Virus record (IMG/VR): IMGVR_UViG_3300042878_001826
Location: 1 to 64,000 of that record
Source of the DNA: a virus
Direction: 5' to 3' (one strand)
Length of the DNA: 64,000 bases
The notes below the pieces were generated by a model, which worked only from the letters and a program-made list of their open reading frames with translations, was not told where the DNA came from and did not search any database. The position numbers were made by a program, and so were the translations under genes. Numbering within the stretch: position 1 is the stretch's first letter; each line of letters opens with the position of its first letter. Positions 1 through 64,000 of this stretch are shown here, in pieces.

Positions 1-13
1 CATATAAACTTCT

Positions 14-316
14 TCAAATACTTGTCCTGGTGTTTCCTGATACCAGGTCGTCATTACTATTTCCCACATCTAATATTATATTTAACTTTTCTTCTCTTAC
101 GTCTTCTATTGATTTGAAGTACATTGGATATTCTTTCGTTTTGACGAAGTATTCTATATCGTCGTGTGTTCCATAACTATTTGATACTACATAGCAGGTT
201 ATGCCATTTTCTTTATCGAATCCGCTCGCCATTCGTCCTTCGTAGTATTTTCCTTTTGTCCATCTCGCCCTGCTTGACGAATCCTCAAAATAGTTTCTGA
301 TACATAAAAATTTCAC
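14..316 (-). CDS. Hypothetical SH3-like phage protein with C-terminal RxxKL tag
   Basis: KFLCI..WTKGKYYE..YF pattern shared with 50971..51222; REEKLNIIL near C-terminus. Confidence 0.6.
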   Translation of the reverse strand: MKFLCIRNYFEDSSSRARWTKGKYYEGRMASGFDKENGITCYVVSNSYGTHDDIEYFVKTKEYPMYFKSIEDVREEKLNIILDVGNSNDDLVSGNTRTSI

Positions 317-552
317 TTCAATATTTGGTCAATTTTTTCATCTCTTTTTTCATCAAGAGTTGGTTCTTGTGCGGTAAGCTCACCAGCTTTGTTCGCTATA
401 CCTAAGAATGTCAAGAATACAAACATGTATATTCCAGCGAAGAACTTAGTGTCCCATTCTTTTGGAATGAAGATTGGTAAAACGAATATCATTAGAATAG
501 ACATAATACCTAATACCAGTGATATTATATTAAGACGCTTTCTGTTCAACAT
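313..552 (-). CDS. Small two-TM membrane protein with C-terminal tag
   Basis: Two hydrophobic segments; ends RDEKIDQILK; overlaps neighbours in an operon. Confidence 0.65.
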   Translation of the reverse strand: MLNRKRLNIISLVLGIMSILMIFVLPIFIPKEWDTKFFAGIYMFVFLTFLGIANKAGELTAQEPTLDEKRDEKIDQILK

Positions 553-802
553 TGACGTTTATCGGTGCGTTCACGCCTTTCATATCCTTCATAAACTGCA
601 TTACAAATCTCTCCAAATCTGATTCACTTTCAAAGAATATGTTGGCAGACTCTTCTTGTTTATCATTCGATAAACAGAATATGTTTCCATAGGTGAAAAC
701 GTTTGTGTAGTTTGTAACACCTGGTATTATAAAAACAGAAGAAACTTCCGAGTTTCCTATCATTATCTTCTGAACTTTGTTTCCTTTACTTATTCTTATC
801 AT
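530..802 (-). CDS. Hypothetical protein
   Basis: ORF tightly packed in minus-strand operon. Confidence 0.6.
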   Translation of the reverse strand: MIRISKGNKVQKIMIGNSEVSSVFIIPGVTNYTNVFTYGNIFCLSNDKQEESANIFFESESDLERFVMQFMKDMKGVNAPINVNVEQKAS

Positions 803-1008
803 TTTACAATCTTGAATTTTTTATTTACCCATTCCAATGGCCACATGTTGTATTCGTTGGCATATAGTATGTGGTTGAGACATACGAGAACTTCCGTGCT
901 CTCATTATCTACGTGAAGAACTTCATACACCTCATCTTTTTCAAAGAGTGGAGAACCTAAAAGGTTTTTGATGTCTTCGTTGCATTTCAATTTAAATCCT
1001 TTCTTCAT
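799..1008 (-). CDS. Hypothetical SH3-like phage protein
   Basis: Likely start MKKGFKLKC at 1008; FEKDEVYEV resembles the paralog pattern at 14..316 and 50971..51222. Confidence 0.55.
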   Translation of the reverse strand: MKKGFKLKCNEDIKNLLGSPLFEKDEVYEVLHVDNESTEVLVCLNHILYANEYNMWPLEWVNKKFKIVK

Positions 1009-1094
1009 GTCTATTTTATTAAAAAAATAAGTAATGTTTAAAAACAAAGAGGTTTTTTATTATAAAATATATACATAAAAACAATATCACTATA

Positions 1095-2030
1095 ATGAAG
1101 ATAAAACATAAGGTAGTCAAAGAATTTCAATACCTTTCTCCAGACAAAAAGATATTCATTCTGAAAGCAGGAACTATATTAGAAGAATACAACTACAAGG
1201 TAAAAACAGAGACTATAGCAATAGACAGAGACATCATTGATAACAATCCAGAGTTCTTTGAAATCATAGATTGGAAAGCTGAGCTTCTAACATACATAAA
1301 GGCAAACAAACTTCCTACACCGGCAGTTCTTACAAAGAAACTTATTCCATTCATTGATGAAATGGTTCTTTCTTCTATACAACAAAACACTCCGGTTGGA
1401 AACGTAGTAGACGAATCTGTAGTTAGAGAACTTGAAAGAAAAGAACAGGATCTGAATAGTAGAGACAAAAGAATCAAAGAAAAAGAAGACGAGATTGAAA
1501 TCAGATTAAAAAGAGTTGAGAAAAGAGAAGGTGAATACAAAGAAGACCTTAAATCTTTAGACAAAAAAGAAGATGATATTAGAGAAAAATCTAAAGACCT
1601 TATCGAGAAAGGATTGGATTTAGACGACAAGATGCAGGACTTAAACGAGAAGGAAAGAAACCTAGATAGATCAGCGTTAGAATCATCAAAAGAAATAGAC
1701 GAGAAGTACGTCAAACTTCAAGAAAAGATAGACAAAGATTTGAAGTCTTTATCAGAAAGAGAAAAAGAACTTGAAGTAAAAGCAAAGGATCTTAGTAAAA
1801 AAGAAACAGAGGTTTTAGAAAGTGAAATATATGAAAAAGCAAAATCATATGATATTCTTTATGAAACAGTAGAAGAGATAGAAGATGATATTTTAAATAT
1901 GAGTTCGACGATTGGTTTACTTAGCGACTTTCAATCAAAACCTTTTACTCAAGAATATCTTACACAAATACATAATTCTCTAAATAAACATATTCAAGAA
2001 ATAATCATAAAAATAAAAAACACTAAATAG
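1095..2030 (+). CDS. Coiled-coil hypothetical protein
   Basis: Long E/K/L heptad region; AAATATATA upstream at 1065. Confidence 0.75.
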   Translation: MKIKHKVVKEFQYLSPDKKIFILKAGTILEEYNYKVKTETIAIDRDIIDNNPEFFEIIDWKAELLTYIKANKLPTPAVLTKKLIPFIDEMVLSSIQQNTPVGNVVDESVVRELERKEQDLNSRDKRIKEKEDEIEIRLKRVEKREGEYKEDLKSLDKKEDDIREKSKDLIEKGLDLDDKMQDLNEKERNLDRSALESSKEIDEKYVKLQEKIDKDLKSLSEREKELEVKAKDLSKKETEVLESEIYEKAKSYDILYETVEEIEDDILNMSSTIGLLSDFQSKPFTQEYLTQIHNSLNKHIQEIIIKIKNTK

Positions 2031-2061
2031 AATTTTGGTGTTTTTTTTTAATATATAGAGT

Positions 2062-2784
2062 ATGGATAAGTTAAATAAGCTCTATAAATATCTAAAGAAT
2101 AGTGATAAGAAGATTCTTTTCCTTACTACATCTAACAGATGGGAAGGTGAGAAAGAACTTCCAAAGTCTTCTATAATAGCACACGAATTGGCAAAGCAGC
2201 TTAAGTCGGTCGAAATAATAAACGTATCAAAGCTTAAGATATTTCCTTGCGAAGGAAACGTTTCCAACAAAGAAGGAAATGGCTGCGGCGTGAAGGCTGC
2301 AATGCTTAAAAGCAACAACCCAGATAAGTTTATAAGATGCTGGGCATCAATCAACAATCCTACCGACGAAATGCACAAAGTAGCCAATGCTATTTATGAT
2401 GCAGACATCGTTATATTTTTCGGATCAATCCGATGGGGTAAGATGAATGCAATCTATACTCAGTTAGTTGAAAGACTTACGTGGCTTGAAAACAGACACA
2501 CTACATTAGGTGAAAGTAATCTTTTAAAAGATAAAGAAACTGGTGTAATCGCTATTGGACATAACTGGAATGGTAAAGAAGCTGTTAAGTTAGAAAAAGA
2601 AGTTCTCGGCTTCTTTGGATTTAAAACACCAGATGTACTAAGCTTCAACTGGCAATACCTTCAAAATTCAAATGACGAGACTCAATCTGGGTATAAGAAA
2701 GCTTATGCTGCATTTATGAAAGATTTCAACTTTGTTGAGTCTTTGAAAGAAGGAATTAAAAAATTCAAAGAATACTTCAAATAG
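2062..2784 (+). CDS. Flavodoxin-fold NAD(P)H-dependent FMN reductase / iron-sulfur flavoprotein-like
   Basis: ILFLTTSNR..S, PCEG..C..C, DEM..V...IYDADIVIFFGSIRWG pattern. Confidence 0.7.
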   Translation: MDKLNKLYKYLKNSDKKILFLTTSNRWEGEKELPKSSIIAHELAKQLKSVEIINVSKLKIFPCEGNVSNKEGNGCGVKAAMLKSNNPDKFIRCWASINNPTDEMHKVANAIYDADIVIFFGSIRWGKMNAIYTQLVERLTWLENRHTTLGESNLLKDKETGVIAIGHNWNGKEAVKLEKEVLGFFGFKTPDVLSFNWQYLQNSNDETQSGYKKAYAAFMKDFNFVESLKEGIKKFKEYFK

Positions 2785-2794
2785 ATAAAGTATA

Positions 2795-3010
2795 TCATGA
2801 TGTTACATGATTAAACCTTAACTGAGATAGTAGATCAAAATCACTGTCTCTTTTTTTTTCGTCTTCATAGTATATGAACGAAGTATGGCTTTCTGGATCG
2901 CTTTCTTCTATCTCTATAGAATATCCACCTACGGTTCCTTTTTTAAACTCTATTCCTTTTCCCACTATTTCGGTGGCCATCGCCTTTACTTCTTTGTTGT
3001 TGAATATCAT
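2795..3010 (-). CDS. Hypothetical protein
   Basis: ORF overlapping the upstream gene stop; start may be the downstream MATE. Confidence 0.55.
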   Translation of the reverse strand: MIFNNKEVKAMATEIVGKGIEFKKGTVGGYSIEIEESDPESHTSFIYYEDEKKRDSDFDLLSQLRFNHVTS

Positions 3011-3705
3011 AGTTTGTTCTTTATTACTTTTGCTTGTTTTTCTGTTATGTATCCTCTCTTGTCGTAGAAATCTAAGACAGAACTTTGAAACGAATCTGTC
3101 TTACCTGCCTTGTCCAAGAACTTAAGCTGTCTTATTATGTTCGTGTATGATTCTGTCTCTTCTCCCAGAACTTCGTTTAGCTTTAGCTCTCTGTTCTCTT
3201 TTATACCTCCTTTTAGATGTTTGACGAATTGAAGCCACTGCCACTCTGTAATCACAAAGTAGTCTTTTGTATAAGGACCTATGATAATCTTCACCAGATT
3301 GTCTAATTGAATAAGATAAAGAGAATATACAGGACAGTTCTTATAGTTAAAAGATATTCTGTCTATGTTATGATGTATTTGAGATAAGTCATAGTCGTTG
3401 TCGGTATCGAATCGCATGTCGTCTCTATCTCTCATTTCATACTTTCCGAACTCTGAGAATAAAGATTCAAACTCATTTTCAGTAAGTTCGTTTATTTTTT
3501 TACCGTATTTTAAGAACTTTTCTACTGGCTTCCAAAAGTTTTTGTATGTTAAAAGTGATGGCTCTACTTCGGCAGAATTTCCAGAGAAGCTTTTGATACC
3601 TTCTATTTTTCGCTGACTACCCAATACTATGGTGTTGGTGTAGCCATTGCTTATGTCTACTCCAAAATCATCATCTACCGGTACATGGATGAAATAATCT
3701 AGCAT
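3007..3705 (-). CDS. Hypothetical protein with internal RELKLNEVLG tag and C-terminal SF..S..G.ITEKQ domain
   Basis: ORF track and motifs. Confidence 0.7.
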   Translation of the reverse strand: MLDYFIHVPVDDDFGVDISNGYTNTIVLGSQRKIEGIKSFSGNSAEVEPSLLTYKNFWKPVEKFLKYGKKINELTENEFESLFSEFGKYEMRDRDDMRFDTDNDYDLSQIHHNIDRISFNYKNCPVYSLYLIQLDNLVKIIIGPYTKDYFVITEWQWLQFVKHLKGGIKENRELKLNEVLGEETESYTNIIRQLKFLDKAGKTDSFQSSVLDFYDKRGYITEKQAKVIKNKL

Positions 3706-4034
3706 GTCATTTTCTCTTTGAATTTTAAAAGTTTAAACATTTCTGGATTAGTTTTTCTAAGCTCGATACTTTTTGCCAAAAGCCAAACAAGGTCAGACTT
3801 TCTTTTTCTACAATGCCTTACGTAATGAACAACATATCGTACACGGATTGGTTCGATGGAATCGAAATCCATTCCCATATAGTCTTCTACACACACTTCA
3901 ATCTTAGCAAGAGTCTTAGCTATGTTGTCTGACATTCTATTCAACTCTGTTGTGATAGTAGATATAGTTTCTTTTTCAGATAGAGATTTTTCTATCTTCT
4001 TATCTATCATATTTTCGATCTGCTCTTTCTTCAT
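3699..4034 (-). CDS. Hypothetical protein
   Basis: Start reassigned to MKKEQ at 4034, 4 nt after a TATATTTG element. Confidence 0.65.
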   Translation of the reverse strand: MKKEQIENMIDKKIEKSLSEKETISTITTELNRMSDNIAKTLAKIEVCVEDYMGMDFDSIEPIRVRYVVHYVRHCRKRKSDLVWLLAKSIELRKTNPEMFKLLKFKEKMTC

Positions 4035-4038
4035 AAGA

Positions 4039-4046
4039 CAAATATA
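4039..4046 (-). promoter_or_regulatory. Bacteroidota sigma-A type -7 element (TATATTTG)
   Basis: Matches TAnnTTTG; 4 nt before ATG. Confidence 0.7.
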
Positions 4047-4051
4047 CAAAA

Positions 4052-4079
4052 AAAACTCCGCTGTTCAAAGCGGAGTTTT
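4052..4079. terminator. Intrinsic terminator
   Basis: aaaactccgct-gttcaa-agcggagtttt hairpin with A/T tails. Confidence 0.8.
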
Positions 4080-4080
4080 G

Positions 4081-5037
4081 TTATTTTATAACTTTTTCAG
4101 AAGATCCATCCGTGTAGTATATTATGACGAGACCTCTATAATATGTTAGGTCGACTTCCTGACCAAGTATATTTGTAATCTTCTCAATCTCTTTAGACTT
4201 AGAGTTCATTCTATTGTCAATAGAGATTATATCAGAGTATTTAAACTTACCATCATAATCTGTTTGTTTTAGTTTGTAGTAGTTTATTAAACTTTCCACA
4301 CTTTGATCCAAAGAATAATAGTTTAGTTGTATAGAAGAGTTTCCTGCACCACTTTGTCTATCAATAATTTCCCAATCAATACCATTTATTGATTTTTCAA
4401 TCGTAAAGAAGTCGTTGTTATTTTCTGATGCGGTAGACCAAAATAGTTTATTCAATAGGTTATCTCTCATTACTTTGAAATATAAAAGCTCTATCGGTAA
4501 TCCAACTGGAGATGATTCATATATAGTTAAATCATCTAAATATACCGATGTTGGACCACCGTATACTGTTTTAGTCCATATTTGAAAATAACCAGTTCCA
4601 GTATACGTTGAAGTGATTGTTGTACTCCATTGATACCAAGTATTCCAATTTGAATTACAACTTGAATTTGAAAAAGTTTCATTGGTTAATAGAGTAGTTT
4701 GATTTGCTAGTTCATTAGTATTAATTACAACTGAACACGCACGTTTAGTATAAAATGTAATAGTATATATACTATCTTTTTTAAAGTTAATTGGAATATA
4801 GATATAAATTGAATTACCGTTAGCAGCAGATGAAAATCTAGCTGAGTATTTAGTAGCATCAAATACACTTCTATAGTTACCCGTCGCGGATTCATTTCTA
4901 ACAAAACTCCACACACTAGATGTTGAACTCCACCCAGTAGGTGCTACAGCACTAAAATGTTGGTCTACTAAATAAGTTTGTGTAAATGCAAAGATACTCG
5001 TCAAAACAAATATCGTTGCTAATAATAATTTCTTCAT
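4081..5037 (-). CDS. Secreted Bacteroidota-type protein: signal peptide, beta-sandwich domain, T9SS-cargo-like C-terminal region
   Basis: MKKLLL signal peptide; LPIELLYF..WSTASENNNDFFTIEKS..YYKLKQTDYDG; NILGQEV..YTDGSSEKVIK end. Confidence 0.75.
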   Translation of the reverse strand: MKKLLLATIFVLTSIFAFTQTYLVDQHFSAVAPTGWSSTSSVWSFVRNESATGNYRSVFDATKYSARFSSAANGNSIYIYIPINFKKDSIYTITFYTKRACSVVINTNELANQTTLLTNETFSNSSCNSNWNTWYQWSTTITSTYTGTGYFQIWTKTVYGGPTSVYLDDLTIYESSPVGLPIELLYFKVMRDNLLNKLFWSTASENNNDFFTIEKSINGIDWEIIDRQSGAGNSSIQLNYYSLDQSVESLINYYKLKQTDYDGKFKYSDIISIDNRMNSKSKEIEKITNILGQEVDLTYYRGLVIIYYTDGSSEKVIK

Positions 5038-5156
5038 ATTCTATTTATTTAATTTTAATATTAAATAAATCCACTTTGAAGAATCAACGAAACCCCCATC
5101 TACCATGGGCCGGTCGGACTATTATTTTACATATGTGTTTATATATAAAAAGTTTA

Positions 5157-5543
5157 TTATCCCAACAAACTTTTCAATTGTTGCTCTCTGTTCCAAGCAG
5201 TATACCAGTTTGCATCAGTTAGAATTATATCGTTAAAAGCAACCAGTACTTTTTCACCATCCACATCTACTTCAAACTTCTTACCAATCTCTTCACTATC
5301 TGGAAAAAAAACAAACTTTTTCTTTATACCATACTTGTTACAGATACCCGCAATGAAACCTGGCTTTATGTTGGCGTAATAGCAACTAACGGGAGTTCCA
5401 TCAACATAAGTGCTATGTATTCTTTTGTAGACGAACCTGGTAGTAATGGTATCTAACAGAACCTCAACACCACCGTTGAGGAAAAATATTTTCGTCTCAC
5501 AAGCAATGTGTATCTTCTTGTCACTAAGCCGTCTTGCTTTCAT
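5157..5543 (-). CDS. Hypothetical protein with C-terminal tag
   Basis: Ends REQQLKSLLG. Confidence 0.65.
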   Translation of the reverse strand: MKARRLSDKKIHIACETKIFFLNGGVEVLLDTITTRFVYKRIHSTYVDGTPVSCYYANIKPGFIAGICNKYGIKKKFVFFPDSEEIGKKFEVDVDGEKVLVAFNDIILTDANWYTAWNREQQLKSLLG

Positions 5544-6171
5544 TAGCTGCTATTGTAGTTACAATCATAAACAAATCATGGATGTGTTTTTTCGACTCAC
5601 TCTCAGCATCTCTATTAGTTATATCCTTCATATACTTGTCAATCAGATGAAGCTTGTAGTTTATTATGTCCATCAACTTAGCGACCTTTAAATCACCAAC
5701 CGTTTCGTATTTGACTTCTTCGTCTGTTCCAATAACATCAAAGTCTGTATAGAAACGGTATCCTCTGTGACAACCATAACTATCTTCTCCTCTATCTTTC
5801 CCAGTATAGAAATCCAGTGAGACTACCTGGTTGGTGTACTTCACATTAGTAAAGTTATTCATACCACAAAACTTCATGAAGTTGTCTCTCGACACCATAA
5901 AGTCTAAATCATTGGGATTTCTTTTGAATATCTGAACTCCGTTTATTCGATACATACTGAGTGCTGCCGATCCGGTAAGAACACCATCAAGCTCCTTCAT
6001 CTGTTCAATATATTTGTTTCTCTTCTTTTGATGTGATTTACCAAAGAAGAAAGGAACTTTACCACTAAATTCTTCTAAATCATTCTTCAAAGAAATCTGT
6101 CCTTCACCGAATATGATAGAGAACTTTATATCTCTTAAATATCTTTTAATATCGTTAAGCTTCTTTTCCAT
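5524..6171 (-). CDS. Putative Pol-beta superfamily nucleotidyltransferase
   Basis: LTGSAAL..RNPNDLDF (GS + DxD) and K..HD motif. Confidence 0.55.
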   Translation of the reverse strand: MEKKLNDIKRYLRDIKFSIIFGEGQISLKNDLEEFSGKVPFFFGKSHQKKRNKYIEQMKELDGVLTGSAALSMYRINGVQIFKRNPNDLDFMVSRDNFMKFCGMNNFTNVKYTNQVVSLDFYTGKDRGEDSYGCHRGYRFYTDFDVIGTDEEVKYETVGDLKVAKLMDIINYKLHLIDKYMKDITNRDAESESKKHIHDLFMIVTTIAANESKTA

Positions 6172-6952
6172 CTTTTCTCTGAGTTAAGTAAAAAATAAGT
6201 CCTGCTAATATCCCACCAAAGTGTGCCCAATGTCCAATCCCATCACCAGCATTCTTCAAACTAAATAATTCGAATAGTATTATTATAATGGAAAAATATC
6301 TTACTTTAAGCCATTTGAATCTAAGATAATGAGAGTTGTCTATAATCGCAAATATTGTCAGCATCCCAAAGACTGCACCAGACGCACCAGCCATATTTTC
6401 TCCACCGCCATTCATATACATCTGAATCAAACCACCTACTATACCAAATAGAAGATATCCTAAAAGAGTCTTTTCAGTTCCGTATCTTTTTTCAACCGAA
6501 GGTCCTGCCATCAAAAGCATTATCATATTTCCATATAAATGATTTACACTACCATGTATGAATTGATGTGTGACAAGCTGCCACAAATGAAATTTACTTC
6601 CTAAGTAAAGAGTTAGTGGATCTATAATAGAGATAACACCCTTTGCATCTAATAGCACTTCAAAGCCAAACATCATTACATTGACTGCAATGATTAAAGA
6701 AATGATTCTGGGAAATGATATTGTGAATAAGTCACCTCTTTTTATTTTGAGTATTTCTTTATAGACGATTTCAGAATCAATTTCATCTTCACTTAATTCT
6801 TTAGACAAAGATGTTATTACCCAGCCTAATACTGGAGTAAGCAAAAAACTGAATATAAAAGCCCAGGGTCTGCCAATCTTTCTTGTTTCACCTATGTTCG
6901 CAATTGCATCACATGAAATGACATAGAAGATTGATATAAGAAAGAATATCAT
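6155..6952 (-). CDS. Rhomboid intramembrane serine protease
   Basis: WQLVTHQFIH..HLYGNM, GASGAVFG, AHFGG; multiple TM segments. Confidence 0.9.
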   Translation of the reverse strand: MIFFLISIFYVISCDAIANIGETRKIGRPWAFIFSFLLTPVLGWVITSLSKELSEDEIDSEIVYKEILKIKRGDLFTISFPRIISLIIAVNVMMFGFEVLLDAKGVISIIDPLTLYLGSKFHLWQLVTHQFIHGSVNHLYGNMIMLLMAGPSVEKRYGTEKTLLGYLLFGIVGGLIQMYMNGGGENMAGASGAVFGMLTIFAIIDNSHYLRFKWLKVRYFSIIIILFELFSLKNAGDGIGHWAHFGGILAGLIFYLTQRKDGKEA

Positions 6953-7104
6953 TACTTATTTCTGTTATCGATTACTATTCTCATACATCCAGTACATAAA
7001 ACTACTGGACCATCAGGAGTCATAGCAACTTCTCTTTTACAATTTGATTCACACTCTTTCTTTCCGACTGGTGCAAAGTCTCTCAATGATTTTTTCTTGT
7101 CCAT
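6952..7104 (-). CDS. 50-aa Cys4 zinc-ribbon-like protein (not in ORF track)
   Basis: Manual translation MDKKKSLRDFAPVGKKECESNCKREVAMTPDGPVVLCTGCMRIVIDNRNK; TAATG overlap with rhomboid; TATCTTTG upstream at 7123-7130. Confidence 0.7.
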   Translation of the reverse strand: MDKKKSLRDFAPVGKKECESNCKREVAMTPDGPVVLCTGCMRIVIDNRNK

Positions 7105-7134
7105 AGTTTTATGTATATGTAACAAAGATACGGA

Positions 7135-7629
7135 TTATTTTCTCACTTTAATAATATCATTTGAAAAATAATCCTTAACTCTTTCTTCTTCACCGTATGG
7201 TCTAAAATAAAGATGTCCGTCTTTCTTTTTATAGATTATATGTTTACCTGCTTGTTGAACATCAACCGTATCACCAAGAAAAAGTTCTTCTCCAAATTTG
7301 TCGTAACATTTAAGACTTACCGTTACGTTTTTAACAATTGATCTATGAAGAATAGCGTTCGCCAATATCTCACATGCATTTTTAGGTGCGTTTCTAACTA
7401 CACAGTCATTGAAGTCTGCAACGGTATAAGATAAATCGATTCCTTTATTCCATTGCTCGGTTGTAAAGATATGCCAAGCATGAATAAGTATATCCCAAGA
7501 TTTGTCGAATGGTGGATTTAGATAAGGAATATTGGTGTATTCGTCTACATACCAACCCATTTTGTCTATAGACATTTCTGATTTACTTACTAAGTAATCT
7601 GCTACTATTTTGTTGTTGTTTCTTTCCAT
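7135..7629 (-). CDS. Hypothetical protein
   Basis: Likely start MERNNN downstream of TATCTTTG at 7654-7661. Confidence 0.65.
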   Translation of the reverse strand: MERNNNKIVADYLVSKSEMSIDKMGWYVDEYTNIPYLNPPFDKSWDILIHAWHIFTTEQWNKGIDLSYTVADFNDCVVRNAPKNACEILANAILHRSIVKNVTVSLKCYDKFGEELFLGDTVDVQQAGKHIIYKKKDGHLYFRPYGEEERVKDYFSNDIIKVRK

Positions 7630-7700
7630 AACACTATTGTTTATTTGTTTAAACAAAGATAGTGTGTTGGTCTAGCTCTCACAACGGACAATTGTCCACA

Positions 7701-8105
7701 TTATAATATTTTACTGATTTTTATACTTCTTCGAATGGCTTGTAATACCGCCAGCTTTTCCTCTGCGGTCGTTATGTCCTTTTCGGAACTTTTTTCATTG
7801 ATTACATGTGAAATTGGACTTTTCATAAGTGACTGATGTTTTTTCGTTTGATGCTTGACATCCACCTCTGCTCTTTCGATATGATATTCGATAGTCTTTT
7901 CATCTATTACTTTTCTGTTTACCCATAGCCAATCTTCTACTATGTAAGAAGGCATGTTCATAACATCGTATAATTTGTTTTGATCTACATACAAATACCA
8001 AAAGTCATCAGCGATTTCGAATATCACCGATGACATCTCGAAAAGTCCACCATAGTTATTTTGGTGTGAGATTATTTTCCATCCACCAATCCTTCCTTCT
8101 CTCAT
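7701..8105 (-). CDS. Hypothetical protein with C-terminal tag
   Basis: Ends RRSIKISKIL; TATATTTA 4 nt upstream. Confidence 0.65.
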   Translation of the reverse strand: MREGRIGGWKIISHQNNYGGLFEMSSVIFEIADDFWYLYVDQNKLYDVMNMPSYIVEDWLWVNRKVIDEKTIEYHIERAEVDVKHQTKKHQSLMKSPISHVINEKSSEKDITTAEEKLAVLQAIRRSIKISKIL

Positions 8106-8126
8106 TTGTTAAATATACGAAGATTA

Positions 8127-9467
8127 TTATTTGAATTTCTTTTTCAAATCATTAAGATCATCTAAATACATATCCTTAGGATCTGTTTCTTCAAGTTTTT
8201 TAATCTCACCTTTCTTAGTAGTGAAGTCTTCCTTCAGTTTTTCGAAAAGCTCTTTAGTCAAAGAGTAGATTGGCATTCTCAATAAGTAGTCGTAAGAGTC
8301 ATCAATCTTATCAAGTTTCATCTCTACAATTCCTTCAATGATAAGTGCTTTAGAAACATTGTTTATTTTAAGTTTCTCATCTAAGATAGCTTTAATGAAT
8401 CTACCTCTGTTGCTTAGAATCTTAAGATCGTGATTCATCTTAGCAAGCATGAATGCTTTTCTTTTGTGGTAATAAGAAAGTCTGAACGCAACGAAATATT
8501 CTATTATCTCTGAAGTCTTTTCGAATATAAGAAGTTTCCCATTCTCATCTAATGTAGAGAATATCTCAGTAGAAGCTTCTTCTAACTTAAACATTTTGAT
8601 AAGCTTTTCGTCAGTGTGTTTCTCTAAGTCTGCTCTTGTGAATTTTATGATATATTCGATACTATCTTTACAGTTGTCATCATAAGAAACAATCTCTTTT
8701 GAATCACAAAGTTTATCTAATAAATCCTCATACTTCTCGAAAGTCATCGAAGGTGGTAGTTCTGTAATCTTTACAGTAGAAGTATTCAATCTTTCAATCT
8801 TACCTCTGATAATCCATCTCTTATGATTCTCTGTGTCTTGTACAAAATCACCAGTGAACTCTCTTAATGAAGGAGCAATCTCTTCTATCTTCTTTCCTGT
8901 AAGAATCTTTATACAAGAATCCGTCACACTCTTAACATCTCTGTTTAAGATGTTTGTTGCAAATCCTACTGCGATACCTGAAGATCCGTTTATAAGAACT
9001 GTAGGTATGATAGGTAAGAAAAACTCTGGTTCTATACTTTCACCTTCTTCTTCTTTGTAGTTTAGTAAGTCAAAGTCTTTATAAATCAATCTGAAGTTAT
9101 CAGATAGTTTTGTACCGATATATCGAGGAGCACCTGCTTGTGGTGATCTTAAAGATCCAAACTGACCATCTTCTTCTAAGAGCGGTGCATTATTTTTAAA
9201 CTTTTGTGCCATGTTTATGATTGCCGAGTTCAAACTGGCATCACCGTGATGATAGAATACGTCGCTGGCTACTTTACCAGATAACTGGAATATTTTAAGA
9301 ACCTTTTCATTTCCTGTTTTCCATATCTGATTAGCAACGTGTATTACTTTTCTTTGAGAAGGTTTGAACCCATCTATACACGACGGAATTGCACGTCCTT
9401 CAATGGAATACATAGCAAAATCTTTGTATTCTACTGATAAGAATTCTGTTATTGTTTTTTCTGTCAT
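8127..9467 (-). CDS. Type IIA DNA topoisomerase, DNA-cleavage subunit (T4 gp52-like)
   Basis: RAIPSCIDGFKPSQRK, YHHGD, GQFGS, APRY active-site Tyr, GIAVGFATNI. Confidence 0.95.
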   Translation of the reverse strand: MTEKTITEFLSVEYKDFAMYSIEGRAIPSCIDGFKPSQRKVIHVANQIWKTGNEKVLKIFQLSGKVASDVFYHHGDASLNSAIINMAQKFKNNAPLLEEDGQFGSLRSPQAGAPRYIGTKLSDNFRLIYKDFDLLNYKEEEGESIEPEFFLPIIPTVLINGSSGIAVGFATNILNRDVKSVTDSCIKILTGKKIEEIAPSLREFTGDFVQDTENHKRWIIRGKIERLNTSTVKITELPPSMTFEKYEDLLDKLCDSKEIVSYDDNCKDSIEYIIKFTRADLEKHTDEKLIKMFKLEEASTEIFSTLDENGKLLIFEKTSEIIEYFVAFRLSYYHKRKAFMLAKMNHDLKILSNRGRFIKAILDEKLKINNVSKALIIEGIVEMKLDKIDDSYDYLLRMPIYSLTKELFEKLKEDFTTKKGEIKKLEETDPKDMYLDDLNDLKKKFK

Positions 9468-9546
9468 AGTTTCCTATATAGTAAAAAATATTTTTGTTTT
9501 TTAGAATATCAATTTAATATATACTAAAACACGAATTTTGTTTATT

Positions 9547-10827
9547 ATGAGAATAAAGAGATACAATAGCTACGTTAACGAAAACTTACTTTTAAAAGAC
9601 GATCACTTAGAAGATGAACTTAAAAAGATGGGAGTTGAAGGAGAAGAATTAGAAAAACAAGTTGACTTAGCAAAAAAAGGAGAACTTGGTACTTACCTAA
9701 TCGAAAACGGTAAAGAATTCACGTTTGGAATGCTGAACGCAATATTCAGAGACGCAAAAGAAGCAAAGATTGGTCAAGATACTAAAAAAGCACTTTGGGC
9801 TGCACTTCCTAGAGCAATACCTATGGCTTTAGCACCTTTCTTTCCTATAATGGCAATTGTTGGTTTAATATTTGGTAGTACAAGATTATTCAATAAAATA
9901 ACTAAACCAATATTTAATAATTTAGATCCTGATTCTAAATACACAGACTTTCTTAAAAGCTTTATAAAAACTGTAGTTAAAATACCAGAAGGTGAAGTAG
10001 AAGTAGAAGATAGATTTACAAGAGCTTTCGTTGTAGAAGATAGATTAATCGAAGCTTTAAAACCTGAGGTTATTGATGCGTTCACAAACTATTTGAGTAA
10101 TAAGATGGAGACAGAGCCAGCAGATAAGCCGGTTCCAGACAATTATATTGAGAATGAACTAAAGAAATATCTAAACGACACCTTTGATGTTACTCCAGAA
10201 ATACCTTTAAAAGAACAAAAATATATTAAATTATTTGAGAAATTCGGTTCAGTTAGATTTGTTAGGTTCAGCCATACTGAGATACCAGAAGGAGAACTAA
10301 CTCCAACTTTAAGACGTAAGTATCAAGAAATAGACGAAGATACTGAAGGTGTTTATGAGTGGACAAAAAAGCTTGTTGAGAATGGATTCCCAGACAATAA
10401 AGTAGCCATTCATTTCATGACAGACGATACTGCCACAAGAGAGGCATTCAGAGCTAAGTTATACGGCCAATATAAATATGAGATTGAATTGAAAGATGCT
10501 AATCAAAAAATAGGCTGGACATTCATGTGGCCTATAAACGAATGGTTCTACAAGACAAATTACTATTTAGGAAACGGTGGTAGAATGGAACCTAAATGTG
10601 TAGAAGGAAAAGAAGCTTTATCTATGCTCGATTCCAAGATTGGTCATTTAAAAAGTATCAGCTATGATGATTTGACCACAGAAGATTGTGGTGAAATGGC
10701 AAAGACACTTTTAGAATCTGGACTAATTGGATTTGGTACAATGAATGATTTAATGAGTTCTAAACTATACAATAAAGAAAATCTCTTTGTTTGGACTTCA
10801 AATACCGTTGTTGTTAAGTCTTATTAA
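9547..10827 (+). CDS. Putative virion internal protein with two capsid-targeting-like peptides
   Basis: MRIKRYNSYVNE N-terminus, internal LKEQKYIKLFEKF; TAATATATA at 9515. Confidence 0.6.
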   Translation: MRIKRYNSYVNENLLLKDDHLEDELKKMGVEGEELEKQVDLAKKGELGTYLIENGKEFTFGMLNAIFRDAKEAKIGQDTKKALWAALPRAIPMALAPFFPIMAIVGLIFGSTRLFNKITKPIFNNLDPDSKYTDFLKSFIKTVVKIPEGEVEVEDRFTRAFVVEDRLIEALKPEVIDAFTNYLSNKMETEPADKPVPDNYIENELKKYLNDTFDVTPEIPLKEQKYIKLFEKFGSVRFVRFSHTEIPEGELTPTLRRKYQEIDEDTEGVYEWTKKLVENGFPDNKVAIHFMTDDTATREAFRAKLYGQYKYEIELKDANQKIGWTFMWPINEWFYKTNYYLGNGGRMEPKCVEGKEALSMLDSKIGHLKSISYDDLTTEDCGEMAKTLLESGLIGFGTMNDLMSSKLYNKENLFVWTSNTVVVKSY

Positions 10828-10886
10828 ATCTCAGAAAGTAAACAAAAAAGATTTTTTGATATATATAAACAAAAAATCGAAATTCA

Positions 10887-12731
10887 ATGTCAGTTGATAA
10901 AAAGTTCAAAAAGCTAGACGACATCTCGCACGTTATTCTTAGACCTGGTATGTATATCGGCTCTATCAAACCTCATACGGCCAACAAATGGATCGTGGAA
11001 GAAGGAAAGATGACACAACGAGAGATTACATATAACCCAGGATTCCTAAAGATATTCGATGAGATTGTTACGAACTCTGTCGATGAAAGTAAAAGAGAAG
11101 GCTCTAAATTAAACACCATAAAAGTAGACTTAGATAGAAAGAAAAACAAAGTCACTATCTGGGACAACGGTGGTATTCCTGTCGTAAAGAACACAGAACA
11201 CGATGAGTGGATTCCAGAGATGGTTTTCTCAAACCTAAAAGCAGGTTCTAACTTCGACGACACTGAAGAAAGGTCTTGGGCAGGAACGAATGGTGTTGGT
11301 TCTACACTTACAAACATTTACTCAAAAGAGTTTAAAATATCTACTTGTGATGGTAAGAATAGTTTTACACAAACTTTCTCTAATAACATGAGAGACCGTA
11401 CTCAACCAGTAGTAAAGAAAGCAAAAGCAAATCATACAGAAATATCCTACATAACAGACTTAGAGAAGTTTGGACTTACTGATATAGACGATGACCACTA
11501 CAAAATGATTGAGAAAAGAATCTATGATATTGCAGCTTGTAATACAGGATTGAAGATTTATTTCAATGGTGATTTAATAAACATAAACACATTCGAAGAC
11601 TATATCAAACTTTATACACAAGAATACTTCTACGAATTTAAGAAAGATAAAACCTGGTCATTAGGTATTGCTCTTTCACAAAACGGATTCCAGCAAGTAA
11701 GTTTCGCAAATACTACCGAGACTTATGATGGGGGAACACACGTAGACTATGTGATGAATCAAATCATAGTAAGTCTTAGAGAGTTCTTCTTAAAGAAACA
11801 TAAAGTAGATATCAAACCATCTGAATTAAAACAACATATGTTCTTATTCTTAGATGCAACGGTAATCAATCCTTCATTCTCATCTCAGACTAAAGAAAAA
11901 CTTATCACTGAGGTAAAAGAGTTTGGAACTACATTCGAAGTAAGTGCTAAACTTATACAGTCAATCTTAAAGTCAGAGATAGTAAACTCTATCTTAGATT
12001 GGATTCAACAAAAGAAGAATGCAGAGGATAGCAAACTTCAAAGAGATCTTAATAAGAAACTTACAAAGATTAAAGTTGAGAAACTTATCGATGCTAAAGG
12101 TAAAGACAGATGGAAGTATTCTATTGGATTGTTTGAGGGAGACTCTGCAATCTCTGCATTTAGAAAGTATAGAACACCAGAAACAATGGGTGCCTTCGCA
12201 CTTAAAGGAAAGTTTGTCAATGTATCTGAAATCACAAATCAAAAGCTGGTTCAGAATGATGAGGCAGTAAACTTAATGGCCTCTATTGGATTGAAACTTG
12301 GACAAGAGATAGATGTTAGAAATCTTAGATATGGTCGAGTTCTTATATTCACTGATGCTGATATGGATGGTAATGCAATTTCTGCTCTTTTGATAAACTT
12401 CTTCTACAAATACTGGCCGGATATGTTTGAGCGTAAGATGATTTATAAAGTAGAGACTCCAATCGTTGTTGCAATACCAAAAGCTAAGACAAAGAAGAAA
12501 GTTCTTTTCTATACACAGAACGAATACAATATTTGGGCTGAACAAAACGACCTAAAACAATTCGAGATAAAGTATAAGAAAGGATTGGCAGCACTTGTCG
12601 ATGATGAGTATGATGATATTATCAACAGACCTAGACTTACTCTAATAACAAAAGACGAAGCATCAAAAGGATCTTTAGAAACTTGGTTTGGTAAAAGTGC
12701 AGATTTAAGAAAGAACGAGTTGTTGAAATGA
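10887..12731 (+). CDS. Type IIA DNA topoisomerase, ATPase/TOPRIM subunit (T4 gp39+gp60-like)
   Basis: HVILRPGMYIG, EIVTNSVDE, DNGGIP, GTNGVG, EGDSA, DADMDG. Confidence 0.95.
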   Translation: MSVDKKFKKLDDISHVILRPGMYIGSIKPHTANKWIVEEGKMTQREITYNPGFLKIFDEIVTNSVDESKREGSKLNTIKVDLDRKKNKVTIWDNGGIPVVKNTEHDEWIPEMVFSNLKAGSNFDDTEERSWAGTNGVGSTLTNIYSKEFKISTCDGKNSFTQTFSNNMRDRTQPVVKKAKANHTEISYITDLEKFGLTDIDDDHYKMIEKRIYDIAACNTGLKIYFNGDLININTFEDYIKLYTQEYFYEFKKDKTWSLGIALSQNGFQQVSFANTTETYDGGTHVDYVMNQIIVSLREFFLKKHKVDIKPSELKQHMFLFLDATVINPSFSSQTKEKLITEVKEFGTTFEVSAKLIQSILKSEIVNSILDWIQQKKNAEDSKLQRDLNKKLTKIKVEKLIDAKGKDRWKYSIGLFEGDSAISAFRKYRTPETMGAFALKGKFVNVSEITNQKLVQNDEAVNLMASIGLKLGQEIDVRNLRYGRVLIFTDADMDGNAISALLINFFYKYWPDMFERKMIYKVETPIVVAIPKAKTKKKVLFYTQNEYNIWAEQNDLKQFEIKYKKGLAALVDDEYDDIINRPRLTLITKDEASKGSLETWFGKSADLRKNELLK

Positions 12732-12901
12732 TAGTAGTAACAGACAAGAAGGAAAGAGAAGACGACGTAAAGGTCGCCGATGGATATATTTCTTTGTCTG
12801 ACTTCAACAAGATGATAAAATCACAGAATAGCAGATTCAATGCTACTATGAGAAGGATGAAGATTCAAAGAGTAATCGAAAAGATTTTTGATACCAAATA
12901 G
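12728..12901 (+). CDS. 57-aa hypothetical protein with tag-like end (not in ORF track)
   Basis: ATGA overlap with topoisomerase stop; ends RRMKIQRVIEKIFDTK. Confidence 0.6.
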   Translation: MIVVTDKKEREDDVKVADGYISLSDFNKMIKSQNSRFNATMRRMKIQRVIEKIFDTK

Positions 12902-12909
12902 TTTTTCCG

Positions 12910-12917
12910 TATCTTTG
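12910..12917 (+). promoter_or_regulatory. Bacteroidota sigma-A type -7 element (TATCTTTG)
   Basis: TAnnTTTG match 5 nt before ATG at 12923. Confidence 0.7.
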
Positions 12918-12922
12918 CTTCT

Positions 12923-13237
12923 ATGAGAGATCGTGCGTATCGCAGATATATAGAAGAAAAAAAAGTCATAAGACGACTTAGTAATATCCGTGGGTATTGG
13001 TATCGATTTACCGATGCCAACGGTTTATACACAGTTGCACCTACTCTCGCAGACTTTATTGGAACAGAAAACAGCTTTAGATATAAGACCCACACAACTA
13101 CTAAATGGGATTCTAAATACAAAGAAAAGTATTCTTCTAACAAAACTACTGGCTGGAGGAACAAAGGACAGCTAAGAACAAGAGAAGAGAATAAACTTTT
13201 ACTGTTTAATATTTTAAAAGAATATGGAATTAAGTAA
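12923..13237 (+). CDS. Basic hypothetical protein
   Basis: ORF following promoter element. Confidence 0.65.
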   Translation: MRDRAYRRYIEEKKVIRRLSNIRGYWYRFTDANGLYTVAPTLADFIGTENSFRYKTHTTTKWDSKYKEKYSSNKTTGWRNKGQLRTREENKLLLFNILKEYGIK

Positions 13238-13748
13238 TCTGATACCGGATGGCTCTGATGCTTGGAAAGTCGGTAAGAACCAACTAACATACAAAAAGTA
13301 TGTCAATATTCCTATTTGTTATATCGAAGATGATGCAGTCTATGTTTTTTTAGACAAAAGAATAGTCAAACCCGTGTTGAAGATTACCAAAAGACTCGTA
13401 GAGCTTGACGTAGAGTTTTATTTTACTACACCTGAGTTTTCTAATCCAAAAGGTGTTGAAGACCATAAGAACGCAATAATACATCACTATTTTAGATCCT
13501 ACATACAAAAAGAGTTCTTCAAAGGATTCGAAGCGATGCAATTTGATCTTATACACAACATGACTAAATGGTGTACTAAAGAAGAATGCATTCCTTTGAT
13601 AAAAGAAAACTACGAAATAGTTAAAAAGATTGTCAATAGACAAGACTATGACTATTATACCAGTACAAAAAAATACGAATATCCACAAGATATAAGAGAC
13701 GATTTTGATAGAGTTTATAGAGAGATTCAGATAAACCAGATACTATAA
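13224..13748 (+). CDS. Hypothetical protein with C-terminal tag
   Basis: Ends REIQINQIL. Confidence 0.7.
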   Translation: MELSNLIPDGSDAWKVGKNQLTYKKYVNIPICYIEDDAVYVFLDKRIVKPVLKITKRLVELDVEFYFTTPEFSNPKGVEDHKNAIIHHYFRSYIQKEFFKGFEAMQFDLIHNMTKWCTKEECIPLIKENYEIVKKIVNRQDYDYYTSTKKYEYPQDIRDDFDRVYREIQINQIL

Positions 13749-13812
13749 ATATATTATATTTCAAAACATAACAGCGATTTTTTTCTATATAATAAAAAAT
13801 AATAACTGCTAT

Positions 13813-14787
13813 ATGTTAGTTGACCTTATCATCGATGGGAATTATATTTTAAGCAAACTGGTTTTTACATTACATAAGAATAATCTACTTTTTGGTGCAT
13901 TACACAAGTCCCTAGAAAATACTATAAGTAACTACCGCAAATGGTATCCATTTGCCAATATTTACTTAGTTTCCGACTCTAAAGAAAAATCTTGGAGAAA
14001 ACAATACACAAGTGCATACAAAGCCACTCGAAAAAAAGACACCGACATTGACTGGAACTTCGTCTACGAAACCTATGGTGATTTCAAAAAAGGAATCGCA
14101 GCAGGTACTAAAGTATTAGAAGCACCTCACGTTGAAGGTGATGACTGGATTTCTTTCTTAGTTGAAAGAGCTAATAAAGAATCTCGTTCTACAATCATAG
14201 TTTCTAATGACTATGATATCAAACAAATAGTAAACTATGGTTTAGACCCTCTTTACATAAACATCATGTCTAACGAGATGTTCAACAAAGAGAAATTGTT
14301 TCTTCCTCAGAACTATCAAATATTCTTGAACAAAGTATCTAAGCTTCCAAACGACGATATCTTTGAACTGAACGACAATACAGAGTTTTTAGCTCTTATG
14401 GATAGATTCATAACTAAATATGAACTAAACGAGATAAACCCTATCGAATCTCTTATGATAAAGATTATATCTGGAGATCAAAGTGATAACATCTCTTCTG
14501 TTTGGAATGTAACTAAAAACGGTAAGACCAGAGGTATTGGCTCTAAAGGTGCCAAAGGAATCTATGACTCTTATATCGAAGAATTCGGTGAAGTAAACTT
14601 AGCTGATCCAGACTTACACGAAAACATCGCGGATTTAATCTGTGAGAAGAAAAAGTTGAGCAAGTCCAAGATTGAAGAAATCGTAGAGAACATAAAAGGA
14701 AACTTCAAGCTTATCGATTTGAGACTTCACAATCTTCCAGACGAGATTATCGAAAAGATGGAGACCGGGTATGAGAACGTTGGATAA
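13813..14787 (+). CDS. rnh: 5'-3' exonuclease / T4 RNase H-like flap endonuclease
   Basis: IIDGN, SWRK..YKATRK, EGDD, SNDYD, GDQSDNI..GIG.KGA. Confidence 0.85.
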   Translation: MLVDLIIDGNYILSKLVFTLHKNNLLFGALHKSLENTISNYRKWYPFANIYLVSDSKEKSWRKQYTSAYKATRKKDTDIDWNFVYETYGDFKKGIAAGTKVLEAPHVEGDDWISFLVERANKESRSTIIVSNDYDIKQIVNYGLDPLYINIMSNEMFNKEKLFLPQNYQIFLNKVSKLPNDDIFELNDNTEFLALMDRFITKYELNEINPIESLMIKIISGDQSDNISSVWNVTKNGKTRGIGSKGAKGIYDSYIEEFGEVNLADPDLHENIADLICEKKKLSKSKIEEIVENIKGNFKLIDLRLHNLPDEIIEKMETGYENVG

Positions 14788-15190
14788 CACAAAACTTAAA
14801 GAATATGAAAAGAAGTGGACTCCTGTAATAGAAAGAGTCTTCTCTTCATTGAAGAATCGTTCTATACTAAGAATGATCTGCTACTATAGTGAGTGGGTTT
14901 CTTCAGATACTGAACAGGATAAAACAGGAGTACCTAAGATACTTTCTAATTTAAAAGAAAAATTAGAGAGCTTTGATAGAATAGAGGTAGAGTGTAAAGT
15001 CTACAATCCGGCGACTGGTATATTCGAGTTCAAACTGAAGAACGGTAAGTACGTTCCAATAGATACAGAGTTTGAATATAAACTTTCCGATGATGAGATG
15101 ATAGAATTATTTGGAATAGACTTCTTGTCTAAGGTAGACAGAGTTTGGTCAAGAGAATACACACTTAATAACCTGCTTAACAATGGCTGA
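14771..15190 (+). CDS. Hypothetical protein with C-terminal tag
   Basis: EKKWTPVIE N-region; ends REYTLNNLLNNG. Confidence 0.65.
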   Translation: MRTLDNTKLKEYEKKWTPVIERVFSSLKNRSILRMICYYSEWVSSDTEQDKTGVPKILSNLKEKLESFDRIEVECKVYNPATGIFEFKLKNGKYVPIDTEFEYKLSDDEMIELFGIDFLSKVDRVWSREYTLNNLLNNG

Positions 15191-15593
15191 AATAATAGAT
15201 GTCGCCAACGCGATATTCAAATTCAAAAACGACTGGATATATACAAACGATAAAAAGAAAGTAAACGATGAAGATAAAGAGAAGTTCTTCTTTATCTTCA
15301 ATCGATACTTTTCTAAAAAATATCCTCAAAAAGCACAACTTTTAAACTTAAAAACGATAGATAAAGCAACTGCTATGGATCTTTGGTTTCATTTTATGAA
15401 AACTCAACCATATCCAGATTGGTTCTGGTCGAAAAGTCCTAAACAGGAAAAAGATATGCCAGAAAAAGAATACAAGCAACTTCTTAGACATTTCGCAATA
15501 AAAGAGTCAGACTTAGATTATCTGATTGATAAATATCCAGATTTTATAAAAGAAGAACAAACTTACTTAAAGAAGTTAGAAAAAGGAAACTAA
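15183..15593 (+). CDS. Hypothetical protein, weak resemblance to T4 gp62 clamp-loader small subunit
   Basis: FFIFNRYFS..N and W.K motifs with similar size; tentative. Confidence 0.35.
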   Translation: MAEIIDVANAIFKFKNDWIYTNDKKKVNDEDKEKFFFIFNRYFSKKYPQKAQLLNLKTIDKATAMDLWFHFMKTQPYPDWFWSKSPKQEKDMPEKEYKQLLRHFAIKESDLDYLIDKYPDFIKEEQTYLKKLEKGN

Positions 15594-15609
15594 AAAACAA
15601 CAAACGAAT

Positions 15610-16161
15610 ATGAAAATAGTTGAAAGAGAGTCCACATTAAAGTGGTACGTACTAAGAGCACAAAGCAACAGAGAAAAATCTGTTTCTGAAAAGCTAATCA
15701 AAGAAGGAGAAGTAGGAGACCTTATGGGTAAACTTGGAAGAGTCATCGTTCCTATTGAAAACTCATTCTATTTGAAAAACGGAAAGAAAGTAAAAAGAGA
15801 GAAGATTAAATTCCCTGGATATATCTTTATCGAGACCAACGCAATCGGAGAACTTAAATATTTCTTAAAAGGACTTAACGGTGCTCAAGGATTCTTGACA
15901 AGTAGAGCAGGAGACATACTTCCACTTACACAGTTAGAAGTTGATAGAATGATTGGTGAACAACAAAGAGTAAAAGAAGAAGTCGAAGTTGAAGTAAGAT
16001 TCATCGTTGGAGAAGAAGTTCAGATATTAGATGGACCTTTCAATACTTTCACTGGAAAGATTGAGCAAGTAAGCGGAGAAAAAGTAAAAGTTGCTGTTTC
16101 TGTATTTGGTAGAATCACTTTAATCGAGCTTGGAATAAACCAGATCGACAAAAAAGCATAA
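15610..16161 (+). CDS. nusG: Transcription elongation/antitermination factor NusG
   Basis: WYVLRAQSNREK, FPGYIF, KOW GEEVQILDGPFNTFTG, VSVFGRIT. Confidence 0.93.
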   Translation: MKIVERESTLKWYVLRAQSNREKSVSEKLIKEGEVGDLMGKLGRVIVPIENSFYLKNGKKVKREKIKFPGYIFIETNAIGELKYFLKGLNGAQGFLTSRAGDILPLTQLEVDRMIGEQQRVKEEVEVEVRFIVGEEVQILDGPFNTFTGKIEQVSGEKVKVAVSVFGRITLIELGINQIDKKA

Positions 16162-16361
16162 TGAATGATAGCCAACACCAAAAGAATCTTTATGAAAAGA
16201 TACTTCAATCGTCTGCGTACATAAACAAAGTCGCAAAAAGTGGTGCTGGCAATTATATCATTACCTCAAAGCAAGTCTCTGATATGATTTCTGAGATAAT
16301 GACGGAAAGAGTTGAGGCCAGAAAGAAAAAGATAATAAAGATACTATCATGGAACAAGTAG
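16161..16361 (+). CDS. Mini-protein: major-capsid-like fragment plus C-terminal tag
   Basis: KSGAGNYIITSKQVS resembles the gp23 RGxGNFIIxSxxV motif; ends RKKKIIKILS. Confidence 0.55.
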   Translation: MNDSQHQKNLYEKILQSSAYINKVAKSGAGNYIITSKQVSDMISEIMTERVEARKKKIIKILSWNK

Positions 16362-16531
16362 GCGACAGAATCATACTTGAAGGAGTTCTTCAGCAGTTTG
16401 ATAGGCTCGGCTCAAATGGTCGAATCTATCCAGAAACATATCATGCAGAAGCATATGAAAGGCTTATCAAAAGACTGATTCCTGATAAAAGGATGGAAAA
16501 GATAAATTCATTGAGAAACTCATGGAAGTAG
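16349..16531 (+). CDS. Mini-protein: prohead-protease-like fragment plus C-terminal tag
   Basis: LEGVLQQFD..SNGRIYP resembles the gp21 N-terminal motif; ends RMEKINSL. Confidence 0.6.
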   Translation: MEQVGDRIILEGVLQQFDRLGSNGRIYPETYHAEAYERLIKRLIPDKRMEKINSLRNSWK

Positions 16532-16677
16532 AAAAGGTAAAGGAAATTATGAACAAGATGGGTTCTATGATAAATAGTGGTCAGCCTATGTTTTCCAAAG
16601 AATATCTGATGAGAATGCTTGGCTTGAAAAAGAATGATTTAAGAATGAATAAGATAAACAAAATGTTCAATGAATAA
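16522..16677 (+). CDS. 51-aa mini-protein: portal-like fragment plus tag (not in ORF track)
   Basis: Manual translation ..GQPMFSKEYLMRMLGLKKNDLRMNKINKMFNE; fills the gap and overlaps both neighbours. Confidence 0.55.
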   Translation: MEVEKVKEIMNKMGSMINSGQPMFSKEYLMRMLGLKKNDLRMNKINKMFNE

Positions 16678-17089
16678 GCAAGAAAGATACGACAGAACTT
16701 ATTTGAATATGGCGAAGGAGTGGGCCAAGCTTTCTCATTGTACCAGAAAGCAGGTAGGTGCTCTTATAGTAAAGAATGGTATGATTATATCAGATGGATA
16801 TAACGGAACCGCAGCAGGTCAAGAAAACGCTTGTGAGCTTGATAATGGTGAGACTAAATGGGATGTTATCCACGGTGAAGCCAATGCCATTTTAAAGTGT
16901 GCTCGTCACGGACATTCTTGCGAAGGTGGAACTCTTTATCAAACACATTCTCCTTGTAGAGATTGTTCAAAACTTATTCTTCAATCTGGTATCAAAAAAC
17001 TTGTTTACGTAGAAGAATACAAAGACATAACTGGGTTAGACTTTCTAAGAGAAGCTGGTATTGAAATAGTAAAATATGATTGGCTTTGA
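16670..17089 (+). CDS. dCMP deaminase
   Basis: SHCTRKQVGA, GYNG, HGEANA, SPCRDC. Confidence 0.93.
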   Translation: MNKQERYDRTYLNMAKEWAKLSHCTRKQVGALIVKNGMIISDGYNGTAAGQENACELDNGETKWDVIHGEANAILKCARHGHSCEGGTLYQTHSPCRDCSKLILQSGIKKLVYVEEYKDITGLDFLREAGIEIVKYDWL

Positions 17090-17334
17090 ATAATTTAGGA
17101 GATAATTTTCTAAACGAGTTAGAAAAGCTAAGTGAATACTTTTCATATGAAATGGAAATTGATGAGGCGATGGCACCGGTATTCAAATTCAAACATAAAA
17201 GTACTAAAAAAGAATATTCATATAGGTTAAGTATGATTGATATAAAAAATTATGGTGGTCCTAGTGTGGTAAAAATGCTTGATGAATTGAAAAGTGAAAT
17301 AAGAGAAGATAAACTAAACGATTTAGGAATATGA
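17080..17334 (+). CDS. Hypothetical protein with C-terminal tag
   Basis: Ends REDKLNDLGI; TTG start uncertain. Confidence 0.65.
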   Translation: MALNNLGDNFLNELEKLSEYFSYEMEIDEAMAPVFKFKHKSTKKEYSYRLSMIDIKNYGGPSVVKMLDELKSEIREDKLNDLGI

Positions 17335-17780
17335 CACAAAGAGAATTTAACGTAGAGTTATTAAGAAAAGGTGAAATGATATGTAGAAATAGCCAATTCT
17401 GTAAAGTAAAAGATATTGGCGTACATAATCGTATGTTTGGTGCAGATCAAATGGCAGAGCTCGACTCTGTATGTGCGGTATTTGCGGCAGAGGTTTGTGA
17501 CACTCCTTGGATTGTAACTAAGACAATGAACGTAGAGTTTGTTAAAGCAATCTCTGCAAATCAAATCTATAAGACATATGTAGGTATTAAAAAGATTGGT
17601 AATACATCAATAACACTTACGGCAGAAATAAGAACACATTCTGTTGATACCGAAAAAGAAAGTATTGCATTAAAATGTGAGACAGTATTTGTAAGAATAA
17701 ACGAATATGATGAAGCGATTAAGATAAGCGACAATGTAAGGAATAAATATCCTGAACTAAGTATAAAAAAAGAGAGCTAA
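17331..17780 (+). CDS. Hotdog-fold acyl-CoA thioesterase (YciA-like)
   Basis: D...HNRMFG...AELD, VT..M.VEF, IGNTSI, VFVRI. Confidence 0.75.
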   Translation: MTQREFNVELLRKGEMICRNSQFCKVKDIGVHNRMFGADQMAELDSVCAVFAAEVCDTPWIVTKTMNVEFVKAISANQIYKTYVGIKKIGNTSITLTAEIRTHSVDTEKESIALKCETVFVRINEYDEAIKISDNVRNKYPELSIKKES

Positions 17781-17794
17781 TGCTCTCTTTTTTT
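17765..17794. terminator. Bidirectional intrinsic terminator
   Basis: aaaaagagagc-taat-gctctcttttt between convergent genes. Confidence 0.85.
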
Positions 17795-18434
17795 ATATTA
17801 TGGTAAGTCCCATTTTATTCTTTTCAAATATGGCATTGAGTTCTACCAGTTTTATCGGTTTAACTTCCCCACTATTCGTATTCGATCCTATCCAGCAATA
17901 AACCTTCTTTCCTATATACAAAACTTTGAAATAACTACTTGGTATTGTTATTCTAGAATTTGGAAGTGGCTTACACGTCGCGTCGTAGATAACTCCTGTT
18001 ATTATAGTAGCATTTGATTTGTACTTTAGAATAGAGTCTTCTACAGATGCTTCTAAACTTTTCCAGTTTCCTCTATTGAACTTAGCTAGTTGTGGTGCTT
18101 GATTGTATAGACTAAACGATCTGTGATTCAAAGTATCATCATAAGATGTTATATGAGAAGGAGTTAAGTGTCCTAAATCATATCCAGTTCCTTTATAAGC
18201 ACCTTTATCCATCTTCTTGTATTTGTCTTGAAACCAGTTATCATCACGATCTTTATCAAGTTTGAATTTAGAATAAGACACTGAATGTCTCGATACCATT
18301 GGAAGAGTATCGTTGCTTAAATAAAGAATCATATCTCCATGATTCAGAATAAGTTTGTTCTTGGTTGCTACAATCTGAGACATAAGAGTCGTAGAAAGCA
18401 ACGTCATTAGTAATAGTAGTATTGTTTTTTTCAT
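17793..18434 (-). CDS. Secreted DNA/RNA non-specific endonuclease (NucA/EndA family)
   Basis: Signal peptide; YDLGHLTP, NQAPQ..FNRGNW..LE, IPSSYFKV. Confidence 0.88.
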   Translation of the reverse strand: MKKTILLLLMTLLSTTLMSQIVATKNKLILNHGDMILYLSNDTLPMVSRHSVSYSKFKLDKDRDDNWFQDKYKKMDKGAYKGTGYDLGHLTPSHITSYDDTLNHRSFSLYNQAPQLAKFNRGNWKSLEASVEDSILKYKSNATIITGVIYDATCKPLPNSRITIPSSYFKVLYIGKKVYCWIGSNTNSGEVKPIKLVELNAIFEKNKMGLTII

Positions 18435-18462
18435 AGAGATATATATTTAATATCTCTATCTT

Positions 18463-18783
18463 CTATTGACCTTTTATCAACTTTATTATATCTAAATAAC
18501 CATCAATTTTGTTGTAGATAACAAACTCTAATGGTGTGTAGACGTTATTTTCGTGATTTCTTGGACCATACACTACCTCTACTGTTTCAGGATCTAAGCC
18601 ATTGACAAAACCCATTGGACATTTCTGAACCAATGGGGTATATACTTTTGAGTATCCAATAGGAATCATTCTATCATAGAAGTCGATGTCGTCAAACTTT
18701 TCTTCTAATCTAGAATCGACAAAGCCATAGTATCGCATCCATTCTGCTTCTATCTTCGCCAGTTTAAATATTTTTTCATTCAT
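18463..18783 (-). CDS. Hypothetical protein
   Basis: TATCTTTG at 18788-18795, 4 nt upstream. Confidence 0.7.
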   Translation of the reverse strand: MNEKIFKLAKIEAEWMRYYGFVDSRLEEKFDDIDFYDRMIPIGYSKVYTPLVQKCPMGFVNGLDPETVEVVYGPRNHENNVYTPLEFVIYNKIDGYLDIIKLIKGQ

Positions 18784-18806
18784 ACCACAAAGATATGTAA
18801 ATAAAT

Positions 18807-19226
18807 CTAAATACCCAAATCTTTAAGCTTGTTGTCTCTTAATGTAGAAATAGATATACCTTTACAGATATCTGTAAGAATGTCTTCAACTACTTCTATC
18901 TTTGGATCTAAATCTGAACAGAACTTCTCGATTATTAAATCTCTTAAAACAATTACGTCTTTGTTCTTATAGACGCCAATGTTATATCTTCCATTAGGAA
19001 GAGTGGCGTTCGTAATCCATAAACTATTTTCCTCTAATCGCCATTTGTCGTCTGACAATGTGTACTCTATATTCATTTCGAATACAGTATCATCAGACCC
19101 CTTCGTCTCCATCTTTCTTTTGTATGTTCTGGTCTTTAAATTTGGATTATCCTCTGTCCAAACCAGACTTCCGTTTTTGGTGGCAGAGATTAGTGTTCTT
19201 ACTATATCATTTAGTTGTTCTTTCAT
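18807..19226 (-). CDS. Hypothetical protein with C-terminal tag
   Basis: Ends RDNKLKDLGI. Confidence 0.7.
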   Translation of the reverse strand: MKEQLNDIVRTLISATKNGSLVWTEDNPNLKTRTYKRKMETKGSDDTVFEMNIEYTLSDDKWRLEENSLWITNATLPNGRYNIGVYKNKDVIVLRDLIIEKFCSDLDPKIEVVEDILTDICKGISISTLRDNKLKDLGI

Positions 19227-19540
19227 ATTCCAATTTTTTCCAGTTTTTGATTTCTTATCTCAGCGAAGAATATCTTATCGAAATGCTCTTTTATAAATAC
19301 TTTGTTTCGATTGGTGTAATCAGACAACTGAAATGGACTCTCAACATAGCTACCATCTTCATTTCTATGAATATAAAGACGCCAATCGTTATCACTACCT
19401 TTTTTATATGTGAATAGAACCAGTGTATAGTGTTTATCTTCCATATAGTCTGGATAATACTTATACTCTCTTACATAACCGACTTCAGTATCTTCTTGCT
19501 TAACAAGCTTGAAACCTATTTCTAAAAACATATTTATCAT
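19223..19540 (-). CDS. Hypothetical protein with C-terminal tag
   Basis: Ends RNQKLEKIGI. Confidence 0.7.
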   Translation of the reverse strand: MINMFLEIGFKLVKQEDTEVGYVREYKYYPDYMEDKHYTLVLFTYKKGSDNDWRLYIHRNEDGSYVESPFQLSDYTNRNKVFIKEHFDKIFFAEIRNQKLEKIGI

Positions 19541-19590
19541 ATACCTAACTCTTTAAGTCTATCGTCGTCTCCTACTTTAAACTTAGCCTT
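19537..19590 (-). pseudogene. Collapsed relic of a tagged gene (..KFKVGD-DDRLKELGI*)
   Basis: Tag and ATGA coupling to the next gene retained; no nearby start codon. Confidence 0.45.
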
Positions 19591-20512
19591 TGAGTACTTT
19601 AAATTGGCTTCTATACTTAATGACGGCAAGGTCTTTAGCTTTTGCTTCAATCTCTGTATCAAATTCGAGACCATACGTTTGAATCTCTTCATAAATGTAG
19701 TCTGCGTGTGCTGTTGCTCTTCCTGTTGCATCTTCTAATGTCTTTGGTGAACTAATATGTGTCAATGGCTTTACGTTCCAAGTAGAGTGTGCCAATCTAA
19801 GTGCTTCTTCCATAGTTTGGTCTTGTGGACCATAGTTGAAGTGATGTTGGTCGAATACGATTGGAATACCAATCTTAGTATGAACCAAGTCGTGAAGTAT
19901 CTTCACAGAATATTGATTTGGACTATCATCGTTCTCTAATGTCAATCTAGCTTTACAAGAGTCTGATAAAAGTGCAAAACCATCTACAAATCGCTGTGCT
20001 GCCTCTTCTCGTGTTGGCTTAGTTGTGTTGATGTGAATATTGATTGGATAGTAGTGAGTCTTATCGAGACCTATCAAATCCATAAGCTCTGCGTGTTTGT
20101 TAAGTTCATCGATTGTCTTAACGACAACAGAAGGGTTCTCACTCGCCAAAACGTTGAAAGGGCCAGGATGATATGATACTCTGATGTCGTTGTCTTTGAT
20201 AAAGTCACCAATCTTCTTCATCAGACTATGAATGTATGTGAAGTTTGGTAAGTCTTCAAATTTGTACTCTGTCATCCACGGAAAAGAATCAGAAGACAAT
20301 CTATAGACATAGATGTCGTTCTTTATGTTGTATTCGAGTACCTTTAAAGTATCTTTTAGATTCTCTACAATAAGTTCTGAAGCATAGGTAATACCTTTGG
20401 CTAAGAAAGTTTTCTTGACCATTCCTCTGTTGACTTGTATCTGTTCTTTCTTTTTCTTACCGACATTACATCCCATAGGTATGCAACAATATCCTATTCT
20501 ATTCATAAGCAT
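19583..20512 (-). CDS. uvsE: UV damage endonuclease (UvsE/UVDE)
   Basis: RIGYCC, YRLSSD.FP, HPGPFNVLAS, LTLENDD, VFDQHH, HADYI, EAKAKD. Confidence 0.93.
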   Translation of the reverse strand: MLMNRIGYCCIPMGCNVGKKKKEQIQVNRGMVKKTFLAKGITYASELIVENLKDTLKVLEYNIKNDIYVYRLSSDSFPWMTEYKFEDLPNFTYIHSLMKKIGDFIKDNDIRVSYHPGPFNVLASENPSVVVKTIDELNKHAELMDLIGLDKTHYYPINIHINTTKPTREEAAQRFVDGFALLSDSCKARLTLENDDSPNQYSVKILHDLVHTKIGIPIVFDQHHFNYGPQDQTMEEALRLAHSTWNVKPLTHISSPKTLEDATGRATAHADYIYEEIQTYGLEFDTEIEAKAKDLAVIKYRSQFKVLKG

Positions 20513-20832
20513 TCGTATCCTTTTGATTGTTTTAGTTTATCTATTATGTCTTCGACACTTCCTATAAAGGTATATATTGATGCGTCTTCGTCAAAGAAAA
20601 GCGGTTTTATTTTTTCAAAGAACCTGAAGTATCTTTCTCTTGAAAGGAACGTCGTTATTTTATAAGCAGCGTCGTTCGCTTCATCTTCAGTCATATCGTA
20701 CGCCATAGTAGAACCCACGAAGTCACTATCATGCTTCGCACCAACTTCTTTACATAGAATGCCGATGAACTGCTCTGTACTTATGTTGGTTATGAATTCC
20801 GATCCGGAGTTCGTCTTTATAGTCCTGCTCAT
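20503..20832 (-). CDS. Hypothetical protein
   Basis: Likely start MSRTIK; TATATTTG at 20847-20854. Confidence 0.65.
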   Translation of the reverse strand: MSRTIKTNSGSEFITNISTEQFIGILCKEVGAKHDSDFVGSTMAYDMTEDEANDAAYKITTFLSRERYFRFFEKIKPLFFDEDASIYTFIGSVEDIIDKLKQSKGYECL

Positions 20833-20869
20833 AACTTTATTTTTCACAAATATACAAAAAAAAACGCTA

Positions 20870-22366
20870 TCAAAGCGCTTTTTTTGTTGTTCCTATTTCT
20901 TTTCCTTCTTCCATCATCCTGACCGGAAATCCCCAAAGATATTCTACGTGAGGCAGTACCTTAGATATTGACCCTGAATCCAGTGATCGCTTGTTGACCT
21001 GAGTGTGTTCTAATGTAAGCGTTCTGTCTCCGTATACGTCTATGTCATAGACCTGTATGTCAGGAACGTATCTACTTCGGTTGTAAGATTCAGAAAGTGT
21101 TTGTCTAACTTTTTTATATCCGTATTCGTCATGTATTGCAGAAACTTCGTAGTGTGTCGCCTCTTCTTCGTCCGTAAGGCAGAAAAGCTTCATGTCTCTT
21201 ATCACCTTTGGAGATAGGTACTGAAGAACGAAAGTCTCGTCTTTGAAGTTCTCTACAATATATCTAAAAGTTTCTGACCAATTTCCTTTTCCTGCTATTT
21301 CTGGAAACCAATTTTTGTCTTCTTGTGTAGGATTCAAAGACATCCTCTTCAAATCTGTGAATATGTTGAATCCCAGTGTGTATGGATTTAGTCCTGAATA
21401 GTAGTTAGAATCAAAACCTGGTTGAAATATTACATTTGAGTGATGATGAAAGAACTCTAACATAAAGTCATCACCTAAATATCCTTCTTCATACATCTTA
21501 TTGATTATCTCATAATGTGTGAATGTGGCACAGCCTTCATTAGTGACTTTAGATTGTCCTTGTGGGTAGAAATATTGAGAAGTCTTTCTTACGATTCTAA
21601 CAAGCTCTCTTTGCCAACCTTTTAACTTAGGAGAGTTCTTTTCTATGAAATAAAGAATATTTTCTTCCGGTTGCTCAGGAAATCTTCTTTCTTTTGCAAT
21701 TTCTTGCTTTTCCTTAGGAAGAGTTCTCCAGATATCGTCTAAAAAGACCTGATCATCTTCTAATTTCTTTTTAAGTCTTTCTTTTTCTTCGCCTGGTGAT
21801 ATCTTTCTTGGCTTTTGATATTTATCTACACCATAGTTCATAAGAGCATGACAAGAATCCAATACCGCCTCTACTTCATCAAAACCATATTTCTCTTCAC
21901 ATTTAGTCACAAAGTTCTTTGCAAAGACCATATAGTCTATTATTGCATCTGCCTGAGTCCATTGTTTGAATAGATAGTTGTTTTTGAAAAAATGGTTGTG
22001 GCCGTATGCGGCATGTGCCAAAACAAGTACCATTAAACAAGTAGTATTGTCTTCCATGTTATATGATATACAAGGATTTGAATTTATAACAAGTTCATAA
22101 GCCAATCCCATTCTACCTTTTTTGTAGTTGTTCTGGTTCATAACAAAGTCTTTTCCAAACTTCCAGTGATTATATGAAATAGGAAGTCCAATAAGAGAAT
22201 AAGCATCTAACATCTGTTCGGATGATATTATCTCAAATTGATTTGGATAGGTTTCCAAACCAAGATACTCTTCTGCTATTCTAGAAACTACCTTATCTGC
22301 CTCTATTATTGTTTCTTCATCCCAATCTGATCGGGAAAAAAGTTTTTTTAAATCTGCTTTATCCAT
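20870..22366 (-). CDS. spoVR: SpoVR/YcgB family protein
   Basis: GLPISYNHWKFGK, LAYELVINSNPCI, AHAAYGHNHFFKNN, YFYPQ..NEGCATF. Confidence 0.93.
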   Translation of the reverse strand: MDKADLKKLFSRSDWDEETIIEADKVVSRIAEEYLGLETYPNQFEIISSEQMLDAYSLIGLPISYNHWKFGKDFVMNQNNYKKGRMGLAYELVINSNPCISYNMEDNTTCLMVLVLAHAAYGHNHFFKNNYLFKQWTQADAIIDYMVFAKNFVTKCEEKYGFDEVEAVLDSCHALMNYGVDKYQKPRKISPGEEKERLKKKLEDDQVFLDDIWRTLPKEKQEIAKERRFPEQPEENILYFIEKNSPKLKGWQRELVRIVRKTSQYFYPQGQSKVTNEGCATFTHYEIINKMYEEGYLGDDFMLEFFHHHSNVIFQPGFDSNYYSGLNPYTLGFNIFTDLKRMSLNPTQEDKNWFPEIAGKGNWSETFRYIVENFKDETFVLQYLSPKVIRDMKLFCLTDEEEATHYEVSAIHDEYGYKKVRQTLSESYNRSRYVPDIQVYDIDVYGDRTLTLEHTQVNKRSLDSGSISKVLPHVEYLWGFPVRMMEEGKEIGTTKKAL

Positions 22367-23628
22367 TATGCTGTCTTCTTTTTAAAGAAATCTTGAAAGA
22401 CTTTCCAGATTCCACCTACTTCATCAATTTTACCTATTTCAAAGTTATTTCTTTTATCAGCAATTGTTTTATAACTTTGCCATAAGTCACCTTCACTTCT
22501 TCTACATATCTCTATATAAATCATATATTGTACAGAGTTTAATATATCAGCATCCAATATTCTGGCACAATCTACCGCGTCCGATCTATCCCAAACATCA
22601 CCATCAGATGCTTGAGCAGCATATATGTTCCAATCTTTAGAATATCTTTCTTTTATGATTTTACTCATCAATTCCAATGCAGAAATAACAACCGTACCAC
22701 CACTTTCTCTAGAGTTGAAGAACTCTTCTTCATTTACCTCTTTTGCGACCGTAGTATGTCTTATGAAAACCATTTCAATCCTTTCATATTGTTTAGTCAA
22801 AAACATATAAAGTAACATGAAAAATCTTTTTGCTATGTCCTTTTCTTTTTCTCCCATCGATCCAGATACGTCCATAACACAGAACATCACAGCAGACGTT
22901 ACAGGAACTGCTACTTTTTCGAAGTTGTTGTATTGAAGGTCGACCTCTTCCATGAAAGATACTGAAAGCTTCATCTTCTTTAGCTTATCCAACTCTTTCT
23001 CTAACTCAGCAATCAAAACCAAATCAGTCTCGGTCTTCAACTTATCCTCTATCTCCTTTATCTTCTTGTCGAAAAACATACCTACAGCCATTCTTCTAGC
23101 CATAGAGTTTTTGTAGGATCTTGTTATATTTAACTTGCTTGGATTTCCGTAGTTGGAATATCCTGCTCTCTTTTGTTTAAAGTCTACTATTGAGTTTAGA
23201 TGTTTCTTAACCATGTCTGGTAGTTCTAAATCAGCGAAGAAGTAGTCTAAAAACTCTTCTCTACTTATCGTAACTGAAAATTCATCTTCTGTTGGGTCGC
23301 CATCTTTCGAACCTTTCTGACCTTTTCCCTTTCCTTGTCCACCTTTTGGCTTTTCAATAGTATCTCCTTGAGTGTATTCTTTATTTCCTGGATGAACATG
23401 CTTTTTATCACCACTATCTTTATCATAGTGAAATTGTGGTTCACCTATTCCTTTAACAGGAACTTTTATATTGCCGTTGGAAGAAGTAAGATCTTTTACA
23501 TTAGTATTTTTGACGATGTCTGGCAATGCTTTCTTAATCTGATCCTCTACTCTTTTAAGCAATCTCTGTCTGTTTTCTGAAGATTTCCCTTTAGAGTTCT
23601 TTCTTCGATCTACTATATTTATTGACAT
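22366..23628 (-). CDS. yeaH: YeaH/YhbH (DUF444) vWA-domain protein
   Basis: DRRKN.KGKSSENRQR, AVMFCVMDVSGSM, ESGGTV, AQASDGD. Confidence 0.92.
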   Translation of the reverse strand: MSINIVDRRKNSKGKSSENRQRLLKRVEDQIKKALPDIVKNTNVKDLTSSNGNIKVPVKGIGEPQFHYDKDSGDKKHVHPGNKEYTQGDTIEKPKGGQGKGKGQKGSKDGDPTEDEFSVTISREEFLDYFFADLELPDMVKKHLNSIVDFKQKRAGYSNYGNPSKLNITRSYKNSMARRMAVGMFFDKKIKEIEDKLKTETDLVLIAELEKELDKLKKMKLSVSFMEEVDLQYNNFEKVAVPVTSAVMFCVMDVSGSMGEKEKDIAKRFFMLLYMFLTKQYERIEMVFIRHTTVAKEVNEEEFFNSRESGGTVVISALELMSKIIKERYSKDWNIYAAQASDGDVWDRSDAVDCARILDADILNSVQYMIYIEICRRSEGDLWQSYKTIADKRNNFEIGKIDEVGGIWKVFQDFFKKKTA

Positions 23629-23724
23629 CTATCAGGTTTTTAATTTTTATCATACGAAGAAGGTGCTTGATGGAATCTAATTCGATTCCACCATAGCCCG
23701 GTCTTCTATATTTTTTTAACATCA

Positions 23725-25647
23725 TTATGAGCTTTTTCTAACTCTTAAATACCAGTCAGTTAATAGCTTAATTTGTTTGTTAGTGTATCCTCTTTCAACC
23801 ATTCTATCGATAAACTCAGAATGTTTTTTATCTTCTTCTTTAGATACTTTTCCAGTAAATGAGATTACAGGAATCAAATCTTCTGTTTTAGAGAATATTC
23901 TTTTTTCGATAACATTCTTGATTTTCTCATAAGAATCCCAAGATGGTGCTGATCCATTTTTAGCTTTGTGTCTTAAATAGAACTGAACTAAATCGTTTCT
24001 GAAATCTTTAGGATTCGCAATACCTGCAGGTTTTTCAATCTTTTCAAGTTCTTCATTCAAAGCTACTCTATCGAATTGTTGTCCTGTCTCTGGATCTCTA
24101 TAGTCGTTATCTTGACACCAATGGTCTGCATAAGTAATATATCTTTCGAATAAGTTTTGTCCATACTCTTGATAAGAATCAACATAAGCTTTTTGAATCT
24201 CATCTCCGATAAACTCTGCATATTTTCCGCTTAGTTTAGATTTCAATATGTTAAGATAGAAATCTTCAGTTTCTTTTGGCATTTGTGCTTTAACAATCTC
24301 ATTTTCAAGAACGTAGAATAAATGAACTGGATTAGCAGCAAGTTCTTCAGAATCGTGGTTGAATACTTTAGAAAGAACTTTAAATGCAAAACGAGTTGAT
24401 ATTCCATTCATTCCTTCAGTAACACCGGCATTATCTTTATATTCTTGTAATGATTTAGCTTTAGGATCAGACTCTTTTAAGTTCTCACCATCATAGATTC
24501 TCATCTTTGAATATAGATTAGAGTTTTCAGGAACTTTCAATCTTGTCATTACAGAGAATTGTGCCAATAAGTCTAAAGTCTTTGGTGCACAAGGTGCTTC
24601 AGATAAAGAAGAACCTTTAAGAAGTTTTTTATAGATTTCTACTTCTTCATTTACTCTCAAGCAATAAGGTACTCTTACGATGTAAACCCTGTCTAAGAAA
24701 GCTTCGTTCTTTTTATCATTTGAGAAAACATCCCATTCAGACTCATTAGAGTGTGCTAAGATAATACCTTGAAAAGGAATAGCTGGTAAGTTTTCTGTAC
24801 CATTGAAGTTTCCTTCTTGAGTTGCAGTTAATAAAGGGTGTAGGACTTTGATAGGTGCTTTAAACATCTCTACGAACTCCATCATACCTTGGTTTGCACG
24901 ACAAAGAGATCCTGAATAGTTATAAGCATCTGCATCATTCTGTGGAAACTCTGCCAACTTTCTTATATCTACTTTTCCTACTAATGCTGAAATGTCTTGA
25001 TTGTTTTCATCACCTGGTTCTGTCTTAGCAATACCGATTTGAGACGCGATAGACATCTTCATTTTTCTCACTTTGAACTTAGAGATATCACCTTCAAATT
25101 CGGCTAATCTTTTTGTTGCCCAAGGAGAAGCACATGAAGGAACGTATCTTTTTGCGATTCCATATTCATCCTCTAACTCTTTTCTGTAGTTTGCGAAAAG
25201 ACCAAGTGGACTTTCCCACACAGGAGATACTTCACCATCAGCAACAAGCACATACATAGTGCTTCTTTCCATAAGTTGCTTCAACCTTTCAGCCAAAGAT
25301 GACTTACCTCCACCTACTGGTCCTAAAAGGTATAGTATTTGTTTTTTTTCTTCTAATCCTTGTGCGGCATGTTTGAAGAAAGAAACAATTTGTTCGATAG
25401 TTTCTTCCATTCCAAAGAATTCGTTGAATGCAGGGTATCTTTTGATTACTTTGTTAGAGTAGATTCTGCTCAGCCTTTCGTCTAATTTAGTATCGACTAT
25501 TGCCGGTTCGCCGATGGCATCTAACATTCTTTCTGCTGGAGATGCGTATATTTTGTTATCCTCTTTGCAAAGATTGAGATACTCTTGTATCGTGATGTCC
25601 TTATCGGAATGTGCAAAGTCTTTCTTGATGATGTTCAACAAACTCAT
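23725..25647 (-). CDS. prkA: PrkA/YeaG AAA+ ATPase (Ser kinase family)
   Basis: LLGPVGGGKSS, EPGDENNQDIS, ANQGMMEFVEMFK, EAFLDR. Confidence 0.95.
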   Translation of the reverse strand: MSLLNIIKKDFAHSDKDITIQEYLNLCKEDNKIYASPAERMLDAIGEPAIVDTKLDERLSRIYSNKVIKRYPAFNEFFGMEETIEQIVSFFKHAAQGLEEKKQILYLLGPVGGGKSSLAERLKQLMERSTMYVLVADGEVSPVWESPLGLFANYRKELEDEYGIAKRYVPSCASPWATKRLAEFEGDISKFKVRKMKMSIASQIGIAKTEPGDENNQDISALVGKVDIRKLAEFPQNDADAYNYSGSLCRANQGMMEFVEMFKAPIKVLHPLLTATQEGNFNGTENLPAIPFQGIILAHSNESEWDVFSNDKKNEAFLDRVYIVRVPYCLRVNEEVEIYKKLLKGSSLSEAPCAPKTLDLLAQFSVMTRLKVPENSNLYSKMRIYDGENLKESDPKAKSLQEYKDNAGVTEGMNGISTRFAFKVLSKVFNHDSEELAANPVHLFYVLENEIVKAQMPKETEDFYLNILKSKLSGKYAEFIGDEIQKAYVDSYQEYGQNLFERYITYADHWCQDNDYRDPETGQQFDRVALNEELEKIEKPAGIANPKDFRNDLVQFYLRHKAKNGSAPSWDSYEKIKNVIEKRIFSKTEDLIPVISFTGKVSKEEDKKHSEFIDRMVERGYTNKQIKLLTDWYLRVRKSS

Positions 25648-25800
25648 ATTGTAGTTTTATTTTTTTTCTTGAATTGAATCATTTTTATTTATACAGCAAG
25701 TCTTTGACTAAGTTTGCCATATACTTTCATTATATATATTGATATTTGATGTCTTAATATTGAATTTCTACTCGATTTTTAAAAATATGAAATAGATTTT

Positions 25801-25809
25801 TAATATATA
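25801..25809 (+). promoter_or_regulatory. Phage late-type promoter TAATATATA (representative of more than 12 copies)
   Basis: Also at 2049, 9515, 27236, 32338, 49389, 52210, 52345, 55627, 57598, 58159 (+) and 27179, 36041 (-); precedes the neck gene; analogous to T4 TATAAATA. Confidence 0.7.
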
Positions 25810-25813
25810 TGTT

Positions 25814-26368
25814 ATGAAGATTAGAAAATTTGTAGATTTTATAAACGAAGAGTTTAACGATACACCAGAAGCTTATATTGAGACTGCTTTAAAGCAACTT
25901 CAAAAAAAGATTGGTAAGATGTTTGAAGATCAAGTTGATATTAAAGATCAAGAAAAAGAGGGAAATATCTCTATAATGAAAGCCAAAGGAAAAGGTAAGT
26001 CTAAAAAACTTAGTTTTAAAGAGTTAGGTGTTCAGTTGGAAAGTTCTGAGATATCAAAGTATTCAAAACTATATGACTCACTTACTATTAAGTTTAGTGA
26101 TGCTGATGCAACATACAATATGTTGTTATTGATTGATTTAAAAGATGGTATGCCTAAAGATCCTACAAAAGATTTTTCTTTTGAAGATATTGAAAGTTGT
26201 TTCATTAAATTCAAAAAGTATGATTTGGAAACATTCGAAGTTCTTGGACAGATGACCAAGAATGTAAAGATAAAAGACATAGATGAAAACTTTTTGGTTG
26301 ATTTAAAGATAGAGCTAGACGATACCTTCAGTGATGATGATGAAAAACTAGAAATAGAAACTGAATAA
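25814..26368 (+). CDS. Putative virion internal protein
   Basis: MKIRKFVDFINEE N-terminus; late-type motif. Confidence 0.6.
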   Translation: MKIRKFVDFINEEFNDTPEAYIETALKQLQKKIGKMFEDQVDIKDQEKEGNISIMKAKGKGKSKKLSFKELGVQLESSEISKYSKLYDSLTIKFSDADATYNMLLLIDLKDGMPKDPTKDFSFEDIESCFIKFKKYDLETFEVLGQMTKNVKIKDIDENFLVDLKIELDDTFSDDDEKLEIETE

Positions 26369-26395
26369 AAAATGCCGACAAATGTCGGCATTTTT
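26368..26395. terminator. Intrinsic terminator
   Basis: aaaaatgccgaca-aa-tgtcggcattttt. Confidence 0.8.
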
Positions 26396-26428
26396 CAATT
26401 GGAGAAAGAAATATTTAATAAATATCTC

Positions 26429-26935
26429 ATGAACGTAAACATAGTAACCAATTTTCAACTTATAGGTCATATAAAGACATCAAGGTACTTTAGAGTAAGT
26501 CTTGGACTTATACCAACCGTAGAAAAGAACGGTGCGAGAAAATATAATGATAAAGATAAATTCTCATTCTTTTATAATAACTCTTATAATACAACCATTT
26601 ATGGACAAGGTAATGCAGGTAATATAAGATTCTATACAGACCATTACATAACAGAACCTATATTGGCGGTTTACTATGGTGATAACTTTGAAGAGTTTTT
26701 GTTCGACTTTGATTTTAAAATGTTTAGAGATAAAGGTATGGACTTCTATCTAGGACACATTCTAAAAGAAATGGATATTAAGTATGAAGAGAAAAAAAAG
26801 AACGACGAGTTAAAGAAACTCGAAGAAAAAGAGGCCGGAAATCCAGATCTAATAACAAAGAATCCAGGATCAGTATCATATGCAGATATCGAAGCTTATC
26901 TCGAAAAGAAAAGACAGGAAAGATATAAAGGTTAG
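26429..26935 (+). CDS. Hypothetical protein
   Basis: Start moved to MNVNIV (track start lies inside the terminator); TAATAAATA upstream. Confidence 0.65.
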   Translation: MNVNIVTNFQLIGHIKTSRYFRVSLGLIPTVEKNGARKYNDKDKFSFFYNNSYNTTIYGQGNAGNIRFYTDHYITEPILAVYYGDNFEEFLFDFDFKMFRDKGMDFYLGHILKEMDIKYEEKKKNDELKKLEEKEAGNPDLITKNPGSVSYADIEAYLEKKRQERYKG

Positions 26936-27174
26936 TTATAAAGTATCGATGCCAATGAGATGTAGACTAAATGTTTGTCTTCTTTATCTAAGTCATCAAA
27001 ATCATAACTTATTTCCAAGTCATCGTCTTCATGCATGATATAAAGATATATTTTGTTTTCTCCTTTAACATATTCGATAGAATTAAAAGTAGCAAAACTA
27101 AGGTCTAGATCCATAACCAGTTCGGTCAGACCTATACCCATTATCAGTATCATTTTAGCCACTTTCTTTTTCAT
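26932..27174 (-). CDS. Hypothetical protein
   Basis: TAATATATA 4 nt upstream. Confidence 0.6.
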   Translation of the reverse strand: MKKKVAKMILIMGIGLTELVMDLDLSFATFNSIEYVKGENKIYLYIMHEDDDLEISYDFDDLDKEDKHLVYISLASILYN

Positions 27175-27266
27175 ATAGTATATATTAAATAGGTGTAATA
27201 AAATCGGGAGGATACCGTTTTTTGAAATGGTTTTTTAATATATAATAAAAAATAATAATTTTATTC

Positions 27267-28568
27267 ATGAATATTCTTAAATACGGAGACTATATCACAG
27301 AAAAAGCTGCATACGAAATGCTTTTAGAGTCAAAGGCAGTGTTCTCACAGAAACTTGTAAACCTTCTTAATAGAATGAAAAGTAATAAGATAGCAGCGGC
27401 TATTCTAAGCTTCCAATCAAAAGATGTAGACGGACTTGCACAAAACTATGTAGATATGACAGATTCTAAAGAAGAGTTATCTTTTACACCTGATAGAAAA
27501 GTACAAGAACTTACAGCAGGAAGACCTGAACACTACAGAGTTACGAATAGTGGAAGATACCTTACACACAGCGATAGAAACGACAAGATATTCAAAAGAC
27601 TGGGATATGTAAAAGAAGGAAGAACAAACTGGGCACCAGAAACAGGAACTCTATTGGCTATATTAGCAGAGACACAAAGTGTTACTGGTAAAACTTATTG
27701 TATGGTTGAAGAAGTTGAACCTAATGGATCAGAACCAAGAATAGGTGTTGTCAACAAAGAAGCTATGGAACTTGATAGTGATGATTTAAAAGCTATCTGG
27801 AAGACTGCAAGAAATCCTGTTAAGATAGGAAGATTTGCTAGAGCATTCTTGACTGCAGCAAAAGTTACTTTCACAGATCAAGATATTGAAGTATTCGTAA
27901 ACGAGTATAAAGCAACATATGATTTTGCCGCAGATATACTAAAACAATTTGAAATCGTAAAAGCAGATCAAATCACACACTGGTATTCGGAAGACCAATA
28001 TCAAAGTGGTGGTGGATCATTAAACAACTCTTGTATGGCACATGCTGATTCAGAATGGTTAGAGGTATACTCTAAAAATCCAGAAGTAAGTCTTGTTATA
28101 CTATATGATGATAACGGAACTATAGAAGATGGTAAATATGTATCCAGAAAGATAAAAGGAAGAGCTATTTTATGGGATTGTAATGTCAACGGAAACGACA
28201 CACAGTTTATGGACAGAATCTACACATCTCAAGATTCAGACGTAGGTATCTTCAAACAATTTGCAGAGAAAAACGGGTGGTGGTATAAAAAAGAACAATC
28301 TATGTCTCCAGACGAAAAACTTACAGATGGAAGCCAAGACTTGAGTAGAGCAAACATTATTTGTAAAGTAAAGTCCGCAAATCCAAGTGGATGCTATCCT
28401 TATATGGATACTATGTGTTTCATAAACATAAACGAAAATATCATCGGAAACTCTATGGATGCGGTTGATCCAGATGGACAATACTCAGACGACTACGATG
28501 AATACGACGGACCAATCAGAGTAGCTAGATCTACTGAGGGAGATTGGTTTTCGCCAGACAACTACTAA
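27267..28568 (+). CDS. Putative virion internal protein of unknown function
   Basis: MNILKYGDYITE N-terminus; conserved-looking GSLNNSCM, GRAILW, FMDRIY, YPYMDT block. Confidence 0.65.
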   Translation: MNILKYGDYITEKAAYEMLLESKAVFSQKLVNLLNRMKSNKIAAAILSFQSKDVDGLAQNYVDMTDSKEELSFTPDRKVQELTAGRPEHYRVTNSGRYLTHSDRNDKIFKRLGYVKEGRTNWAPETGTLLAILAETQSVTGKTYCMVEEVEPNGSEPRIGVVNKEAMELDSDDLKAIWKTARNPVKIGRFARAFLTAAKVTFTDQDIEVFVNEYKATYDFAADILKQFEIVKADQITHWYSEDQYQSGGGSLNNSCMAHADSEWLEVYSKNPEVSLVILYDDNGTIEDGKYVSRKIKGRAILWDCNVNGNDTQFMDRIYTSQDSDVGIFKQFAEKNGWWYKKEQSMSPDEKLTDGSQDLSRANIICKVKSANPSGCYPYMDTMCFININENIIGNSMDAVDPDGQYSDDYDEYDGPIRVARSTEGDWFSPDNY

Positions 28569-28579
28569 AAAGATATAAC

Positions 28580-28611
28580 AAAAAAAGAGACTCGTTTGAG
28601 TCTCTTTTTTT
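28580..28611. terminator. Bidirectional intrinsic terminator
   Basis: aaaaagagactc-gttt-gagtctcttttt between convergent genes. Confidence 0.85.
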
Positions 28612-29092
28612 ATTTCATTAAATATTCTACTACTGATTTCCAGTCTGGAAACTTTTCTTGTCCGAAGTGCAGCCATTCTCCTTCAAACTCTTCTTGTCCG
28701 AATCCTCCCTGGTCGTCTATAAGATAGTCTCCTTTAACCAAAGATTTGTTTGGTATCAATATAGTCTTCTTAACTACATCTGGTCCCAGATGATCTAAAA
28801 CCCATTGAACTTTCTCTGTATAGCAGTTTACGTTCTGAAAAGAAGGACGTGTTAAGATCCATACGTCATACTTTGTTTCAAGTAATCTATATGATTCGAC
28901 CGCGTCTTTTATCTCTGCTAGTTTAAGGAAGAATCCCCATTGTGATTGCGGATAAGGCTGTAAAGGGTTTACCTCTTTAGCTTTTAGTGATGCCCCATAG
29001 AAGTCACAGAGTACTCCATCCATATCTACATATACTTTCTTTTTTGCGTTGTTTCTCATGCTTATACGCATACGCATCATATTCTTTTTCAT
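28610..29092 (-). CDS. 5'(3')-deoxyribonucleotidase (HAD, NT5C-like)
   Basis: VDMDGVLCDF, ILT, EKVQW, KSLVKGDYLIDD, W..V. Confidence 0.85.
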   Translation of the reverse strand: MKKNMMRMRISMRNNAKKKVYVDMDGVLCDFYGASLKAKEVNPLQPYPQSQWGFFLKLAEIKDAVESYRLLETKYDVWILTRPSFQNVNCYTEKVQWVLDHLGPDVVKKTILIPNKSLVKGDYLIDDQGGFGQEEFEGEWLHFGQEKFPDWKSVVEYLMK

Positions 29093-29104
29093 AGAACAAA
29101 GATA

Positions 29105-29767
29105 CTAAAAATTTGGTTTATTCTCTTCTAATTTTGATAAAATATATTCCATTGCTTCTTCTGCAGTATCTACTACTGCAAATAGGTTTAGATCCTCTTT
29201 AGAAACTTTACCGTCTACTAACATAGTTTTTTTGATCCATTCAACCAATCCTTCCCAATAATCTTTACCAACTAAAACAATAGGTAATGGTCTTAAATGT
29301 TTCGTTTGTATAAGTGTTATAGTTTCAAATAGTTCATCTAAAGTTCCAAATCCACCTGGAAAAGCAACAAAGGCTTGTGAGTATTTTAAAAAGAAAACTT
29401 TTCTTGTAAAGAAGTATCTACACGTAACTAATTCATCAATAAAATTATTAGCACTTGTTTCAAATGGTAGTTCAATCTGTAATCCAATTGATTTACCATT
29501 ACCATAAGCACCTGCATTAGCGGCTTCCATTATACCTGGTCCTGCACCAGTTATTACACCGTATCCACTTTTAACAATCAATTTTGATAGTTTAATGGCT
29601 TCGTTATAATATTTATCATCTTGTTTTGTTCTTGCGGAACCAAAGACTGATATACATGGTGATAAGTTTGATAGTTCGTCAAATCCTTTTATAAATTCTC
29701 CTTGAATTCGTAAAACTTGCCAAGCATCTTCTGCTTTTTGATTATATTTCCACTCTTGATCTTTCAT
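29105..29767 (-). CDS. LOG-family nucleotide phosphoribohydrolase
   Basis: VFGSART, GPGIMEAAN, FFTRK, PGGFGTLDE. Confidence 0.9.
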   Translation of the reverse strand: MKDQEWKYNQKAEDAWQVLRIQGEFIKGFDELSNLSPCISVFGSARTKQDDKYYNEAIKLSKLIVKSGYGVITGAGPGIMEAANAGAYGNGKSIGLQIELPFETSANNFIDELVTCRYFFTRKVFFLKYSQAFVAFPGGFGTLDELFETITLIQTKHLRPLPIVLVGKDYWEGLVEWIKKTMLVDGKVSKEDLNLFAVVDTAEEAMEYILSKLEENKPNF

Positions 29768-29770
29768 TTA

Positions 29771-30163
29771 TTATATAATATTTAAGAACTTCAAATGTTG
29801 TTCTAACTTAGTGTTATATTCAGAAAAAGCACCTTGTTTTAAATCTTCGAATGTTATCCAAGCAACTATACCAGATTCTTTGGTAGAAACTTCACCATTG
29901 TAATCGGTTACTAAATAAACTGCTGCTACAAATTCTCCATCTTCTCTTAAAAAGATTGGTGCTACAGATTTAACATCTAATCCGGTTTCTTCTTTTACTT
30001 CTCGAATTACTCCTTCTGTCATACTTTCTCCTTCGTCTACCTTACCACCGGGTAAGCCAAATAGTTTAGAGTTGTCTTTTCGAGATACTCCTAGAAGTTT
30101 TGTCTTGTCTTCGTTGAAGATAAGTGCCACTGCTGCCAGCTTTGCTTTTTTTGTTTCTATCAT
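29771..30163 (-). CDS. Nudix hydrolase
   Basis: Nudix box GGKVDEGESMTEGVIREVKEETGL; start MIETKK. Confidence 0.9.
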   Translation of the reverse strand: MIETKKAKLAAVALIFNEDKTKLLGVSRKDNSKLFGLPGGKVDEGESMTEGVIREVKEETGLDVKSVAPIFLREDGEFVAAVYLVTDYNGEVSTKESGIVAWITFEDLKQGAFSEYNTKLEQHLKFLNII

Positions 30164-30195
30164 AGAGTATATATTTACATACAAAGATACAAAAA

Positions 30196-30220
30196 AAAAC
30201 CCACTCAATGAGTGGGTTTT
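30196..30220. terminator. Intrinsic terminator after dnaK
   Basis: aaaacccactca-a-tgagtgggtttt. Confidence 0.8.
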
Positions 30221-30226
30221 GATTAT

Positions 30227-32119
30227 TTATTTAACTTCTTCAAAATCTGTATCTTCTACTTCGCCATTACCACTAGGTTCTGTATTAGTACTTTCGTTTT
30301 GAGGTTCTTGAGAGCTTTCTTGATACAATCTAGTACTGATTGCATTCCAGCTTTCGTTTAACTTTTCAGAAGTTGCATCAATCCTAGCAACATCTTGCTC
30401 AGTATATGCAGCTCTTAAAGCATCTAAGTCTGTTTTTAATGTAGACTTATCTTCTTCTGTAAGTTTTTCGTCAAATTCTTTCATTTGTTTTTCAGTTTGG
30501 AAGATTTGAGTATCTGCTTGATTAAGTTTTTCAACTTTCTCTTTTTCAATCTTATCTGCTTCTGCGTTTAATTCAGCATCAGCTTTCATTTTCTCAATCT
30601 CTTCTTTTGTAAGTTGAGATCCACCTTCGATTCTAATCTTGTTTTCTTTACCAGTTGCTTTGTCTTTAGCAGACACAGACAAGATGCCATTTGCATCTAT
30701 ATCCAAAGTTACCTCAATCTGAGGAACTCCTCTTGGTGCTGACATGATTCCGTCAAGATTAAATCTACCTAAAGATCTATTATCTTTTGCCATTGCTCTC
30801 TCACCTTGAAGAACGTGAAGCTCTACAGATGGTTGGTTGTCAGAAGCAGTAGAGAAAGTCTCACTTTTTCTTGTTGGGATTGTACAGTTCGCCTCAATAA
30901 GTTTAGTGAATACACCACCCATTGTTTCGATTCCTAATGATAAAGGAGTTACATCTAATAAAAGAACGTCAGTGATTCCTCCTGTCAATACAGCACCTTG
31001 AATAGCCGCTCCTAAAGCAACAACTTCATCAGGGTTTACTGATTTGTTAGATTTCTTACCGATGAACTTCTCGATAGCTTCTTGTACTGCTGGGATTCTT
31101 GTAGAACCACCAACTAAGATTACTTCATCAATATCAGATGGTTTTAAGTCTGCATTTTTTAATGCACTCTTGGCACAAGCAATTGCTCTATCTACTAAAG
31201 AAGAAGTCATTTGGTCAAACTTAGACTTAGTCAATTTCTTAACAAAGTGTAAAGGCATACCATCTTTCGCAGTGATGTAAGGTAAGTTGATTTCAGATTC
31301 ACTAGTAGATGATAACTCAATCTTAGCTTTCTCAGCAGCATCTTTCAATCTTTGTAAAGCCATAGCATCTTTCGCTAAATCCATAGCGTGCTCAGATTTG
31401 AACTCGTCAAGCATCCAAGTGATGATTGCGTTGTCAAAGTCGTCTCCTCCTAAGTGAGTGTCACCGTCAGTAGATTTAACTTCGAATACACCATCACCAA
31501 TCTCTAATACAGATACGTCATGAGTTCCCCCGCCGCAGTCAAATACTAAGATTTTAGAGTCTGTGTTCTTTTTGTCTAAGCCATAAGCCAATGCCGCTGC
31601 AGTTGGTTCGTTGATGATTCTTTCTACTTTTAAACCAGCGATTTCTCCTGCTTCAATAGTAGCTGTTCTTTCTGCATCACCAAAGTATGCAGGAACTGTG
31701 ATAACCGCTCTTTTAACTTCATGACCTAAATAGTCTTCAGCAGTTTTCTTCATTTTTTGAAGAATCATTGCAGAAAGTTCTTGTGGAGTATAGTCTCTAC
31801 CATCGATATTCACTACAGGAACATTTCCAGTTTTTGATTTTTTCACTTCATAAGGAACTCTTTTAGTTTCATCAGAACAAGCTGAATAATCTTTTCCAAT
31901 GAATCTTTTGATAGAGTAGATTGTGTTTTTTGGATTCGTTACAGATTGTCTTTTCGCAGGATCTCCAATTTTTCTGTCGTTTTCTGTGAATGATACGATA
32001 GAAGGTGTTGTTCTTCTTCCTTCTGAGTTACTGATTACGACTGGTTCGCCGCCTTCAACGACTGCCACACATGAGTTAGTGGTTCCTAAGTCGATTCCAA
32101 TAATTACGTCTTTTGCCAT
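30227..32119 (-). CDS. dnaK: Chaperone DnaK (Hsp70)
   Basis: [47 protein letters not shown]. Confidence 0.98.
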
Positions 32120-32150
32120 ATTGTTTTTTTTATTTTTTTACTTTATACTT

Positions 32151-32190
32151 TCAAATTACGTGCCAAAATATTTTTTATGACATTTTGTCA
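32151..32190 (-). promoter_or_regulatory. Sigma54-like element TGGCACG-N4-TTGA plus TGACA-N3-TGTCA palindrome upstream of dnaK
   Basis: Minus-strand TGGCACGTAATTTGA at 32151-32165; palindrome at 32178-32190. Confidence 0.5.
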
Positions 32191-32364
32191 GGCAATTGTC
32201 AGTTTGCTTACAGATTGTTATATAAACAAAGGAAAAAAAGTTTAAAAAATATTCTGTCTACATGTCTTGCCATTGTTGACATGTTTTTCACAAACCCTTG
32301 CCATGGTTGATAAATATCATTTTTTTTGATTTTTTTTTAATATATAATCAAAACTATTAAAAAG

Positions 32365-34551
32365 ATGGATAAATATAAAAACAAATCATCTATAAAAGCA
32401 AAAATTGCACTTGGACTGGCAATTTTTGTCATGTCTATATTCTTCATCGTGAAGACTATGGTATTCATGGAAGAAATTCCATCAACTCCGATGACGAGAG
32501 GAATAGAATATGGATGCTTTCTACTATTCATACCAATCTTTGGAGTATTCGCAAAGGAATTTCTAAAAAGAGGTAAAGAAGATGCCAAGCAAGGAATCTA
32601 TCTAAAAAAACTAAACAATGTTCTTATAGAACAATCACATAATCATTTATTTTATGAAGGTGATGTAACTAATGGTGCAAAAGCTTTAGTAAAAGAAGTA
32701 ACCAATTCAATCGATGCAGATAGATGTTCTATTTGGCTATACAACGAAGACAAGACTTCTATATTATGTGAACAGCTTTATGTAAAAGCAGAAGATAAGT
32801 TCTACCAAAATATAGAACTTTTTGAAAAAGACTTTGGTGGATACTTTGAACATCTTACAATAGATCCTATAATAGTCGCAAATGATGCAGAGACACATCC
32901 TGCAACAAAATGCTTTACAGAATCTTACTTAAAGCCACTTGGTATAAAGTCTATGCTAGACGTTCCAATCGTATATAAAGGAAAAGTTATAGGAGTTATC
33001 TGTATAGAAAACCTTATACTTAGAGAATGGCAAAAGGTAGAAGTTGACTTTGCACAAATGTTATCATCTTTATATTCGTTTGCTTATTCAGTAAGAGAAT
33101 CAAATATTGTTTCAAATGAACTTATTGAAATGGAGAGATTCATAGATGAGGCAAACATTATATCAAAGGCTGATAAAAATGGGAAGATAACATATGTGAA
33201 TAAAAAATTTACAGAAGTTTCTGGATGGACATTAGAAGAAGCTCTTGGTAAAGACCATAATAAAGTAAACTCCGATACATATACTAAAGATTCGGAAGAA
33301 GTACCATTTATCGCAATACCGCCAGAATTCTGGAATAACATGTATAATACCGTAATAAAAGATAAGAAAATCTGGAATGAAGTGGTTACCAACAAGAAAA
33401 AAGACGGAAGCCTTTACTATTTAGACACTTATATTAAGGCATCATTTGATAAGAATGATGTTCTAAAAGGGTTTACATCTATTAGACAAGATTTAACAGA
33501 ACTTAAAAATAAAGAAGTTGATATCAGCAACAGGATGAATGCGATAAACAGATCTAACGCAGTAATCGAATTTGATATGGAAGGAAACATAATATATGCA
33601 AATCATCAGTTCTTAGATACACTTGGATATTCTTTCGATGATATAAAGGGTAAAAAACATAAAATATTCTTAGAAGAAGAGTACAAAGACAGTAAAGAGT
33701 ATAAAGACTTTTGGCAAGTACTTAAAAATGGAGAATATTTTATGGGAGAAATAAGAAGAGTCAAAAAAGATGGTTCTATAGTATTTCTTCAAGCAACCTA
33801 CAATCCAATCATTGGAACGGATGGAAAGCCTTACCGAATAATGAAGATTGCAAACGATATAACACTTTCTGTAAAACAACAGATTGAGATTGAAAGAAAG
33901 AATACTTATTTAGAACACTCAGCTAAGATACTTAGACACGATATGCATAGTGGAATAAACACTTATATGCCAAGAGGTTTAAACTCATTAGAACGTAGAT
34001 TGACAGAAGACCAAATAAAAGAGTTAAAGATAGAAGCACCTATCAAAATGATTAAAGAAGGTCTTAGACATACACAAAAAGTTTATAAAGGTGTTTATGA
34101 GTTCACAAACCTTGTTAAGAAAGACGTTGTTTTAAATAAAGCAGAGTGTGATCTTAAAGCTATTTTAGAAGATTACTTATCAGCAACCGCTTATAAGAAC
34201 CAAGTAGTGATAGAGGATATTGGAACAGAGAATGTCAATGAAGCTCTTTTTTGTACGGCACTCGACAATCTTATCAGAAACGGATTGAAGTATAATGATA
34301 GTTCAAGTAAGGTTGTAAAGATATACAGAGTTGAAGATGTTCTTTTCGTAGAAGATAATGGTAGAGGAATGACTCAAGAAGATTTTAAAGCATTATCAGA
34401 ACCTTATACACGAAAAGAAGGACAGAAAGAAAGCGGGACCGGTTTAGGTTTAAATATATGTGTAGCAATTTTAGAAGAACATAAGTTCTCTATAACATGT
34501 GATAAACTACCTGAAGGTGGAACGCAACTAAAAATAAATATGAAAAAATGA
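32365..34551 (+). CDS. Membrane sensor histidine kinase (2 TM-GAF-PAS-PAS-HisKA-HATPase)
   Basis: GAF (YLKPLGIKSMLDVPI), two PAS/PAC, RHDM H-box, NLIRNGLKY, DNGRG, GTGLGL. Confidence 0.92.
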   Translation: MDKYKNKSSIKAKIALGLAIFVMSIFFIVKTMVFMEEIPSTPMTRGIEYGCFLLFIPIFGVFAKEFLKRGKEDAKQGIYLKKLNNVLIEQSHNHLFYEGDVTNGAKALVKEVTNSIDADRCSIWLYNEDKTSILCEQLYVKAEDKFYQNIELFEKDFGGYFEHLTIDPIIVANDAETHPATKCFTESYLKPLGIKSMLDVPIVYKGKVIGVICIENLILREWQKVEVDFAQMLSSLYSFAYSVRESNIVSNELIEMERFIDEANIISKADKNGKITYVNKKFTEVSGWTLEEALGKDHNKVNSDTYTKDSEEVPFIAIPPEFWNNMYNTVIKDKKIWNEVVTNKKKDGSLYYLDTYIKASFDKNDVLKGFTSIRQDLTELKNKEVDISNRMNAINRSNAVIEFDMEGNIIYANHQFLDTLGYSFDDIKGKKHKIFLEEEYKDSKEYKDFWQVLKNGEYFMGEIRRVKKDGSIVFLQATYNPIIGTDGKPYRIMKIANDITLSVKQQIEIERKNTYLEHSAKILRHDMHSGINTYMPRGLNSLERRLTEDQIKELKIEAPIKMIKEGLRHTQKVYKGVYEFTNLVKKDVVLNKAECDLKAILEDYLSATAYKNQVVIEDIGTENVNEALFCTALDNLIRNGLKYNDSSSKVVKIYRVEDVLFVEDNGRGMTQEDFKALSEPYTRKEGQKESGTGLGLNICVAILEEHKFSITCDKLPEGGTQLKINMKK

Positions 34552-34985
34552 TAGATTCAATTTTATTAGTGGATGACGAAGATTTATTCCACTTAGTATT
34601 CGAAGACGCTTGTAGTCTTTTAGATATAACCCTTTCTTTACAAGGACTAAATAGTTCTGATGAAGCAGAAGGCCTTTTCAAAAAATGGTTTAATGAAGGA
34701 CCAATCGATGAAAAACCAGAGTGTGTATTCGTTGACTTAAACATTATTGGTTCATCTTTCGATGGGATTGAACTTATTCGTAAGATAAACTTTGAATATG
34801 GTAATCACGTAGTAATCGGAATTATATCTTCTTCTGACGAACCAACAGAACAAGCTAAAGCTATTTCAGCAGGTGCTCAATTCTGGATAATCAAATCTGA
34901 CGATATCGAACCAAGACTTGAAGAGTTCAGAAAAGACTATGATGGATATAAAAACAGAACGAACCCATTCAAGATTTATAAATAA
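34548..34985 (+). CDS. Single-domain response regulator
   Basis: ILLVDDE, FVDLN (phospho-Asp), DGIEL, SSS, IIKS; overlaps kinase stop. Confidence 0.9.
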   Translation: MIDSILLVDDEDLFHLVFEDACSLLDITLSLQGLNSSDEAEGLFKKWFNEGPIDEKPECVFVDLNIIGSSFDGIELIRKINFEYGNHVVIGIISSSDEPTEQAKAISAGAQFWIIKSDDIEPRLEEFRKDYDGYKNRTNPFKIYK

Positions 34986-34988
34986 GTC

Positions 34989-35669
34989 ATGATAAAAATT
35001 GACAAAGCAACGAAAGAGGCATTATTGGATCTATATAAATCCAAAAAGATTGCATTAGAAGGAAATATCCTAAAGGTTATAGATTCTGATGGTGATTTAG
35101 AATTTGATACTTATGTAAAGGATTCGATTGAGAAAGACAAAGAGAATAGAAGAAAACGTCTTGATATAACCAAACAGATACAAAATAAAAACAAAGAGCT
35201 TTTAGAAGGTGAGGTTGAAAAAGAAAGAGTAAACTTAGAATTGGTTGCAGCTCTTGAAGAGGCGGAAGAATCTAAAAAAGAAGCAATAAGTGCTAAAGAA
35301 CAGGCAGAACTTGCCAAAGAAGAAGCTGAAACGGCTAGAGAAGAAGCTGAAGTTGCAAGAACAGAGGCAGAGAAGTCTAAGATTGAAGCAATAAACGCAA
35401 AGAATCTTGCAGAAGGTGATTTAGAACTTATGCAGAAAAGAACTCAGTTTGAGTTGATTGGAACTATTGTAAAGGTTGCACTTTGGGTTATCTTAGGAGT
35501 TGGTGTAATAACTACATTAGTTTTTATGATAGCACTCTTCGCCGGTAAGGATACCGCAGTTATTGGATCGACCTGGAGTAATATAATAGGAATACTTCTT
35601 ACGAACTCATTCAGTATTATAGGAACAATAATGGGTGTCAAATACGCATCCAGTGATAAAAAAGAATAA
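34989..35669 (+). CDS. Coiled-coil protein with AKEEAE repeats and two C-terminal TM helices
   Basis: Heptads AKEQAEL/AKEEAET/AREEAEV/ARTEAEK; hydrophobic C-terminus. Confidence 0.75.
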   Translation: MIKIDKATKEALLDLYKSKKIALEGNILKVIDSDGDLEFDTYVKDSIEKDKENRRKRLDITKQIQNKNKELLEGEVEKERVNLELVAALEEAEESKKEAISAKEQAELAKEEAETAREEAEVARTEAEKSKIEAINAKNLAEGDLELMQKRTQFELIGTIVKVALWVILGVGVITTLVFMIALFAGKDTAVIGSTWSNIIGILLTNSFSIIGTIMGVKYASSDKKE

Positions 35670-35700
35670 AAAAAAGTGTCAGATTTCTGACACTTTTTTT
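35668..35700. terminator. Bidirectional intrinsic terminator
   Basis: aaaaagtgtcaga-tt-tctgacacttttt. Confidence 0.85.
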
Positions 35701-35799
35701 ATTTTAACATCATATCCAGGTGCTGGACTATTCTTATTTGATATAGGAGTCCAAGCAGTTTCACCATCGGTGAATCTTTTAATACGTACTTTTCCTCGC

Positions 35800-36036
35800 T
35801 TACGATTTATTACACTGAACTTTCTTAACTTCATCTTCCCACTCTTTTTTTGATACAGACACCGTTGACTTATGAAAGTGTTCGTGTCCGATTCTTTGTG
35901 CTTCAGAACCTCTATCGAAGTCCCAAAACCTTGCTTCCGCCGAAGAACATTGTAGTGTGACCGTTTGTCCACCACCATCTGTCTTGTAAAGGTACTCTCC
36001 GCAAAGAGAGCACTTATACTTTTCGATCTTAGTCAT
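35800..36036 (-). CDS. Small zinc-finger-like protein
   Basis: CSLC..C..H; TAATATATA 4 nt upstream. Confidence 0.6.
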   Translation of the reverse strand: MTKIEKYKCSLCGEYLYKTDGGGQTVTLQCSSAEARFWDFDRGSEAQRIGHEHFHKSTVSVSKKEWEDEVKKVQCNKS

Positions 36037-36046
36037 ATACTATATA

Positions 36047-37258
36047 TTAATCTGCGTTTTCGTCTTCTGCAACATCTATGAAGAAAAGAGACGCATCTCT
36101 TTCTTTCAAGAATTCTCTGGCGACTTTTAACTTTCTTGTTTGGTCTGAAACCCAGTCTTTAGCTAAGTCATAGACATCAGCATTTCCTTTTGATAAAGAC
36201 ATAACATATCCAAAGTTTCTTTCTTTCTTATATTTCAAAGCGAAAGTCTTTCTCATTAGTTGTAATCTTAAATCTCCAGTCCAGTCTTTACCTACACCAC
36301 CTTCTAAAAACAATTCGTAAGAGTTGTTTATATCTTTAACTTTTTCAGACACAGTGTGTTTTACAACAGCTATTATCTTTTCGATTCTAGCGTGTGCTTC
36401 AACTTCTTCTTCTGGTACTTGACCAAGAACGTCGTCTATTTTTTCATCCAAGACATATCTAACCAATACGTGTTCTCTGTATAAGTCGTTAGTCAATAAA
36501 CCATGTCTTTCACAATACCAAGCAGTCTTAACTTTTATGAAAAGTCCGTTGGAGAATTCTATGATCCATCCTTCTTTGTCCTCTACTGATTGAGACAAAT
36601 CAACAAGCTCGTCTAATGAAGCAACATCAGATGGTGCCACTTTCAAAGAACCTATTTCTTTAGAGAATTTAGACAAGTCTAAGTATTCTCCAGTTTTGTT
36701 ATCTCTTAATCTCAATAATATCAATTCTTCGTCTAAGTATCTTAAAACGATTCTGTTGTTTGGTGCAACATATTCGAATACAGCCACATAGTCTTTTTCT
36801 AAAGACCAGTCTACAAATCTTTTCAAATCTGCGTTTGATTTATACAATCTGTTCATACCGGCTGCTTGGTCAGATTCAAAAGACATTTTAGATTTACCCA
36901 ACACAGATCCGTTTGGTAATCTTATAAAGGACGCAACAGAACCATCTTCTTTGTTGTAGATAGATCTTATACCTAAATCAGCAACCAAAGAGTATTGAGA
37001 CTCTGGAACTTGGTTTAAGTTAAAGAATTTGTGTAGTAATAAATATCTGTTGAACAAAGAACCATCTTCGTTGAAGACAAAAGTCAAGCCTCTCATTTCG
37101 AATGCAGAGTTGTCTATGAAGTCAGAGTACATTGCTAAACGGTAGTTGAAGATAGATACATTATATCCTTCAACCACGAATTTTGATTCGTAGAATGGAG
37201 CATCTACACCTAAAGTAAGTGCAACCGCTTCGTCGTATGATAATAAGTATCTTTTCAT
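36047..37258 (-). CDS. RNA ligase 1 (T4 Rnl1-like)
   Basis: EMRGLTF, KFFNLNQ, motif I KEDGS, FEYVAP.NRIVL.Y, EGWII, KVKT.WY. Confidence 0.88.
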   Translation of the reverse strand: MKRYLLSYDEAVALTLGVDAPFYESKFVVEGYNVSIFNYRLAMYSDFIDNSAFEMRGLTFVFNEDGSLFNRYLLLHKFFNLNQVPESQYSLVADLGIRSIYNKEDGSVASFIRLPNGSVLGKSKMSFESDQAAGMNRLYKSNADLKRFVDWSLEKDYVAVFEYVAPNNRIVLRYLDEELILLRLRDNKTGEYLDLSKFSKEIGSLKVAPSDVASLDELVDLSQSVEDKEGWIIEFSNGLFIKVKTAWYCERHGLLTNDLYREHVLVRYVLDEKIDDVLGQVPEEEVEAHARIEKIIAVVKHTVSEKVKDINNSYELFLEGGVGKDWTGDLRLQLMRKTFALKYKKERNFGYVMSLSKGNADVYDLAKDWVSDQTRKLKVAREFLKERDASLFFIDVAEDENAD

Positions 37259-37310
37259 TTTCTATATATTTTTAATACACAAAGATACGGATAATTTCGA
37301 TATATACAAT

Positions 37311-37820
37311 ATGAGTAGAAAATCATCAGTAAACAAAATAAAAAGAGATAACTCTAAGTCAAAAAACATCGAGTCTGCTATGTGTATGTATCTATATGAG
37401 AAATCACATTCACCAATCACTACAAGATTCACAGGAATGGGTCTTCAAGAGTGTGATGTAATATCTATATCAAAGTCTGACTACATATATGAATATGAGA
37501 TTAAAACCAGTAGAGCAGATTTCAAAAAGGATTTCATTAAAGAAAAACACACACATATAATAAACGAAAAGTACACACGAACTATAAAAGGACAGTTGAC
37601 ATATCTTCTTCCTAACTACTTTAGCTTCGTTACACCAAAGGATTTGATATCTGTCGATGAAGTTCCTGAGTATGCTGGTTTAATCTATATGAATGAAGAT
37701 TCTTCTTTTGAAGTTGTAAAGAAACCAAAGTTATTACATAAGACTAAGGCGAATGAAGAGTTCATAAGAAAATTAGCACATAATCTAAGTTGTAAACTAA
37801 TATTCAATAAGATTGCTTAG
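37311..37820 (+). CDS. PD-(D/E)XK nuclease-like protein (MmcB-like)
   Basis: ECDVI..EYEIKTSRADFKKD, PNYFSFVTP, PEYAGLI. Confidence 0.7.
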   Translation: MSRKSSVNKIKRDNSKSKNIESAMCMYLYEKSHSPITTRFTGMGLQECDVISISKSDYIYEYEIKTSRADFKKDFIKEKHTHIINEKYTRTIKGQLTYLLPNYFSFVTPKDLISVDEVPEYAGLIYMNEDSSFEVVKKPKLLHKTKANEEFIRKLAHNLSCKLIFNKIA

Positions 37821-38236
37821 GACTTCTTTTCTTTTTCGTATCTATCGATAACTCTTTTTCTAAGTTCTGTTGTAGAGAATGAATGTCTTCTGGTGTTATA
37901 GTACATTTCGATATGTTCTAAATTCTTACCAGTAAAATCTTTGTCTTTATATTCATCACCAACAACTCTTATATTTATAGGATAAGTGTATAAAATATCC
38001 AATAAATCTTTTTCTGTTGCATAAACAACCACTTCATCTACATACTTACACGAATCCAATTGTATAAATCTTTCGACAACACTTTGTATTGGTTTATTTT
38101 TTTCGGGTCTGTCAATAGTTGGGTCTGTTTGAAGTCCTACTATAAGATAATCGCATTTTGACTTTGCTTCTTTAAGCATCATTATGTGTCCTGCATGGAA
38201 TAAATCAAAGCAAGAGCAAGTGAATCCTGTCTTCAT
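37817..38236 (-). CDS. Cytidylyltransferase (glycerol-3-phosphate CTase/TagD-like)
   Basis: FDLFHAGH, LIVGL, YVDEV, FSTTELR. Confidence 0.88.
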   Translation of the reverse strand: MKTGFTCSCFDLFHAGHIMMLKEAKSKCDYLIVGLQTDPTIDRPEKNKPIQSVVERFIQLDSCKYVDEVVVYATEKDLLDILYTYPINIRVVGDEYKDKDFTGKNLEHIEMYYNTRRHSFSTTELRKRVIDRYEKEKKS

Positions 38237-38472
38237 ATATTTAATAGGAATAGATTTATCATTCGATCAGTTTTATCGAATTGGTTTCCATCAGCATCTG
38301 TGATTTCTATAGTTCCAGTAGAGAAGTTCTCTATCAGAAAATAGTCGTTCAGTATGTCGTCGCTCTCACACTTCTCGAAAACAACATGTTCTTTGGTCTC
38401 CCAGACGTAGGAGATTCCAAGCTGTTCTTTTTGTCGGAACAGATTAGTGTTTGTTACCCTTTGTGAAATCAT
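38233..38472 (-). CDS. Hypothetical protein
   Basis: Overlapping operon ORF. Confidence 0.55.
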   Translation of the reverse strand: MISQRVTNTNLFRQKEQLGISYVWETKEHVVFEKCESDDILNDYFLIENFSTGTIEITDADGNQFDKTDRMINLFLLNI

Positions 38473-38678
38473 AATATATTGATGTCTTTAGGTATCTGTT
38501 TTTCTGTTATTTCGTATTCCTTAACACCTGTTTTTGTGTTGTTTACAACAACAAATCTAAAAGTGGTTTTGTTCTCATATTTTCTTCGAACATGGTAATA
38601 CTCTTCTATAGAACTCGGTGTATGTACCGTGCCCAAATGCTTTCTATCTTCTGTATAATTCAATGTTTTCATAGTCAT
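38469..38678 (-). CDS. Hypothetical protein
   Basis: Overlapping operon ORF. Confidence 0.55.
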   Translation of the reverse strand: MTMKTLNYTEDRKHLGTVHTPSSIEEYYHVRRKYENKTTFRFVVVNNTKTGVKEYEITEKQIPKDINIL

Positions 38679-38702
38679 TATATGATAAAATCCAAAAAGG
38701 TT

Positions 38703-38891
38703 TTATTCTATTGAAGACTTAGCCGCCTCATATTGCTTATCAGAAAGAACTTTTACGACTCTACCATTATGTTCTTCTTTTGTAAGATACTTGCTTGTTT
38801 TCAAAGTCTTTTGTAAAGAAAGCACGAAACTATTGTTTCCTTCATACTTTCTTATGAGCTTATTCATCTCAATTTTTTCTTCTATAGTCAT
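38703..38891 (-). CDS. Small hypothetical protein (NSFVLSL..LSDKQ motif)
   Basis: Start MTIEEK; TACTTTTG at 38908-38915. Confidence 0.6.
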   Translation of the reverse strand: MTIEEKIEMNKLIRKYEGNNSFVLSLQKTLKTSKYLTKEEHNGRVVKVLSDKQYEAAKSSIE

Positions 38892-38968
38892 GTTATAGTA
38901 TTTTCCACAAAAGTATGAATAAACTTTGTACAATCAAACCTATATAAGAAGAAAAAATAGATTTATTT

Positions 38969-39457
38969 ATGATAATAAAAATACATCCAGAGGATATTAT
39001 TAAAAGATGCTTATGGGACCATTATGTTTACTACATATTGGGTGGGTCTGACAAAGAAGCAGAAAAGATTCTGAAGGAAAACGTTGAAGTTGAGGTTTCT
39101 GAAAAGGACGCGTTAGTTATCGGACTTTTAAAAGTAATCGAAACAGACAACCTTATACACAAGTTCAACGGATACGTAATGGAACTACTTACTAACAAAT
39201 CTTTAAAAGAAAAGGAACTTCTATTGGTAAGAAAGAAAGCTTTAGATGCTGCATTAGACAAGTTTGTAGATAAGTTTCCAGACTATTGGGAGCCGAGCAC
39301 AGGATACAGAAATGGATTGATAGACTTAGTAGAGTATGTAGAGAAGATTAAAAAGGACGTCGAAAAGTTAGAAGTTCATAAAATCGTAGATAAAAACGTT
39401 ACTTATGAGTTTTACAACTCAAACAACGTAAGAAAATTATTAAAATTCAATTATTAA
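38969..39457 (+). CDS. Hypothetical protein
   Basis: First ORF of the grpE-dnaJ operon. Confidence 0.7.
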   Translation: MIIKIHPEDIIKRCLWDHYVYYILGGSDKEAEKILKENVEVEVSEKDALVIGLLKVIETDNLIHKFNGYVMELLTNKSLKEKELLLVRKKALDAALDKFVDKFPDYWEPSTGYRNGLIDLVEYVEKIKKDVEKLEVHKIVDKNVTYEFYNSNNVRKLLKFNY

Positions 39458-39460
39458 GAA

Positions 39461-40000
39461 ATGAAAAAGGATAAAGTACAAGAACTAAATACCAAAGAGA
39501 TGAAAATAGATAGTAATACTATTGGACTTGATTTAACTGGTGAGAATGCTGTTGAGTTTGTATTAGAAGACAATCCAAGAGCACACGTTTCTGTTTTAGA
39601 AGAACAGTTGAAAGAAGAAAAGAATAAATATCTTCTTCTTTATGCAGACTTTGAAAACTACAAAAGAAGAGTTCATAAAGAGAAAGAAGAGTTGAAAAAC
39701 AATACCAAAGTTTCTATGATTACTTCTATCTTGGATATGGACAACGATATCGAACTTGCAATCAAAAACATCAAAGATGATTCTGCGAGAGATGGTGTTA
39801 TGCTTATATCGTCAAAAGTTCAGAACTTTTTGAAGACTCATGGTATTGAACCAATACAAACTGAAACTTATGACGAAGATCTTCACGAAGTAATCTCTGT
39901 TTTAGAGATTGGTGAGAATAAGATTGTCGATGTTGTTAGTAAAGGTTATACTTTAAACGAAAAACCTTTCAGATTCCCTAAAATCGTATTAGGAAAGTAA
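39461..40000 (+). CDS. grpE: Nucleotide exchange factor GrpE
   Basis: LYADFENYKRR, D.DLHEVI, KGYTL..RFPKIV. Confidence 0.9.
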   Translation: MKKDKVQELNTKEMKIDSNTIGLDLTGENAVEFVLEDNPRAHVSVLEEQLKEEKNKYLLLYADFENYKRRVHKEKEELKNNTKVSMITSILDMDNDIELAIKNIKDDSARDGVMLISSKVQNFLKTHGIEPIQTETYDEDLHEVISVLEIGENKIVDVVSKGYTLNEKPFRFPKIVLGK

Positions 40001-40525
40001 ATGGTTCCAAGAAGTCAGGATAGGAAAAGCATACTTGATCTGAAGAAGGATCCCGACTTCAGAAGCATGCTTGTCGACACGCTTTGTCAAGGAATAAGAC
40101 TTACTTCTGATTTCAGAGATATAGTAGACTATGTAATCGATAATAAGCTACACCTTTTTGAAACTGATGACTTCTCAGGCTCTTTCTACCCTGAAGATGA
40201 CGATACACTTGATTTAGTATTTCCTGCAATCAGGAGAGTCTGGGGAAAGGTGTTCGTTGATCCTCCAAAAATACTTAAAGACAAGAAGCTGGAATTGTTC
40301 CAGCTTCTTTTCGATATTGATGACTTTGTTGATTATTTGATTGAAATAATGCCTAAGGTCAAAACTTCTTTGATAGAATTTGATAAGTTAGATAGAACCG
40401 CAGAAACTTTGGTTCTAATCGTCGATAACTATATTGCAGGAATCTTAGAGTCAACTCGTAATAGAGACGATATACAAATGGAAATAAGGGATTTAAGAAT
40501 AAGTAAAACTTTGAAGAAATGGTAA
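40001..40525 (+). CDS. Hypothetical protein with C-terminal tag
   Basis: LVFPAIRRVW motif; ends RDLRISKTLKKW. Confidence 0.65.
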   Translation: MVPRSQDRKSILDLKKDPDFRSMLVDTLCQGIRLTSDFRDIVDYVIDNKLHLFETDDFSGSFYPEDDDTLDLVFPAIRRVWGKVFVDPPKILKDKKLELFQLLFDIDDFVDYLIEIMPKVKTSLIEFDKLDRTAETLVLIVDNYIAGILESTRNRDDIQMEIRDLRISKTLKKW

Positions 40526-40863
40526 GTTGGTATATAAAATGTAAAGGGTTTAAGAGTCAACAATATTTGAAGAAAGTAGAAGAGACTGTCGAACCATTTA
40601 TGGAATACTTTATAGGTAGAATCTCAGATATTGAAGAATATGACATCGACAAGATAGAAGAACTTTACAAAGAGATATTCGACGAACTACCAGTTATGAG
40701 ACTTCGTACAAATAAGGACTATAACTATTCTCCACAATCAAAGGAAATAGAAATATGGTTAGAATACAACAAAGAAACTGATATCATCTTTGTCGACCCT
40801 AAGAAGTCGATAAGAAGAGAGATACAACTAAACAACTTATTTAAGAATGATGAAAAAATATGA
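40519..40863 (+). CDS. Hypothetical protein with C-terminal tag
   Basis: RREIQLNNLFK near end. Confidence 0.65.
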   Translation: MVSWYIKCKGFKSQQYLKKVEETVEPFMEYFIGRISDIEEYDIDKIEELYKEIFDELPVMRLRTNKDYNYSPQSKEIEIWLEYNKETDIIFVDPKKSIRREIQLNNLFKNDEKI

Positions 40864-41137
40864 TGACTTCAAAAAGGATAAAGAAGCTCTTTATCTTACG
40901 AAAGAAGAGATGACTACGGTCAAATGGACCAAATACGTTATCGTGGTACCCACAGAGGAAGACCGTAATGAACTTATGGAAGCATTTGAACACATTCACT
41001 ACTCTGACATAGATACAGACAACATAGCGGTCAACCAGCTTGCTCACGAGTATCTGGATGATGATAGAGAACCAGGAACCTACAACAATATAGTGGTAGA
41101 TCCGGCGGCCTATGAAAAACTAAGAGTAAAGAGATGA
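40847..41137 (+). CDS. Hypothetical protein
   Basis: Overlapping operon ORF. Confidence 0.6.
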   Translation: MMKKYDDFKKDKEALYLTKEEMTTVKWTKYVIVVPTEEDRNELMEAFEHIHYSDIDTDNIAVNQLAHEYLDDDREPGTYNNIVVDPAAYEKLRVKR

Positions 41138-41373
41138 TTAGTAGAACTTATACTATAGATGTTGGTAAAATGAAACCATCTAAAAAGAAATGGTGGCAAA
41201 TCTGGAGAAAGAATGGAGATTCTGCTGAAGAAATCTTGAAAGATTTAGTTTCAATCTATTCCGAAAATATCAATTTCAAATCTTTTGAGAGAAAGAACTC
41301 TATACACAGAATATATAATATTGAACCAATACCATTAGATTTTAAAAAAGATTATTGGTTCCCTAACAGATAA
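41134..41373 (+). CDS. Mini-protein resembling a portal (gp20) fragment
   Basis: [18 protein letters not shown]..and KDYWFP mirror gp20 YIDVGNM..KAE..EDYWL; internal RKNSIHRIY tag variant. Confidence 0.6.
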
Positions 41374-41389
41374 AAAAACAATACAATAT

Positions 41390-42460
41390 ATGAGCAAAGA
41401 CTACTACAGCGTTTTAGGAGTAGATAGAAACGCAACAGAAGAACAGATCAAAAAAGCTTATCGAAAGAAAGCGATGGAGTTCCATCCTGATAAAAATCCA
41501 GGAAACCCAGCGGCTGAAACAAAATTCAAAGAAGCTGCAGAAGCTTATGATGTACTTTCAGATGCTGGTAAAAAGTCTAACTACGACAACTTTGGTTCTG
41601 CAACAGGAAATCCTTTTGGTGGAGGTGGTGGAAACCCATTCGGTGGTGGAGGTCATGGATTCAATATGGATGACATCTTTTCACAATTTGGTGACATATT
41701 TGGAAACAGAGGTGGTGGAAAACAACAAAGAAGAAAAGCAAGAGGTTCTGATTTAAGAATCAAAGTTGTTTTGAATATTGATGAGATATTGAAAGGATGT
41801 ACTAAGAAACTTAGGTATAAAAGACATACTAAATGTGATCCTTGTGCTGGAAAAGGTGGTACTGACGTAAGAGAATGTTTGGCTTGTAAAGGAAGTGGAC
41901 ATAGAACGGTTGTTCAGAATACACCATTTGGACAAATGAGAACAGAAACAACTTGTCCTGATTGTAGAGGTACAGGAAGTATAATAAGAAATCAATGTAA
42001 TCATTGTCATGGAGAAGGAACTCAACTTAAAGAACAGGTTATTGATGTTGAAGTACCTGTAGGAGTATCAAACGGAATGCAACTTAATATGCAAGGGTAT
42101 GGTAATGATGTAAGAGATGGTGTTGCTGGCGACCTACATATATTAGTGGAAGAAGCACAAGACTTTTCATATAAGAGAGAAGGAAACAATTTGATAGTAG
42201 AAAAGACTATATCTGTTATAGATGCAATCTGTGGTGCACACGTCAAAGTATCTACTCCGCACGGAGAGCAATCTCTGTATATCGAACCAGGAACTGAACA
42301 TGGTAGAACTGCTAGAATAGGTGGTAAAGGTATTCCAGATATACATTATGGATTGGGAGATTTGTTTATAAAAATATCAATAAAGATTCCTAGAAACATA
42401 GATATGGACGAGCAACACATACTCGAAAAACTAAAAGATTCCAAAAACTTTCAAGTATAA
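41390..42460 (+). CDS. dnaJ: Chaperone DnaJ (class A)
   Basis: J domain HPD, G/F region, four CxxCxGxG repeats. Confidence 0.97.
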
Positions 42461-42493
42461 GAAAAGCCACTCATTTGAGTGGCTTTCTTTTTT
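42459..42493. terminator. Bidirectional intrinsic terminator
   Basis: aaagccactc-attt-gagtggcttt between convergent genes. Confidence 0.85.
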
Positions 42494-42668
42494 AGTAAGC
42501 TAATGCTTTATGTTTAGGATTTCTGTTATAATCCTTTGCAGATTTATGCACTTTATGTTTGGCAACCCAACCAGTAGAGTTTTCAAGTTCCATCTCTCTA
42601 GATGCTTTCTTGTACACAGTTAAGATTTGATCTTGTGTGATTTTTCCGATTTTGATTACTCCTTTCAT
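42492..42668 (-). CDS. 58-aa basic protein, ArfA-like ribosome rescue candidate (not in ORF track)
   Basis: Manual translation ..KKASREMELENSTGWVAKHKVHKSAKDYNRNPKHKALAY; own TATCTTTG at 42698-42705 and terminator. Confidence 0.6.
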   Translation of the reverse strand: MKGVIKIGKITQDQILTVYKKASREMELENSTGWVAKHKVHKSAKDYNRNPKHKALAY

Positions 42669-42745
42669 AGTTTCTCTGTTGTTTGTTGTTTGTCTTACAA
42701 AGATACGGACAATATTCTAATATCCAAAAATATTTTATACATTTT

Positions 42746-45700
42746 CTATTCATACAAGCTACTTGTACGATAAATATTTCGATGAAAGACAAGACATCCT
42801 GTTGGATACGTCGCATATGTTGTCGGGCTCGTCGAGTATGTAGTTCCTACAGTTAGTAGAGTTGTACTATAGAGAGTATTATTAAAACCGTTGATGAAAT
42901 TTGAACAACGAATAGCACCACTATTTGAGCTGTAGTATGTTCCGGTTGCTGTAGTCAAGAATGCCCTTAGATAAACAAAGTGAATTGGGTATGGTGCACC
43001 GACAACACCATCCCAAGGAGTTCCTGGTAAAATACCCATAATATTTGGCGTTGTCGTCTTACCTGAGATGGCATATGCAACCGAATCGGATAAGGTAGGT
43101 GTAGTCGATGTAGTCGACCAACAAACTCCAGAGCTCAATACGGTTTCTCCACCATATATCGAATTAGAAAACGTCATAGAAACATATCCCTGTGGTGCAA
43201 CATAAGCAGAATTTACTGCCTGTTCTGCCATTTGATATACCAACGGTAAAGCGTCAATAGATATCGAAGTACGTCTCCAGTCTCTATTATAATCGAAGTC
43301 CCACGGACTATATGTTGCCGGCTCCCATTCTCGTTCCCACCAACCACGTCTCCACCAAGGAGTATATTCTTCATCCCATGTCGTATCCCAGACCCCTACA
43401 TCTACTGCGTTAGTTGCCAACCTGAAGGCCCTTACTTTTTTGATGCCTGACTTACCATCCGACTTTTGATATCCTACAGATGGAACTGATGCCTCTGAGC
43501 ACGAGTAATAGTATGCAGTGGCTGCGTTTATTTCTGTTGATGTCCAATATGAACCTGCCAATGAATCAGATCCGAGTACAGTATTTACTATACTCCCAGC
43601 GTTGAATGCTTGATTCATTTCAAATACAGATGGTAAATACCAATCTGTGAATCCACCACCAGTATAGTTGTCACATAACTTAGCTGCAGAAGTTGTGTGT
43701 CCACTTTGTCCGATTATACTTGTCTGATTATTTTCTCCTTTGAAGTCCGAAGTTGCATTAGAAACCACTGACGTTATGTTTGACCATTGAGAATTTGCAC
43801 TTACATCTTCTAAAGACATTATAAGATAGTTGAATATAGTTTTAGGATAATACCACATTGCGACTATTATTCCACCACCATATAGCTCCCCGATATATCT
43901 ATAGTTGTTAGGTCTTGAAAAAATTGAGTTTTTGTCTACCCATTTTGAATATCCAACGGAGTTTAGTTTTAATATCTTTTCGTTACTAATCTCACCTATT
44001 TCAAGTGATAAGTTTTGTGATATTGAGAATGTGGGATTTCCATTTATCTCATGAGAGAAGAATTTGTTTGCATCATTAAAGTTGTCAAATCTGAATTTAT
44101 CAGTATCGTAATTATTTCTTACTTCACCATAACTAATAGATTTGTTATATATCTGAATACTTGCCAATGATCCTTTTAGAGGATTTACTGCAGTTGAATA
44201 TCTACCGACAATAACATCACCGGCAATACCTGTTGCCATTGTGAATGTGGATGGAGCAGAAGAGTTTATATCAAGTACGGAATCTATATATGTCTTTAGA
44301 TTTTTAGTTGTATTGTCAAAAGTAGCACAGACATGAGTCCATTTGTTCAAATCTATACCTTTTGTACCAACCTTATCAACAATAACAGTTAAGTTTTTTA
44401 GTCTTACTCCTATTGTACTCAAAGTAGTTCCTAAAACTTGATAAACTTCCCATGGACCACTGGTTGCACCGGTTGTATTCCATCTTACTATTATCGTGGA
44501 ATTTCTTCTTTCTGTTAATTTTACCCAAAAAGAAACCGAAAGGTTCTGAATAGCTTGAAAGTCGACAGAGTTTGCCCATGCTAAATATGGATTTGTAGCA
44601 ATAGTTCCTGGAAAGATTAGTTCTTTTCCATTGTATAAAGTGTTTGTTCTTTGAACTGCAGGTATTGTTGTAGTACCTGAGATAGTAAGAGTTGCGCTTC
44701 TCACATTACCACTTAGGTCGGTAACCGTTCCACTTATTGTTCCATCACCAGAATAAGAGTTCGTATTGTCGAAGTCTATACTTGTAAAGATATTGTTGTC
44801 TAATAACTTAGGTAGAATCTCATATCTTTTCTTCTCTACGCTGTAGTTCTTCATTATTTCGTCTTTTGTAAGTGCTCTATTATAAATTCTAAACACAGAC
44901 ATATCCATTGGCATTATATAATTAAGGGCTGCTCTGAAACCACCAATTCTTCCTTGACCAGAATTGAAGTTTGCAGTGGTGGCACTTGGTGTTGATGTAG
45001 GAAACTGTTGAGAAAGTATCTGCTCGTTTCCATTTATATAAATCTTATTGTTTGATAAAATATTTGGAGCAGTTCCAAGGGCTGCCCCTGTCTTCATCTC
45101 AAAAACATAATGATTCCAGTTATCAACCAGATTAAGTTTAGCTACTTGAGTAGTCGATATTCCATATAAATCTGAACTATTTGTATTGAATCCTAAATGT
45201 CCGCTCGCGCAATATACATCATATTGATCCCAACCAAATATCATTTTTCCACTATATGCAGGTTTTAGTCTTACCCAAGCTTCTACAGTTACGGTAGTCG
45301 TGTTTCCAACGGTTGTCTGAAAATCTACATAGGAATTCCCATTAAATCTAATGAATCCGCTCTCACTTGGTAAGTATACCGGCCCTGTAGGTGGAGTTCC
45401 ACCAACATTTGTTCTTACATAGATGTTATCTACGCTAGGTCCGGATTTGGTTACCGAATCGACATAACTTGCATTTGGTGCTGTTATCTTTATGGATATG
45501 TTCTTTCCACTGAATTGACTCAATTGTATGTGCACTGATGCACCAGTACCACTATTGTTGTTTCCAACGGTATTTGTTATTTGGGTTAGTAGAAAGTATG
45601 CTCCAGGTGTTCCTCCCGAATTGATAGAGACATATACGTTTACAGTAGCACTTACAGTGCTTTTGACGGTACTTTGGTCGAGAGTATCGAATTGTAGGTA

Positions 45701-47824
45701 AGCATATGATGACCCTACTGCGAAATAGTTTGAAACCAAAGATGATTCTCCGGTATTGTTGTATAAAGTTGGAGTAGTCGTTCCGGTTATTTTTGTAAAA
45801 CCCCAAGCACCGACTAACCTATAAGCCAAGCTATCTAAGTTACCTCCAGTGTTTAGATCTGCAAGTATATTTGTAATAGTTCCTCCTGATACCGAATTAG
45901 GGAAAGCGGATAGATTGAACAAATATGATGAATTCAATCCACCATTAACCAAATCTTTCCATTTGGTATATACTCCTAGGTTTAGATAGTCTACATCAGA
46001 GAAAGACTTTTTGATTGTAGAATCTAGATTCATTATCAATCCGTCACCTGTATAGACAGACTCTTTTCTTACTGCTCTTACTCTTCCAAAGCTTGATTTG
46101 TTTTTAAAATAGTAATCAGCACCATTAGGAGTACCGGCAAAAGAATTAAAAGACATTGCAGCATTTGTGGAATTTGCTCCTCCAGATCCTGGTGGTCGAA
46201 AATATTCCGTTGATGTCCAATAATCTTTGATTAGGAAATTAAGACTATCATCCTTTAAAACTTTATTTATTATAGCTGCATTATTGAAGACTTGGTTTAG
46301 TTCGTAGTATGATGGTAGATACCAGTCATCATAACCAGAACCTCTATAATCAGCACAAACTTTTGCAGCACTATAGATTGTATTTAACGAGTTAGATTGT
46401 GCGATTATCACATCACTATTCAAATCTCCGTTATAAAGACTTTGTGCCAAAGCACCTACGGTTGTACCCTGTGCTGCACCTGCAGCCCATCTGATATCTT
46501 GTATATAGGTCAGAGGTTCATAGTTCAATCCTGTTCCTGTAGAGTCGAACGAAATATTTACCACCTCTTGTGCAGCAGGTACGTTCTGACCAACACCTGA
46601 TGTTATTGGAGTCGTTTCAGAACCGACATAGTCTACATATATTCTGAATACACCCATCGTTCCTTGTCCCTGATTGTATAGTATTCGGTAGTTTGCTGCA
46701 AGGTATTGAGCATTGGAAGACATCGCAGGATAATAAAAATCTACAGCAACCACACGAAAGACATTGACGACAGAAGTCGTAGTAGACTTTATTCTAAGCA
46801 ATCCTTTTTGTACAACATTTGAATAGGTATACCCACCAGGAATGGTAGTAAATGAACCAGCACCTGCCGCTTCATTTGGAACTAATCCAGATCCACCACC
46901 AGTTCCGTTTAAAGATAGGAAAAAGCCAGCCTGATCTACCAGATTTATATCTAAGTTGTGTATACATATAATAGCAACATTTTGAAGATTTCCACCACCA
47001 TATGGACCAGATCCATTTAAATCGTGATAGGTTAAGAATTTATTCGTTGAGGTGGATGTTCCAGGATTATCTAAAGTAGCATTAGTACCCATTTTGTATG
47101 GAATGGTTGTGATAGTTCCAATCGAGCCCGCACCATCTTCTGTAGTGATGTCCTCGTTCGATACGATAAGAACTTTTTCATCTTCTGCTTCTTTCCAAAC
47201 TGCCGCGACTATTCCTCCTCCATATTTCTCTCCTATGTAGTGACCAAATGAGAAAAGAGACTTTACTGGTTTCCAAGTAGCCAACCCTGAAGAATCGGAT
47301 GTCAATACTCTTTCAACACCCTCACTTGCATCTCTTATTTGTAAAGGATCGTAGAATCCTACCGTAGTATCTGATATATAGTATCCATGTGCATCGGATG
47401 CACCGTATGTAGATATAGAAAATTGTGCACCATACTTATTTACATTAGCGGCAAATATGTCGTAGTATCCAGAACAATATGCCCTAACATAGTAAGTAGT
47501 GTTTGGTAACAGAGTATCTATCTTCACACTATAGTCCCAATTTATTGAAGAAGCAGCGGCGCTATAAATTTCGGGTTTCATCAAAGAATCAATAACCTGT
47601 CCGGATATTGGTACTAAAGTATCAGTAGTGGTTGTATTTGAAATGGATTGTGCAGTTGTTATTGATATTGGTTGTGTACTATAAATAAAACCTAATCTTA
47701 TATTAGTAATTCCTGGTCCAAAAGAACTCGGAATAAAAAATCCTGTTCCTTTTGCGATTATCGAGCTATCTAATCTATTGGTTAATTCTATAGTTACTGA
47801 ACCTAATTGTGCTGATGTTGCCAT
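42746..47824 (-). CDS. Large fibre/adhesin-like virion protein with two DUF1566 (Lcl) and two LamG-like domains
   Basis: YIGE.YGGGIV, DWYLPS..E.N, YWTSTE, VRA.R twice; WNH/WTH..IYNRAL LamG patterns; T/S/G-rich. Confidence 0.75.
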   Translation of the reverse strand: MATSAQLGSVTIELTNRLDSSIIAKGTGFFIPSSFGPGITNIRLGFIYSTQPISITTAQSISNTTTTDTLVPISGQVIDSLMKPEIYSAAASSINWDYSVKIDTLLPNTTYYVRAYCSGYYDIFAANVNKYGAQFSISTYGASDAHGYYISDTTVGFYDPLQIRDASEGVERVLTSDSSGLATWKPVKSLFSFGHYIGEKYGGGIVAAVWKEAEDEKVLIVSNEDITTEDGAGSIGTITTIPYKMGTNATLDNPGTSTSTNKFLTYHDLNGSGPYGGGNLQNVAIICIHNLDINLVDQAGFFLSLNGTGGGSGLVPNEAAGAGSFTTIPGGYTYSNVVQKGLLRIKSTTTSVVNVFRVVAVDFYYPAMSSNAQYLAANYRILYNQGQGTMGVFRIYVDYVGSETTPITSGVGQNVPAAQEVVNISFDSTGTGLNYEPLTYIQDIRWAAGAAQGTTVGALAQSLYNGDLNSDVIIAQSNSLNTIYSAAKVCADYRGSGYDDWYLPSYYELNQVFNNAAIINKVLKDDSLNFLIKDYWTSTEYFRPPGSGGANSTNAAMSFNSFAGTPNGADYYFKNKSSFGRVRAVRKESVYTGDGLIMNLDSTIKKSFSDVDYLNLGVYTKWKDLVNGGLNSSYLFNLSAFPNSVSGGTITNILADLNTGGNLDSLAYRLVGAWGFTKITGTTTPTLYNNTGESSLVSNYFAVGSSYAYLQFDTLDQSTVKSTVSATVNVYVSINSGGTPGAYFLLTQITNTVGNNNSGTGASVHIQLSQFSGKNISIKITAPNASYVDSVTKSGPSVDNIYVRTNVGGTPPTGPVYLPSESGFIRFNGNSYVDFQTTVGNTTTVTVEAWVRLKPAYSGKMIFGWDQYDVYCASGHLGFNTNSSDLYGISTTQVAKLNLVDNWNHYVFEMKTGAALGTAPNILSNNKIYINGNEQILSQQFPTSTPSATTANFNSGQGRIGGFRAALNYIMPMDMSVFRIYNRALTKDEIMKNYSVEKKRYEILPKLLDNNIFTSIDFDNTNSYSGDGTISGTVTDLSGNVRSATLTISGTTTIPAVQRTNTLYNGKELIFPGTIATNPYLAWANSVDFQAIQNLSVSFWVKLTERRNSTIIVRWNTTGATSGPWEVYQVLGTTLSTIGVRLKNLTVIVDKVGTKGIDLNKWTHVCATFDNTTKNLKTYIDSVLDINSSAPSTFTMATGIAGDVIVGRYSTAVNPLKGSLASIQIYNKSISYGEVRNNYDTDKFRFDNFNDANKFFSHEINGNPTFSISQNLSLEIGEISNEKILKLNSVGYSKWVDKNSIFSRPNNYRYIGELYGGGIIVAMWYYPKTIFNYLIMSLEDVSANSQWSNITSVVSNATSDFKGENNQTSIIGQSGHTTSAAKLCDNYTGGGFTDWYLPSVFEMNQAFNAGSIVNTVLGSDSLAGSYWTSTEINAATAYYYSCSEASVPSVGYQKSDGKSGIKKVRAFRLATNAVDVGVWDTTWDEEYTPWWRRGWWEREWEPATYSPWDFDYNRDWRRTSISIDALPLVYQMAEQAVNSAYVAPQGYVSMTFSNSIYGGETVLSSGVCWSTTSTTPTLSDSVAYAISGKTTTPNIMGILPGTPWDGVVGAPYPIHFVYLRAFLTTATGTYYSSNSGAIRCSNFINGFNNTLYSTTLLTVGTTYSTSPTTYATYPTGCLVFHRNIYRTSSLYE

Positions 47825-47831
47825 AATTTAT

Positions 47832-49349
47832 TTAAGATTTATTTAGTATTTGACTTACGTTTGCCACAAATTCCTGTGAATAAAACGGTGCTCCTGATCC
47901 ATAATTGCTCGAAAGAAAGTTGAAATCAAGAACAACAACGATTGCACCTTTTGGTGCCAAAGACAAAGATCCGGTTTTCCAAACGACTGCGTGCCCTGTT
48001 AATGAATCTATTGGATTTTTTGTAATAGGAGTTCCTGTTCCTATCGAAGAAAATCTACCGATGGCTGCAAAAGTAACGGTATTTCTGTTGTTTGCGATAA
48101 GAAATTCACTTTCTATATTCAATGAATTGTTAATACTTTGATTGGAGGACTGTATGTTTCCACCACCGAGATTTGTTATGAAACTTGCCAAATCATTATT
48201 TCGTGGTGTATAGTTTTGTGCATTCTCACCTAATATGAAAAGACCACCACCCTGTTGAAGATATGTTGTGTATTTTGTGGCAGCCCCAGTAGGAACCAGT
48301 AATGTTTGCACAGCGGCACCACCCTCTTGGACGTTTATATCCCATATATGGTCGTATTGTGAAAGATTTGCAGGAATACTAGAATAACTAGTTATAACCG
48401 TAACTGTGTTACCAAGCGAAACCTCTGTTGCGGTTATATTAGCAACCATTGAAGTGGCAAAATATGGCGCTGGTTGATCATAAACTATCAATACCTTGCC
48501 GGTTTTGTTTCTATCCTGAACCCAAGTTATTCCGTTCCATCTCTTAACATCTTGTCGAAATGGTCTTGTAAACTTATAGGAGTTTTTAGAAGCTGTGGCG
48601 AACCTAACTCCACCAACAACACCCATATTTAGAAAGTGTGCACTTCCTGCATTATATTCCGTCGAAGTCCAATAGCCTGTTGTTAAAATTCCGGCAGATT
48701 CATTTGCATTTACGAATAGGTCCATATTCGAAAATGCTCCAGTTGAAATATTTTCAATAAGCGATAGTCCTTTATCAGTCGCATATTGAGAAATAACCCT
48801 ATCGACTATGGCCGCATTGTTTGCCAAACAGTTGAGCTCAAAGGTTGAAGGTAAATACCAATCACCATAAACACCCAGACCATAAAGATCCGCATTGATA
48901 TAGTTTGCACACTTTGAAGCAGCCTTGTCTGCAGGATTAGTTGTACCAAGAGGTAAACCTTGATTTATTATAGCTACACTATTGCTGGCACCAAAAGTAT
49001 TTGATCTTGCAGTAGCTCCAATCGCCAGATTTGCTATGTTAGACCATTGAAAATAAAAATACTCACCTTCACTATAAGGTTCACTATAGTTCTTTACAGA
49101 AGCGATTAGACATATTTCGTAAAGTGTCTCTCTCTGCTCTCTCCAAACCGCGACTACTATCCCACCACCATACAACTCTCCGATGAAATGATCCAATGGT
49201 TCTTCGTTACTACTATACTGATTAGGATTCTGCCAACTGGTATTACCATAGATGTCAGAAACGAGTATGTGTCCAGGATTGAAAGTCTTGTCGTCTATAA
49301 CCAAGTTTTGATTTATCCTAAAACTGGTTCTATTAAGTGAATGTCCCAT
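47832..49349 (-). CDS. Fibre-associated protein with DUF1566 (Lcl) domain
   Basis: FIGELYGGGIV, DWYLPSTFELN, YWTSTE, TRPFR; GAATATATA 4 nt upstream. Confidence 0.7.
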   Translation of the reverse strand: MGHSLNRTSFRINQNLVIDDKTFNPGHILVSDIYGNTSWQNPNQYSSNEEPLDHFIGELYGGGIVVAVWREQRETLYEICLIASVKNYSEPYSEGEYFYFQWSNIANLAIGATARSNTFGASNSVAIINQGLPLGTTNPADKAASKCANYINADLYGLGVYGDWYLPSTFELNCLANNAAIVDRVISQYATDKGLSLIENISTGAFSNMDLFVNANESAGILTTGYWTSTEYNAGSAHFLNMGVVGGVRFATASKNSYKFTRPFRQDVKRWNGITWVQDRNKTGKVLIVYDQPAPYFATSMVANITATEVSLGNTVTVITSYSSIPANLSQYDHIWDINVQEGGAAVQTLLVPTGAATKYTTYLQQGGGLFILGENAQNYTPRNNDLASFITNLGGGNIQSSNQSINNSLNIESEFLIANNRNTVTFAAIGRFSSIGTGTPITKNPIDSLTGHAVVWKTGSLSLAPKGAIVVVLDFNFLSSNYGSGAPFYSQEFVANVSQILNKS

Positions 49350-49417
49350 AGTCTATATATTCAAAAACTAAATCCCGAATTGGTTTTTTAATATATAAAA
49401 GAAACTAATATTTCAAT

Positions 49418-50200
49418 ATGGCAGATGAATACGTACCATACCAAGGAGGACTTACGATAGACGAGTTTATCGATAGTATAAACACTGAGCTTACAATAGG
49501 ATGTTCACTTCCAAGAACATTACCAGATGCTATGATCAGACAGATAGTAGAGAAAAGAGCTTTACCTTGGTTCTATAGATCCTACCAATACGCCGTTCAG
49601 AAGATGTACTTTCTTGTTAAAAAAGAAGCTTTCTTCTCTGAAGAGTTTACAAAATACAACTACGTACAGGTTCCATGTGAGATTCAATCTGTAATCTACT
49701 TATACGAAGTAAGAGGTGATAGTCTTTTTCAGTTAGGTATAAATACTCCTAACCTTTCTGTGAACTTAGGGGTTACTAACCAACCATACTTGTCTTCTTA
49801 TGTTACAACAATCGGGGAGTTAGGTATGTACAAAACTTTATTAGACAATATGTCTGACTTATTGAACCAATTGAACAAATATACTTTGAAGTATCAGTTC
49901 AACCAGTTGAACCATAGACTTCACATTTTAACAAATGTTAAATATGATGTGATTATGGAAGCTTATGCTAATATACCACAGGAAAATCTTTTCAATGACG
50001 ATTTGTTCTTCAAATATTGTGTTGGGTATGCAAAAACTGCATTAGGAAATATGGTTGGAAGATATGATTTTACTTTGCCCGGTGGTGTGAAGATAGCATC
50101 AGCAGACTTAATCTCACAAGGAAAAGAAGAAGTAAAAGAAGTTGAAGAAGAAGTAAAAGGACAATCAAACTCAGCATGGTTCTTTATGGTGAAGAAATGA
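49418..50200 (+). CDS. Neck/head-tail adaptor protein (T4 gp13-like)
   Basis: C-terminal K..LG...GRY..TLPGGV......GKEE..EVEEE pattern; late-type motif at 49389. Confidence 0.65.
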   Translation: MADEYVPYQGGLTIDEFIDSINTELTIGCSLPRTLPDAMIRQIVEKRALPWFYRSYQYAVQKMYFLVKKEAFFSEEFTKYNYVQVPCEIQSVIYLYEVRGDSLFQLGINTPNLSVNLGVTNQPYLSSYVTTIGELGMYKTLLDNMSDLLNQLNKYTLKYQFNQLNHRLHILTNVKYDVIMEAYANIPQENLFNDDLFFKYCVGYAKTALGNMVGRYDFTLPGGVKIASADLISQGKEEVKEVEEEVKGQSNSAWFFMVKK

Positions 50201-50293
50201 CTTAACCTATTAATAATCAATAAGTTAGTACGTCGTGCTTGGAATAGACAAGAGGTCCAGACTAAGTAGAGAAGAAATAAAAAACTTAATATC

Positions 50294-50956
50294 ATGAAAT
50301 ACTTAAAGAGATATAACGAAAATTTTAAAGGTTTTGCTAATGTTGATACTAGTCAAGAAGCTTTCAATAGATGTCAAAACTTATCAGAGGACGAATTATT
50401 AAAAATATTAAGAGAAAATTGTAAAAACTTTTCACTTAGTAATGACCTTTTATATAGAAATAAAGAATATTCTGGTGATTTTCAATTATTTAAACCATAT
50501 AAAAGAAGAGCAAACCCAGTAACTTTTCCAAAATTCTTTAATAGAATAGAAGACGATTCAAACTATCCCGTTAAAAGAAAGTTGTCTTTGATAGGTGGTA
50601 CGAATCCATCATTCATATCGGATTTGTTCCGGGATAAAATGGCAAGCAATATCAATAGCGATTCAGATTTTACAGTTTATATAGTTATACCATTTGATAA
50701 TTCTAAGATTGTTTTTTGTCCAGTTCCGGATTTATTATTTTTAGACGATAGAACAAAAGAAGAATATGTGAGTGGTGAGCCAGTTAGTGATAAAAACTTT
50801 GTGATGGTTGAATATACAAAAGACTTTAAAATTCCTGAGGAAGAGTTAAGTAAACTACCCGGTCATAAATCATCTCATTCGGGTTATGAGTTTTTTACAT
50901 CCAGTAATTGTTTACTAATTCATGAATCATATATAGATATTTTAAACCAAATTTAA
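50294..50956 (+). CDS. Putative virion internal protein
   Basis: MKYLKRYNE N-terminus. Confidence 0.55.
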   Translation: MKYLKRYNENFKGFANVDTSQEAFNRCQNLSEDELLKILRENCKNFSLSNDLLYRNKEYSGDFQLFKPYKRRANPVTFPKFFNRIEDDSNYPVKRKLSLIGGTNPSFISDLFRDKMASNINSDSDFTVYIVIPFDNSKIVFCPVPDLLFLDDRTKEEYVSGEPVSDKNFVMVEYTKDFKIPEEELSKLPGHKSSHSGYEFFTSSNCLLIHESYIDILNQI

Positions 50957-50962
50957 ATTAAT

Positions 50963-50986
50963 AAAACCAGTCAATTGACTGGTTTT
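50963..50986. terminator. Bidirectional terminator-like palindrome
   Basis: aaaaccagtcaattgactggtttt between convergent genes. Confidence 0.75.
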
Positions 50987-51222
50987 ATTATTTCATCTAT
51001 TCTCATTTCTCTCCATTCGTCTAATGTAACGAAGTAGTTCGAAGCAGGCATGTATCTTTGTCCTTGATCGTTCATCACATCGACTATACTCATTCTATCA
51101 GGACCAAACTGATCCATAAGAACCGTATACTGCTTTCCGTAAGTAAATGTTTCCCAATTCTTTGTGATACAGACAATGATGTCGTCTCTTTTTAAGAGTT
51201 TAGTAGAAGATGTATTTTTCAT
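50971..51222 (-). CDS. SH3-like phage protein with C-terminal tag
   Basis: IVCI..FTYGKQY.V..ND.G..YF; ends REMRIDEII. Confidence 0.65.
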   Translation of the reverse strand: MKNTSSTKLLKRDDIIVCITKNWETFTYGKQYTVLMDQFGPDRMSIVDVMNDQGQRYMPASNYFVTLDEWREMRIDEIIKPVN

Positions 51223-51514
51223 CCTCTTTGATACAATAGATTGAGATAGGATAGATTCTCAAATCGTCGTTGCTTTCGTCAATCATAAATCTCATAGTAC
51301 CATCTATAATCTCAGGGTTGATTATCTTAACCGTTGCGTTGTGTAGTCCTTTAAGAACGGTATAAGAAACTTCATCCATTTCTTCAGTAAGAACCATATA
51401 GTTTTCTTTTCCCTGGATCTTTCCAGCCAATCCTTCGATGAAGTAAGACTTCTCGATTATTCCTCTGAGTGCATCTGTTGCAGAACACTCTACTTTAATT
51501 TCATGCTTTACCAT
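51200..51514 (-). CDS. Hypothetical protein
   Basis: ORF track. Confidence 0.6.
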   Translation of the reverse strand: MVKHEIKVECSATDALRGIIEKSYFIEGLAGKIQGKENYMVLTEEMDEVSYTVLKGLHNATVKIINPEIIDGTMRFMIDESNDDLRIYPISIYCIKEDEKYIFY

Positions 51515-51562
51515 TTCAAATCTTTTTGTTTATAGTCTTTGTATTGGTAAAATAGGAAAAGT

Positions 51563-51772
51563 TTACCCGTGATAAATGATGTTTATCGATGTTATCTCAG
51601 TATCATCACTTGGATAGATTTCTTTGAAGAGCTCATATCCTTCGTGTAAAGAATAGTTGTCAAATCCTTTGTTTATCTTTTTGATGATTGGGATAAGAGA
51701 ATTTATCTGCGTGTGTGTCACCTCAATCTTTTCACGACTCTCTTCTGTGTCTATTACTAAAAAACCTCTCAT
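51563..51772 (-). CDS. Hypothetical protein
   Basis: ORF track. Confidence 0.55.
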   Translation of the reverse strand: MRGFLVIDTEESREKIEVTHTQINSLIPIIKKINKGFDNYSLHEGYELFKEIYPSDDTEITSINIIYHG

Positions 51773-51808
51773 ATAAGTTCTTATTTTTACTTATATATAA
51801 GTTTTTTC

Positions 51809-52186
51809 TTACACCAATAGATTTTTTATTTCTTCAGAACCATCAGGATTCGCTGAATGTATTACGTATTCTGGGAATTTAATTTTTCTTTCATTACAAT
51901 AACTTAGCAAAAACTTAGCACAGTCTAATCCAGTATAAACACGATTCTCGTCAAGATTAAACCATTCTTCAAATGGTAGACTTTCTTTAAGTTCTACAAC
52001 ATCTGCTAAGTCATAATCAAATGTTACCAAATCTGGAACACCATTATCTTCTATCCATTTTATGAATTGACCATATGAACGAACTATTTCCCATTCTTCA
52101 TGGAATATACGACAATCTGCCCTATGATACATATAAGTAGCACAATCTCTGGGAATACGCCAATCGTCTAAAAATAATCGTTTCAT
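51809..52186 (-). CDS. Cyclic-phosphate processing receiver-domain protein
   Basis: LFLDDWR.P, VRSY..F, TFDYDL, TG.DCAKFL, HSANP.G; TATGTTTG 4 nt upstream. Confidence 0.75.
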   Translation of the reverse strand: MKRLFLDDWRIPRDCATYMYHRADCRIFHEEWEIVRSYGQFIKWIEDNGVPDLVTFDYDLADVVELKESLPFEEWFNLDENRVYTGLDCAKFLLSYCNERKIKFPEYVIHSANPDGSEEIKNLLV

Positions 52187-52222
52187 AGTGCAAACATAAG
52201 GATAAATTTTAATATATATATT

Positions 52223-52311
52223 ATGATCCGACTTAGGACCGGAATAGTTAGAAGCCCCAACGGGTAAACTATTGAAACCACTGAATTCGCTCCTCAGTGG
52301 TTTCGTTTTTT
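52223..52311 (+). ncRNA. Candidate structured small RNA (unassigned family)
   Basis: GC-rich island with its own TAATATATA; stems aatagtt/aactatt and gaaaccactga/tcagtggtttc followed by a U-tract. Confidence 0.45.
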
Positions 52312-52375
52312 AATAAACTTTTTTTATTTAAACTTTAATAAAAATAATATATAAAACAAATAATAAAAAACAATT

Positions 52376-53341
52376 ATGGAAAATACAGAACATATTTTAA
52401 AAGAAAACCCGGGAAGATTTGTACTTTTCCCGCTTAAGTACCACGATATCTGGGAGATGTATAAGACTGCTGAGCATTCATTTTGGACGGCCGAAGAGAT
52501 TGACCTAGCACAAGACTTAACTGACTGGGATGAAAAGTTGAATGACGATGAAAGACACTACATCAAAAATGTCCTTGCTTTCTTCGCAGCATCTGATGGT
52601 ATCGTAAACGAAAACTTAGCAGAGAACTTTGTGAAAGAAGTTCAATATCCAGAAGCGAAAAGCTTTTATGGTTTTCAAATCGCAATGGAGAACGTACACT
52701 CTGAGACTTACTCTCTTTTGATTGATACTTATATCAAAGACGAAAAAGAAAAGGATCATTTGTTTAACGCAATCGATACGGTTCCTTCTGTAAAGAAGAA
52801 AGCTGATTGGGCTTTAAAATGGATCGATTCAGAATCATTTGCAGAACGTTTAGTAGCTTTTGCTGCAGTAGAAGGTATCTTCTTCTCAGGATCATTCTGT
52901 TCTATCTTCTGGTTAAAGAAAAGAGGTTTAATGCCTGGTTTAGCTTTCTCTAATGAGTTGATTTCAAGAGATGAAGGTTTGCATTGCGAGTTTGCTTGTT
53001 TGTTACACAACAAACACATCACAAACAAAGTAAGTCAAGAAAGAATCACAGAGATTATTACTGAAGCTGTTGAGATTGAAAAAGAGTTTGTAACAGATTC
53101 TTTACCTGTATCTCTTATTGGAATGAATGCAAAGTTGATGCAACAATATATTGAGTTCGTTGCTGACTATTGGTTAAGTGAACTTGGTTGTAAAAAATTC
53201 TATAACGCTGAAAATCCTTTCGACTTTATGGATATGCTTTCTTTACAAAACAAATCAAACTTCTTTGAGAAAAGAGTGTCTGAATATCAAAAAGCATCTG
53301 ACAAGAATATCGACTTCGATAACATGGACGATGACTTCTAA
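52376..53341 (+). CDS. nrdB: Ribonucleotide reductase class Ia beta subunit
   Basis: [52 protein letters not shown]. Confidence 0.97.
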
Positions 53342-53356
53342 ATATAAAGAAAATAT

Positions 53357-53390
53357 AAAATGCCTGCTTATATAAAGAGCAGGTATTTTT
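53357..53390 (+). terminator. Intrinsic terminator
   Basis: aaatgcctgct..agcaggtatttt. Confidence 0.65.
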
Positions 53391-53442
53391 GTTTAAACAT
53401 ATTATGTTGTTTTTAATATAATATAAAAAATAATAAATGTAA

Positions 53443-54753
53443 ATGACAGAAAAAGTAAACGAACGTGTGAGCTACAAAGTTAAAGACATCTCTCTTGCAG
53501 AATTTGGAAGAAAAGAGATTAGACTTGCAGAGGCGGAGATGCCAGGATTGATGGCAATACGTAAAGAATACGAAGAAAAACTTCCTTTAAAAGGAGCTAG
53601 AATCGCAGGATGTCTACATATGACTATCCAAACTGCAGTTCTGATTGAAACTCTTGTAGAATTAGGTGCAGAAGTATCTTGGAGTTCTTGTAATATTTTC
53701 TCTACACAAGATCACGCTGCGGCAGCAATCGCAGAAGCTGGAGTTCCAGTATATGCTTGGAAAGGAATGAATGAAGAAGAGTTTGATTGGTGTATCGAAC
53801 AAACAATCAACGCATTCGAAGGTGGTAAATACCTTAATATGATTTTAGATGACGGTGGTGATTTAACAAACTTAGTTTTTGACAAATATCCACATTTAGC
53901 AGAAGATATTAAAGGTTTATCTGAAGAAACTACAACAGGAGTTCACAGACTTTATGAAAGAATGAAAAACGGAACTCTTTTATTACCAGCAATCAATGTA
54001 AACGATTCTGTTACTAAATCTAAGTTTGACAACAAATACGGATGTAAAGAATCTTTAGTAGACTCTATTCGTAGAGCAACTGACGTTATGATGGCAGGTA
54101 AAGTTTCTGTTGTATGTGGATATGGTGATGTAGGAAAAGGTTCGGCGGCTTCTTTACAAGGTGCAGGTGCAAGAGTTATTGTTACTGAGATTGATCCTAT
54201 TTGTGCTTTACAAGCAGCAATGGATGGATTTGAAGTAAAAAAACTTGACAATGTAATCCATTTAGCAGACATCGTAGTTACTGCAACAGGAAACAAAGAC
54301 ATTATTAAAGGTAGACACTTTCTTGCGATGAAAGATAAGACTATCGTTTGTAATATTGGACACTTTGACAATGAGATTGATATGACTTGGTTAAATAAAA
54401 GCTATTCTAAGATTGAAGTTAAACCACAAGTTGATATCTATGATGTAGAAGGAAAAGACGTTATCGTATTGGCAGAAGGAAGACTTGTGAACTTAGGTTG
54501 TGCTACAGGACATCCATCATTCGTAATGTCAAACTCTTTCACAAACCAAGTTCTTGCACAGTTAGAACTTTGGAATAACTCTGATAAATATGAGAATAAA
54601 GTTTATACTTTACCTAAACATTTAGATGAGAAAGTAGCCAGACTTCACTTAGAGAAGATTGGTGTAGAATTAGATGAACTTTCTAAAGAACAGGCTGATT
54701 ATATTGGTGTTGCAGTAGAAGGACCATACAAAAACGACGAATACAGATACTAA
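53443..54753 (+). CDS. ahcY: S-adenosylhomocysteine hydrolase
   Basis: [49 protein letters not shown]. Confidence 0.98.
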
Positions 54754-54754
54754 G

Positions 54755-55600
54755 ATGAACGTTCTTTCTTTATTTGATGGTATGTCTTGTGGACACATTG
54801 CTTTAGAAAAGCTTGGTATTGAAGTTGATCAATACTTTGCATCTGAGATAGAAGAAGCTTCTATTAAAGTAACTATGACAAACTATCCAAATACTATTCA
54901 AATAGGAGACGTTACTAAAGTGAATGGAAAAGATCTTCCAAAAATCGACTTGTTGATTGGAGGAAGTCCTTGTCAATCACTATCCAATGCTGGAAATGGC
55001 TCTGGTTTTGACGGTAAGAGTGGGTTGTTCTATGAATGGGTAAGACTTTTGAAAGAATGCCAACCAAAATACTTTATGCTTGAGAATGTAAAGATGAAGA
55101 AAGAATGGCAGGCGGTTATTACTGATATCTTAGGTGTAGAACCAATTCTTATCAATAGTAATCTTTTTTCCGCTCAGAATCGTCAGAGACTTTATTGGAC
55201 TAATATTCCAATGAATACTTTACCTGATGATAAAGAGATTTACATCGAAGACATATTAGAAAGTGGATTTGATAAAAAGTATTGGTTACCTGAAAAGAAC
55301 GCTGGATTGCTGAGCAAGAAAGTTGATATAACTGGTGCACCCGATATCTGTTGTATAGATGTTTACAACAAACGATATAAGAAGGATAGAAAAAGTCCTA
55401 CTTTAACACATCCTTGTCATAACTCTTTAAGACTTTTACAAGATGGTAAGTTCAGAAAGCTAACGCCCATTGAATGTGAGCGACTTCAAACTGTTCCGGA
55501 TGGATACACTAAAGGAGTTTCAGACACACATCGATATGCGATGCTTGGAAACGGCTGGACTGTAGATGTTATAGCACACATATTTAAAAACCTCGTTTAA
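54755..55600 (+). CDS. DNA cytosine-5 methyltransferase
   Basis: LSLFDG, GGSPCQ, ENV, QNRQRLYW, ERLQ, GNGW. Confidence 0.93.
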   Translation: MNVLSLFDGMSCGHIALEKLGIEVDQYFASEIEEASIKVTMTNYPNTIQIGDVTKVNGKDLPKIDLLIGGSPCQSLSNAGNGSGFDGKSGLFYEWVRLLKECQPKYFMLENVKMKKEWQAVITDILGVEPILINSNLFSAQNRQRLYWTNIPMNTLPDDKEIYIEDILESGFDKKYWLPEKNAGLLSKKVDITGAPDICCIDVYNKRYKKDRKSPTLTHPCHNSLRLLQDGKFRKLTPIECERLQTVPDGYTKGVSDTHRYAMLGNGWTVDVIAHIFKNLV

Positions 55601-55613
55601 GACGAGGTTTTTT
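55586..55613 (+). terminator. Intrinsic terminator
   Basis: aaaaacctcgt-ttaag-acgaggttttt. Confidence 0.8.
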
Positions 55614-55639
55614 TGTTTTTATAAAATAATATATAACGT

Positions 55640-55930
55640 ATGAAGATATTAAGATTTGAAGAGTTTGAAATAAACGAATCTCTACCTAATAAGAAAACGG
55701 TAAATCAGTTGAAAAAGGTTATGAAGCAGTCTGCTAAAACAGATATTGGAAATCGTATTTCGGACATGAACAAACAGGGAGCAAACCTACACTATATGCA
55801 AAATCCTATCGAGACTGGCATTGAATCGAAAGAAGACTATGACGAACACAACAAGAAATTCGTTTCTTCTTGGAACCTAAAAGGTATGTTAGGACCATTC
55901 AAAGGAGAAGACAATAAACAAAACAAATAA
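55640..55930 (+). CDS. Putative small virion internal protein
   Basis: MKILRFEEFEINE; TAATATATA 4 nt upstream. Confidence 0.6.
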   Translation: MKILRFEEFEINESLPNKKTVNQLKKVMKQSAKTDIGNRISDMNKQGANLHYMQNPIETGIESKEDYDEHNKKFVSSWNLKGMLGPFKGEDNKQNK

Positions 55931-55940
55931 ATATTTAAAA

Positions 55941-56702
55941 GTGATTTATTTAGAAAAATATTTGGATTTTATGAGTAAAGGAATATTAATACCTATTGGT
56001 GGGGCCGAAAGTAAAGGATCTAAAGTAGATATAGATAATAGTATTCTATCAGAAGTTATAAAAGTTTCTAAATTTGGAACGGATTCAAATATTATAATAA
56101 TTCCAACCGCATCATCTTATCAAAATGAAATAGATTCTGAATATAGAACTACTTTTGAAAGATTTGGATGTAAAAATATAAAAACATTATTCATATCATC
56201 AAAAGATGAAGTAGATTCTGCTGATAATTTGGATCTATTAAACAATTCAAATATTTTAATGTTTTCAGGTGGTAATCAATCAAAAATAAGTGAATGTTTT
56301 TTAGGTACTAAATTTTTAGAATGTTTAAAAAATAAATTTAACTCAGAACACTTTGTTTTGGTGGGTACATCAGCAGGAGCAATGTGTATGTCAGAAAACA
56401 TGATAACTGGCGGTGATAAAAATGTTAAATGTGGAATAGGTCTTTCTTTAATACCCGAATTTATAATTGATAGTCACTTTATCGAAAGAGATAGACTCGG
56501 TAGACTAGTTGAGGCAATTTCTATTTATCCAAATAGAATTGGTGTTGGTTTGGCAGAAGATACAGCAATCATAATAAAGAATGGTAAATTTAGGGTTATA
56601 GGATCTGGCAATGTTACCGTTTTCGATTCCAATGATTTGAAAAATGATTTAGAGTTTAGCGTTTTATCGTCAGGTGATACATTTAATATTAAAAATATAT
56701 AA
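55941..56702 (+). CDS. cphB: Cyanophycinase (peptidase S51)
   Basis: IPIGGAE, IPTAS, FSGGNQ, GTSAGA, IDSHF.ERDRLGRL, GLAEDT. Confidence 0.85.
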   Translation: MIYLEKYLDFMSKGILIPIGGAESKGSKVDIDNSILSEVIKVSKFGTDSNIIIIPTASSYQNEIDSEYRTTFERFGCKNIKTLFISSKDEVDSADNLDLLNNSNILMFSGGNQSKISECFLGTKFLECLKNKFNSEHFVLVGTSAGAMCMSENMITGGDKNVKCGIGLSLIPEFIIDSHFIERDRLGRLVEAISIYPNRIGVGLAEDTAIIIKNGKFRVIGSGNVTVFDSNDLKNDLEFSVLSSGDTFNIKNI

Positions 56703-56707
56703 ATAAT

Positions 56708-57592
56708 ATGAAATATCTAAGCAAATACGAAAGTTTTTTAAATATCATAAAAGAGGCGGTATCCAATAGAAAGTTGATTCTTCTATCAGGACCTAGTGCT
56801 TCCGGAAAGTCATATCTGGCGGAAAAAACTTTAGGTGCAAAAAATTGGTACGAAGGAGATACTTCTGTAGCTTTGATTGGAACCGACAACTTTGGTGGTG
56901 AATCGAAGAAGACATTTCCAATGTTCTCAAAGTTGTTGAAGGAATTTGGTTGTCCGGAACTGGCTAAGTTTAAAGGAGACTGGTATTGGCTTATAGAGCT
57001 TTACAAAGATGACTACAAGAAATGGCAAGAAGTTGCATCAGATGAAGAGAAGAAGAAATACGAAGAACTAAAAAGAAAGCTTCCTTTTGAGAAGTCACAA
57101 GACGAAAGTAAAAACTTTCCACACTACGGAAAGGATGGTAGGATTTGTGGAATGGCTTGGACAGCACACCTGTTACCAGAATCAGTAACCACCATTATAT
57201 TCGACGACATATCAACAGGAATAGAAAACTATTTCAAAGTGCAAGACATTCTTGCTTTCACTCCATTGGATTGGATGATGAAGAACATCAAGTCTAGGGA
57301 AATCAATGTGAACGAAGAAGGAACTACCTTATATCAATATTGTGATTGGTTTATGGCAACAGACAAACCAGACTTAGATAATAAGATGTATACCGCAGAA
57401 ATACTGACTGAGCTTTTAACAGAAGCAGGTCATGACAATCCAAAAGAAATACTAATCAGATTAGGAGTAAAAGGAGAGTTAGAGAATGAATTTTATATAA
57501 CAACAAAACCAGGAGTTAAACCTGAAATTATTGTAAACACAAGAGACAAATCTACAGGAAGAGCAATCGGAATAGATGACTTATCGATATAA
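56708..57592 (+). CDS. P-loop kinase-like protein, putative virion internal
   Basis: MKYLSKYESFL N-terminus; GPSASGKS; IIFDD. Confidence 0.65.
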   Translation: MKYLSKYESFLNIIKEAVSNRKLILLSGPSASGKSYLAEKTLGAKNWYEGDTSVALIGTDNFGGESKKTFPMFSKLLKEFGCPELAKFKGDWYWLIELYKDDYKKWQEVASDEEKKKYEELKRKLPFEKSQDESKNFPHYGKDGRICGMAWTAHLLPESVTTIIFDDISTGIENYFKVQDILAFTPLDWMMKNIKSREINVNEEGTTLYQYCDWFMATDKPDLDNKMYTAEILTELLTEAGHDNPKEILIRLGVKGELENEFYITTKPGVKPEIIVNTRDKSTGRAIGIDDLSI

Positions 57593-57610
57593 AAAATTAA
57601 TATATAAACT

Positions 57611-57898
57611 ATGAAATATTTAAAAACATTTGAAGGCTACAACGATAAGAGTTTAGCAAGAGAGATTGCAGAAGACTTACTTCCACAACTACAAAAGATT
57701 AGAGACGAAAAAGGAATCTTTACCGTAAGTATGTTCGACAACTTCATGGAAGAAAGAAAAGGAGATATGAAATTGACTGACGAAGTTATTTCAGAACTTG
57801 TTGATTTAGGATTCCAATTCGACTATGATGATTCAGAAGACGAATATGACAGAGATCCTTTTGAAGGATACCCAGGAATGGAATACAGCTTAAACTAA
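57611..57898 (+). CDS. Putative small virion internal protein
   Basis: MKYLKTFE; TAATATATA 4 nt upstream. Confidence 0.6.
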   Translation: MKYLKTFEGYNDKSLAREIAEDLLPQLQKIRDEKGIFTVSMFDNFMEERKGDMKLTDEVISELVDLGFQFDYDDSEDEYDRDPFEGYPGMEYSLN

Positions 57899-57902
57899 AT
57901 AA

Positions 57903-57928
57903 AAAAGAGACTCAACTGAGTCTCTTTT
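57903..57928. terminator. Bidirectional intrinsic terminator
   Basis: aaaagagactca-ac-tgagtctctttt. Confidence 0.85.
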
Positions 57929-57929
57929 G

Positions 57930-58100
57930 TTATTTTAAAACCATATATTTTACACCATCAACAATCTTAACGACATATTTACCAGTGTCTTTTTTCTCGA
58001 CTTTTTTAGTAGCACGCTTAGACGCAGTTGCACCTTTAACACTTTTTTCAGCCTCACCAAATTTGTTTTTTAAAACTTCCCTCATTGAATATCTTTCCAT
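57930..58100 (-). CDS. 56-aa basic protein (not in ORF track)
   Basis: Manual translation MERYSMREVLKNKFGEAEKSVKGATASKRATKKVEKKDTGKYVVKIVDGVKYMVLK; TATCTTTG at 58126-58133. Confidence 0.6.
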   Translation of the reverse strand: MERYSMREVLKNKFGEAEKSVKGATASKRATKKVEKKDTGKYVVKIVDGVKYMVLK

Positions 58101-58171
58101 AGCTTTTCGTTTTTAGATTGTCTTACAAAGATAAGAATCTTTTTGAATGTGGTCACTATAATATATAGAAT

Positions 58172-58702
58172 ATGAAAATAAAGAAATATACACAGTTTTT
58201 AAACGAATCAAGTGGGTTTAGTCTTGGTTGTGTTATGATAGAAGTTCCGGTATCAAACTGGGAAGAAATAACATCATCTATTACAGAAGAAGATCTTTAT
58301 ACAGATGAAGGAAAGCCAGGTATTCAAGATAATCCTCATGTTACTATTCTTTATGGATTACACGAAGAAGTTTCTTTGAATCAAATAAAATCTGTATTTG
58401 AAGGACTAAATGAGCGTATAGATATAAAGATAGAAGGAATAGGAGTATTTGAAAATGAAAACTTTGATGTAGTAAAATTCAATGTTGTTCCAATCGGTAC
58501 TTTACAAAGTCTACACGACAAACTTTCCGAATTTCCAAACTCTAATGAGTATCCAGAATACGAACCACATATAACTATAGCTTATGTTAAAAAAGGAAGT
58601 GGTAAGAAATACGAAGACTTAGAATACAGACATAGTGTTGATAATGTTAATGAAGTATGTTATTCAATACCAGGTGGTTCCAAAGAATATTTCAAAATCT
58701 AA
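58172..58702 (+). CDS. 2H phosphoesterase (T4 57B/Acb1-like)
   Basis: PHVTILYG and YEPHITIAY HxT motifs; MKIKKYTQFLNE N-terminus. Confidence 0.8.
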   Translation: MKIKKYTQFLNESSGFSLGCVMIEVPVSNWEEITSSITEEDLYTDEGKPGIQDNPHVTILYGLHEEVSLNQIKSVFEGLNERIDIKIEGIGVFENENFDVVKFNVVPIGTLQSLHDKLSEFPNSNEYPEYEPHITIAYVKKGSGKKYEDLEYRHSVDNVNEVCYSIPGGSKEYFKI

Positions 58703-58884
58703 TAAACTTATACATCAAATATTTATAGAAAATAAAAAATGATTGAAAGTATTTTGTATCGTGTTATTTTTGGCCGAAAATATATGAAAAAAAATCGAAA
58801 TAACCTAAACTTTTAATCACATTTTTAATATAAATAATAACTAAACAGAGAGTTTAGTATTAAAAACAAATAAAAAGCAATATT

Positions 58885-59850
58885 ATGGCAAATGAAATGG
58901 ATGACCTATTTAATGGAGGTTTAGACAGCAAAATGGACTTCTTAAATGAAGTAAAATCAGGTAACAACAACGACGGAATCTACAGAGTGGATCTTAAATT
59001 GGCAAAAGACGAAAAACGTGGATGGAGATCTGTAGTAAGATTTTTACCTAACTTAACACAAGAAGGAAAGATTGGACAATCTGCGATTGAAAAAATCTCT
59101 CACTATGTAGACATCAAATCTGCGAAAGAATTAAGTGGATGGTTTGACTCAGCGAAAAACTTCAATGAGAAATGTGCATTGACAGATTTGTATTACCAAA
59201 TGCAAAACTCTAAAAATGCAGTATTGATTGAGAAATCAAAACAGTTAAAGTTTTCTAAAAAATACTACTCTTACGTTTTAGTATTAGAAGATGAGCAACA
59301 ACCAGAATTAGTTGGTAAGATCATGGTTTTCCAATACGGTAAAACTATTAAAGACAAAATCATGGCTGAGAAAAACGGAGAAATCTCTGGAGTACCTTGT
59401 AATGTTTTTGACTTATCAGCTGGTAAAGAATTCGTTCTTGTTGTTAAGAAAATCCAAACTGGTGATGAAACATACCCAGATTACAAAGCAAGTATGTTTA
59501 GAGGTGAAACAACTTCATTACCAATCTTCAAAGGTGGTGTTTTCAAAAACGCTCCATTAGAAAATGGTAAGATTGCACCAAACGTACAAGGTGTTGTTAA
59601 AAACTTCTTGTTAGAAAGAACTGTTGAGTTAGAAGATTTCGCTCCAAAGAAATTATCTGAAGAACAACAAGTTAAAATCACAGAGATTAGTAACTTCTTA
59701 ACTGGAAAAGCTAGTTCTTCTTTTTCAAGTGCGAAAGCTGAATCTAAGCCATCATCTGATGACTTCTCTTTTGAAGAAAACTTCTCAGAAAAAACACCAG
59801 CTACATCTACAGCATCTGCAGATGAAGATGATTTTTTCGCAGACATTTAA
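58885..59850 (+). CDS. Single-stranded DNA-binding protein (T4 gp32-like)
   Basis: VRFLP, YYSYVLV..D..PE..GKI.VFQYGK.I, FDL..G..F, YPDY..S; acidic tail DEDDFFADI. Confidence 0.85.
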   Translation: MANEMDDLFNGGLDSKMDFLNEVKSGNNNDGIYRVDLKLAKDEKRGWRSVVRFLPNLTQEGKIGQSAIEKISHYVDIKSAKELSGWFDSAKNFNEKCALTDLYYQMQNSKNAVLIEKSKQLKFSKKYYSYVLVLEDEQQPELVGKIMVFQYGKTIKDKIMAEKNGEISGVPCNVFDLSAGKEFVLVVKKIQTGDETYPDYKASMFRGETTSLPIFKGGVFKNAPLENGKIAPNVQGVVKNFLLERTVELEDFAPKKLSEEQQVKITEISNFLTGKASSSFSSAKAESKPSSDDFSFEENFSEKTPATSTASADEDDFFADI

Positions 59851-59869
59851 TATTTTAAATATTGATATA

Positions 59870-59903
59870 AAAATCCTTGGCAAAAAGTCAAGGATTTTTT
59901 TTT
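59870..59903 (+). terminator. Intrinsic terminator
   Basis: aaaatccttggc-aaaaa-gtcaaggatttt. Confidence 0.75.
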
Positions 59904-59965
59904 ATACCTAAACAAAAGGAATATCAAACTATATAATAGATAGTAAAAAATATAATCATATTATT

Positions 59966-60964
59966 ATGAGCTTTAACAACAGGACATTTAAAGACAACAG
60001 AACAGGAGAAGTGGTAAAAGTAATCGATTCGTTCGAAAACATCGCTATTCTTGAAAACAAAACTAAAATTGATACAAGACGACTTATGGACCCAAATCAT
60101 TTTACGGAGCAAGTTGATCCATCTGCATTTTTTAACACACAAAACGCATACAATGATTTATTTGAAAAAATAAAAACTATTCCGTCAGAAAACATTCCAG
60201 ATGAGAATGGTGAGGTTAGACCAAACGTAAATATCGACAACAACTATAGACCTCCTGTGGAAGATGATAGTGCTGTGATATATGGTAGTATCGATGATGA
60301 GAAAGAAGAGTTGGCTAGAAAATATGGAATAAATCCAGACAACACACAATCAGTTGCTAGACAGAATGAAGCATTTGCAAAGATATTAGAAGATAGTGAA
60401 GAACTTGATGAACTACCAACTATACCTGAACCAAGAAAGATTGTCAATGATGAACCACCGGTTCAAAGAGTTGAAATTGATAGAGATAATGGAACAGTTG
60501 TAGTAAATGGACAAAATTCAGAACCAGTCTATACAAAACCTAAAGAAGATCCTATCTATACAATGTTTAGAGGTGTAAAAAGATCTGTTGAGTTTAGCTT
60601 AGACCTAAAACTAGAAAACAAAATACCTAGATTAGACTTTATAGAAATGATGGAAGACTCTTATGAGAAAAGCATCATTGACTTTTTAGCAGACGAATTT
60701 ATGTCAGAGCTTTTTAAAGATCCTAAGTCTTTAAAAGAAAGTATCAAGGTAAAAATAAAAGATATGGTTTATGGAAAACCAGTAGCTAAGAGATCTACTA
60801 CCAAAAAACCTGTTGCTAAAAAACCTGTCGCTAAACCTGTCGCTAAACGAACAACACCTAAAACGGATATATCAGAAACGCCAACAGACAACATGCCTGG
60901 ACATAGAAATCCACCGGCAGCACCTAAAAAAACTAGGGTAAAAAAAGAAACAGAACAGCAATGA
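59966..60964 (+). CDS. Hypothetical protein with acidic middle and basic KPVAK-repeat tail
   Basis: ORF track; KPVAK repeated four times. Confidence 0.7.
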   Translation: MSFNNRTFKDNRTGEVVKVIDSFENIAILENKTKIDTRRLMDPNHFTEQVDPSAFFNTQNAYNDLFEKIKTIPSENIPDENGEVRPNVNIDNNYRPPVEDDSAVIYGSIDDEKEELARKYGINPDNTQSVARQNEAFAKILEDSEELDELPTIPEPRKIVNDEPPVQRVEIDRDNGTVVVNGQNSEPVYTKPKEDPIYTMFRGVKRSVEFSLDLKLENKIPRLDFIEMMEDSYEKSIIDFLADEFMSELFKDPKSLKESIKVKIKDMVYGKPVAKRSTTKKPVAKKPVAKPVAKRTTPKTDISETPTDNMPGHRNPPAAPKKTRVKKETEQQ

Positions 60965-61371
60965 TAGAAGAAAAATTCCTTGTGGCTGCGGTCAATATTA
61001 AAAGAAGTTATTTAAAGCTGACCTCAAACTTAGATTTCTATAAAAGAAGAGCAGAACAAACTTTAGAAAAACTACAAGACGCATATAATCAGGTAGAAGA
61101 TCTAGAAGGTGAAATAGCCGAATTGAAAAAGAAAAAAGATACAAACGTAGATCCAAACCTGACATCAAAGGTTTTGGATATATTGGCAGAGATAGAACGA
61201 GAAGGAAATAAGATTGAAAAGTTTGTCGAACCTCTAAACAAAGAGATAGAAAAACTTGCGATGGAAGAACAAGAGCTTTATCGAGTAATAGTCGAATCAC
61301 ATCCGAATCTATCAGAAGAACAGATTGTGGAATCTGTAGGACTTAGATTGAAAAAAGAAGGCCTCTCATAA
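60961..61371 (+). CDS. Coiled-coil hypothetical protein
   Basis: ATGA overlap; heptad pattern. Confidence 0.7.
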   Translation: MIEEKFLVAAVNIKRSYLKLTSNLDFYKRRAEQTLEKLQDAYNQVEDLEGEIAELKKKKDTNVDPNLTSKVLDILAEIEREGNKIEKFVEPLNKEIEKLAMEEQELYRVIVESHPNLSEEQIVESVGLRLKKEGLS

Positions 61372-61422
61372 TAATGAGAGGTTTTCTTTTTTTATATATA
61401 ACAAAAAGATTTCAATTCTCAA

Positions 61423-63411
61423 ATGGCTAAAATTTCAAAGTATGTAAAGTTAGATAAAGACATCTTATTGGAGTACATATACAACGATGGAAACATGATC
61501 GGTGATCAGTATAAAATACTCGTGGATTCTAGAGACAACAGAAGGTCTTATATTGCAGGAGATTTAAGTTCTACAGGAAATACAAACATCAAAGGTCAGG
61601 AAAACCAGTTATTTAGATTGGATCAAGTATCAGGAAGATACGGTATTGTAAACCCAGAATATTACTCTTATCTACAATACAAAGAATTTTCAGCGAGTAT
61701 TCCGGTAAGACACGATACAATAAAGGTTCATATACCGATAAACTGGACGTTTGGTGAACATTTAGGATTCTATATAAGAGTATATGGACTTGATGAGACG
61801 AACACAAACCCATTTGAGATATCCAACTTTTACTTTGACATGACTAACGTGTCTCAGCAGTATCTTTTAAACTATTCTGCACCACCACTTCTTTTTCAGG
61901 AAAAACTTTGGGGTAAAAATATACAGATAGAAGTTCCTGCGATAAACGAACTCGCGGCACAAAAGACAGATGGTCTACCTAAAGAAAATAGTATAAACTC
62001 AAATCTTTCTAATGGTATAGGATTAAGTATAACTGCACCTATATTCATAGACTTCTATTTTATCGATGGTATCCAGAAAGTAAACGGAATAACCAGTTAT
62101 ATACTTGCAGGAAAAGTAACGACTACTATTCCACAAGCACCAGAGTTTGAAAGATTGGCACTTATGGTACAACATTCAACTCAAGGAGACTTCTTTGAGA
62201 TATACGGAACATACAACGACAACATAGCAGAGTTCAAAAAGTTCATAGATGATTCTGTGAAGATGGGACATAGATACTACGTTCAATACAACATAACAAC
62301 ATACGAACAAAACATTAGGGGTAAGACTACTACAGTTACAGTTCATGATGGATTCAACGAATCTATCGAGTATAGACCTATTATAAAGTTCTCTACAACG
62401 ACAGCCATAATAGATGTCGAGATGAGACTTGTAGACTCTGTGGACGACTCTTACATACTTAGAAGAGCATCTTATGGTATGTTACAAGATGAAGTTTCTA
62501 AATATAGTACTAACATGCTTAAAATAAATCTTGTGAATGCATCTAAACCTAAAGTTTATAATGTTAAGAATGCAATCGATGCTTCTTTATTAGGTGTTAC
62601 AAATGCAATGGGTAGAACTACAAAACCAAGAGGAAGAATAAACCAAACAACATCAAGTGGTGCAGGTTTCAATGTAGGAATTGCAGTGAATAAAGGTGAT
62701 TTTGGTAGTGGAAATGGATTTGGTGCTGGAGTAGGTGCTAATGGTGGTGCTGGATTTGGTGGTAATGGAAGTGGAAATGGTAACGGAAATGGTAACGGAA
62801 ATGGTTTAGGTGGACAAGTTAAGATAGAGACTATAAAAGTTCCATATCCAGTTCTTATAGACAGAGCAAATATAATCGGTAAGTCTGATAACTCTATATT
62901 TAATAACAATGTTTTCTACGGAAACGCAAAGATGCAAATAAAGATTTATCCATATGACAACATAATCAAATTCATAATAGCATCTGGTGATCCACTAAAA
63001 CCTGACTATTTAGATATGACAGGATTGGGAGAAATAAAGATGACATTTAGAAACGATAATACTACAGAAGAGTTTACTCTTTTGGCAGAATCTACTGATA
63101 TAAACTTAAAATTAGGTCAGGTTGTATTTAAAGTACCACAATCTAAAGTGATATCTATAAAGAAAATATACGAATCAGGAGTAAATCTATTCTATATCAT
63201 AGCGAGTAGTCAAGAAAACGTTTCTGTAGTATATACAGGACTATTCCAGATATTCGACAATCTTGCAAATGTTTCTACTCTTAATAAAGATTCTGTTACA
63301 GAAGGAAACAAACCATCTATTAACCAAGATCCTAATTTACCGAAAGAAACTGCGGTTGTTACTAGAAAACTTATTACTGGAGAAACAGTACCAACTAAAA
63401 AGGGAGGATAA
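61423..63411 (+). CDS. Putative structural protein with Gly/Asn-rich linker
   Basis: TTATATATA upstream; beta-rich composition; adjacent to tail-tube-like gene. Confidence 0.6.
   Translation: MAKISKYVKLDKDILLEYIYNDGNMIGDQYKILVDSRDNRRSYIAGDLSSTGNTNIKGQENQLFRLDQVSGRYGIVNPEYYSYLQYKEFSASIPVRHDTIKVHIPINWTFGEHLGFYIRVYGLDETNTNPFEISNFYFDMTNVSQQYLLNYSAPPLLFQEKLWGKNIQIEVPAINELAAQKTDGLPKENSINSNLSNGIGLSITAPIFIDFYFIDGIQKVNGITSYILAGKVTTTIPQAPEFERLALMVQHSTQGDFFEIYGTYNDNIAEFKKFIDDSVKMGHRYYVQYNITTYEQNIRGKTTTVTVHDGFNESIEYRPIIKFSTTTAIIDVEMRLVDSVDDSYILRRASYGMLQDEVSKYSTNMLKINLVNASKPKVYNVKNAIDASLLGVTNAMGRTTKPRGRINQTTSSGAGFNVGIAVNKGDFGSGNGFGAGVGANGGAGFGGNGSGNGNGNGNGNGLGGQVKIETIKVPYPVLIDRANIIGKSDNSIFNNNVFYGNAKMQIKIYPYDNIIKFIIASGDPLKPDYLDMTGLGEIKMTFRNDNTTEEFTLLAESTDINLKLGQVVFKVPQSKVISIKKIYESGVNLFYIIASSQENVSVVYTGLFQIFDNLANVSTLNKDSVTEGNKPSINQDPNLPKETAVVTRKLITGETVPTKKGG
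62700..62812 (+). repeat. Gly-Asn coding microrepeat
   Basis: ggtaacggaaat tandem copies; GNGSGNGNGNGNGNG. Confidence 0.7.
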
Positions 63412-63426
63412 AAATAATAAAAAACG

Positions 63427-64000
63427 ATGAGATTAAGTAGTCAGAATAGTCAGTTCATATTCAACCTTCCTGGTGATTTTATAAAACCAGAAACGATAAA
63501 CACGTATCAACCAATTTTGGAGAAGAACTGGGTTCAGTACGAAAATGTCATCGATTATCTAAATTCGACAATCAAATCTGTTAACTTTCCAGGTATGTCA
63601 TTTGAGATGCCGAAGCAGATTTTGATGAGAGGTAAGGAACGTCAGTTTAAGCCAGCAAAGAATGTTCAAGATATTACGACAACACACGATTTAACGATTA
63701 CTTTTAGATCTGTGGATTCCGATTTGAACTATTGGCTTATGTTTGATTTACTTTCTAAGCATTATATGGACGTAGAAAACTCGTTCTTGAACCCATTCAC
63801 AATAACGTGTGTGGATATACACAGAGATGCTTTGTATGTGATAAGATTCTATGAGATAATATTGAAGTCTTTGTCAGAAAACACATTTAACTATTCTTCA
63901 CAAAAAGTAACAAGTAAAGACTTCACTCTTGCCTTCCATTTTAACTTCTATGATATAGAGTTTATGTTAGACAAAAGTAAAGTTCTGGAACTTGGTGCGT
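63427..64000 (+). CDS. Tail tube / tail completion-like protein (partial, runs off window)
   Basis: Open frame MRLSSQNSQFIFNLP..IKSVNFPG..DLTITFRSVD..NYWLMFD, reminiscent of the gp19/gp3 family. Confidence 0.5.
   Translation, partial: MRLSSQNSQFIFNLPGDFIKPETINTYQPILEKNWVQYENVIDYLNSTIKSVNFPGMSFEMPKQILMRGKERQFKPAKNVQDITTTHDLTITFRSVDSDLNYWLMFDLLSKHYMDVENSFLNPFTITCVDIHRDALYVIRFYEIILKSLSENTFNYSSQKVTSKDFTLAFHFNFYDIEFMLDKSKVLELGA

Follow-up and report, generated by a model that had tools for sequence, protein, structure and literature searches.

A C-terminal peptide tag shared by unrelated small proteins in a clade of Bacteroidetes-infecting huge phages

Several described systems handle unrelated proteins as a group by means of a short sequence or domain. 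The C-terminal degrons of AAA+ proteases (ssrA for ClpXP/ClpAP; SpoIIAB for ClpCP) are short and transferable, have an aliphatic end and are read by one machine. In BMC encapsulation and in encapsulins, a terminal amphipathic helix or short peptide following a flexible linker connects unrelated cargo with one partner. The T4 capsid targeting sequence (CTS) is a phage peptide common to unrelated proteins, which it sorts as a group; it occupies the N-terminus of late proteins, from which the prohead protease cleaves it. PIP-boxes, bacterial clamp-binding motifs and the gp45-binding C-termini of T4 are short C-terminal sequences with i, i+3, i+4 hydrophobic spacing, borne by many clients of one ring. 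The SHOCT domain (PF09851) is a short C-terminal helical module that ends in K-x-x-L-L and occurs on many unrelated proteins. Finally, the poxvirus ankyrin/PRANC (F-box-like), F-box and SOCS-box families are fast-evolving sets, concentrated in variable genome regions, in which variable bodies are attached by one C-terminal box to a common degradation machine.

The window, the whole 64,000-nucleotide stretch of DNA analyzed, lies within a 150,251-bp contig (G000) of an uncultured huge phage of Bacteroidetes. The tag is found on about one-seventh of the genes of this phage, and in the same proportion across the whole clade. Greedy, simple longest-ORF calls on the entire contig gave 210 genes. 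Two patterns were used: a loose one, R-x-x-[KQRT]-[LI]-x-x-[LIMV]-[LGIF], with matches ending at most 18 aa from the C-terminus counted as C-terminal, and the strict R-[DE]-x-[KQR]-[LI]-x-x-[LI]-[LG] of the original prediction, applied unmodified. The contig was compared with three further tag-bearing records, LR745206.1, LR756502.1 (a complete 642-kb relative) and LR756504.1 (a more distant, 636-kb relative), and with two complete, equally AT-rich huge phages lacking the tag (G001 and G002) as controls.

The loose pattern has 31 matches on the contig, 28 of them C-terminal, where shuffling of whole proteins or of the last 30 residues predicts 0.45 and 0.58, respectively, with a maximum of 4 in 1000 shuffles. 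The three internal matches equal expectation (3.0). No C-terminal match is present in the reversed contig proteins or in 495 rejected overlapping ORFs of the contig. The strict pattern has 5 C-terminal matches within the window and 11 elsewhere on the contig (the hold-out), while LR756502.1 has 67 and G001 and G002 contain none; shuffling predicts 0.00–0.02 for each set. A pattern-free test shows arginine to be enriched 3.9-fold at position −10 from the protein end in LR756502.1, in which 145 of 995 genes are tagged, and 4.7-fold at −9 in LR756504.1.

The shared C-terminal peptide put forward in the original prediction is thereby confirmed over shuffled controls (28 vs. about 0.5 expected), and is stronger than was stated. 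All 16 of the C-terminal instances it listed were located at the ORFs it named (Table 1). Twelve fit the consensus well, while those at 12728, 16161, 16349, and 16522 are degenerate, fall short of the profile and were excluded when it was built. Two internal copies had also been listed. That in ORF 3007..3705 is real and occupies the equivalent place in a 44%-identical orthologue in LR745206.1 (RDIKLNQIFD); that in 41134 is a variant which fails both pattern and profile.

Table 1. Tagged and tag-like ORFs of the window; positions are those of the window
ORF	Strand	Length (aa)	Tag and position	Remarks
14..316	-	100	REEKLNIIL, 71-97	18 aa before stop
313..552	-	79	RDEKIDQIL-K, 319-345	profile E 2.8e-4
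3007..3705	-	232	RELKLNEVLG, ~3166-3192	internal, followed by conserved 52-aa extension
5157..5543	-	128	REQQLKSLL-G, 5163-5189	
7701..8105	-	134	RSIKISKIL-COOH, 7704-7730	tag-like peptide also at end of LR756502.1 homologue
12728..12901	+	57	RRMKIQRVI, 12851-12877	degenerate; profile not reached; doubtful
13224..13748	+	174	REIQINQIL-COOH, 13719-13745	matching LR745206.1 locus: 178-aa ORF with RDIQINMIL-COOH
14771..15190	+	139	REYTLNNLL-NNG, 15152-15178	LR756502.1 orthologue (37% identity): C-terminus RDKKIDKVLL
16161..16677	+	66/60/51	RKKKIIKIL, RMEKINSL, RMNKINKMF	three overlapping mini-ORFs; degenerate, below profile; copies kept as C-termini in close relatives L158, L234
17080..17334	+	84	REDKLNDLGI-COOH, 17302-17331	identical ending in relatives L158, L234
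18807..19226	-	139	RDNKLKDLGI-COOH, 18810-18839	last 17 residues nearly invariant across 21 homologues
19223..19540	-	105	RNQKLEKIGI-COOH, 19226-19255	
40001..40525	+	174	RDLRISKTL-KKW, 40487-40513	between grpE and dnaJ
40519..40863	+	114	REIQLNNLF-KNDEKI, 40816-40842	ending recurs in relative L277
50971..51222	-	83	REMRIDEII-KPVN, 50986-51012	

The tag conforms to the consensus (hydrophobic)-x-x-(hydrophobic)-R-[DEN]-x-[KR]-[LI]-x-x-[LI]-[LG]-[IK]-COOH. When position 0 was left free, arginine was found there in 126 of 129 C-terminal cases (17/17, 86/88, and 23/24), and lysine never. The core may directly precede the stop or lie up to 17 residues before it; the nine-residue core ends 0–1 residues before the C-terminus in 81 of the 145 tagged proteins of LR756502.1 and 38 of 55 in LR756504.1. 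Endings include LGI, IL, ILK, and LL.

The tag is a protein-level C-terminal short linear motif, with the signal residing in the protein and not in the DNA. At the Leu/Ile positions TTA, TTG, CTT, CTA, CTG, ATT, ATC, and ATA are all in use, with a bias of the tag codons toward A-ending synonyms. The tag is retained in all five orthologue pairs between the contig and LR756502.1, and R113 and L117 never vary among the 142 homologues of one family. Conservation of the internal copy of 3007..3705 in its orthologue indicates that the motif is kept even where no stop codon is close by. As the tag is nearly invariant while the bodies diverge beyond recognition, purifying selection acts on the tag itself.

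A short amphipathic helix is predicted for the tag, with a linker of low order between helix and body. The arginine, which is invariant, lies in the middle of an apolar face made by positions −4, −1, +4, +7, and +8. In the AlphaFold2 model of 18807..19226 the body has pLDDT values of 86–93 and the tag helix (residues 126–136) of about 53. Over the two AlphaFold2 models compared, the bodies reach 86–94 and the linker and tag helix about 48–78, with a low-confidence terminal helix in both; in this two-model comparison the order of secondary structure differs between the bodies.

Sequence methods, which folds common to the bodies may escape, reveal no mutual similarity among the 30 tagged bodies of the contig (BLASTP) and assign none of them to a Pfam or PHROG family. 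At that level the bodies are unrelated, as had been claimed. The accompanying claim that no recognizable enzyme is tagged holds in the window and fails in LR756502.1, in which a riboflavin-kinase-domain protein carries the tag. Tagged proteins span 51 to 731 aa, nearly all being shorter than 250 aa and nearly all ORFans. Homologues exist in LR756502.1 for 5/30 tagged vs. 85/180 untagged contig proteins, and in LR756504.1 for 0/30 vs. 53/180. The tagged bodies turn over fast, and the tag outlives them. Tagged genes form tandem arrays, with five consecutive at contig positions 110182-112049 and seven paralogues in LR756504.1. Adjacent tagged pairs number 54, vs. 21 expected.

The tag is restricted to a clade of Bacteroidetes-infecting huge phages, where it is borne by about 14% of the proteins and has a clade-specific variant. 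In LR756504.1 this variant is R-K-x-K-I-x-x-L-L-COOH, and clade A favors an acidic residue at +1. Loci with DnaK identity of at least 72% are tagged, and those at 64–68% are untagged. The tag profile has no match in T4, Vi01, XacN1, or RsoM2USA, and a search for a published description of the tag found none.

From these patterns we infer binding, a partner and a consequence: the tag is probably an address or docking helix recognized by one putative partner. A single reader protein would grip the helix, and the early accessory proteins would thereby be handled together as a class; the arginine probably pairs with an acidic residue in the reader pocket. A modular, lineage-specific amphipathic helix fits the common hub envisaged in the original prediction, although none of ClpC, PrkA, and DnaK co-occurs exclusively with the tag.

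The coupling of tagged genes to their neighbors bears on a cis-acting alternative, in which the last ten residues of the nascent peptide slow release in the ribosome tunnel and permit restart on an overlapping downstream gene. Such restart would matter in a host phylum that, like this one, seldom uses Shine-Dalgarno pairing. In LR756502.1, tagged genes more often have a tightly coupled gene downstream (58% vs. 34%, p = 2e-7), and the preferred stop distance (Arg at −10 or −9) and the A-ending lean of the tag codons also fit. However, some 40% of tagged genes are without a coupled downstream gene, the stop distance is variable (known arrest peptides require exact spacing), and the internal copy conserved in the orthologue is 52 aa from the stop. 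The dense small-gene arrays, with their excess of adjacent tagged pairs, explain the coupling bias equally well. We therefore consider this alternative improbable, while the coupling bias and codon lean leave room for a translational role.

The small proteins might instead dimerize or bundle with one another through the tag, with no separate reader. Terminal oligomerization helices are common, the SHOCT domain being an example, and an amphipathic terminal helix would suit this role. A helix common to some 30 to 145 different proteins would, however, cross-link them without discrimination, and an arginine central on the apolar face, never replaced by lysine, argues for a specific polar contact. 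Tagged proteins also gave no Pfam match, SHOCT included. Self-association is thus an unlikely explanation.

Expression class argues against packaging into the virion. With promoter classes taken as motif-based guesses, TAnnTTTG being host-type (presumably early) and TAATATAT late-type and driving structural genes, 43 of 170 small genes in TAnnTTTG units of LR756502.1 are tagged vs. 7 of 208 in TAATATAT units (p = 3e-10). None of the 32 TAATATAT sites on the contig precedes a tagged gene. An N-terminal motif, MK.LK.F, shows the opposite pattern in LR756502.1, where it marks late units. The proposed mutual exclusion of the two motifs is borne out, with 0 proteins carrying both in LR756502.1 and 7.9 expected. 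As the phage capsid is very large and the tag, a terminal peptide borne by many unrelated proteins, resembles cargo-loading peptides in anatomy, it could be imagined to load proteins into the capsid for injection, in the manner of the T4 CTS or encapsulin cargo peptides. Given the depletion of tagged genes in late-type units, the separate marking of these units by the N-terminal motif, and the failure to find an encapsulin or BMC shell gene, this is very unlikely.

Membrane targeting, known from C-terminal helices in MinD and FtsA, would suit the C-terminal position, amphipathic character and basic residues of the tag. Membrane helices conserve hydrophobicity only, whereas the tag conserves polar positions (Arg, Asp/Glu/Asn, Lys), prefers an acidic +1 residue in clade A and offers an apolar face of only three or four aliphatic residues, making this role highly improbable. 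That the tag has no shared function, being the relic of one multiplied ancestral gene or a by-product of composition or of some DNA or RNA signal located where genes end, is barely credible, for although tagged genes stand in tandem arrays and the genome is AT-rich, shuffles of the last 30 residues give 0.58 against 28 observed, G001 and G002, equally AT-rich, have none, synonymous codons vary, a near-invariant tag is attached to bodies diverged beyond recognition, and a riboflavin-kinase body is among those tagged.

If the tag is a docking helix, its reader may be encoded by the phage. Of the hub types named in the original prediction, PrkA/YeaH/SpoVR and DnaK/DnaJ/GrpE are indeed present in the clade, as are ClpC, ClpP, and ClpS. 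The contig ClpC (E = 7e-212 to B. subtilis ClpC) has no N-domain and keeps its VGF loop, and genes for ClpS and for two ClpP paralogues are present in complete relatives. The preferred, though tentative, candidate for the reader is the proteolysis and chaperone machinery of the phage itself: ClpC without its N-domain, acting together with ClpP1/ClpP2 and ClpS, or alternatively DnaK/DnaJ/GrpE or PrkA. With a protease or chaperone as reader, the tag would serve either as a degron through which its bearers are removed on schedule or as a handle borne by interchangeable adaptors. Distribution ties none of ClpC, PrkA, or DnaK to the tag, because all occur in tagless huge phages (ClpC at 76 loci and in the complete genome G002, PrkA at 21 loci and in G001, DnaK at 23 loci).

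In its extreme C-terminal position and apolar end, and in a clade that encodes ClpC, ClpP, and ClpS, the tag resembles AAA+ degrons. In contrast to these, its sequence is unrelated, about 14% of genes encode it and a helix containing an invariant arginine is predicted for it; ClpC, moreover, is also found in phages that lack the tag. With encapsulin and BMC cargo peptides the tag shares a terminal helix that follows a linker of low model confidence on bodies unrelated by BLASTP. Unlike them, it belongs to genes outside the late class, and the shell genes PF04454 (Linocin_M18) and PF00936 (BMC) are absent from all four tag-bearing records (G000, LR745206.1, LR756502.1, LR756504.1). It differs from the T4 CTS in being C-terminal (28 of 31 matches) and in lying in host-type promoter units (43/170 small genes, vs. 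7/208 in late-type units). PIP-boxes (Q-x-x-[LIM]-x-x-[FY]-[FY] or QL[SD]LF) have a Gln and an aromatic pair that the tag lacks, its column counts giving R, [DEN], [KR], [LI], [LI], [LG], with the arginine invariant; its carriers are ORFans and not replication enzymes. A search for the gp45-type clamp (PF09116), which finds that of T4, has no match in the four tag-bearing records, from which a PDZ reader (PF13180) is also absent. SHOCT is longer (about 28 residues) and in a different register, and ten tagged proteins scanned at E ≤ 0.1 gave no match; the model works on this genome, since an untagged 331-aa contig protein matches it.

The PRANC and F-box boxes are of about 40 aa and belong to eukaryotic ubiquitin ligases, whereas the tag is a helix of ten residues encoded by a virus of bacteria. 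It is interesting to speculate, albeit with considerable doubt, that the phages encode a sorting system in which a putative reader, most plausibly ClpC lacking its N-domain with ClpP1/ClpP2, or a clade-specific adaptor to this ClpC, grips some 30–145 different early accessory proteins by their common helix. The reader would clear the tagged proteins at a set time; alternatively, these would be interchangeable adaptors delivering host proteins, for instance of defense systems, to destruction. The R-[DEN] and R-K variants would in that case have arisen as tag and reader co-evolved, and the system, for which no counterpart has been described in bacterial viruses, would be their analogue of the F-box and PRANC families.

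Many small proteins of this phage share a ten-residue C-terminal motif, predicted to be helical and bearing Arg at position 0 (the tag). Simple non-overlapping longest-ORF calling yielded 210 genes on the contig, in which a loose pattern (R-x-x-[KQRT]-[LI]-x-x-[LIMV]-[LGIF]) matches 31 times. Of these matches, 28 end within 18 residues of the C-terminus, where 0.45 are expected from whole-protein shuffles and 0.58 (maximum of 4 in 1000) when only the last 30 residues are shuffled and local composition is kept, bearing out the original prediction of enrichment over composition-matched shuffles. No C-terminal matches occur in the reversed proteins or in the 495 rejected overlapping ORFs, and the three internal matches compare with 3.0 expected. 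Since the data themselves had guided the choice of the loose pattern, the strict pattern first proposed (R-[DE]-x-[KQR]-[LI]-x-x-[LI]-[LG]) was also run unchanged. C-terminal matches to it number 5 in the window, 11 in the rest of the contig (hold-out), and 67 in LR756502.1, a close complete relative, against 0.00-0.02 in each set of shuffles, with none in G001 (342 kb) or G002 (369 kb, 33.6% G+C), complete huge phages of similar composition. Pattern-free counts back from the C-terminal end find a 3.9-fold excess of Arg at -10 for LR756502.1 and a 4.7-fold excess at -9 for LR756504.1, a more distant relative, and nothing comparable among 74 other phage loci.

Twelve of the sixteen C-terminal examples originally listed fit the consensus well, and the remaining four are degenerate (Table). 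An orthologue of 44% identity keeps the proposed internal copy at 3007 in place; the variant copy in 41134 is not supported. A weak match in a 44-residue ORF overlapping the PrkA/YeaH junction was taken as chance, and this ORF is probably no gene.

The signal resides in the protein, not in the nucleic acid. Eight different codons are used at the Leu and Ile positions of the tag, and in LR756502.1 several synonymous codons occur at every position, with only a mild lean to A-ending ones; given this variation, a DNA-level repeat or a promoter inside the tag was rejected. When any residue was allowed at position 0, Arg still filled it in 17/17, 86/88, and 23/24 C-terminal cases from three genomes; Lys never occurred there. 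The tag is retained in all five orthologue pairs of the contig and LR756502.1, with different residues at its free positions. One tagged protein has 142 metagenomic homologues, whose alignment contains 14 invariant columns, R113 and L117 included; the 21 members of a second family hardly vary over their last 17 residues.

The consensus of this clade is R-[DEN]-x-[KR]-[LI]-x-x-[LI]-[LG]-[IK]-COOH, and positions -4 and -1 favor hydrophobic residues. On a helical wheel, positions -4, -1, +4, +7, and +8 would form one apolar face, with Arg central and Lys and an acidic residue at the edges. AlphaFold2 models of two tagged proteins, computed from family alignments, have bodies predicted with confidence (pLDDT 86-94), whose secondary-structure elements come in different orders; each body is followed by a weaker linker and a low-confidence terminal helix (residues 105-120, pLDDT 78 falling to 48; residues 126-136, pLDDT about 53). 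A segment that is the best conserved of its family, yet unpacked in the model, is what would be expected of a partner-binding motif. At E <= 0.001, a fold search with the first model finds nothing in the PDB.

By sequence comparison, the tag is carried by unrelated bodies, as first noted: BLASTP detects no mutual similarity among the 30 tagged bodies of the contig. Pfam and PHROG assign no family to the ten tagged contig proteins scanned. Only three of 30 larger tagged proteins scanned from the relatives have a domain match: a riboflavin-kinase domain in the first, a partial match to BtpA in the second, and DUF6011 in the third. Most carriers are small (142 of 145 below 250 residues in LR756502.1); neither transmembrane-like segments nor net charge sets small tagged proteins apart from untagged ones. 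Homologues in LR756502.1 exist for 5/30 tagged versus 85/180 untagged contig proteins, and in LR756504.1 for 0/30 versus 53/180; tagged proteins turn over fast. Their genes are clustered, with 54 adjacent tagged pairs versus 21 expected. The ends of two relatives' records are rich in tagged genes (LR756502.1: 26/95 in the first 40 kb, 38/85 at 600-642 kb; LR756504.1: 21/84 at 600-636 kb), which are transcribed away from the junction. These record ends could be the part of the genome to enter the cell first.

Two putative promoter classes, defined by motifs only, divide the small genes. A T-run followed by TAATATATA lies 13-38 nt upstream of 32 gene starts on the contig, preceding structural genes and genes whose products start MK[YI]LK[RT]F; none of the 32 sites lies upstream of a tagged gene. 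Since the TAATATATA box is often exactly 13 nt from the start, little or no leader would remain. This element looks like the late promoter of the clade. Units containing tagged genes are preceded by a TAnnTTTG box, which matches the -7 element of Bacteroidetes promoters. Among LR756502.1 small genes, the tag marks 43/170 in TAnnTTTG units versus 7/208 in TAATATAT units (p = 3e-10), a difference that LR756504.1 does not show. Another peptide, MK[YI]LK[RT]F[NE]E, is shared at the N-terminus by unrelated proteins of late-type units and has the reverse bias (2/170 versus 35/208). It is present on 54 LR756502.1 proteins, none of which is tagged (7.9 expected), so that the supposed mutual exclusion of the two peptides holds.

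Coordinates of tag copies, promoter elements, and associated genes
Sequence	Position	Strand	Feature
Window	3007..3705		Internal copy of the tag
Window	12728, 16161, 16349, 16522		Degenerate tag
Window	18807..19226		Second family
Window	23591..23725	-	ORF overlapping the PrkA/YeaH junction
Window	39461-42460		grpE and dnaJ, separated by four small genes, two tagged (40001, 40519)
Window	51809-52186	-	Stand-alone cREC_REC (cyclic-phosphate processing receiver) domain protein
Window	58172-58702	+	2',5'-RNA-ligase/Acb1-like (anti-CBASS) phosphoesterase; N-terminal late-type motif, TAATATATA box 13 nt upstream
Window	2049, 9515, 25801, 27187(-), 27236, 32338, 49389, 52345, 55627, 57598, 58159		T-run + TAATATATA (21 more on contig)
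Window	50294, 55640, 57611, 58172, 25814, 27267		MK[YI]LK[RT]F[NE]E
Contig	78968, 79177, 92359, 105996, 107274, 107594, 123466		MK[YI]LK[RT]F[NE]E
L001 (rest of contig)	10604-12730 (contig 74604-76730)	-	ClpC without N-terminal domain
LR756502.1	111651-112817	-	ClpP paralogue with tagged small gene directly downstream
LR756504.1	291481-292514	-	ClpP paralogue with tagged small gene directly downstream

The IMG/VR virus contig is linear (150,251 bp, the window being its first 64 kb), with 33% G+C and 61% completeness by CheckV. In the window are T4-type replication genes (topoisomerase II, an RNase H-like 5'-3' exonuclease, a gp32-like protein) and genes for NusG, UvdE, an RNA ligase, PrkA/YeaH/SpoVR, DnaK, GrpE, and DnaJ. 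Its nearest public relatives, LR745206.1 (634,780 bp) and LR756502.1 (642,428 bp), are both labeled 'uncultured phage' and share 79-81% amino-acid identity in topoisomerase II; they form clade A with the contig. The third relative, LR756504.1 (636,363 bp), shares 41%. PMC7162821 places genomes >634 kb in the 'Mahaphage' clade, with Bacteroidetes as predicted hosts. The cREC_REC protein is conserved in both complete relatives, LR756502.1 and LR756504.1.

In LR756502.1, 145 of the 995 genes are tagged (2.1 expected), and LR756504.1 has at least 55 tagged genes (1.8 expected) with a distinct consensus, R-K-x-K-I-x-x-L-L-COOH. Profile A1, built from the contig tags, finds 64 sites in LR745206.1, 67 in LR756502.1, and none in T4, Vi01, XacN1, or RsoM2USA. 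It finds 2 in LR756504.1, versus 55 by pattern and ~100 or more by the Arg signal; it thus misses the variant and is specific to clade A. The tag is mostly present in viral contigs whose DnaK is >=72% or PrkA >=80% identical to the window proteins and absent from viral-contig loci with more distant DnaK or PrkA, making it a clade trait with a variant in a sister lineage.

Plausible candidates for the hub that would grip the tag are ClpC, PrkA/YeaH/SpoVR, DnaK, DnaJ, and GrpE, all with homologues in LR756502.1 and LR756504.1 (ClpC also in LR745206.1). The contig ClpC is bona fide (E = 7e-212 to Bacillus subtilis ClpC), with aligned Walker motifs and VGF ClpP-docking loop, and the complete relatives additionally encode two ClpP paralogues and ClpS. 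ClpC is widespread in AT-rich viral contigs, in full-length and N-less forms (508 matches). ClpC occurs without tags in 76 loci and the complete G002, PrkA in 21 loci and G001, and DnaK in 23 loci; as each is also found in tagless phages, distribution singles out none as the hub. A phyletic profile of genes common to LR756502.1 and LR756504.1 and absent from G001 and G002 lists 136, too many to be useful since these tagless controls are too distant. Profile searches of the four tag-bearing records found no PDZ_2, BMC, encapsulin, or gp45-type clamp genes. Complex prediction for the 708-residue ClpC with a tagged protein (alignment A2) gave a score of 0.00 (mark, 0.32), which weighs neither way on binding. 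The ClpC N-terminus was rejected as a conserved receptor domain, being a ~45-residue low-complexity stretch in clade A that is absent in LR756504.1. The tagged genes directly downstream of a ClpP paralogue encode two non-homologous small proteins, and their position is probably coincidence. In LR756502.1, grpE and dnaJ are adjacent; in the window, accessory genes seem to have been inserted into this chaperone operon.

On balance, we favor the tag as a docking or address helix with one partner as its reader. Chief among the rival readings is a cis-acting role in translation termination, to which the preferred distance of the motif from the stop and the excess of coupled downstream genes after tagged genes point; against it, 40% of cases are uncoupled, the spacing to the stop varies, and the internal copy is conserved. 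Self-association of the tagged proteins, a virion packaging signal, membrane binding, and a tag without function are each less likely. For a docking helix, the proteolysis and chaperone set is the favored reader, doubtful as that identification is, because the tag sits at the chain end, closes with aliphatic residues, marks presumably early proteins, and occurs in phages encoding ClpC/ClpP/ClpS themselves. Possible readers are a phage protein specific to the clade, one from the host, or a candidate machine with newly acquired specificity.

Huge-phage genes are mostly small ORFans without a handle for study. Carried by about one gene in seven, the tag defines a functional class of non-late, fast-evolving accessory proteins, and its ten residues could serve as bait for the reader or as a portable label for stability, localization, or binding. 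That a sister clade has a variant points to co-evolution of tag and reader, which could be exploited in finding the reader. If the tag were read by the phage's own Clp or chaperone machinery, it would amount to a virus-encoded tier of post-translational control on a proteome-wide scale. No description of the tag came from literature searches or from the huge- and jumbo-phage papers PMC7162821 and PMC7824862, searched by candidate-hub keywords. Shared terminal peptides with one partner are known as degrons, clamp-binding motifs, cargo-loading peptides, the T4 CTS, and F-box-like boxes; by the features tested, the tag matches none of these families.

What the first reader, a model, noticed from the sequence alone, without database searches (positions are those of the whole stretch)
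41134..41373. Portal-fragment mini-protein inside the grpE-dnaJ operon
Seen: a 79-aa ORF with [28 protein letters not shown] and terminal KDYWFP. The order matches T4-type portal motifs (YxDxGNMPxxKAxxxxxxxMxxxKNxxxYD ... EDYWL) recalled from gp20, and a tag variant ([10 protein letters not shown]) sits between the two blocks. This is a second, independent portal-like fragment 25 kb from the first, suggesting a repeated strategy rather than one decayed gene.
Basis: partly seen in the sequence, partly recalled or inferred. Interest (0 to 1): 0.8.

Follow-up and report, generated by a model that had tools for sequence, protein, structure and literature searches.

The report
Stand-alone portal clip-domain mini-protein
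A large uncultured phage keeps, between its own grpE and dnaJ chaperone genes, a conserved 79-residue protein that is a free-standing, modified copy of the "clip" of the T4-type portal, the part that docks the DNA-packaging motor and later the neck; no natural protein of this kind turned up in my literature searches, and its function is untested.

Summary
The ORF at 41134-41373 (+) is real and the quoted motifs are there. It is a conserved gene. It has 27 homologues at 65-90% identity. Syntenic copies (43-68% identity) sit in the same grpE...dnaJ block on five other distinct contigs. dN/dS is 0.19-0.33.

A family profile matches the portal of the 642-kb phage LR756502 at residues 269-333 (hhalign 95.5%, E 1.6e-8) and T4 gp20 at 281-339. 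One hundred shuffled portals never scored above 18.1, against 56.3 and 29.7. LR756502 carries a full portal and also a mini-protein that is 42% identical to that portal's own clip (E 5e-16).

The aligned segment is the clip domain (T4 279-358), which docks terminase gp17 and neck gp13. A synthetic T4 clip peptide (288-311) binds gp17 and blocks packaging.

The mini-protein differs from a portal in three ways:
- It has no wing, stem or crown.
- It has a 13-residue Lys/Trp-rich insertion at the terminase-contacting tip.
- In this clade the clip hairpin is replaced by the phage's common peptide tag.

The most likely function is a soluble mimic of the portal docking site; this is inferred, not shown. 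The scan had already noted other head-protein fragments in this same genome, but none on other DNA.

The parts
41134..41373 (+). 79-aa mini-protein gene (stop included), a stand-alone homologue of the portal clip domain
41146..41172 (+). Residues 5-13 (TYTIDVGKM): first clip strand and tip, aligned with T4 gp20 W285-M292. The family consensus is IPVGN(M/L).
   Evidence: alignment; motif counts; T4 tip residues from PMC4493910
41179..41217 (+). Residues 16-28 ([13 protein letters not shown]): Lys/Trp-rich insertion at the clip tip. It is absent from all 120 portals examined and is the most conserved part of the family (W20, W21, W24 and K26 invariant).
41224..41262 (+). Residues 31-43 ([13 protein letters not shown]): equivalent of clip helix alpha6 (T4 A297-K309). 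AlphaFold predicts a helix here.
41287..41316 (+). Residues 52-61 ([10 protein letters not shown]): internal copy of the phage's common peptide tag. It occupies the place of the clip beta-hairpin (TGE-I-x-I in portals and in distant family members).
41350..41370 (+). Residues 73-79 (DYWFPNR): aligned with T4 gp20 D333-R339, the strand that leads into the inner clip loop. Y74, W75, F76, N78 and R79 are invariant in close homologues.
38969..42460 (+). Seven-gene co-directional block: 162-aa ORF, grpE, 174-aa tagged ORF, 114-aa tagged ORF, 96-aa ORF, mini-protein, dnaJ. The ORFs abut or overlap. The block is conserved on five other distinct contigs.
42463..42486 (.). Bidirectional intrinsic-terminator-like hairpin (10-11 bp stem, T-runs on both strands) just after dnaJ. 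No such site lies inside the block on the + strand.
30227..32119 (-). Phage dnaK (Hsp70, 816 bits), partner of the grpE and dnaJ genes that flank the mini-protein

Best explanation
Shown: the gene encodes a conserved, free-standing, diverged copy of the clip domain of a T4-type portal protein. The pieces run in the same order as T4 gp20 ~283-339: first strand, GN(M/L) tip, helix alpha6 and the (D/E)YW(F/L)P strand. It lacks the wing, stem and crown that build the portal ring and channel. Two family-specific changes are also shown. One is a 13-residue Lys/Trp-rich insertion at the tip that in T4 touches the terminase. The other, in this clade, is replacement of the clip hairpin by the peptide tag that about 12% of this phage's proteins carry. 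Inferred: it works as a soluble mimic of the portal's docking site. It would occupy a protein that normally binds the clip, most likely the large terminase and otherwise the gp13-type neck protein. That would hold back or redirect DNA packaging or head completion, either of the phage itself (timing) or of a co-infecting T4-type phage. The tag would couple it to whatever reads the tag on the other small proteins. The extra positive charge and tryptophans at the tip would strengthen an interface that in T4 is mainly electrostatic.
For: Homology to the clip:
- The LR756502 mini-protein matches its own portal at 277-335 by BLASTP, E 5e-16, 42% identity.
- A profile built without that sequence (A3) matches the portal at 269-333 with 95.5% probability, E 1.6e-8, and T4 gp20 at 281-339, E 5e-4.
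- Shuffled portals reach at most 18.1, against 56.3 and 29.7. The multiple alignment is colinear.

Function of the clip, from PMC4493910 and PMC9958956:
- The clip is residues 279-358, exposed outside the capsid, and binds gp17 and then gp13.
- The tip residues are N291, M292, R295 and K296.
- A 24-residue peptide (288-311) binds gp17 and inhibits packaging.

A real, selected gene:
- 27 homologues with 31 invariant positions.
- dN/dS of 0.33 and 0.19.
- Single copy, in a conserved position.

The insertion is absent from 120 portals and present in nearly all family members.
Against: - No binding partner was shown or modelled.
- AlphaFold models are of low confidence (pLDDT 48 and 58), so the fold is inferred from sequence only.
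- No T4-type portal, MCP or terminase was found in this 150-kb record or in the 344-kb relative. The partner in this phage is therefore unseen. The records are incomplete, and the terminase search also failed on LR756502, so that search was insensitive.
- The insertion sits exactly at the presumed terminase contact and could abolish that contact rather than strengthen it.
- One lineage (L031/L032) carries a TCA-to-TAA nonsense codon at position 40, so the full-length protein may be dispensable.
- The conserved position next to dnaJ is not explained by this model.
Confidence: 0.4

Rival explanations
1. Portal-assembly helper tied to the phage Hsp70 system. The clip copy binds nascent portal protomers through the clip's lateral strand contacts, or presents a clip-like surface at the membrane through the Lys/Trp-rich segment. 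It would then nucleate, cap or anchor the portal initiator together with phage DnaK/DnaJ/GrpE. This would be functionally analogous to T4 gp40.
For: - The gene is translationally coupled into the grpE...dnaJ block and keeps that place directly upstream of dnaJ on five other distinct contigs at 43-68% identity.
- In T4 the portal initiator assembles on the inner membrane, needs gp40 and cross-links to DnaK.
- In T4 the clip becomes accessible only after release from the membrane (PMC9958956).
- Trp/Lys-rich segments are typical of interfacial membrane binding (my own knowledge).
Against: - More distant family members (LR756502, L034, L039) are not next to chaperone genes.
- The hydrophobic moment of the insertion is not unusual: 1223 of 2000 shuffles reach it.
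- Tagged mini-genes occur in arrays all over the genome, so their presence in this operon may be incidental.
Confidence: 0.22
2. Counter-defence decoy. The conserved clip epitope binds host pattern-recognition sensors that detect portal folds (Avs4 or Avs11 type) without activating them, or delivers them to a tag reader.
For: - Avs families sense portal, MCP and most of the core phage proteome by direct fold recognition (PMC13581612; bioRxiv 10.1101/2025.11.14.688446).
- This phage and its relatives hold small ORFs that copy fragments of several such proteins.
Against: - Avs sensors use extended interfaces over whole folds, and a 60-residue piece covers little of a portal.
- A true mimic could trigger rather than block the sensor.
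- No defence gene or host is known for this phage.
- No paper I found describes such decoys.
Confidence: 0.12
3. Tag-directed cargo or structural accessory. The tag decides the protein's fate (for example loading into the head or onto another assembly), and the clip-derived body is only a small scaffold, or an extra subunit that decorates the real portal-neck junction.
For: - The tag is shared by 24 of 199 crude gene calls with unrelated bodies.
- Some family members carry the tag at the C-terminus after YWFP (P0028, P0039, P0042).
Against: - The most conserved positions are in the clip-derived parts and the insertion, not only in the tag.
- In L003/L038 the tag region is poorly conserved while the body is kept.
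Confidence: 0.12
4. Non-functional remnant of a portal gene, or a chance motif resemblance.
For: - Pfam and PHROGs give no hit for the single sequence.
- One lineage has a nonsense codon.
Against: - Homologues are conserved and have their own start and stop codons.
- The family has its own conserved insertion, and dN/dS is below 1.
- It coexists with an intact portal in LR756502.
- Profile scores are far above the shuffled controls.
Confidence: 0.03

Closest known systems
Clip domain of T4-type portal proteins (gp20, Pfam PF07230; PDB 3JA7)
   Same: The sequence elements run in the same order as T4 gp20 ~283-339 and LR756502 portal 269-333: first strand, GN(M/L)-type tip, helix alpha6 and the (D/E)YW(F/L)P strand.
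   Different: - It has only 79 residues, with no wing, stem, crown or tunnel loop, so it cannot form a channel.
- It has a 13-residue Lys/Trp-rich insertion at the tip that none of 120 portals has.
- Its hairpin is replaced by a tag-like helix.
- It gives no Pfam hit at E <= 1, so it is below the family's threshold.
Synthetic T4 gp20 peptide 288-311, which binds gp17 and inhibits DNA packaging (cited in PMC4493910)
   Same: It covers the same stretch of the clip (tip plus helix alpha6) as residues 9-45 of the mini-protein. It shows that an isolated clip piece can bind terminase and block packaging.
   Different: It is a laboratory peptide, not a gene. It has no insertion, no tag and no YWFP strand. 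Nothing has been tested for the natural protein.
MicroProteins (miPs) of eukaryotes, such as Id and LITTLE ZIPPER proteins (my own knowledge)
   Same: They are small proteins that copy only the interaction domain of a larger multi-domain protein, so they can titrate its partners.
   Different: They act on transcription-factor dimers. Here the parent is a virion assembly and packaging protein, the organism is a phage, and dominant-negative action is only inferred.
T4 gp40, the portal (head vertex) assembly chaperone (PMC9958956)
   Same: It is a small phage protein that could act on portal initiation at the membrane with DnaK involvement, and the mini-protein's genomic link to Hsp70 co-chaperones fits that setting.
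   Different: No sequence relation was tested or is claimed. gp40 is not a portal fragment.

Membership tests
T4-type portal protein (Pfam PF07230 Portal_T4) | Scores above the Pfam gathering threshold (22.9 bits) | tested here: not met
   No Portal_T4 hit at E <= 1 for the 79-aa protein. The whole 150-kb record has no match.
T4-type portal protein (Pfam PF07230 Portal_T4) | Full architecture of wing, stem, clip and crown (~500+ aa) able to form the dodecameric channel | tested here: not met
   The protein has 79 aa. The alignment covers only T4 281-339 and LR756502 portal 269-333. All 18 profile hits among 1.84 billion representatives are 115 aa or shorter.
T4-type portal protein (Pfam PF07230 Portal_T4) | Homology to the clip-domain segment | tested here: met
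   hhalign gives 95.5% probability, E 1.6e-8. BLASTP of the LR756502 mini-protein against its own portal gives E 5e-16. A shuffle control supports both.
Tagged small proteins of this phage clade (C-terminal R-x-x-[KR]-[LI]-x-x-[LI]-x helix) | Carries the tag motif | tested here: met
   RKNSIHRIY at residues 53-61 fits the loose motif and is one of only 9 internal matches in the proteome. A near-identical variant, KRKNSIDKLY, sits in the 59-aa MCP-fragment ORF just beyond the window (G000 64010-64189, - strand).
Tagged small proteins of this phage clade (C-terminal R-x-x-[KR]-[LI]-x-x-[LI]-x helix) | Tag lies within about 8 residues of the C-terminus | tested here: not met
   The tag ends 18 residues before the C-terminus and is followed by the DYWFPNR strand. 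Relatives P0028, P0039, P0042 and P0036 do have it at the C-terminus.
MicroProtein-type competitive mimic | Small protein derived from, and retaining only, an interaction domain of a larger protein | tested here: met
   It is a clip-only homologue, and it coexists with the intact portal in LR756502.
MicroProtein-type competitive mimic | Binds the parent protein's partner and interferes with it | not testable with these tools
   No complex prediction or assay was available. The only precedent is the T4 peptide 288-311.
Anti-Avs decoy | Binds or blocks a portal-sensing STAND receptor | not testable with these tools
   Only literature context is available.

The most novel reading that the evidence does not exclude
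Huge phages of this clade run a modular 'bait plus handle' system. Short copies of the most conserved interaction surfaces of head proteins (portal clip, MCP pieces and possibly the prohead protease) are joined to one common peptide tag. The portal-clip member would be a natural terminase- or neck-docking-site mimic with a reinforced tip. It would be used to time the phage's own packaging, to sabotage co-infecting T4-type phages, or to blind host sensors of portal folds. The tag would link all baits to one reader, possibly the phage's own Hsp70 machinery.
Probability: 0.25. Interest if true: 0.85.

Novelty: new variant of a known kind. Interest (0 to 1): 0.66.

Why it matters
The portal clip is the hub where the packaging motor and later the neck dock. 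A synthetic clip peptide is known to block T4 packaging. A natural, conserved, free-standing clip copy would be the first phage-encoded protein of that type. It would give a direct handle on how very large phages control, or attack, the portal-terminase step. It also ties the unexplained tag and the other head-protein fragments of these phages to a concrete, testable interface. Finally, it raises the question of why the gene is kept inside a phage Hsp70 co-chaperone operon.

Tried and rejected
Searches that gave nothing usable:
- Pfam and PHROGs on the single protein: nothing at E <= 0.1.
- PDB sequence search with profiles A1 and A2: no portal hit.
- AlphaFold2 with A1 and with A3: pLDDT 48 and 58, too low for a fold search, so none was run.
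- ESM Atlas: no usable hit.
- tblastn against phage records: only LR756502 at E 0.1.

Attempts to find the phage's own head genes:
- I looked for a full portal or MCP in the 150-kb record and in the 344-kb relative with PF07230, PF07068, the LR756502 portal and phmmer --max over all frames.
- Only small-ORF fragments were found.
- PF17289 for the terminase found nothing even in LR756502, so that result is uninformative.

Other checks:
- The hydrophobic moment of the insertion is not significant.
- The other four small ORFs of the block have no similarity to T4 or LR756502 head-gene regions.

Readings rejected:
- Exon of a split portal gene. The ORF has its own start and stop, the family consists of small proteins, and LR756502 has an intact portal as well.
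- Decayed remnant, rejected on conservation.
- Second copy in the genome: none found.

Full report
**Setting.** The window is the first 64 kb of a 150-kb IMG/VR virus record. It is classed as linear, has about 33% G+C, and CheckV estimates it to be 61% complete. It encodes:
- its own DnaK (30227-32119, - strand, 816 bits), GrpE (39461-40000) and DnaJ (41390-42460);
- a PrkA/DUF444/SpoVR set, a type II topoisomerase subunit, an RNA ligase and a GAF/PAS histidine kinase.

It is therefore a large phage of the 'huge phage' kind.

**Observation.**
- Its ATG overlaps the stop of the preceding 96-aa ORF (ATGA), and dnaJ begins 17 nt after its stop.
- The seven + strand ORFs from 38969 to 42460 abut or overlap.
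- A strong terminator-like hairpin follows dnaJ at 42463-42486, and none lies inside the block on the + strand.

**It is a real gene.**
- A word-indexed search found 27 proteins of 74-87 aa at 65-90% identity. Thirty-one positions are invariant, including W20, W21, W24, the block R53-I66 and Y74-W75-F76.
- A full HMMER scan of 1.84 billion representatives found 18 relatives. All are 115 aa or shorter and none is of portal length.
- Related loci show the same block: 162-aa ORF, grpE, tagged ORF of 174-181 aa, tagged ORF of 109-114 aa, ORF of 96-112 aa, mini-protein, dnaJ.
- That block occurs on five other distinct contigs: L003/L033, L031 (L032 is an identical copy from a second sample), L036, L037 and L038. 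The mini-protein is 43-68% identical there.
- L036 has an HNH-type gene inserted before dnaJ.
- dN/dS is 0.33 (window versus L036) and 0.19 (L038 versus L003).
- The gene is single-copy in this record and in the 344-kb relative.
- In L031/L032 the gene starts with GTG and carries a one-base TCA-to-TAA nonsense change at codon 40. The pairwise dN/dS against L037 is 0.57. So one lineage may be losing or shortening it.

**Homology to the portal clip.**
- Single-sequence Pfam and PHROGs scans are blank.
- Distant family members expose a core that looks like a portal. These include P0036 and the second repeat of P0040, which lack the Trp-rich segment.
- The 642-kb phage LR756502 contains a genuine T4-type portal (PF07230, 196 bits; L004:1213-2925) and also a 153-aa member of the mini-protein family (L002:5761-6219).
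- BLASTP of that mini-protein against the portal of the same genome gives E 5e-16 and 42% identity over portal residues 277-335. There is one 12-residue gap where the Trp-rich segment sits.
- To avoid circularity I built a profile without the LR756502 mini-protein (A3, 20 sequences). It matches the portal at 269-333 with 95.5% probability and E 1.6e-8. It matches T4 gp20 at 281-339 with E 5.4e-4.
- One hundred shuffles of the portal gave best scores of 12.8 +/- 2.2 (maximum 18.1), against 56.3 and 29.7. The reversed portal scored 11.6.
- The narrow profile A1 alone also finds the same segment, at E 6.8e-4.
- A MAFFT alignment of T4 gp20, four megaphage portals and ten family members is colinear from the first strand to the (D/E)YW(F/L)P motif.

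**What the segment is.**
- In the T4 portal structure the clip domain is residues 279-358 (three strands and helix alpha6).
- It is exposed outside the capsid. It is the attachment site first for the packaging ATPase gp17 and then for neck protein gp13.
- Tip residues N291, M292, R295 and K296 face gp17, and mutating them abolishes packaging.
- A 24-residue peptide, 288-311, binds gp17 and inhibits packaging (PMC4493910; PMC9958956).
- The mini-protein corresponds to about 283-339. That is strand one, the tip, alpha6, the hairpin region and the strand ending at the inner clip loop (R338/R339 align with N78/R79).

**How it differs from a portal.**
1. It has nothing beyond the clip.
2. A segment with the consensus KKKWWQ(F/I)WRK is inserted at the tip, after the GN(M/L)-x-x-K-K positions. 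None of the 120 portals retrieved has it. In those portals this region is 87-100% identical and reads IKG(L/M)(S/P)RQRAE. Nearly all family members do have the insertion. The GN(M/L)P-x-KK tip of many family members is closer to T4's GNMPARK than to the clade's own portals. Loop alignment is uncertain, so I take this only as a lead.
3. Distant members keep the portal-like hairpin (D-x-x-T-G-E-I/L-x-I). The window's clade has [10 protein letters not shown] there instead.

**The tag.**
- With a crude gene call of 199 genes, the loose motif R-x-x-[KRQNS]-[LIM]-x-x-[LIMF]-[LGFYIW] lies within 8 residues of the C-terminus in 24 proteins. That is a 66-fold per-position enrichment.
- The motif occurs internally only 9 times, and the mini-protein is one of those 9.
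- A near-identical variant, K-R-K-N-S-I-D-K-L-Y, ends the 59-aa ORF at 64010-64189 (- strand) of the genome. That ORF matches Pfam Gp23 positions 162-196.
- Family members P0028, P0039 and P0042 carry the tag after YWFP, and P0036 ends with it.
- So the 'tag variant' reading holds, although here the tag is internal.

**A repeated strategy.**
- Small ORFs that match pieces of head proteins occur in this record: Gp23 positions 219-261 at 16173-16301, and 162-196 at 64085-64189.
- They occur in the 344-kb relative: Gp23 219-254, and Portal_T4 285-310 in a tagged 55-aa ORF.
- They occur in LR756502, where a 165-aa ORF about 580 nt upstream of the clip mini-protein matches the first ~130 residues of that phage's own MCP at E 1e-14.
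- Earlier notes of this scan on the same genome had flagged these fragments and the tag. I used them as leads and re-tested the tag myself.

**Where is the real portal?** Neither the 150-kb record nor the 344-kb relative (CheckV 91%) shows a full T4-type portal or MCP by any search I could run. In LR756502 the two genes lie about 4 kb apart. The simplest reading is that the head module lies in the unassembled parts, but this is not shown.

**Mechanism.** What is shown is identity: a conserved, free-standing, modified clip domain. The rest is inferred.
- A clip without a ring cannot conduct DNA. What it can retain is binding, so the partner should be something that binds the clip: the large terminase, the neck protein, or neighbouring portal protomers.
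- The T4 peptide experiment shows that an isolated clip piece binds terminase and blocks packaging. I therefore rank 'soluble docking-site mimic' first (0.40).
- The conserved place beside dnaJ, the reported cross-linking of T4 gp20 to DnaK, and the membrane-facing position of the clip during prohead initiation support a portal-assembly helper linked to the phage Hsp70 system (0.22). However, distant members are not near chaperone genes, and the amphipathicity of the insertion is unremarkable.
- A decoy for portal-sensing Avs receptors and a tag-directed cargo are possible (0.12 each).
- A dead remnant or chance resemblance is contradicted by the data (0.03).

**Novelty.**
- Searches for clip-domain mimics, portal decoys and chaperone-linked portal genes in huge phages found no description of a natural stand-alone clip protein.
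- It is not a member of the portal family, because the threshold and architecture tests are not met. It is a domain-only derivative of that family, comparable in logic to eukaryotic microProteins.
- I class it as a new variant of a known kind, with an untested and possibly more novel function.

**Limits.** The host is unknown, and the phage's own portal and terminase were not seen.

Noticed in passing
L031:3986-4225 and L032 (same sequence): In one lineage, seen identically on two IMG/VR contigs, the mini-protein gene starts with GTG and has a single-base TCA-to-TAA nonsense change at codon 40. This would leave only the strand, insertion and helix half. The rest of the frame is still 89% identical to L037.
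   Followed up: partly
L034:3612-4540 (also L035, L041, L042): Here the clip-like module (strand, WWQFW segment, helix, then directly E-I-W-L-P) forms the first ~45 residues of a 181-aa protein whose remainder has no family match. It starts at the stop (ATGA) of a 127-aa ORF that is only the N-terminal domain of a ribose-phosphate pyrophosphokinase (PF13793). This may be a split or interrupted prs gene.
   Followed up: partly
L002:4685-5182 (LR756502): A 165-aa ORF about 580 nt upstream of the LR756502 clip mini-protein is homologous to the first ~130 residues of that phage's own major capsid protein (E 1e-14). This is another stand-alone head-protein piece beside an intact parent gene.
   Followed up: partly
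L005:1483-1650 (344-kb relative, G001 131810-131977): A 55-aa ORF matches Pfam Portal_T4 positions 285-310 (E 0.002), the region just after the clip, and ends in a clear tag (K-R-K-R-I-S-R-I-K-S-L). This is a second kind of portal-piece mini-protein.
   Followed up: partly
G000 64010-64189 (-), just beyond the window's end: A 59-aa ORF matches Pfam Gp23 positions 162-196 and carries K-R-K-N-S-I-D-K-L-Y followed by 9 more residues. This is the same unusual tag variant and sub-terminal position as in the clip mini-protein.
   Followed up: no
window 40001-40863: Two of the other three small genes between grpE and dnaJ carry the tag. The 174-aa ORF carries I-R-D-L-R-I-S-K-T-L near its end, and the 114-aa ORF carries R-R-E-I-Q-L-N-N-L-F near its end. 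Both are conserved with the block in all relatives but have no family match.
   Followed up: partly
L036:4281-4961: A 226-aa HNH-type endonuclease gene is inserted between the mini-protein and dnaJ in one relative only. It looks like a mobile homing-endonuclease insertion.
   Followed up: no
portal proteins P0045-P0164: The clip-stem region (residues 230-400) of the megaphage portal is 87-100% identical among the best 120 of 1086 hits, from contigs of up to 770 kb. That is far more conserved than the mini-protein family.
   Followed up: no
window 20870-25647 (-): The phage carries a complete PrkA / DUF444 / SpoVR (YeaG-YeaH-YcgB-like) gene trio.
   Followed up: no

Follow-up and report, generated by a model that had tools for sequence, protein, structure and literature searches.

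T4 Acb1, the product of gene 57B, is a 2H enzyme that cleaves the cyclic di- and trinucleotides of CBASS 3′ of adenosine. As described by Hobbs et al. (2022), Acb1 contacts its ligand through the base-stacking residues Tyr12, Trp74, Phe107, and Trp147, through an adenine contact from Glu141, and through a C-terminal lid formed by residues 145–152. Burkholderia phage BCSR5 encodes PDE-9 (PDB 9Q2G/9Q2Y), also a 2H enzyme, whose first 15 residues are reported to serve as a lid for the substrate (bioRxiv 10.1101/2025.08.21.671373). Earlier, Iyer et al. (2017; PMC5512222) predicted packaged polyvalent proteins that contain 2H domains, together with solo counterparts, and describe this 2H type as never linked to RNA ligases. 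For the capsid-targeting sequence of T4, published work (PMC9026906) assigns targeting to residues 4 and 7 and processing to residues 8 and 10, with gp21 cleavage following L/I-X-E; both IPIII and IPII of T4 begin with MKTYQEFIAE.

The gene at positions 58172–58702 (plus strand) of the window, the whole 64-kb stretch of DNA that was analysed, encodes a genuine 2H phosphoesterase of 176 residues plus stop, with an intact HxT/HxT tetrad. The two HxT motifs noticed in the preliminary description are real and can be read from the DNA: His56-Val57-Thr58 at 58337–58345 and His133-Ile134-Thr135, inside YPEYEPHITIAY, at 58568–58576. Both histidines are invariant, and Thr58 is at least 90% conserved, in 90 family members. 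Pfam, PHROGs, and NCBIfam agree on placement in the 2H superfamily. The AlphaFold2 model (mean pLDDT 88.2) ends in ordered strands at residues 161–165 and 171–175 and matches 2H folds with Z of 11–13. The DNA comes from an uncultured huge phage, of which it is a fragment; no near-identical DNA was found in the phage sequence collection, and no tRNA genes within the 64-kb window. Among metatranscriptome contigs of at least 90% likeness from four runs (X1–X4), a gp32-like gene is covered in all four and the 2H gene partly, in X1 only; such contigs carry no start or strand information, and RNA libraries can hold DNA.

The proposed likeness to Acb1 holds in part. The Pfam Acb1 model, PF23474, is matched at 29.1 bits (cutoff 27), most homologues share this match in precomputed annotation, and an hhalign comparison of 90 family members with 21 Acb1 proteins gives a probability of 96.2% (E 2.5e-9) and covers both HxT motifs. 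Models of LigT/ThpR type score higher, however: PF13563 (2_5_RNA_ligase2) reaches 39.7 bits (cutoff 27), the NCBIfam ThpR model TIGR02258 39.1 bits over residues 23–150, and PF02834 29.2 bits. In bona fide Acb1 proteins PF23474 is the only family matched, and T4 Acb1 matches no NCBIfam model. Kinship with bona fide Acb1 over the full length was not found, since hhalign aligns only a central 81 of 152 Acb1 columns (residues 52–141 against Acb1 40–121) and BLASTP against T4 Acb1 only 28 residues (E 0.002). Locally, it is the second-motif stretch that matches T4 Acb1 best. Within the hhalign alignment Phe93, which is invariant, and Tyr127 are aligned with Trp74 and Phe107, two of the four base-stacking aromatics, while Tyr12, Glu141, Trp147, and the C-terminal lid have no aligned counterpart. 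Judged by these profiles, in which broad LigT-type models prevail, the protein is not a clean Acb1.

Resemblances to T4 Acb1 nonetheless extend beyond the tetrad and the fold. Both are small single-domain phage proteins, they share the second-motif context [FY]x[DE]YxPHIT[IL][AS]Y, and the contexts HxT..Y and [FY]P[DE]YxPH[IL]T[IL][AS]Y are common to the 2H protein, T4 Acb1, and PDE-9; the 2H protein differs in its added leader of 12 residues and in a lysine-rich loop that follows motif 2. The RNA 2′,3′-cyclic phosphodiesterases of ThpR/LigT type provide the top sequence models and are matched over nearly the whole domain, but the ThpR score falls below the equivalog cutoff of 65.7 bits, the clade is restricted to phages, a leader precedes the domain, and the motif contexts are nearer to Acb1.

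Structural comparison to Acb1, which the preliminary description had suggested, gives a divided answer. Acb1 7t26 (7T26 and 7T27 are structures of the phage FBB1 homologue) shows the highest identity (21%) and the lowest rmsd of the fold matches, 2.7 Å over 131 residues with Z 11.7, but fold scores are almost equal among Usb1, LigT, CPDase, PDE-9, and Acb1. Foldseek E-values for Acb1, LigT, Usb1, and CPDase all lie between 3.5e-6 and 7e-4. The Z values from VIA run from 13.2 for Usb1 down to 11.2–11.7 for Acb1, with the ThpR/LigT structures 1VDX, 1IUH, and 5LDM at 12.3–12.6 and PDE-9 at 11.9 (rmsd 3.0 over 145 residues). Because these scores are so close, assignment to Acb1 as against LigT, Usb1, or CPDase by fold was dropped. 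Acb1-named viral models in BFVD rank 16th or lower.

These results bear on the idea that the gene supplies a pre-packaged Acb1-type enzyme, which would destroy the cyclic oligonucleotides of CBASS or type III CRISPR right upon injection. The Pfam and hhalign matches, the two matched aromatics, the shared motif contexts, and the close superposition on 7t26 argue for it. Such a role was predicted for polyvalent-type 2H domains by Iyer et al. (PMC5512222), and Doherty et al. report that structural groups 3, 7, and 8 of viral 2H enzymes cut immune messengers of a broad range and groups 2 and 5 specific ones (bioRxiv 10.1101/2025.08.21.671373). The same authors report that structural groups 1 and 6 cut no messenger. 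With the partial alignment, the ThpR match, the low rank of Acb1-named models, and relatives whose fusion partners point to RNA ends, we regard this explanation as unlikely.

Homology searches place the protein, which stands alone, in a large phage clade of 2H phosphoesterases with 4282 representatives (E ≤ 0.001), the domains of which also sit in polyvalent, putatively virion-delivered proteins. Its closest relatives are either phage 2H proteins that likewise stand alone or 2H domains belonging to polyvalent proteins. Leaving aside orthologues from huge phages, the nearest are domains of ~36–49% identity (E ~1e-25 to 1e-36) in proteins of up to 2398 residues, which also carry ART-PolyVal, PolyA_pol, and DUF5661. 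PolyA_pol, a CCA-type nucleotidyltransferase domain, occurs in 15 of the 56 longer relatives scanned, and ART-PolyVal in 5. Matches in BFVD include 2H domains in an actinophage "capsid morphogenesis protein" and a "putative structural protein." As in the polyvalent 2H domains of Iyer et al. (PMC5512222), linkage to RNA ligase genes is absent; here, in contrast, the domain stands alone, and its presumed ticket to the virion is a short removable leader rather than fusion to a giant protein. The literature found on virion-packaged phage 2H phosphoesterases comes from one group, which predicts packaged 2H domains in polyvalent proteins. No substrate assay for the clade was found in the publications consulted, and the 75 phage 2H enzymes of Doherty et al. 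may include a member.

Because the fusion partners of relatives are a CCA-type nucleotidyltransferase and an RNase T-type exonuclease, RNA 3′-end repair is at least as well indicated as an Acb1 role. The repair of RNA 2′,3′-cyclic phosphates had been raised earlier as the alternative function.

The preliminary description had also seen a leader peptide, and its presence is clear. Residues 1–12, MKIKKYTQFLNE (58172–58207, plus strand), form a candidate capsid-targeting propeptide that is presumed to be cut after Glu12, and a linker of residues 13–18 (58208–58225, plus strand) joins it to the first strand of the 2H core. The pattern [Y]xx[F][LIVM]xE is kept within the first 17 residues of 118 of the 120 closest homologues (56–95% identity), the exceptions being P0045 and the truncated P0119; the residue after the leader glutamate is serine in 105 homologues and alanine in 6. 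This conservation indicates that the leader is real and under selection. In the AlphaFold2 model it is a loose helix: helix 4–14 has pLDDT of 46–64, residues 11–15 fall below 50, and the core begins at residue 19 with the first strand, 19–24.

The leader is not confined to 2H proteins. Across the contig its pattern is found at 22 of 190 N-termini and at 22 of 926 internal methionine sites (p=2.6e-7), and about 20 unrelated proteins carry it, a GATase, a peptidase S51-like protein, and a P-loop kinase-like protein among them. Stand-alone family members show the loose pattern in 51 of 90 cases and the strict one in 34, and several others begin at the core. A Maribacter-phage orthologue has a short, unrelated N-terminus in place of the leader, alignments to internal 2H domains of multidomain relatives begin at query residue 9–19, and I-N-E-S-like motifs occur at the domain junctions of fused homologues. 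Present on unrelated proteins and missing from orthologues elsewhere, the tag is portable.

The leader agrees in spacing and residue types with the capsid-targeting sequence of T4: Tyr6, Phe9, Leu10, and Glu12 are placed as Tyr4, Phe7, Ile8, and Glu10 of T4, so that all four mapped positions correspond. Both peptides are N-terminal, pair two aromatics in an aromatic-x-x-aromatic arrangement, continue with L/I-x-E and then a small residue, and precede unrelated cargo. They differ in that two more residues stand before the first aromatic, the protease concerned is only distantly T4-like, and the leader occurs on ~10% of contig proteins instead of a handful. The virion-targeting function that had been claimed for the peptide thus has a sequence counterpart in T4, although packaging itself is something we infer. 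A literature search found no published work on capsid targeting in huge phages, and among the publications listed on capsid-targeting sequences, prohead proteases, and internal proteins, none concerned huge uncultured phages by title or abstract.

Searches of the 150-kb contig for a prohead protease, a portal, and a complete capsid gene found none of these, only two sub-threshold Gp23 scraps, and the head type therefore rests on a relative, the 634-kb LR745206.1; the contig is a fragment (61% by CheckV estimate), and this absence says little. The 2H orthologue of LR745206.1 is 58.7% identical. The RNase T-type domain fused to this orthologue occurs elsewhere, among the proteins compared, only in P0125, and in no ORF of the contig. 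LR745206.1 encodes a T4-type capsid protein (88.7 bits), whose N-terminus contains an I-N-E motif, and a T4-type portal (194.7 bits). Its head maturation protease (phrog_207, 1e-31; Pfam S80, 24.6 bits against a cutoff of 23.4) lies under the cutoff of the T4 S77 family (18.8–20.1 against 27 bits). A scaffold-like repeat is part of the same fusion protein, and in it [LI]xE sites number 28, against 12.8 ± 3.0 in shuffles. The CCA-adding enzyme of the same phage likewise begins with the leader.

It is possible, if rather doubtful, that the leader is no capsid address at all. It could belong to the enzyme as a propeptide or a lid for the substrate, or it could be an N-terminal feature common to proteins of this phage and related to folding, localisation, turnover, or near-leaderless translation, with the enzyme acting in the cytoplasm of the producing cell. 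The lid of PDE-9 comprises residues 1–15, and the alignment of the closed-lid form, 9q2g, to the 2H model starts at residue 1, that of the open form at residue 15. A lid specific to 2H enzymes, however, would not recur on a GATase, on peptidase-like and kinase-like proteins, and on a CCA-adding enzyme; in PDE-9 the functional N-terminus is a lid, whereas here a comparable segment recurs on unrelated proteins. The lack of head genes in the contig and the very high frequency of the tag also fit an explanation outside the capsid. Against it stand the invariant glutamate, which follows Leu, Ile, Val, or Met and precedes Ser or Ala, and the I-N-E-S-like junction motifs, all of which resemble protease sites.

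The explanation from translation turns on the promoter-like motif AATATATA, which occupies 58160–58167 (plus strand) and ends 4 nt before the ATG of the 2H gene. The motif has 47 copies in the 150-kb contig, where ~20 are expected, and 35 of 190 ORFs have one in the 60 nt before them. Among the 39 ORFs with a copy within 100 nt upstream, the distance from its end to the ATG is exactly 4 nt in 16 and 4–6 nt in 21, and many mRNAs may consequently have almost no 5′ leader. Copies within 40 nt upstream are found for 14 of 22 leader-type genes and for 21 of 168 others (odds ratio 12), a difference that suggests co-regulation of the leader-type genes and counts in favour of the tag reading. Genes without the leader, for example those at 2062, 26932, 47832, and 94482, have the same spacing, so the leader is unnecessary for this layout. 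The late-type promoter of the preliminary description is confirmed only in part, as this contig-wide promoter-like motif and not as a T4 late promoter: the T4 consensus TATAAATA has 29 copies in the contig against ~23 expected, and none lies upstream of the 2H gene.

Upstream of the 2H gene, a cluster of leader-type genes spans 55640–57898 on the plus strand. It comprises a 96-residue protein (55640–55930), a peptidase S51-like protein with a GTG start as listed (55941–56702), a P-loop kinase-like protein (56708–57592), and a 95-residue protein (57611–57898); AATATATA ends 4–6 nt before the ATG in three of the four. A two-way terminator-like hairpin at 57903–57928, with an 11-pair stem and T-runs on both strands, appears to close this unit, and positions 57500–59000 hold 3 terminator-like sites against 0.4 in shuffles. 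The model of the kinase-like protein has a low-confidence N-terminal helix at residues 2–15. A wide VIA search ranks polynucleotide kinase 4gp6 first (Z 9.2, rmsd 3.7, 136 residues), but its lead over gluconate, cytidylate, and other kinases stays within 1 Z unit, and identification as a polynucleotide kinase was not retained. Pfam and NCBIfam P-loop kinase matches are sub-threshold, atlas leads stay below 0.9, and Foldseek returned nothing at E ≤ 0.001. The model indicates a kinase fold.

The 2H protein might be an ordinary RNA-repair enzyme, a 2′,3′-cyclic phosphodiesterase of ThpR/LigT type that acts during infection on broken tRNA, healing it for the Rnl1-type ligase of the phage, and has no role in delivery. 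The family models are best for LigT/ThpR, the top match of the neighbour is 4gp6 (tied with other kinases), and the contig encodes an Rnl1-type ligase (36047–37258), a second ligase-like protein (113809–115125), an AAA_33 Pnk-like kinase, and a metallophosphoesterase. The ligases, the Pnk-like kinase, and the metallophosphoesterase, however, are distant from the 2H gene and lack the tag, the ThpR score misses its equivalog cutoff, and the conserved tag is left unexplained. We consider this explanation improbable.

The reading that we prefer, with a probability of roughly 0.45, is that of a tagged and probably capsid-loaded counter-defence 2H enzyme, with RNA ends slightly favoured as its target. 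For the tag by itself, we put the chance that it is a capsid-loading propeptide at somewhat better than even; its presence on about one-tenth of the proteins, which implies far more cargo than in T4, counts against this. The tag would act like the T4 capsid-targeting sequence, with Tyr6 and Phe9 docking the protein to the prohead core, and cleavage behind Leu10-Asn11-Glu12 would fall to a prohead protease like gp21. The trimmed enzyme, whose first residue would be Ser13, would remain inside the head until it passes, together with the DNA, into the next cell, where metal-independent 2H chemistry would act on a 2′,3′-cyclic phosphate or on a phosphodiester beside a 2′-OH.

Given a counter-defence role, RNA 2′,3′-cyclic-phosphate ends are slightly favoured over immune cyclic nucleotides. 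The leading candidate, at just under an even chance, is RNA, probably tRNA 3′ ends that bear 2′,3′-cyclic phosphate from host defence RNases; the 2H enzyme would then work with a CCA-adding enzyme, which is same-tagged in a relative. Counted against RNA ends are the distance and untagged state of the ligases, Pnk-like kinase, and metallophosphoesterase, the separation from RNA ligases that Iyer et al. describe for polyvalent-type 2H domains (PMC5512222), and the consideration that domains fused in polyvalent proteins may belong to separate pathways. Cyclic or linear oligonucleotide immune signals, cut in the manner of Acb1, are a possible but less probable substrate. Another substrate, through Usb1-like RNase action or as 2′-5′ oligoadenylate or ADP-ribose cyclic phosphate, seems improbable.

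A wider proposal, speculative and rather unlikely in our estimate, is that huge T4-type phages have split the polyvalent arsenal, placing a short, protease-trimmed capsid address on dozens of separate enzymes. The 2H phosphoesterase, the kinase-like and peptidase-like proteins, the amidotransferase, and, in the relative, the CCA-adding enzyme would be among the cargo, and the phage would arrive with a kit for RNA repair or for erasing signals. On this proposal the leader may also mask the active site until it is removed, which would keep the enzymes inactive in the producing cell.

Whatever the function of the tag, the analysis places a clade of more than 4000 representative sequences between LigT/ThpR and Acb1. 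Should the tag prove to be a capsid address, enzymes as well as DNA would be delivered by huge phages, on a scale far beyond that of T4, and the 2H enzyme would act ahead of any phage gene expression. Early action of this kind matters against defences that cut tRNA or signal by small nucleotides. The leader together with the L/I-x-E rule would, on the same condition, predict the virion cargo of uncultured phages from sequence, and the leaders would be naturally occurring tags with which foreign proteins could be loaded into large capsids.

The gene at 58172–58702 (+) encodes a genuine 2H phosphoesterase of 176 residues. Both HxT motifs named in the preliminary description are present (HVT at residues 56–58, HIT at 133–135), and 2H family models and the 2H fold are matched; the enzyme is probably active. 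The protein scores above the cutoffs of the Pfam families 2_5_RNA_ligase2 (39.7 bits, cutoff 27), LigT_PEase (29.2 bits, cutoff 23.3), and Acb1 (29.1 bits, cutoff 27), and it matches PHROG 755 ('RNA ligase'). The NCBIfam model of ThpR, an RNA 2',3'-cyclic phosphodiesterase, covers residues 23–150 at 39.1 bits, under its equivalog cutoff of 65.7; T4 Acb1 (57B) has no NCBIfam match in the same search. An alignment of 90 stand-alone family members, used as a search profile, matches the archaeal LigT-like PH0099 (26.4 bits), Acb1 of phage FBB1 (24.7), and PDE-9 of phage BCSR5 (22.9). The AlphaFold2 model is confident (mean pLDDT 88.2, pTM 0.83), and its fold matches are about equal over all 2H families: Usb1 (Z 13.2), TT0787 and drCPDase (12.6), E. 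coli LigT (12.3), PDE-9 (11.9), and Acb1 (11.7). Foldseek E-values across these families are likewise flat. Among predicted viral structures, proteins named 'RNA ligase superfamily' or 'cyclic phosphodiesterase' from Maribacter, Tenacibaculum, and uncultured phages lead the matches, and Acb1-named proteins appear from rank 16 on. We conclude that the enzyme belongs to a phage clade intermediate between ThpR/LigT and Acb1.

The initial description of the protein as Acb1-like holds as a statement of resemblance, in view of the Pfam score and a profile match, but does not extend to established membership. Twenty-one Acb1 proteins were aligned, including the 57B sequence from the T4 record; the family and Acb1 profiles match with 96.2% probability, yet over 81 columns only (residues 52–141 against Acb1 40–121). 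The base-stacking residues of Acb1, W74 and F107 (Hobbs et al. 2022, PMC9117128), lie opposite F93 and Y127, and F93 is invariant in the family. The alignment leaves out the Acb1 regions that contain Y12, E141, W147, and the C-terminal lid. In the structural comparison, Acb1 gives the best rmsd (2.7 Å over 131 residues) and the best identity (21%), at a Z score about level with those of the other families.

T4 Acb1 itself adjoins ipI (9592–10411 of the T4 segment compared). In its first ten residues the protein is similar to the IPI leader (MKTFKEFTST in the T4 record): positions 4 and 7 are both Phe, position 5 is Lys, and position 6 is acidic; Phe4 and Phe7 are majority residues among the 21 Acb1 proteins. 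No L/I-x-E site lies between this start and the essential Tyr12, and the likeness may reflect chance, or targeting without cleavage.

The contig is linear, 150,251 bp long, and 61% complete by CheckV, with a G+C content of ~33%; the window is its first 64 kb. Among its genes are T4-like ones for replication and nucleotides (topoisomerase II subunits, gp32-type SSB, UvsX-like recombinase, dCMP deaminase, Rnl1-type RNA ligase, RNR beta) and one for the phage's own NusG-like protein (15610–16158, +; NusG 55.4 bits plus a KOW motif). A DNA-level search gave no matches. In protein searches the nearest public records are uncultured phages of 484–642 kb, with orthologues in LR745206.1 (58.7% identity across all 176 residues) and LR756502.1 (51.1%); Maribacter phages follow at 36–37%, confined to residues 18–150. 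Upstream of the 2H gene are a two-way terminator-like hairpin (57903–57928) and a divergent, conserved small basic ORF of 56 residues (57930–58100, −), which is probably real, as LR745206.1 shows conservation of the opposite-strand translation at this position. The 71-nt spacer that follows ends in AATATATA (58160–58167), four bases, and the ATG. Downstream, 182 nt containing no terminator-like site separate the 2H gene from a gp32-like gene (58885–59850).

The first 12 residues of the enzyme form a leader that recalls the capsid-targeting sequences of T4. In the T4 record IPIII and IPII begin MKTYQEFIAE, followed by Ala. According to a review (PMC9026906), the first 10 residues of IPIII are enough for packaging, with residues 4 and 7 mattering most in targeting and residues 8 and 10 in processing, and gp21 cleaves after L/I-X-E. 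Y6, F9, L10, and E12 of the 2H leader reproduce the IPIII pattern, differing in the two extra residues in front. The pattern [FYW]xx[FYW][LIVM]xE occurs within the first 17 residues of 118 of the 120 closest homologues, mostly at residues 6–12, with the Glu followed by Ser in 105 and by Ala in 6. Where the leader varies, the changes in the protein are conservative (K/R/I at position 2, L/I/V/M at position 10). We consider loading into the capsid and subsequent trimming the somewhat favoured role of the leader, at a probability of roughly 0.55.

The main rival reading makes the leader a substrate lid, a role that an N-terminal segment of 15 residues is shown to be capable of in a preprint on viral 2H enzymes (bioRxiv 10.1101/2025.08.21.671373). 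The leader is outside the 2H fold: in the model, residues 4–14 form a helix of pLDDT 46–64, a disordered linker follows, and the core starts at residue 19. It is present in 51 of the 90 stand-alone members by a loose pattern and in 34 by a strict one, among members reaching down to 34% identity. Several leaderless members begin directly at the core, others have a different K/L-rich extension ending in L-x-E, and in multidomain proteins the 2H domain begins at query residue 9–19. The Maribacter-phage orthologue has just ~nine unrelated residues ahead of the conserved G-C-[VL]-M strand. For Maribacter phage Molly_5, the 2H start as annotated (5013, in 4974–5498 of its segment) is probably too far downstream, since an in-frame ATG 13 codons upstream adds a conserved F-G-C-L-M strand.

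Nor is the leader special to the 2H enzyme: it recurs on unrelated proteins, which speaks against a role as lid only. A simple pattern of Met, Lys/Arg, and aromatic-x-x-aromatic matches 22 of 190 N-termini in the contig; among internal Met positions the figure is 22 of 926 (odds ratio 5.4, p=2.6e-7), and by eye ~16–18 of the 22 N-termini look convincing. Four such genes lie just upstream of the 2H gene (55640, 55941, 56708, 57611). Many of the leader-type proteins are of no known family. Others include a Peptidase S51 homologue (55941–56702, +; dipeptidase E/cyanophycinase-type, 77.1 bits), whose longest frame, from GTG, has a leader-like N-terminus; a class-I glutamine amidotransferase domain protein outside the window (contig 92359–92961, −), with both leader and upstream motif; and a P-loop kinase-fold protein (56708–57592, +) with a Walker A motif, a long helical insert, and a confident model (pLDDT 91). 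The kinase-like protein repeats the layout of the 2H enzyme, with an N-terminal helix at residues 2–15 of pLDDT 48–50, and its top structural match is a polynucleotide kinase (4gp6, Z 9.2), with which other small-molecule kinases tie. In LR745206.1, a relative of 634 kb, the same leader is found on genes flanking the 2H gene, and the same kind of leader on a stand-alone CCA-adding enzyme (1387–2559 of segment L011) and the small gene just before it.

Many leader-type genes also have an upstream element in common. AATATATA, mostly as TTTTTAATATATA, occurs in 47 copies on both strands against ~20 expected from dinucleotide content; 39 ORFs have it in the 100 nt upstream. From its end to the ATG there are exactly 4 nt in 16 of these, 5–6 nt in 5, 18–29 nt in 14, and more in 4 (examples are 2062, 25814, 36047, 47832, 55640, 57611, and 58172); an mRNA with the short spacing would have little or no 5' leader. 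The element precedes 14 of 22 leader-type genes and 21 of 168 others (odds ratio 12, p=5e-7), as well as large tail-fibre-like or structural-like genes (83648, 142219, 145770, 47832, 49418); it was not found upstream of the topoisomerase, SSB, UvsX, or dCMP-deaminase genes. The late-type promoter first proposed is retained in part: this distribution would suit a late class expressed along with virion components. AATATATA differs from the T4 late consensus.

No head genes were found in the 150,251-bp contig. LR745206.1 has a T4-type head module, with T4-type portal (194.7 bits) and major capsid protein (88.7 bits, with an I-N-E motif in its N-terminal region). Between their genes lies a head maturation protease (198546–200459 of LR745206.1; phrog_207 1e-31; Pfam S80 24.6 bits, cutoff 23.4; S77 18.8–20.1 bits, cutoff 27, which it does not reach). 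Fused to the protease is a coiled repeat region with 11 copies of Y-[LIV]-[AS]-E-[NH] at 14-residue intervals; it contains [LI]xE 28 times, compared with 12.8 ± 3.0 in 1000 shuffles (maximum 22). The region looks like a built-in, scaffold-like array of L/I-x-E cutting sites. T4 gp22 is a scaffold destined for cleavage at L/I-x-E, and because the fused region resembles it, we infer that the protease is probably T4-like in specificity.

An exhaustive search places 4282 representative proteins in the 2H clade at E≤0.001 and 1655 at E≤1e-10, many of them long. Among the best 150, 56 longer proteins (≥262 aa) were scanned for domains, with 14 other long ones left out. The long multidomain forms are the polyvalent proteins of Iyer et al. 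(2017, PMC5512222), who argued that these are packaged in capsids and injected. In their treatment of the domain, 2H units occur both within polyvalent proteins and alone in phages, in no case linked to RNA ligases, and are proposed to act either as Usb1-like RNases or in degrading 2'-5' or cyclic nucleotides. A jumbo-phage survey from the same group assigns phage 2H proteins to 2',3'-cyclic phosphates from tRNA cleavage and to RNA repair (PMC7824862). In another paper, 2H enzymes are described as leaving a 2'-phosphate in RNA repair (PMC9503650). The scanned proteins carry ART-PolyVal in 5 cases, DUF5661 in 2, and Mom in 1; a PolyA_pol head domain, mostly with its RNA-binding domain, marks 15 of the 56 as CCA-adding or poly(A) polymerase-type nucleotidyltransferases. 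The LR745206.1 orthologue (6001–7317 of segment L006; 438 residues) consists of leader, 2H domain, and an RNase_T-type DEDDh exonuclease (31.8 bits), an extension shared only with P0125 among the homologues compared; other fused homologues end in unrelated C-terminal parts. The junction after the 2H domain is often I/L-x-E-S/A (I-N-E-S-like), as at the leader end (P0053, P0055, P0084, P0124, P0128, P0134, P0135), which hints that a protease might release the parts.

The evidence on substrate is split between RNA ends and the immune nucleotides of the original anti-CBASS or anti-type III CRISPR proposal. The better LigT/ThpR scores point to RNA ends, as does the frequent pairing with CCA-type nucleotidyltransferases, which recalls the E. 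coli CCA enzyme and its attached cyclic-phosphodiesterase domain. So do the RNase T-type fusion of the LR745206.1 orthologue, the tag on the CCA enzyme of that phage, and the tagged kinase-fold neighbour at 56708–57592. Acb1-like motif contexts, the above-threshold Acb1 score, and the lack of linkage to ligases speak for immune nucleotides, as do several viral 2H groups that cut signalling nucleotides in the assays described in bioRxiv 10.1101/2025.08.21.671373.

Phage 2H enzymes, Acb1, the T4 capsid-targeting sequence, and packaged 2H domains in polyvalent proteins (predicted in 2017) are each already known. The combination here is of a stand-alone 2H enzyme and a set of other enzymes with a T4-like address in huge T4-type phages, of which a literature search found no description in print. 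On delivery, two lines of evidence agree: the 2H domain recurs in proteins that others have argued are injected, and its solo form in huge phages has a tag resembling a T4 capsid address that ends in a protease site.
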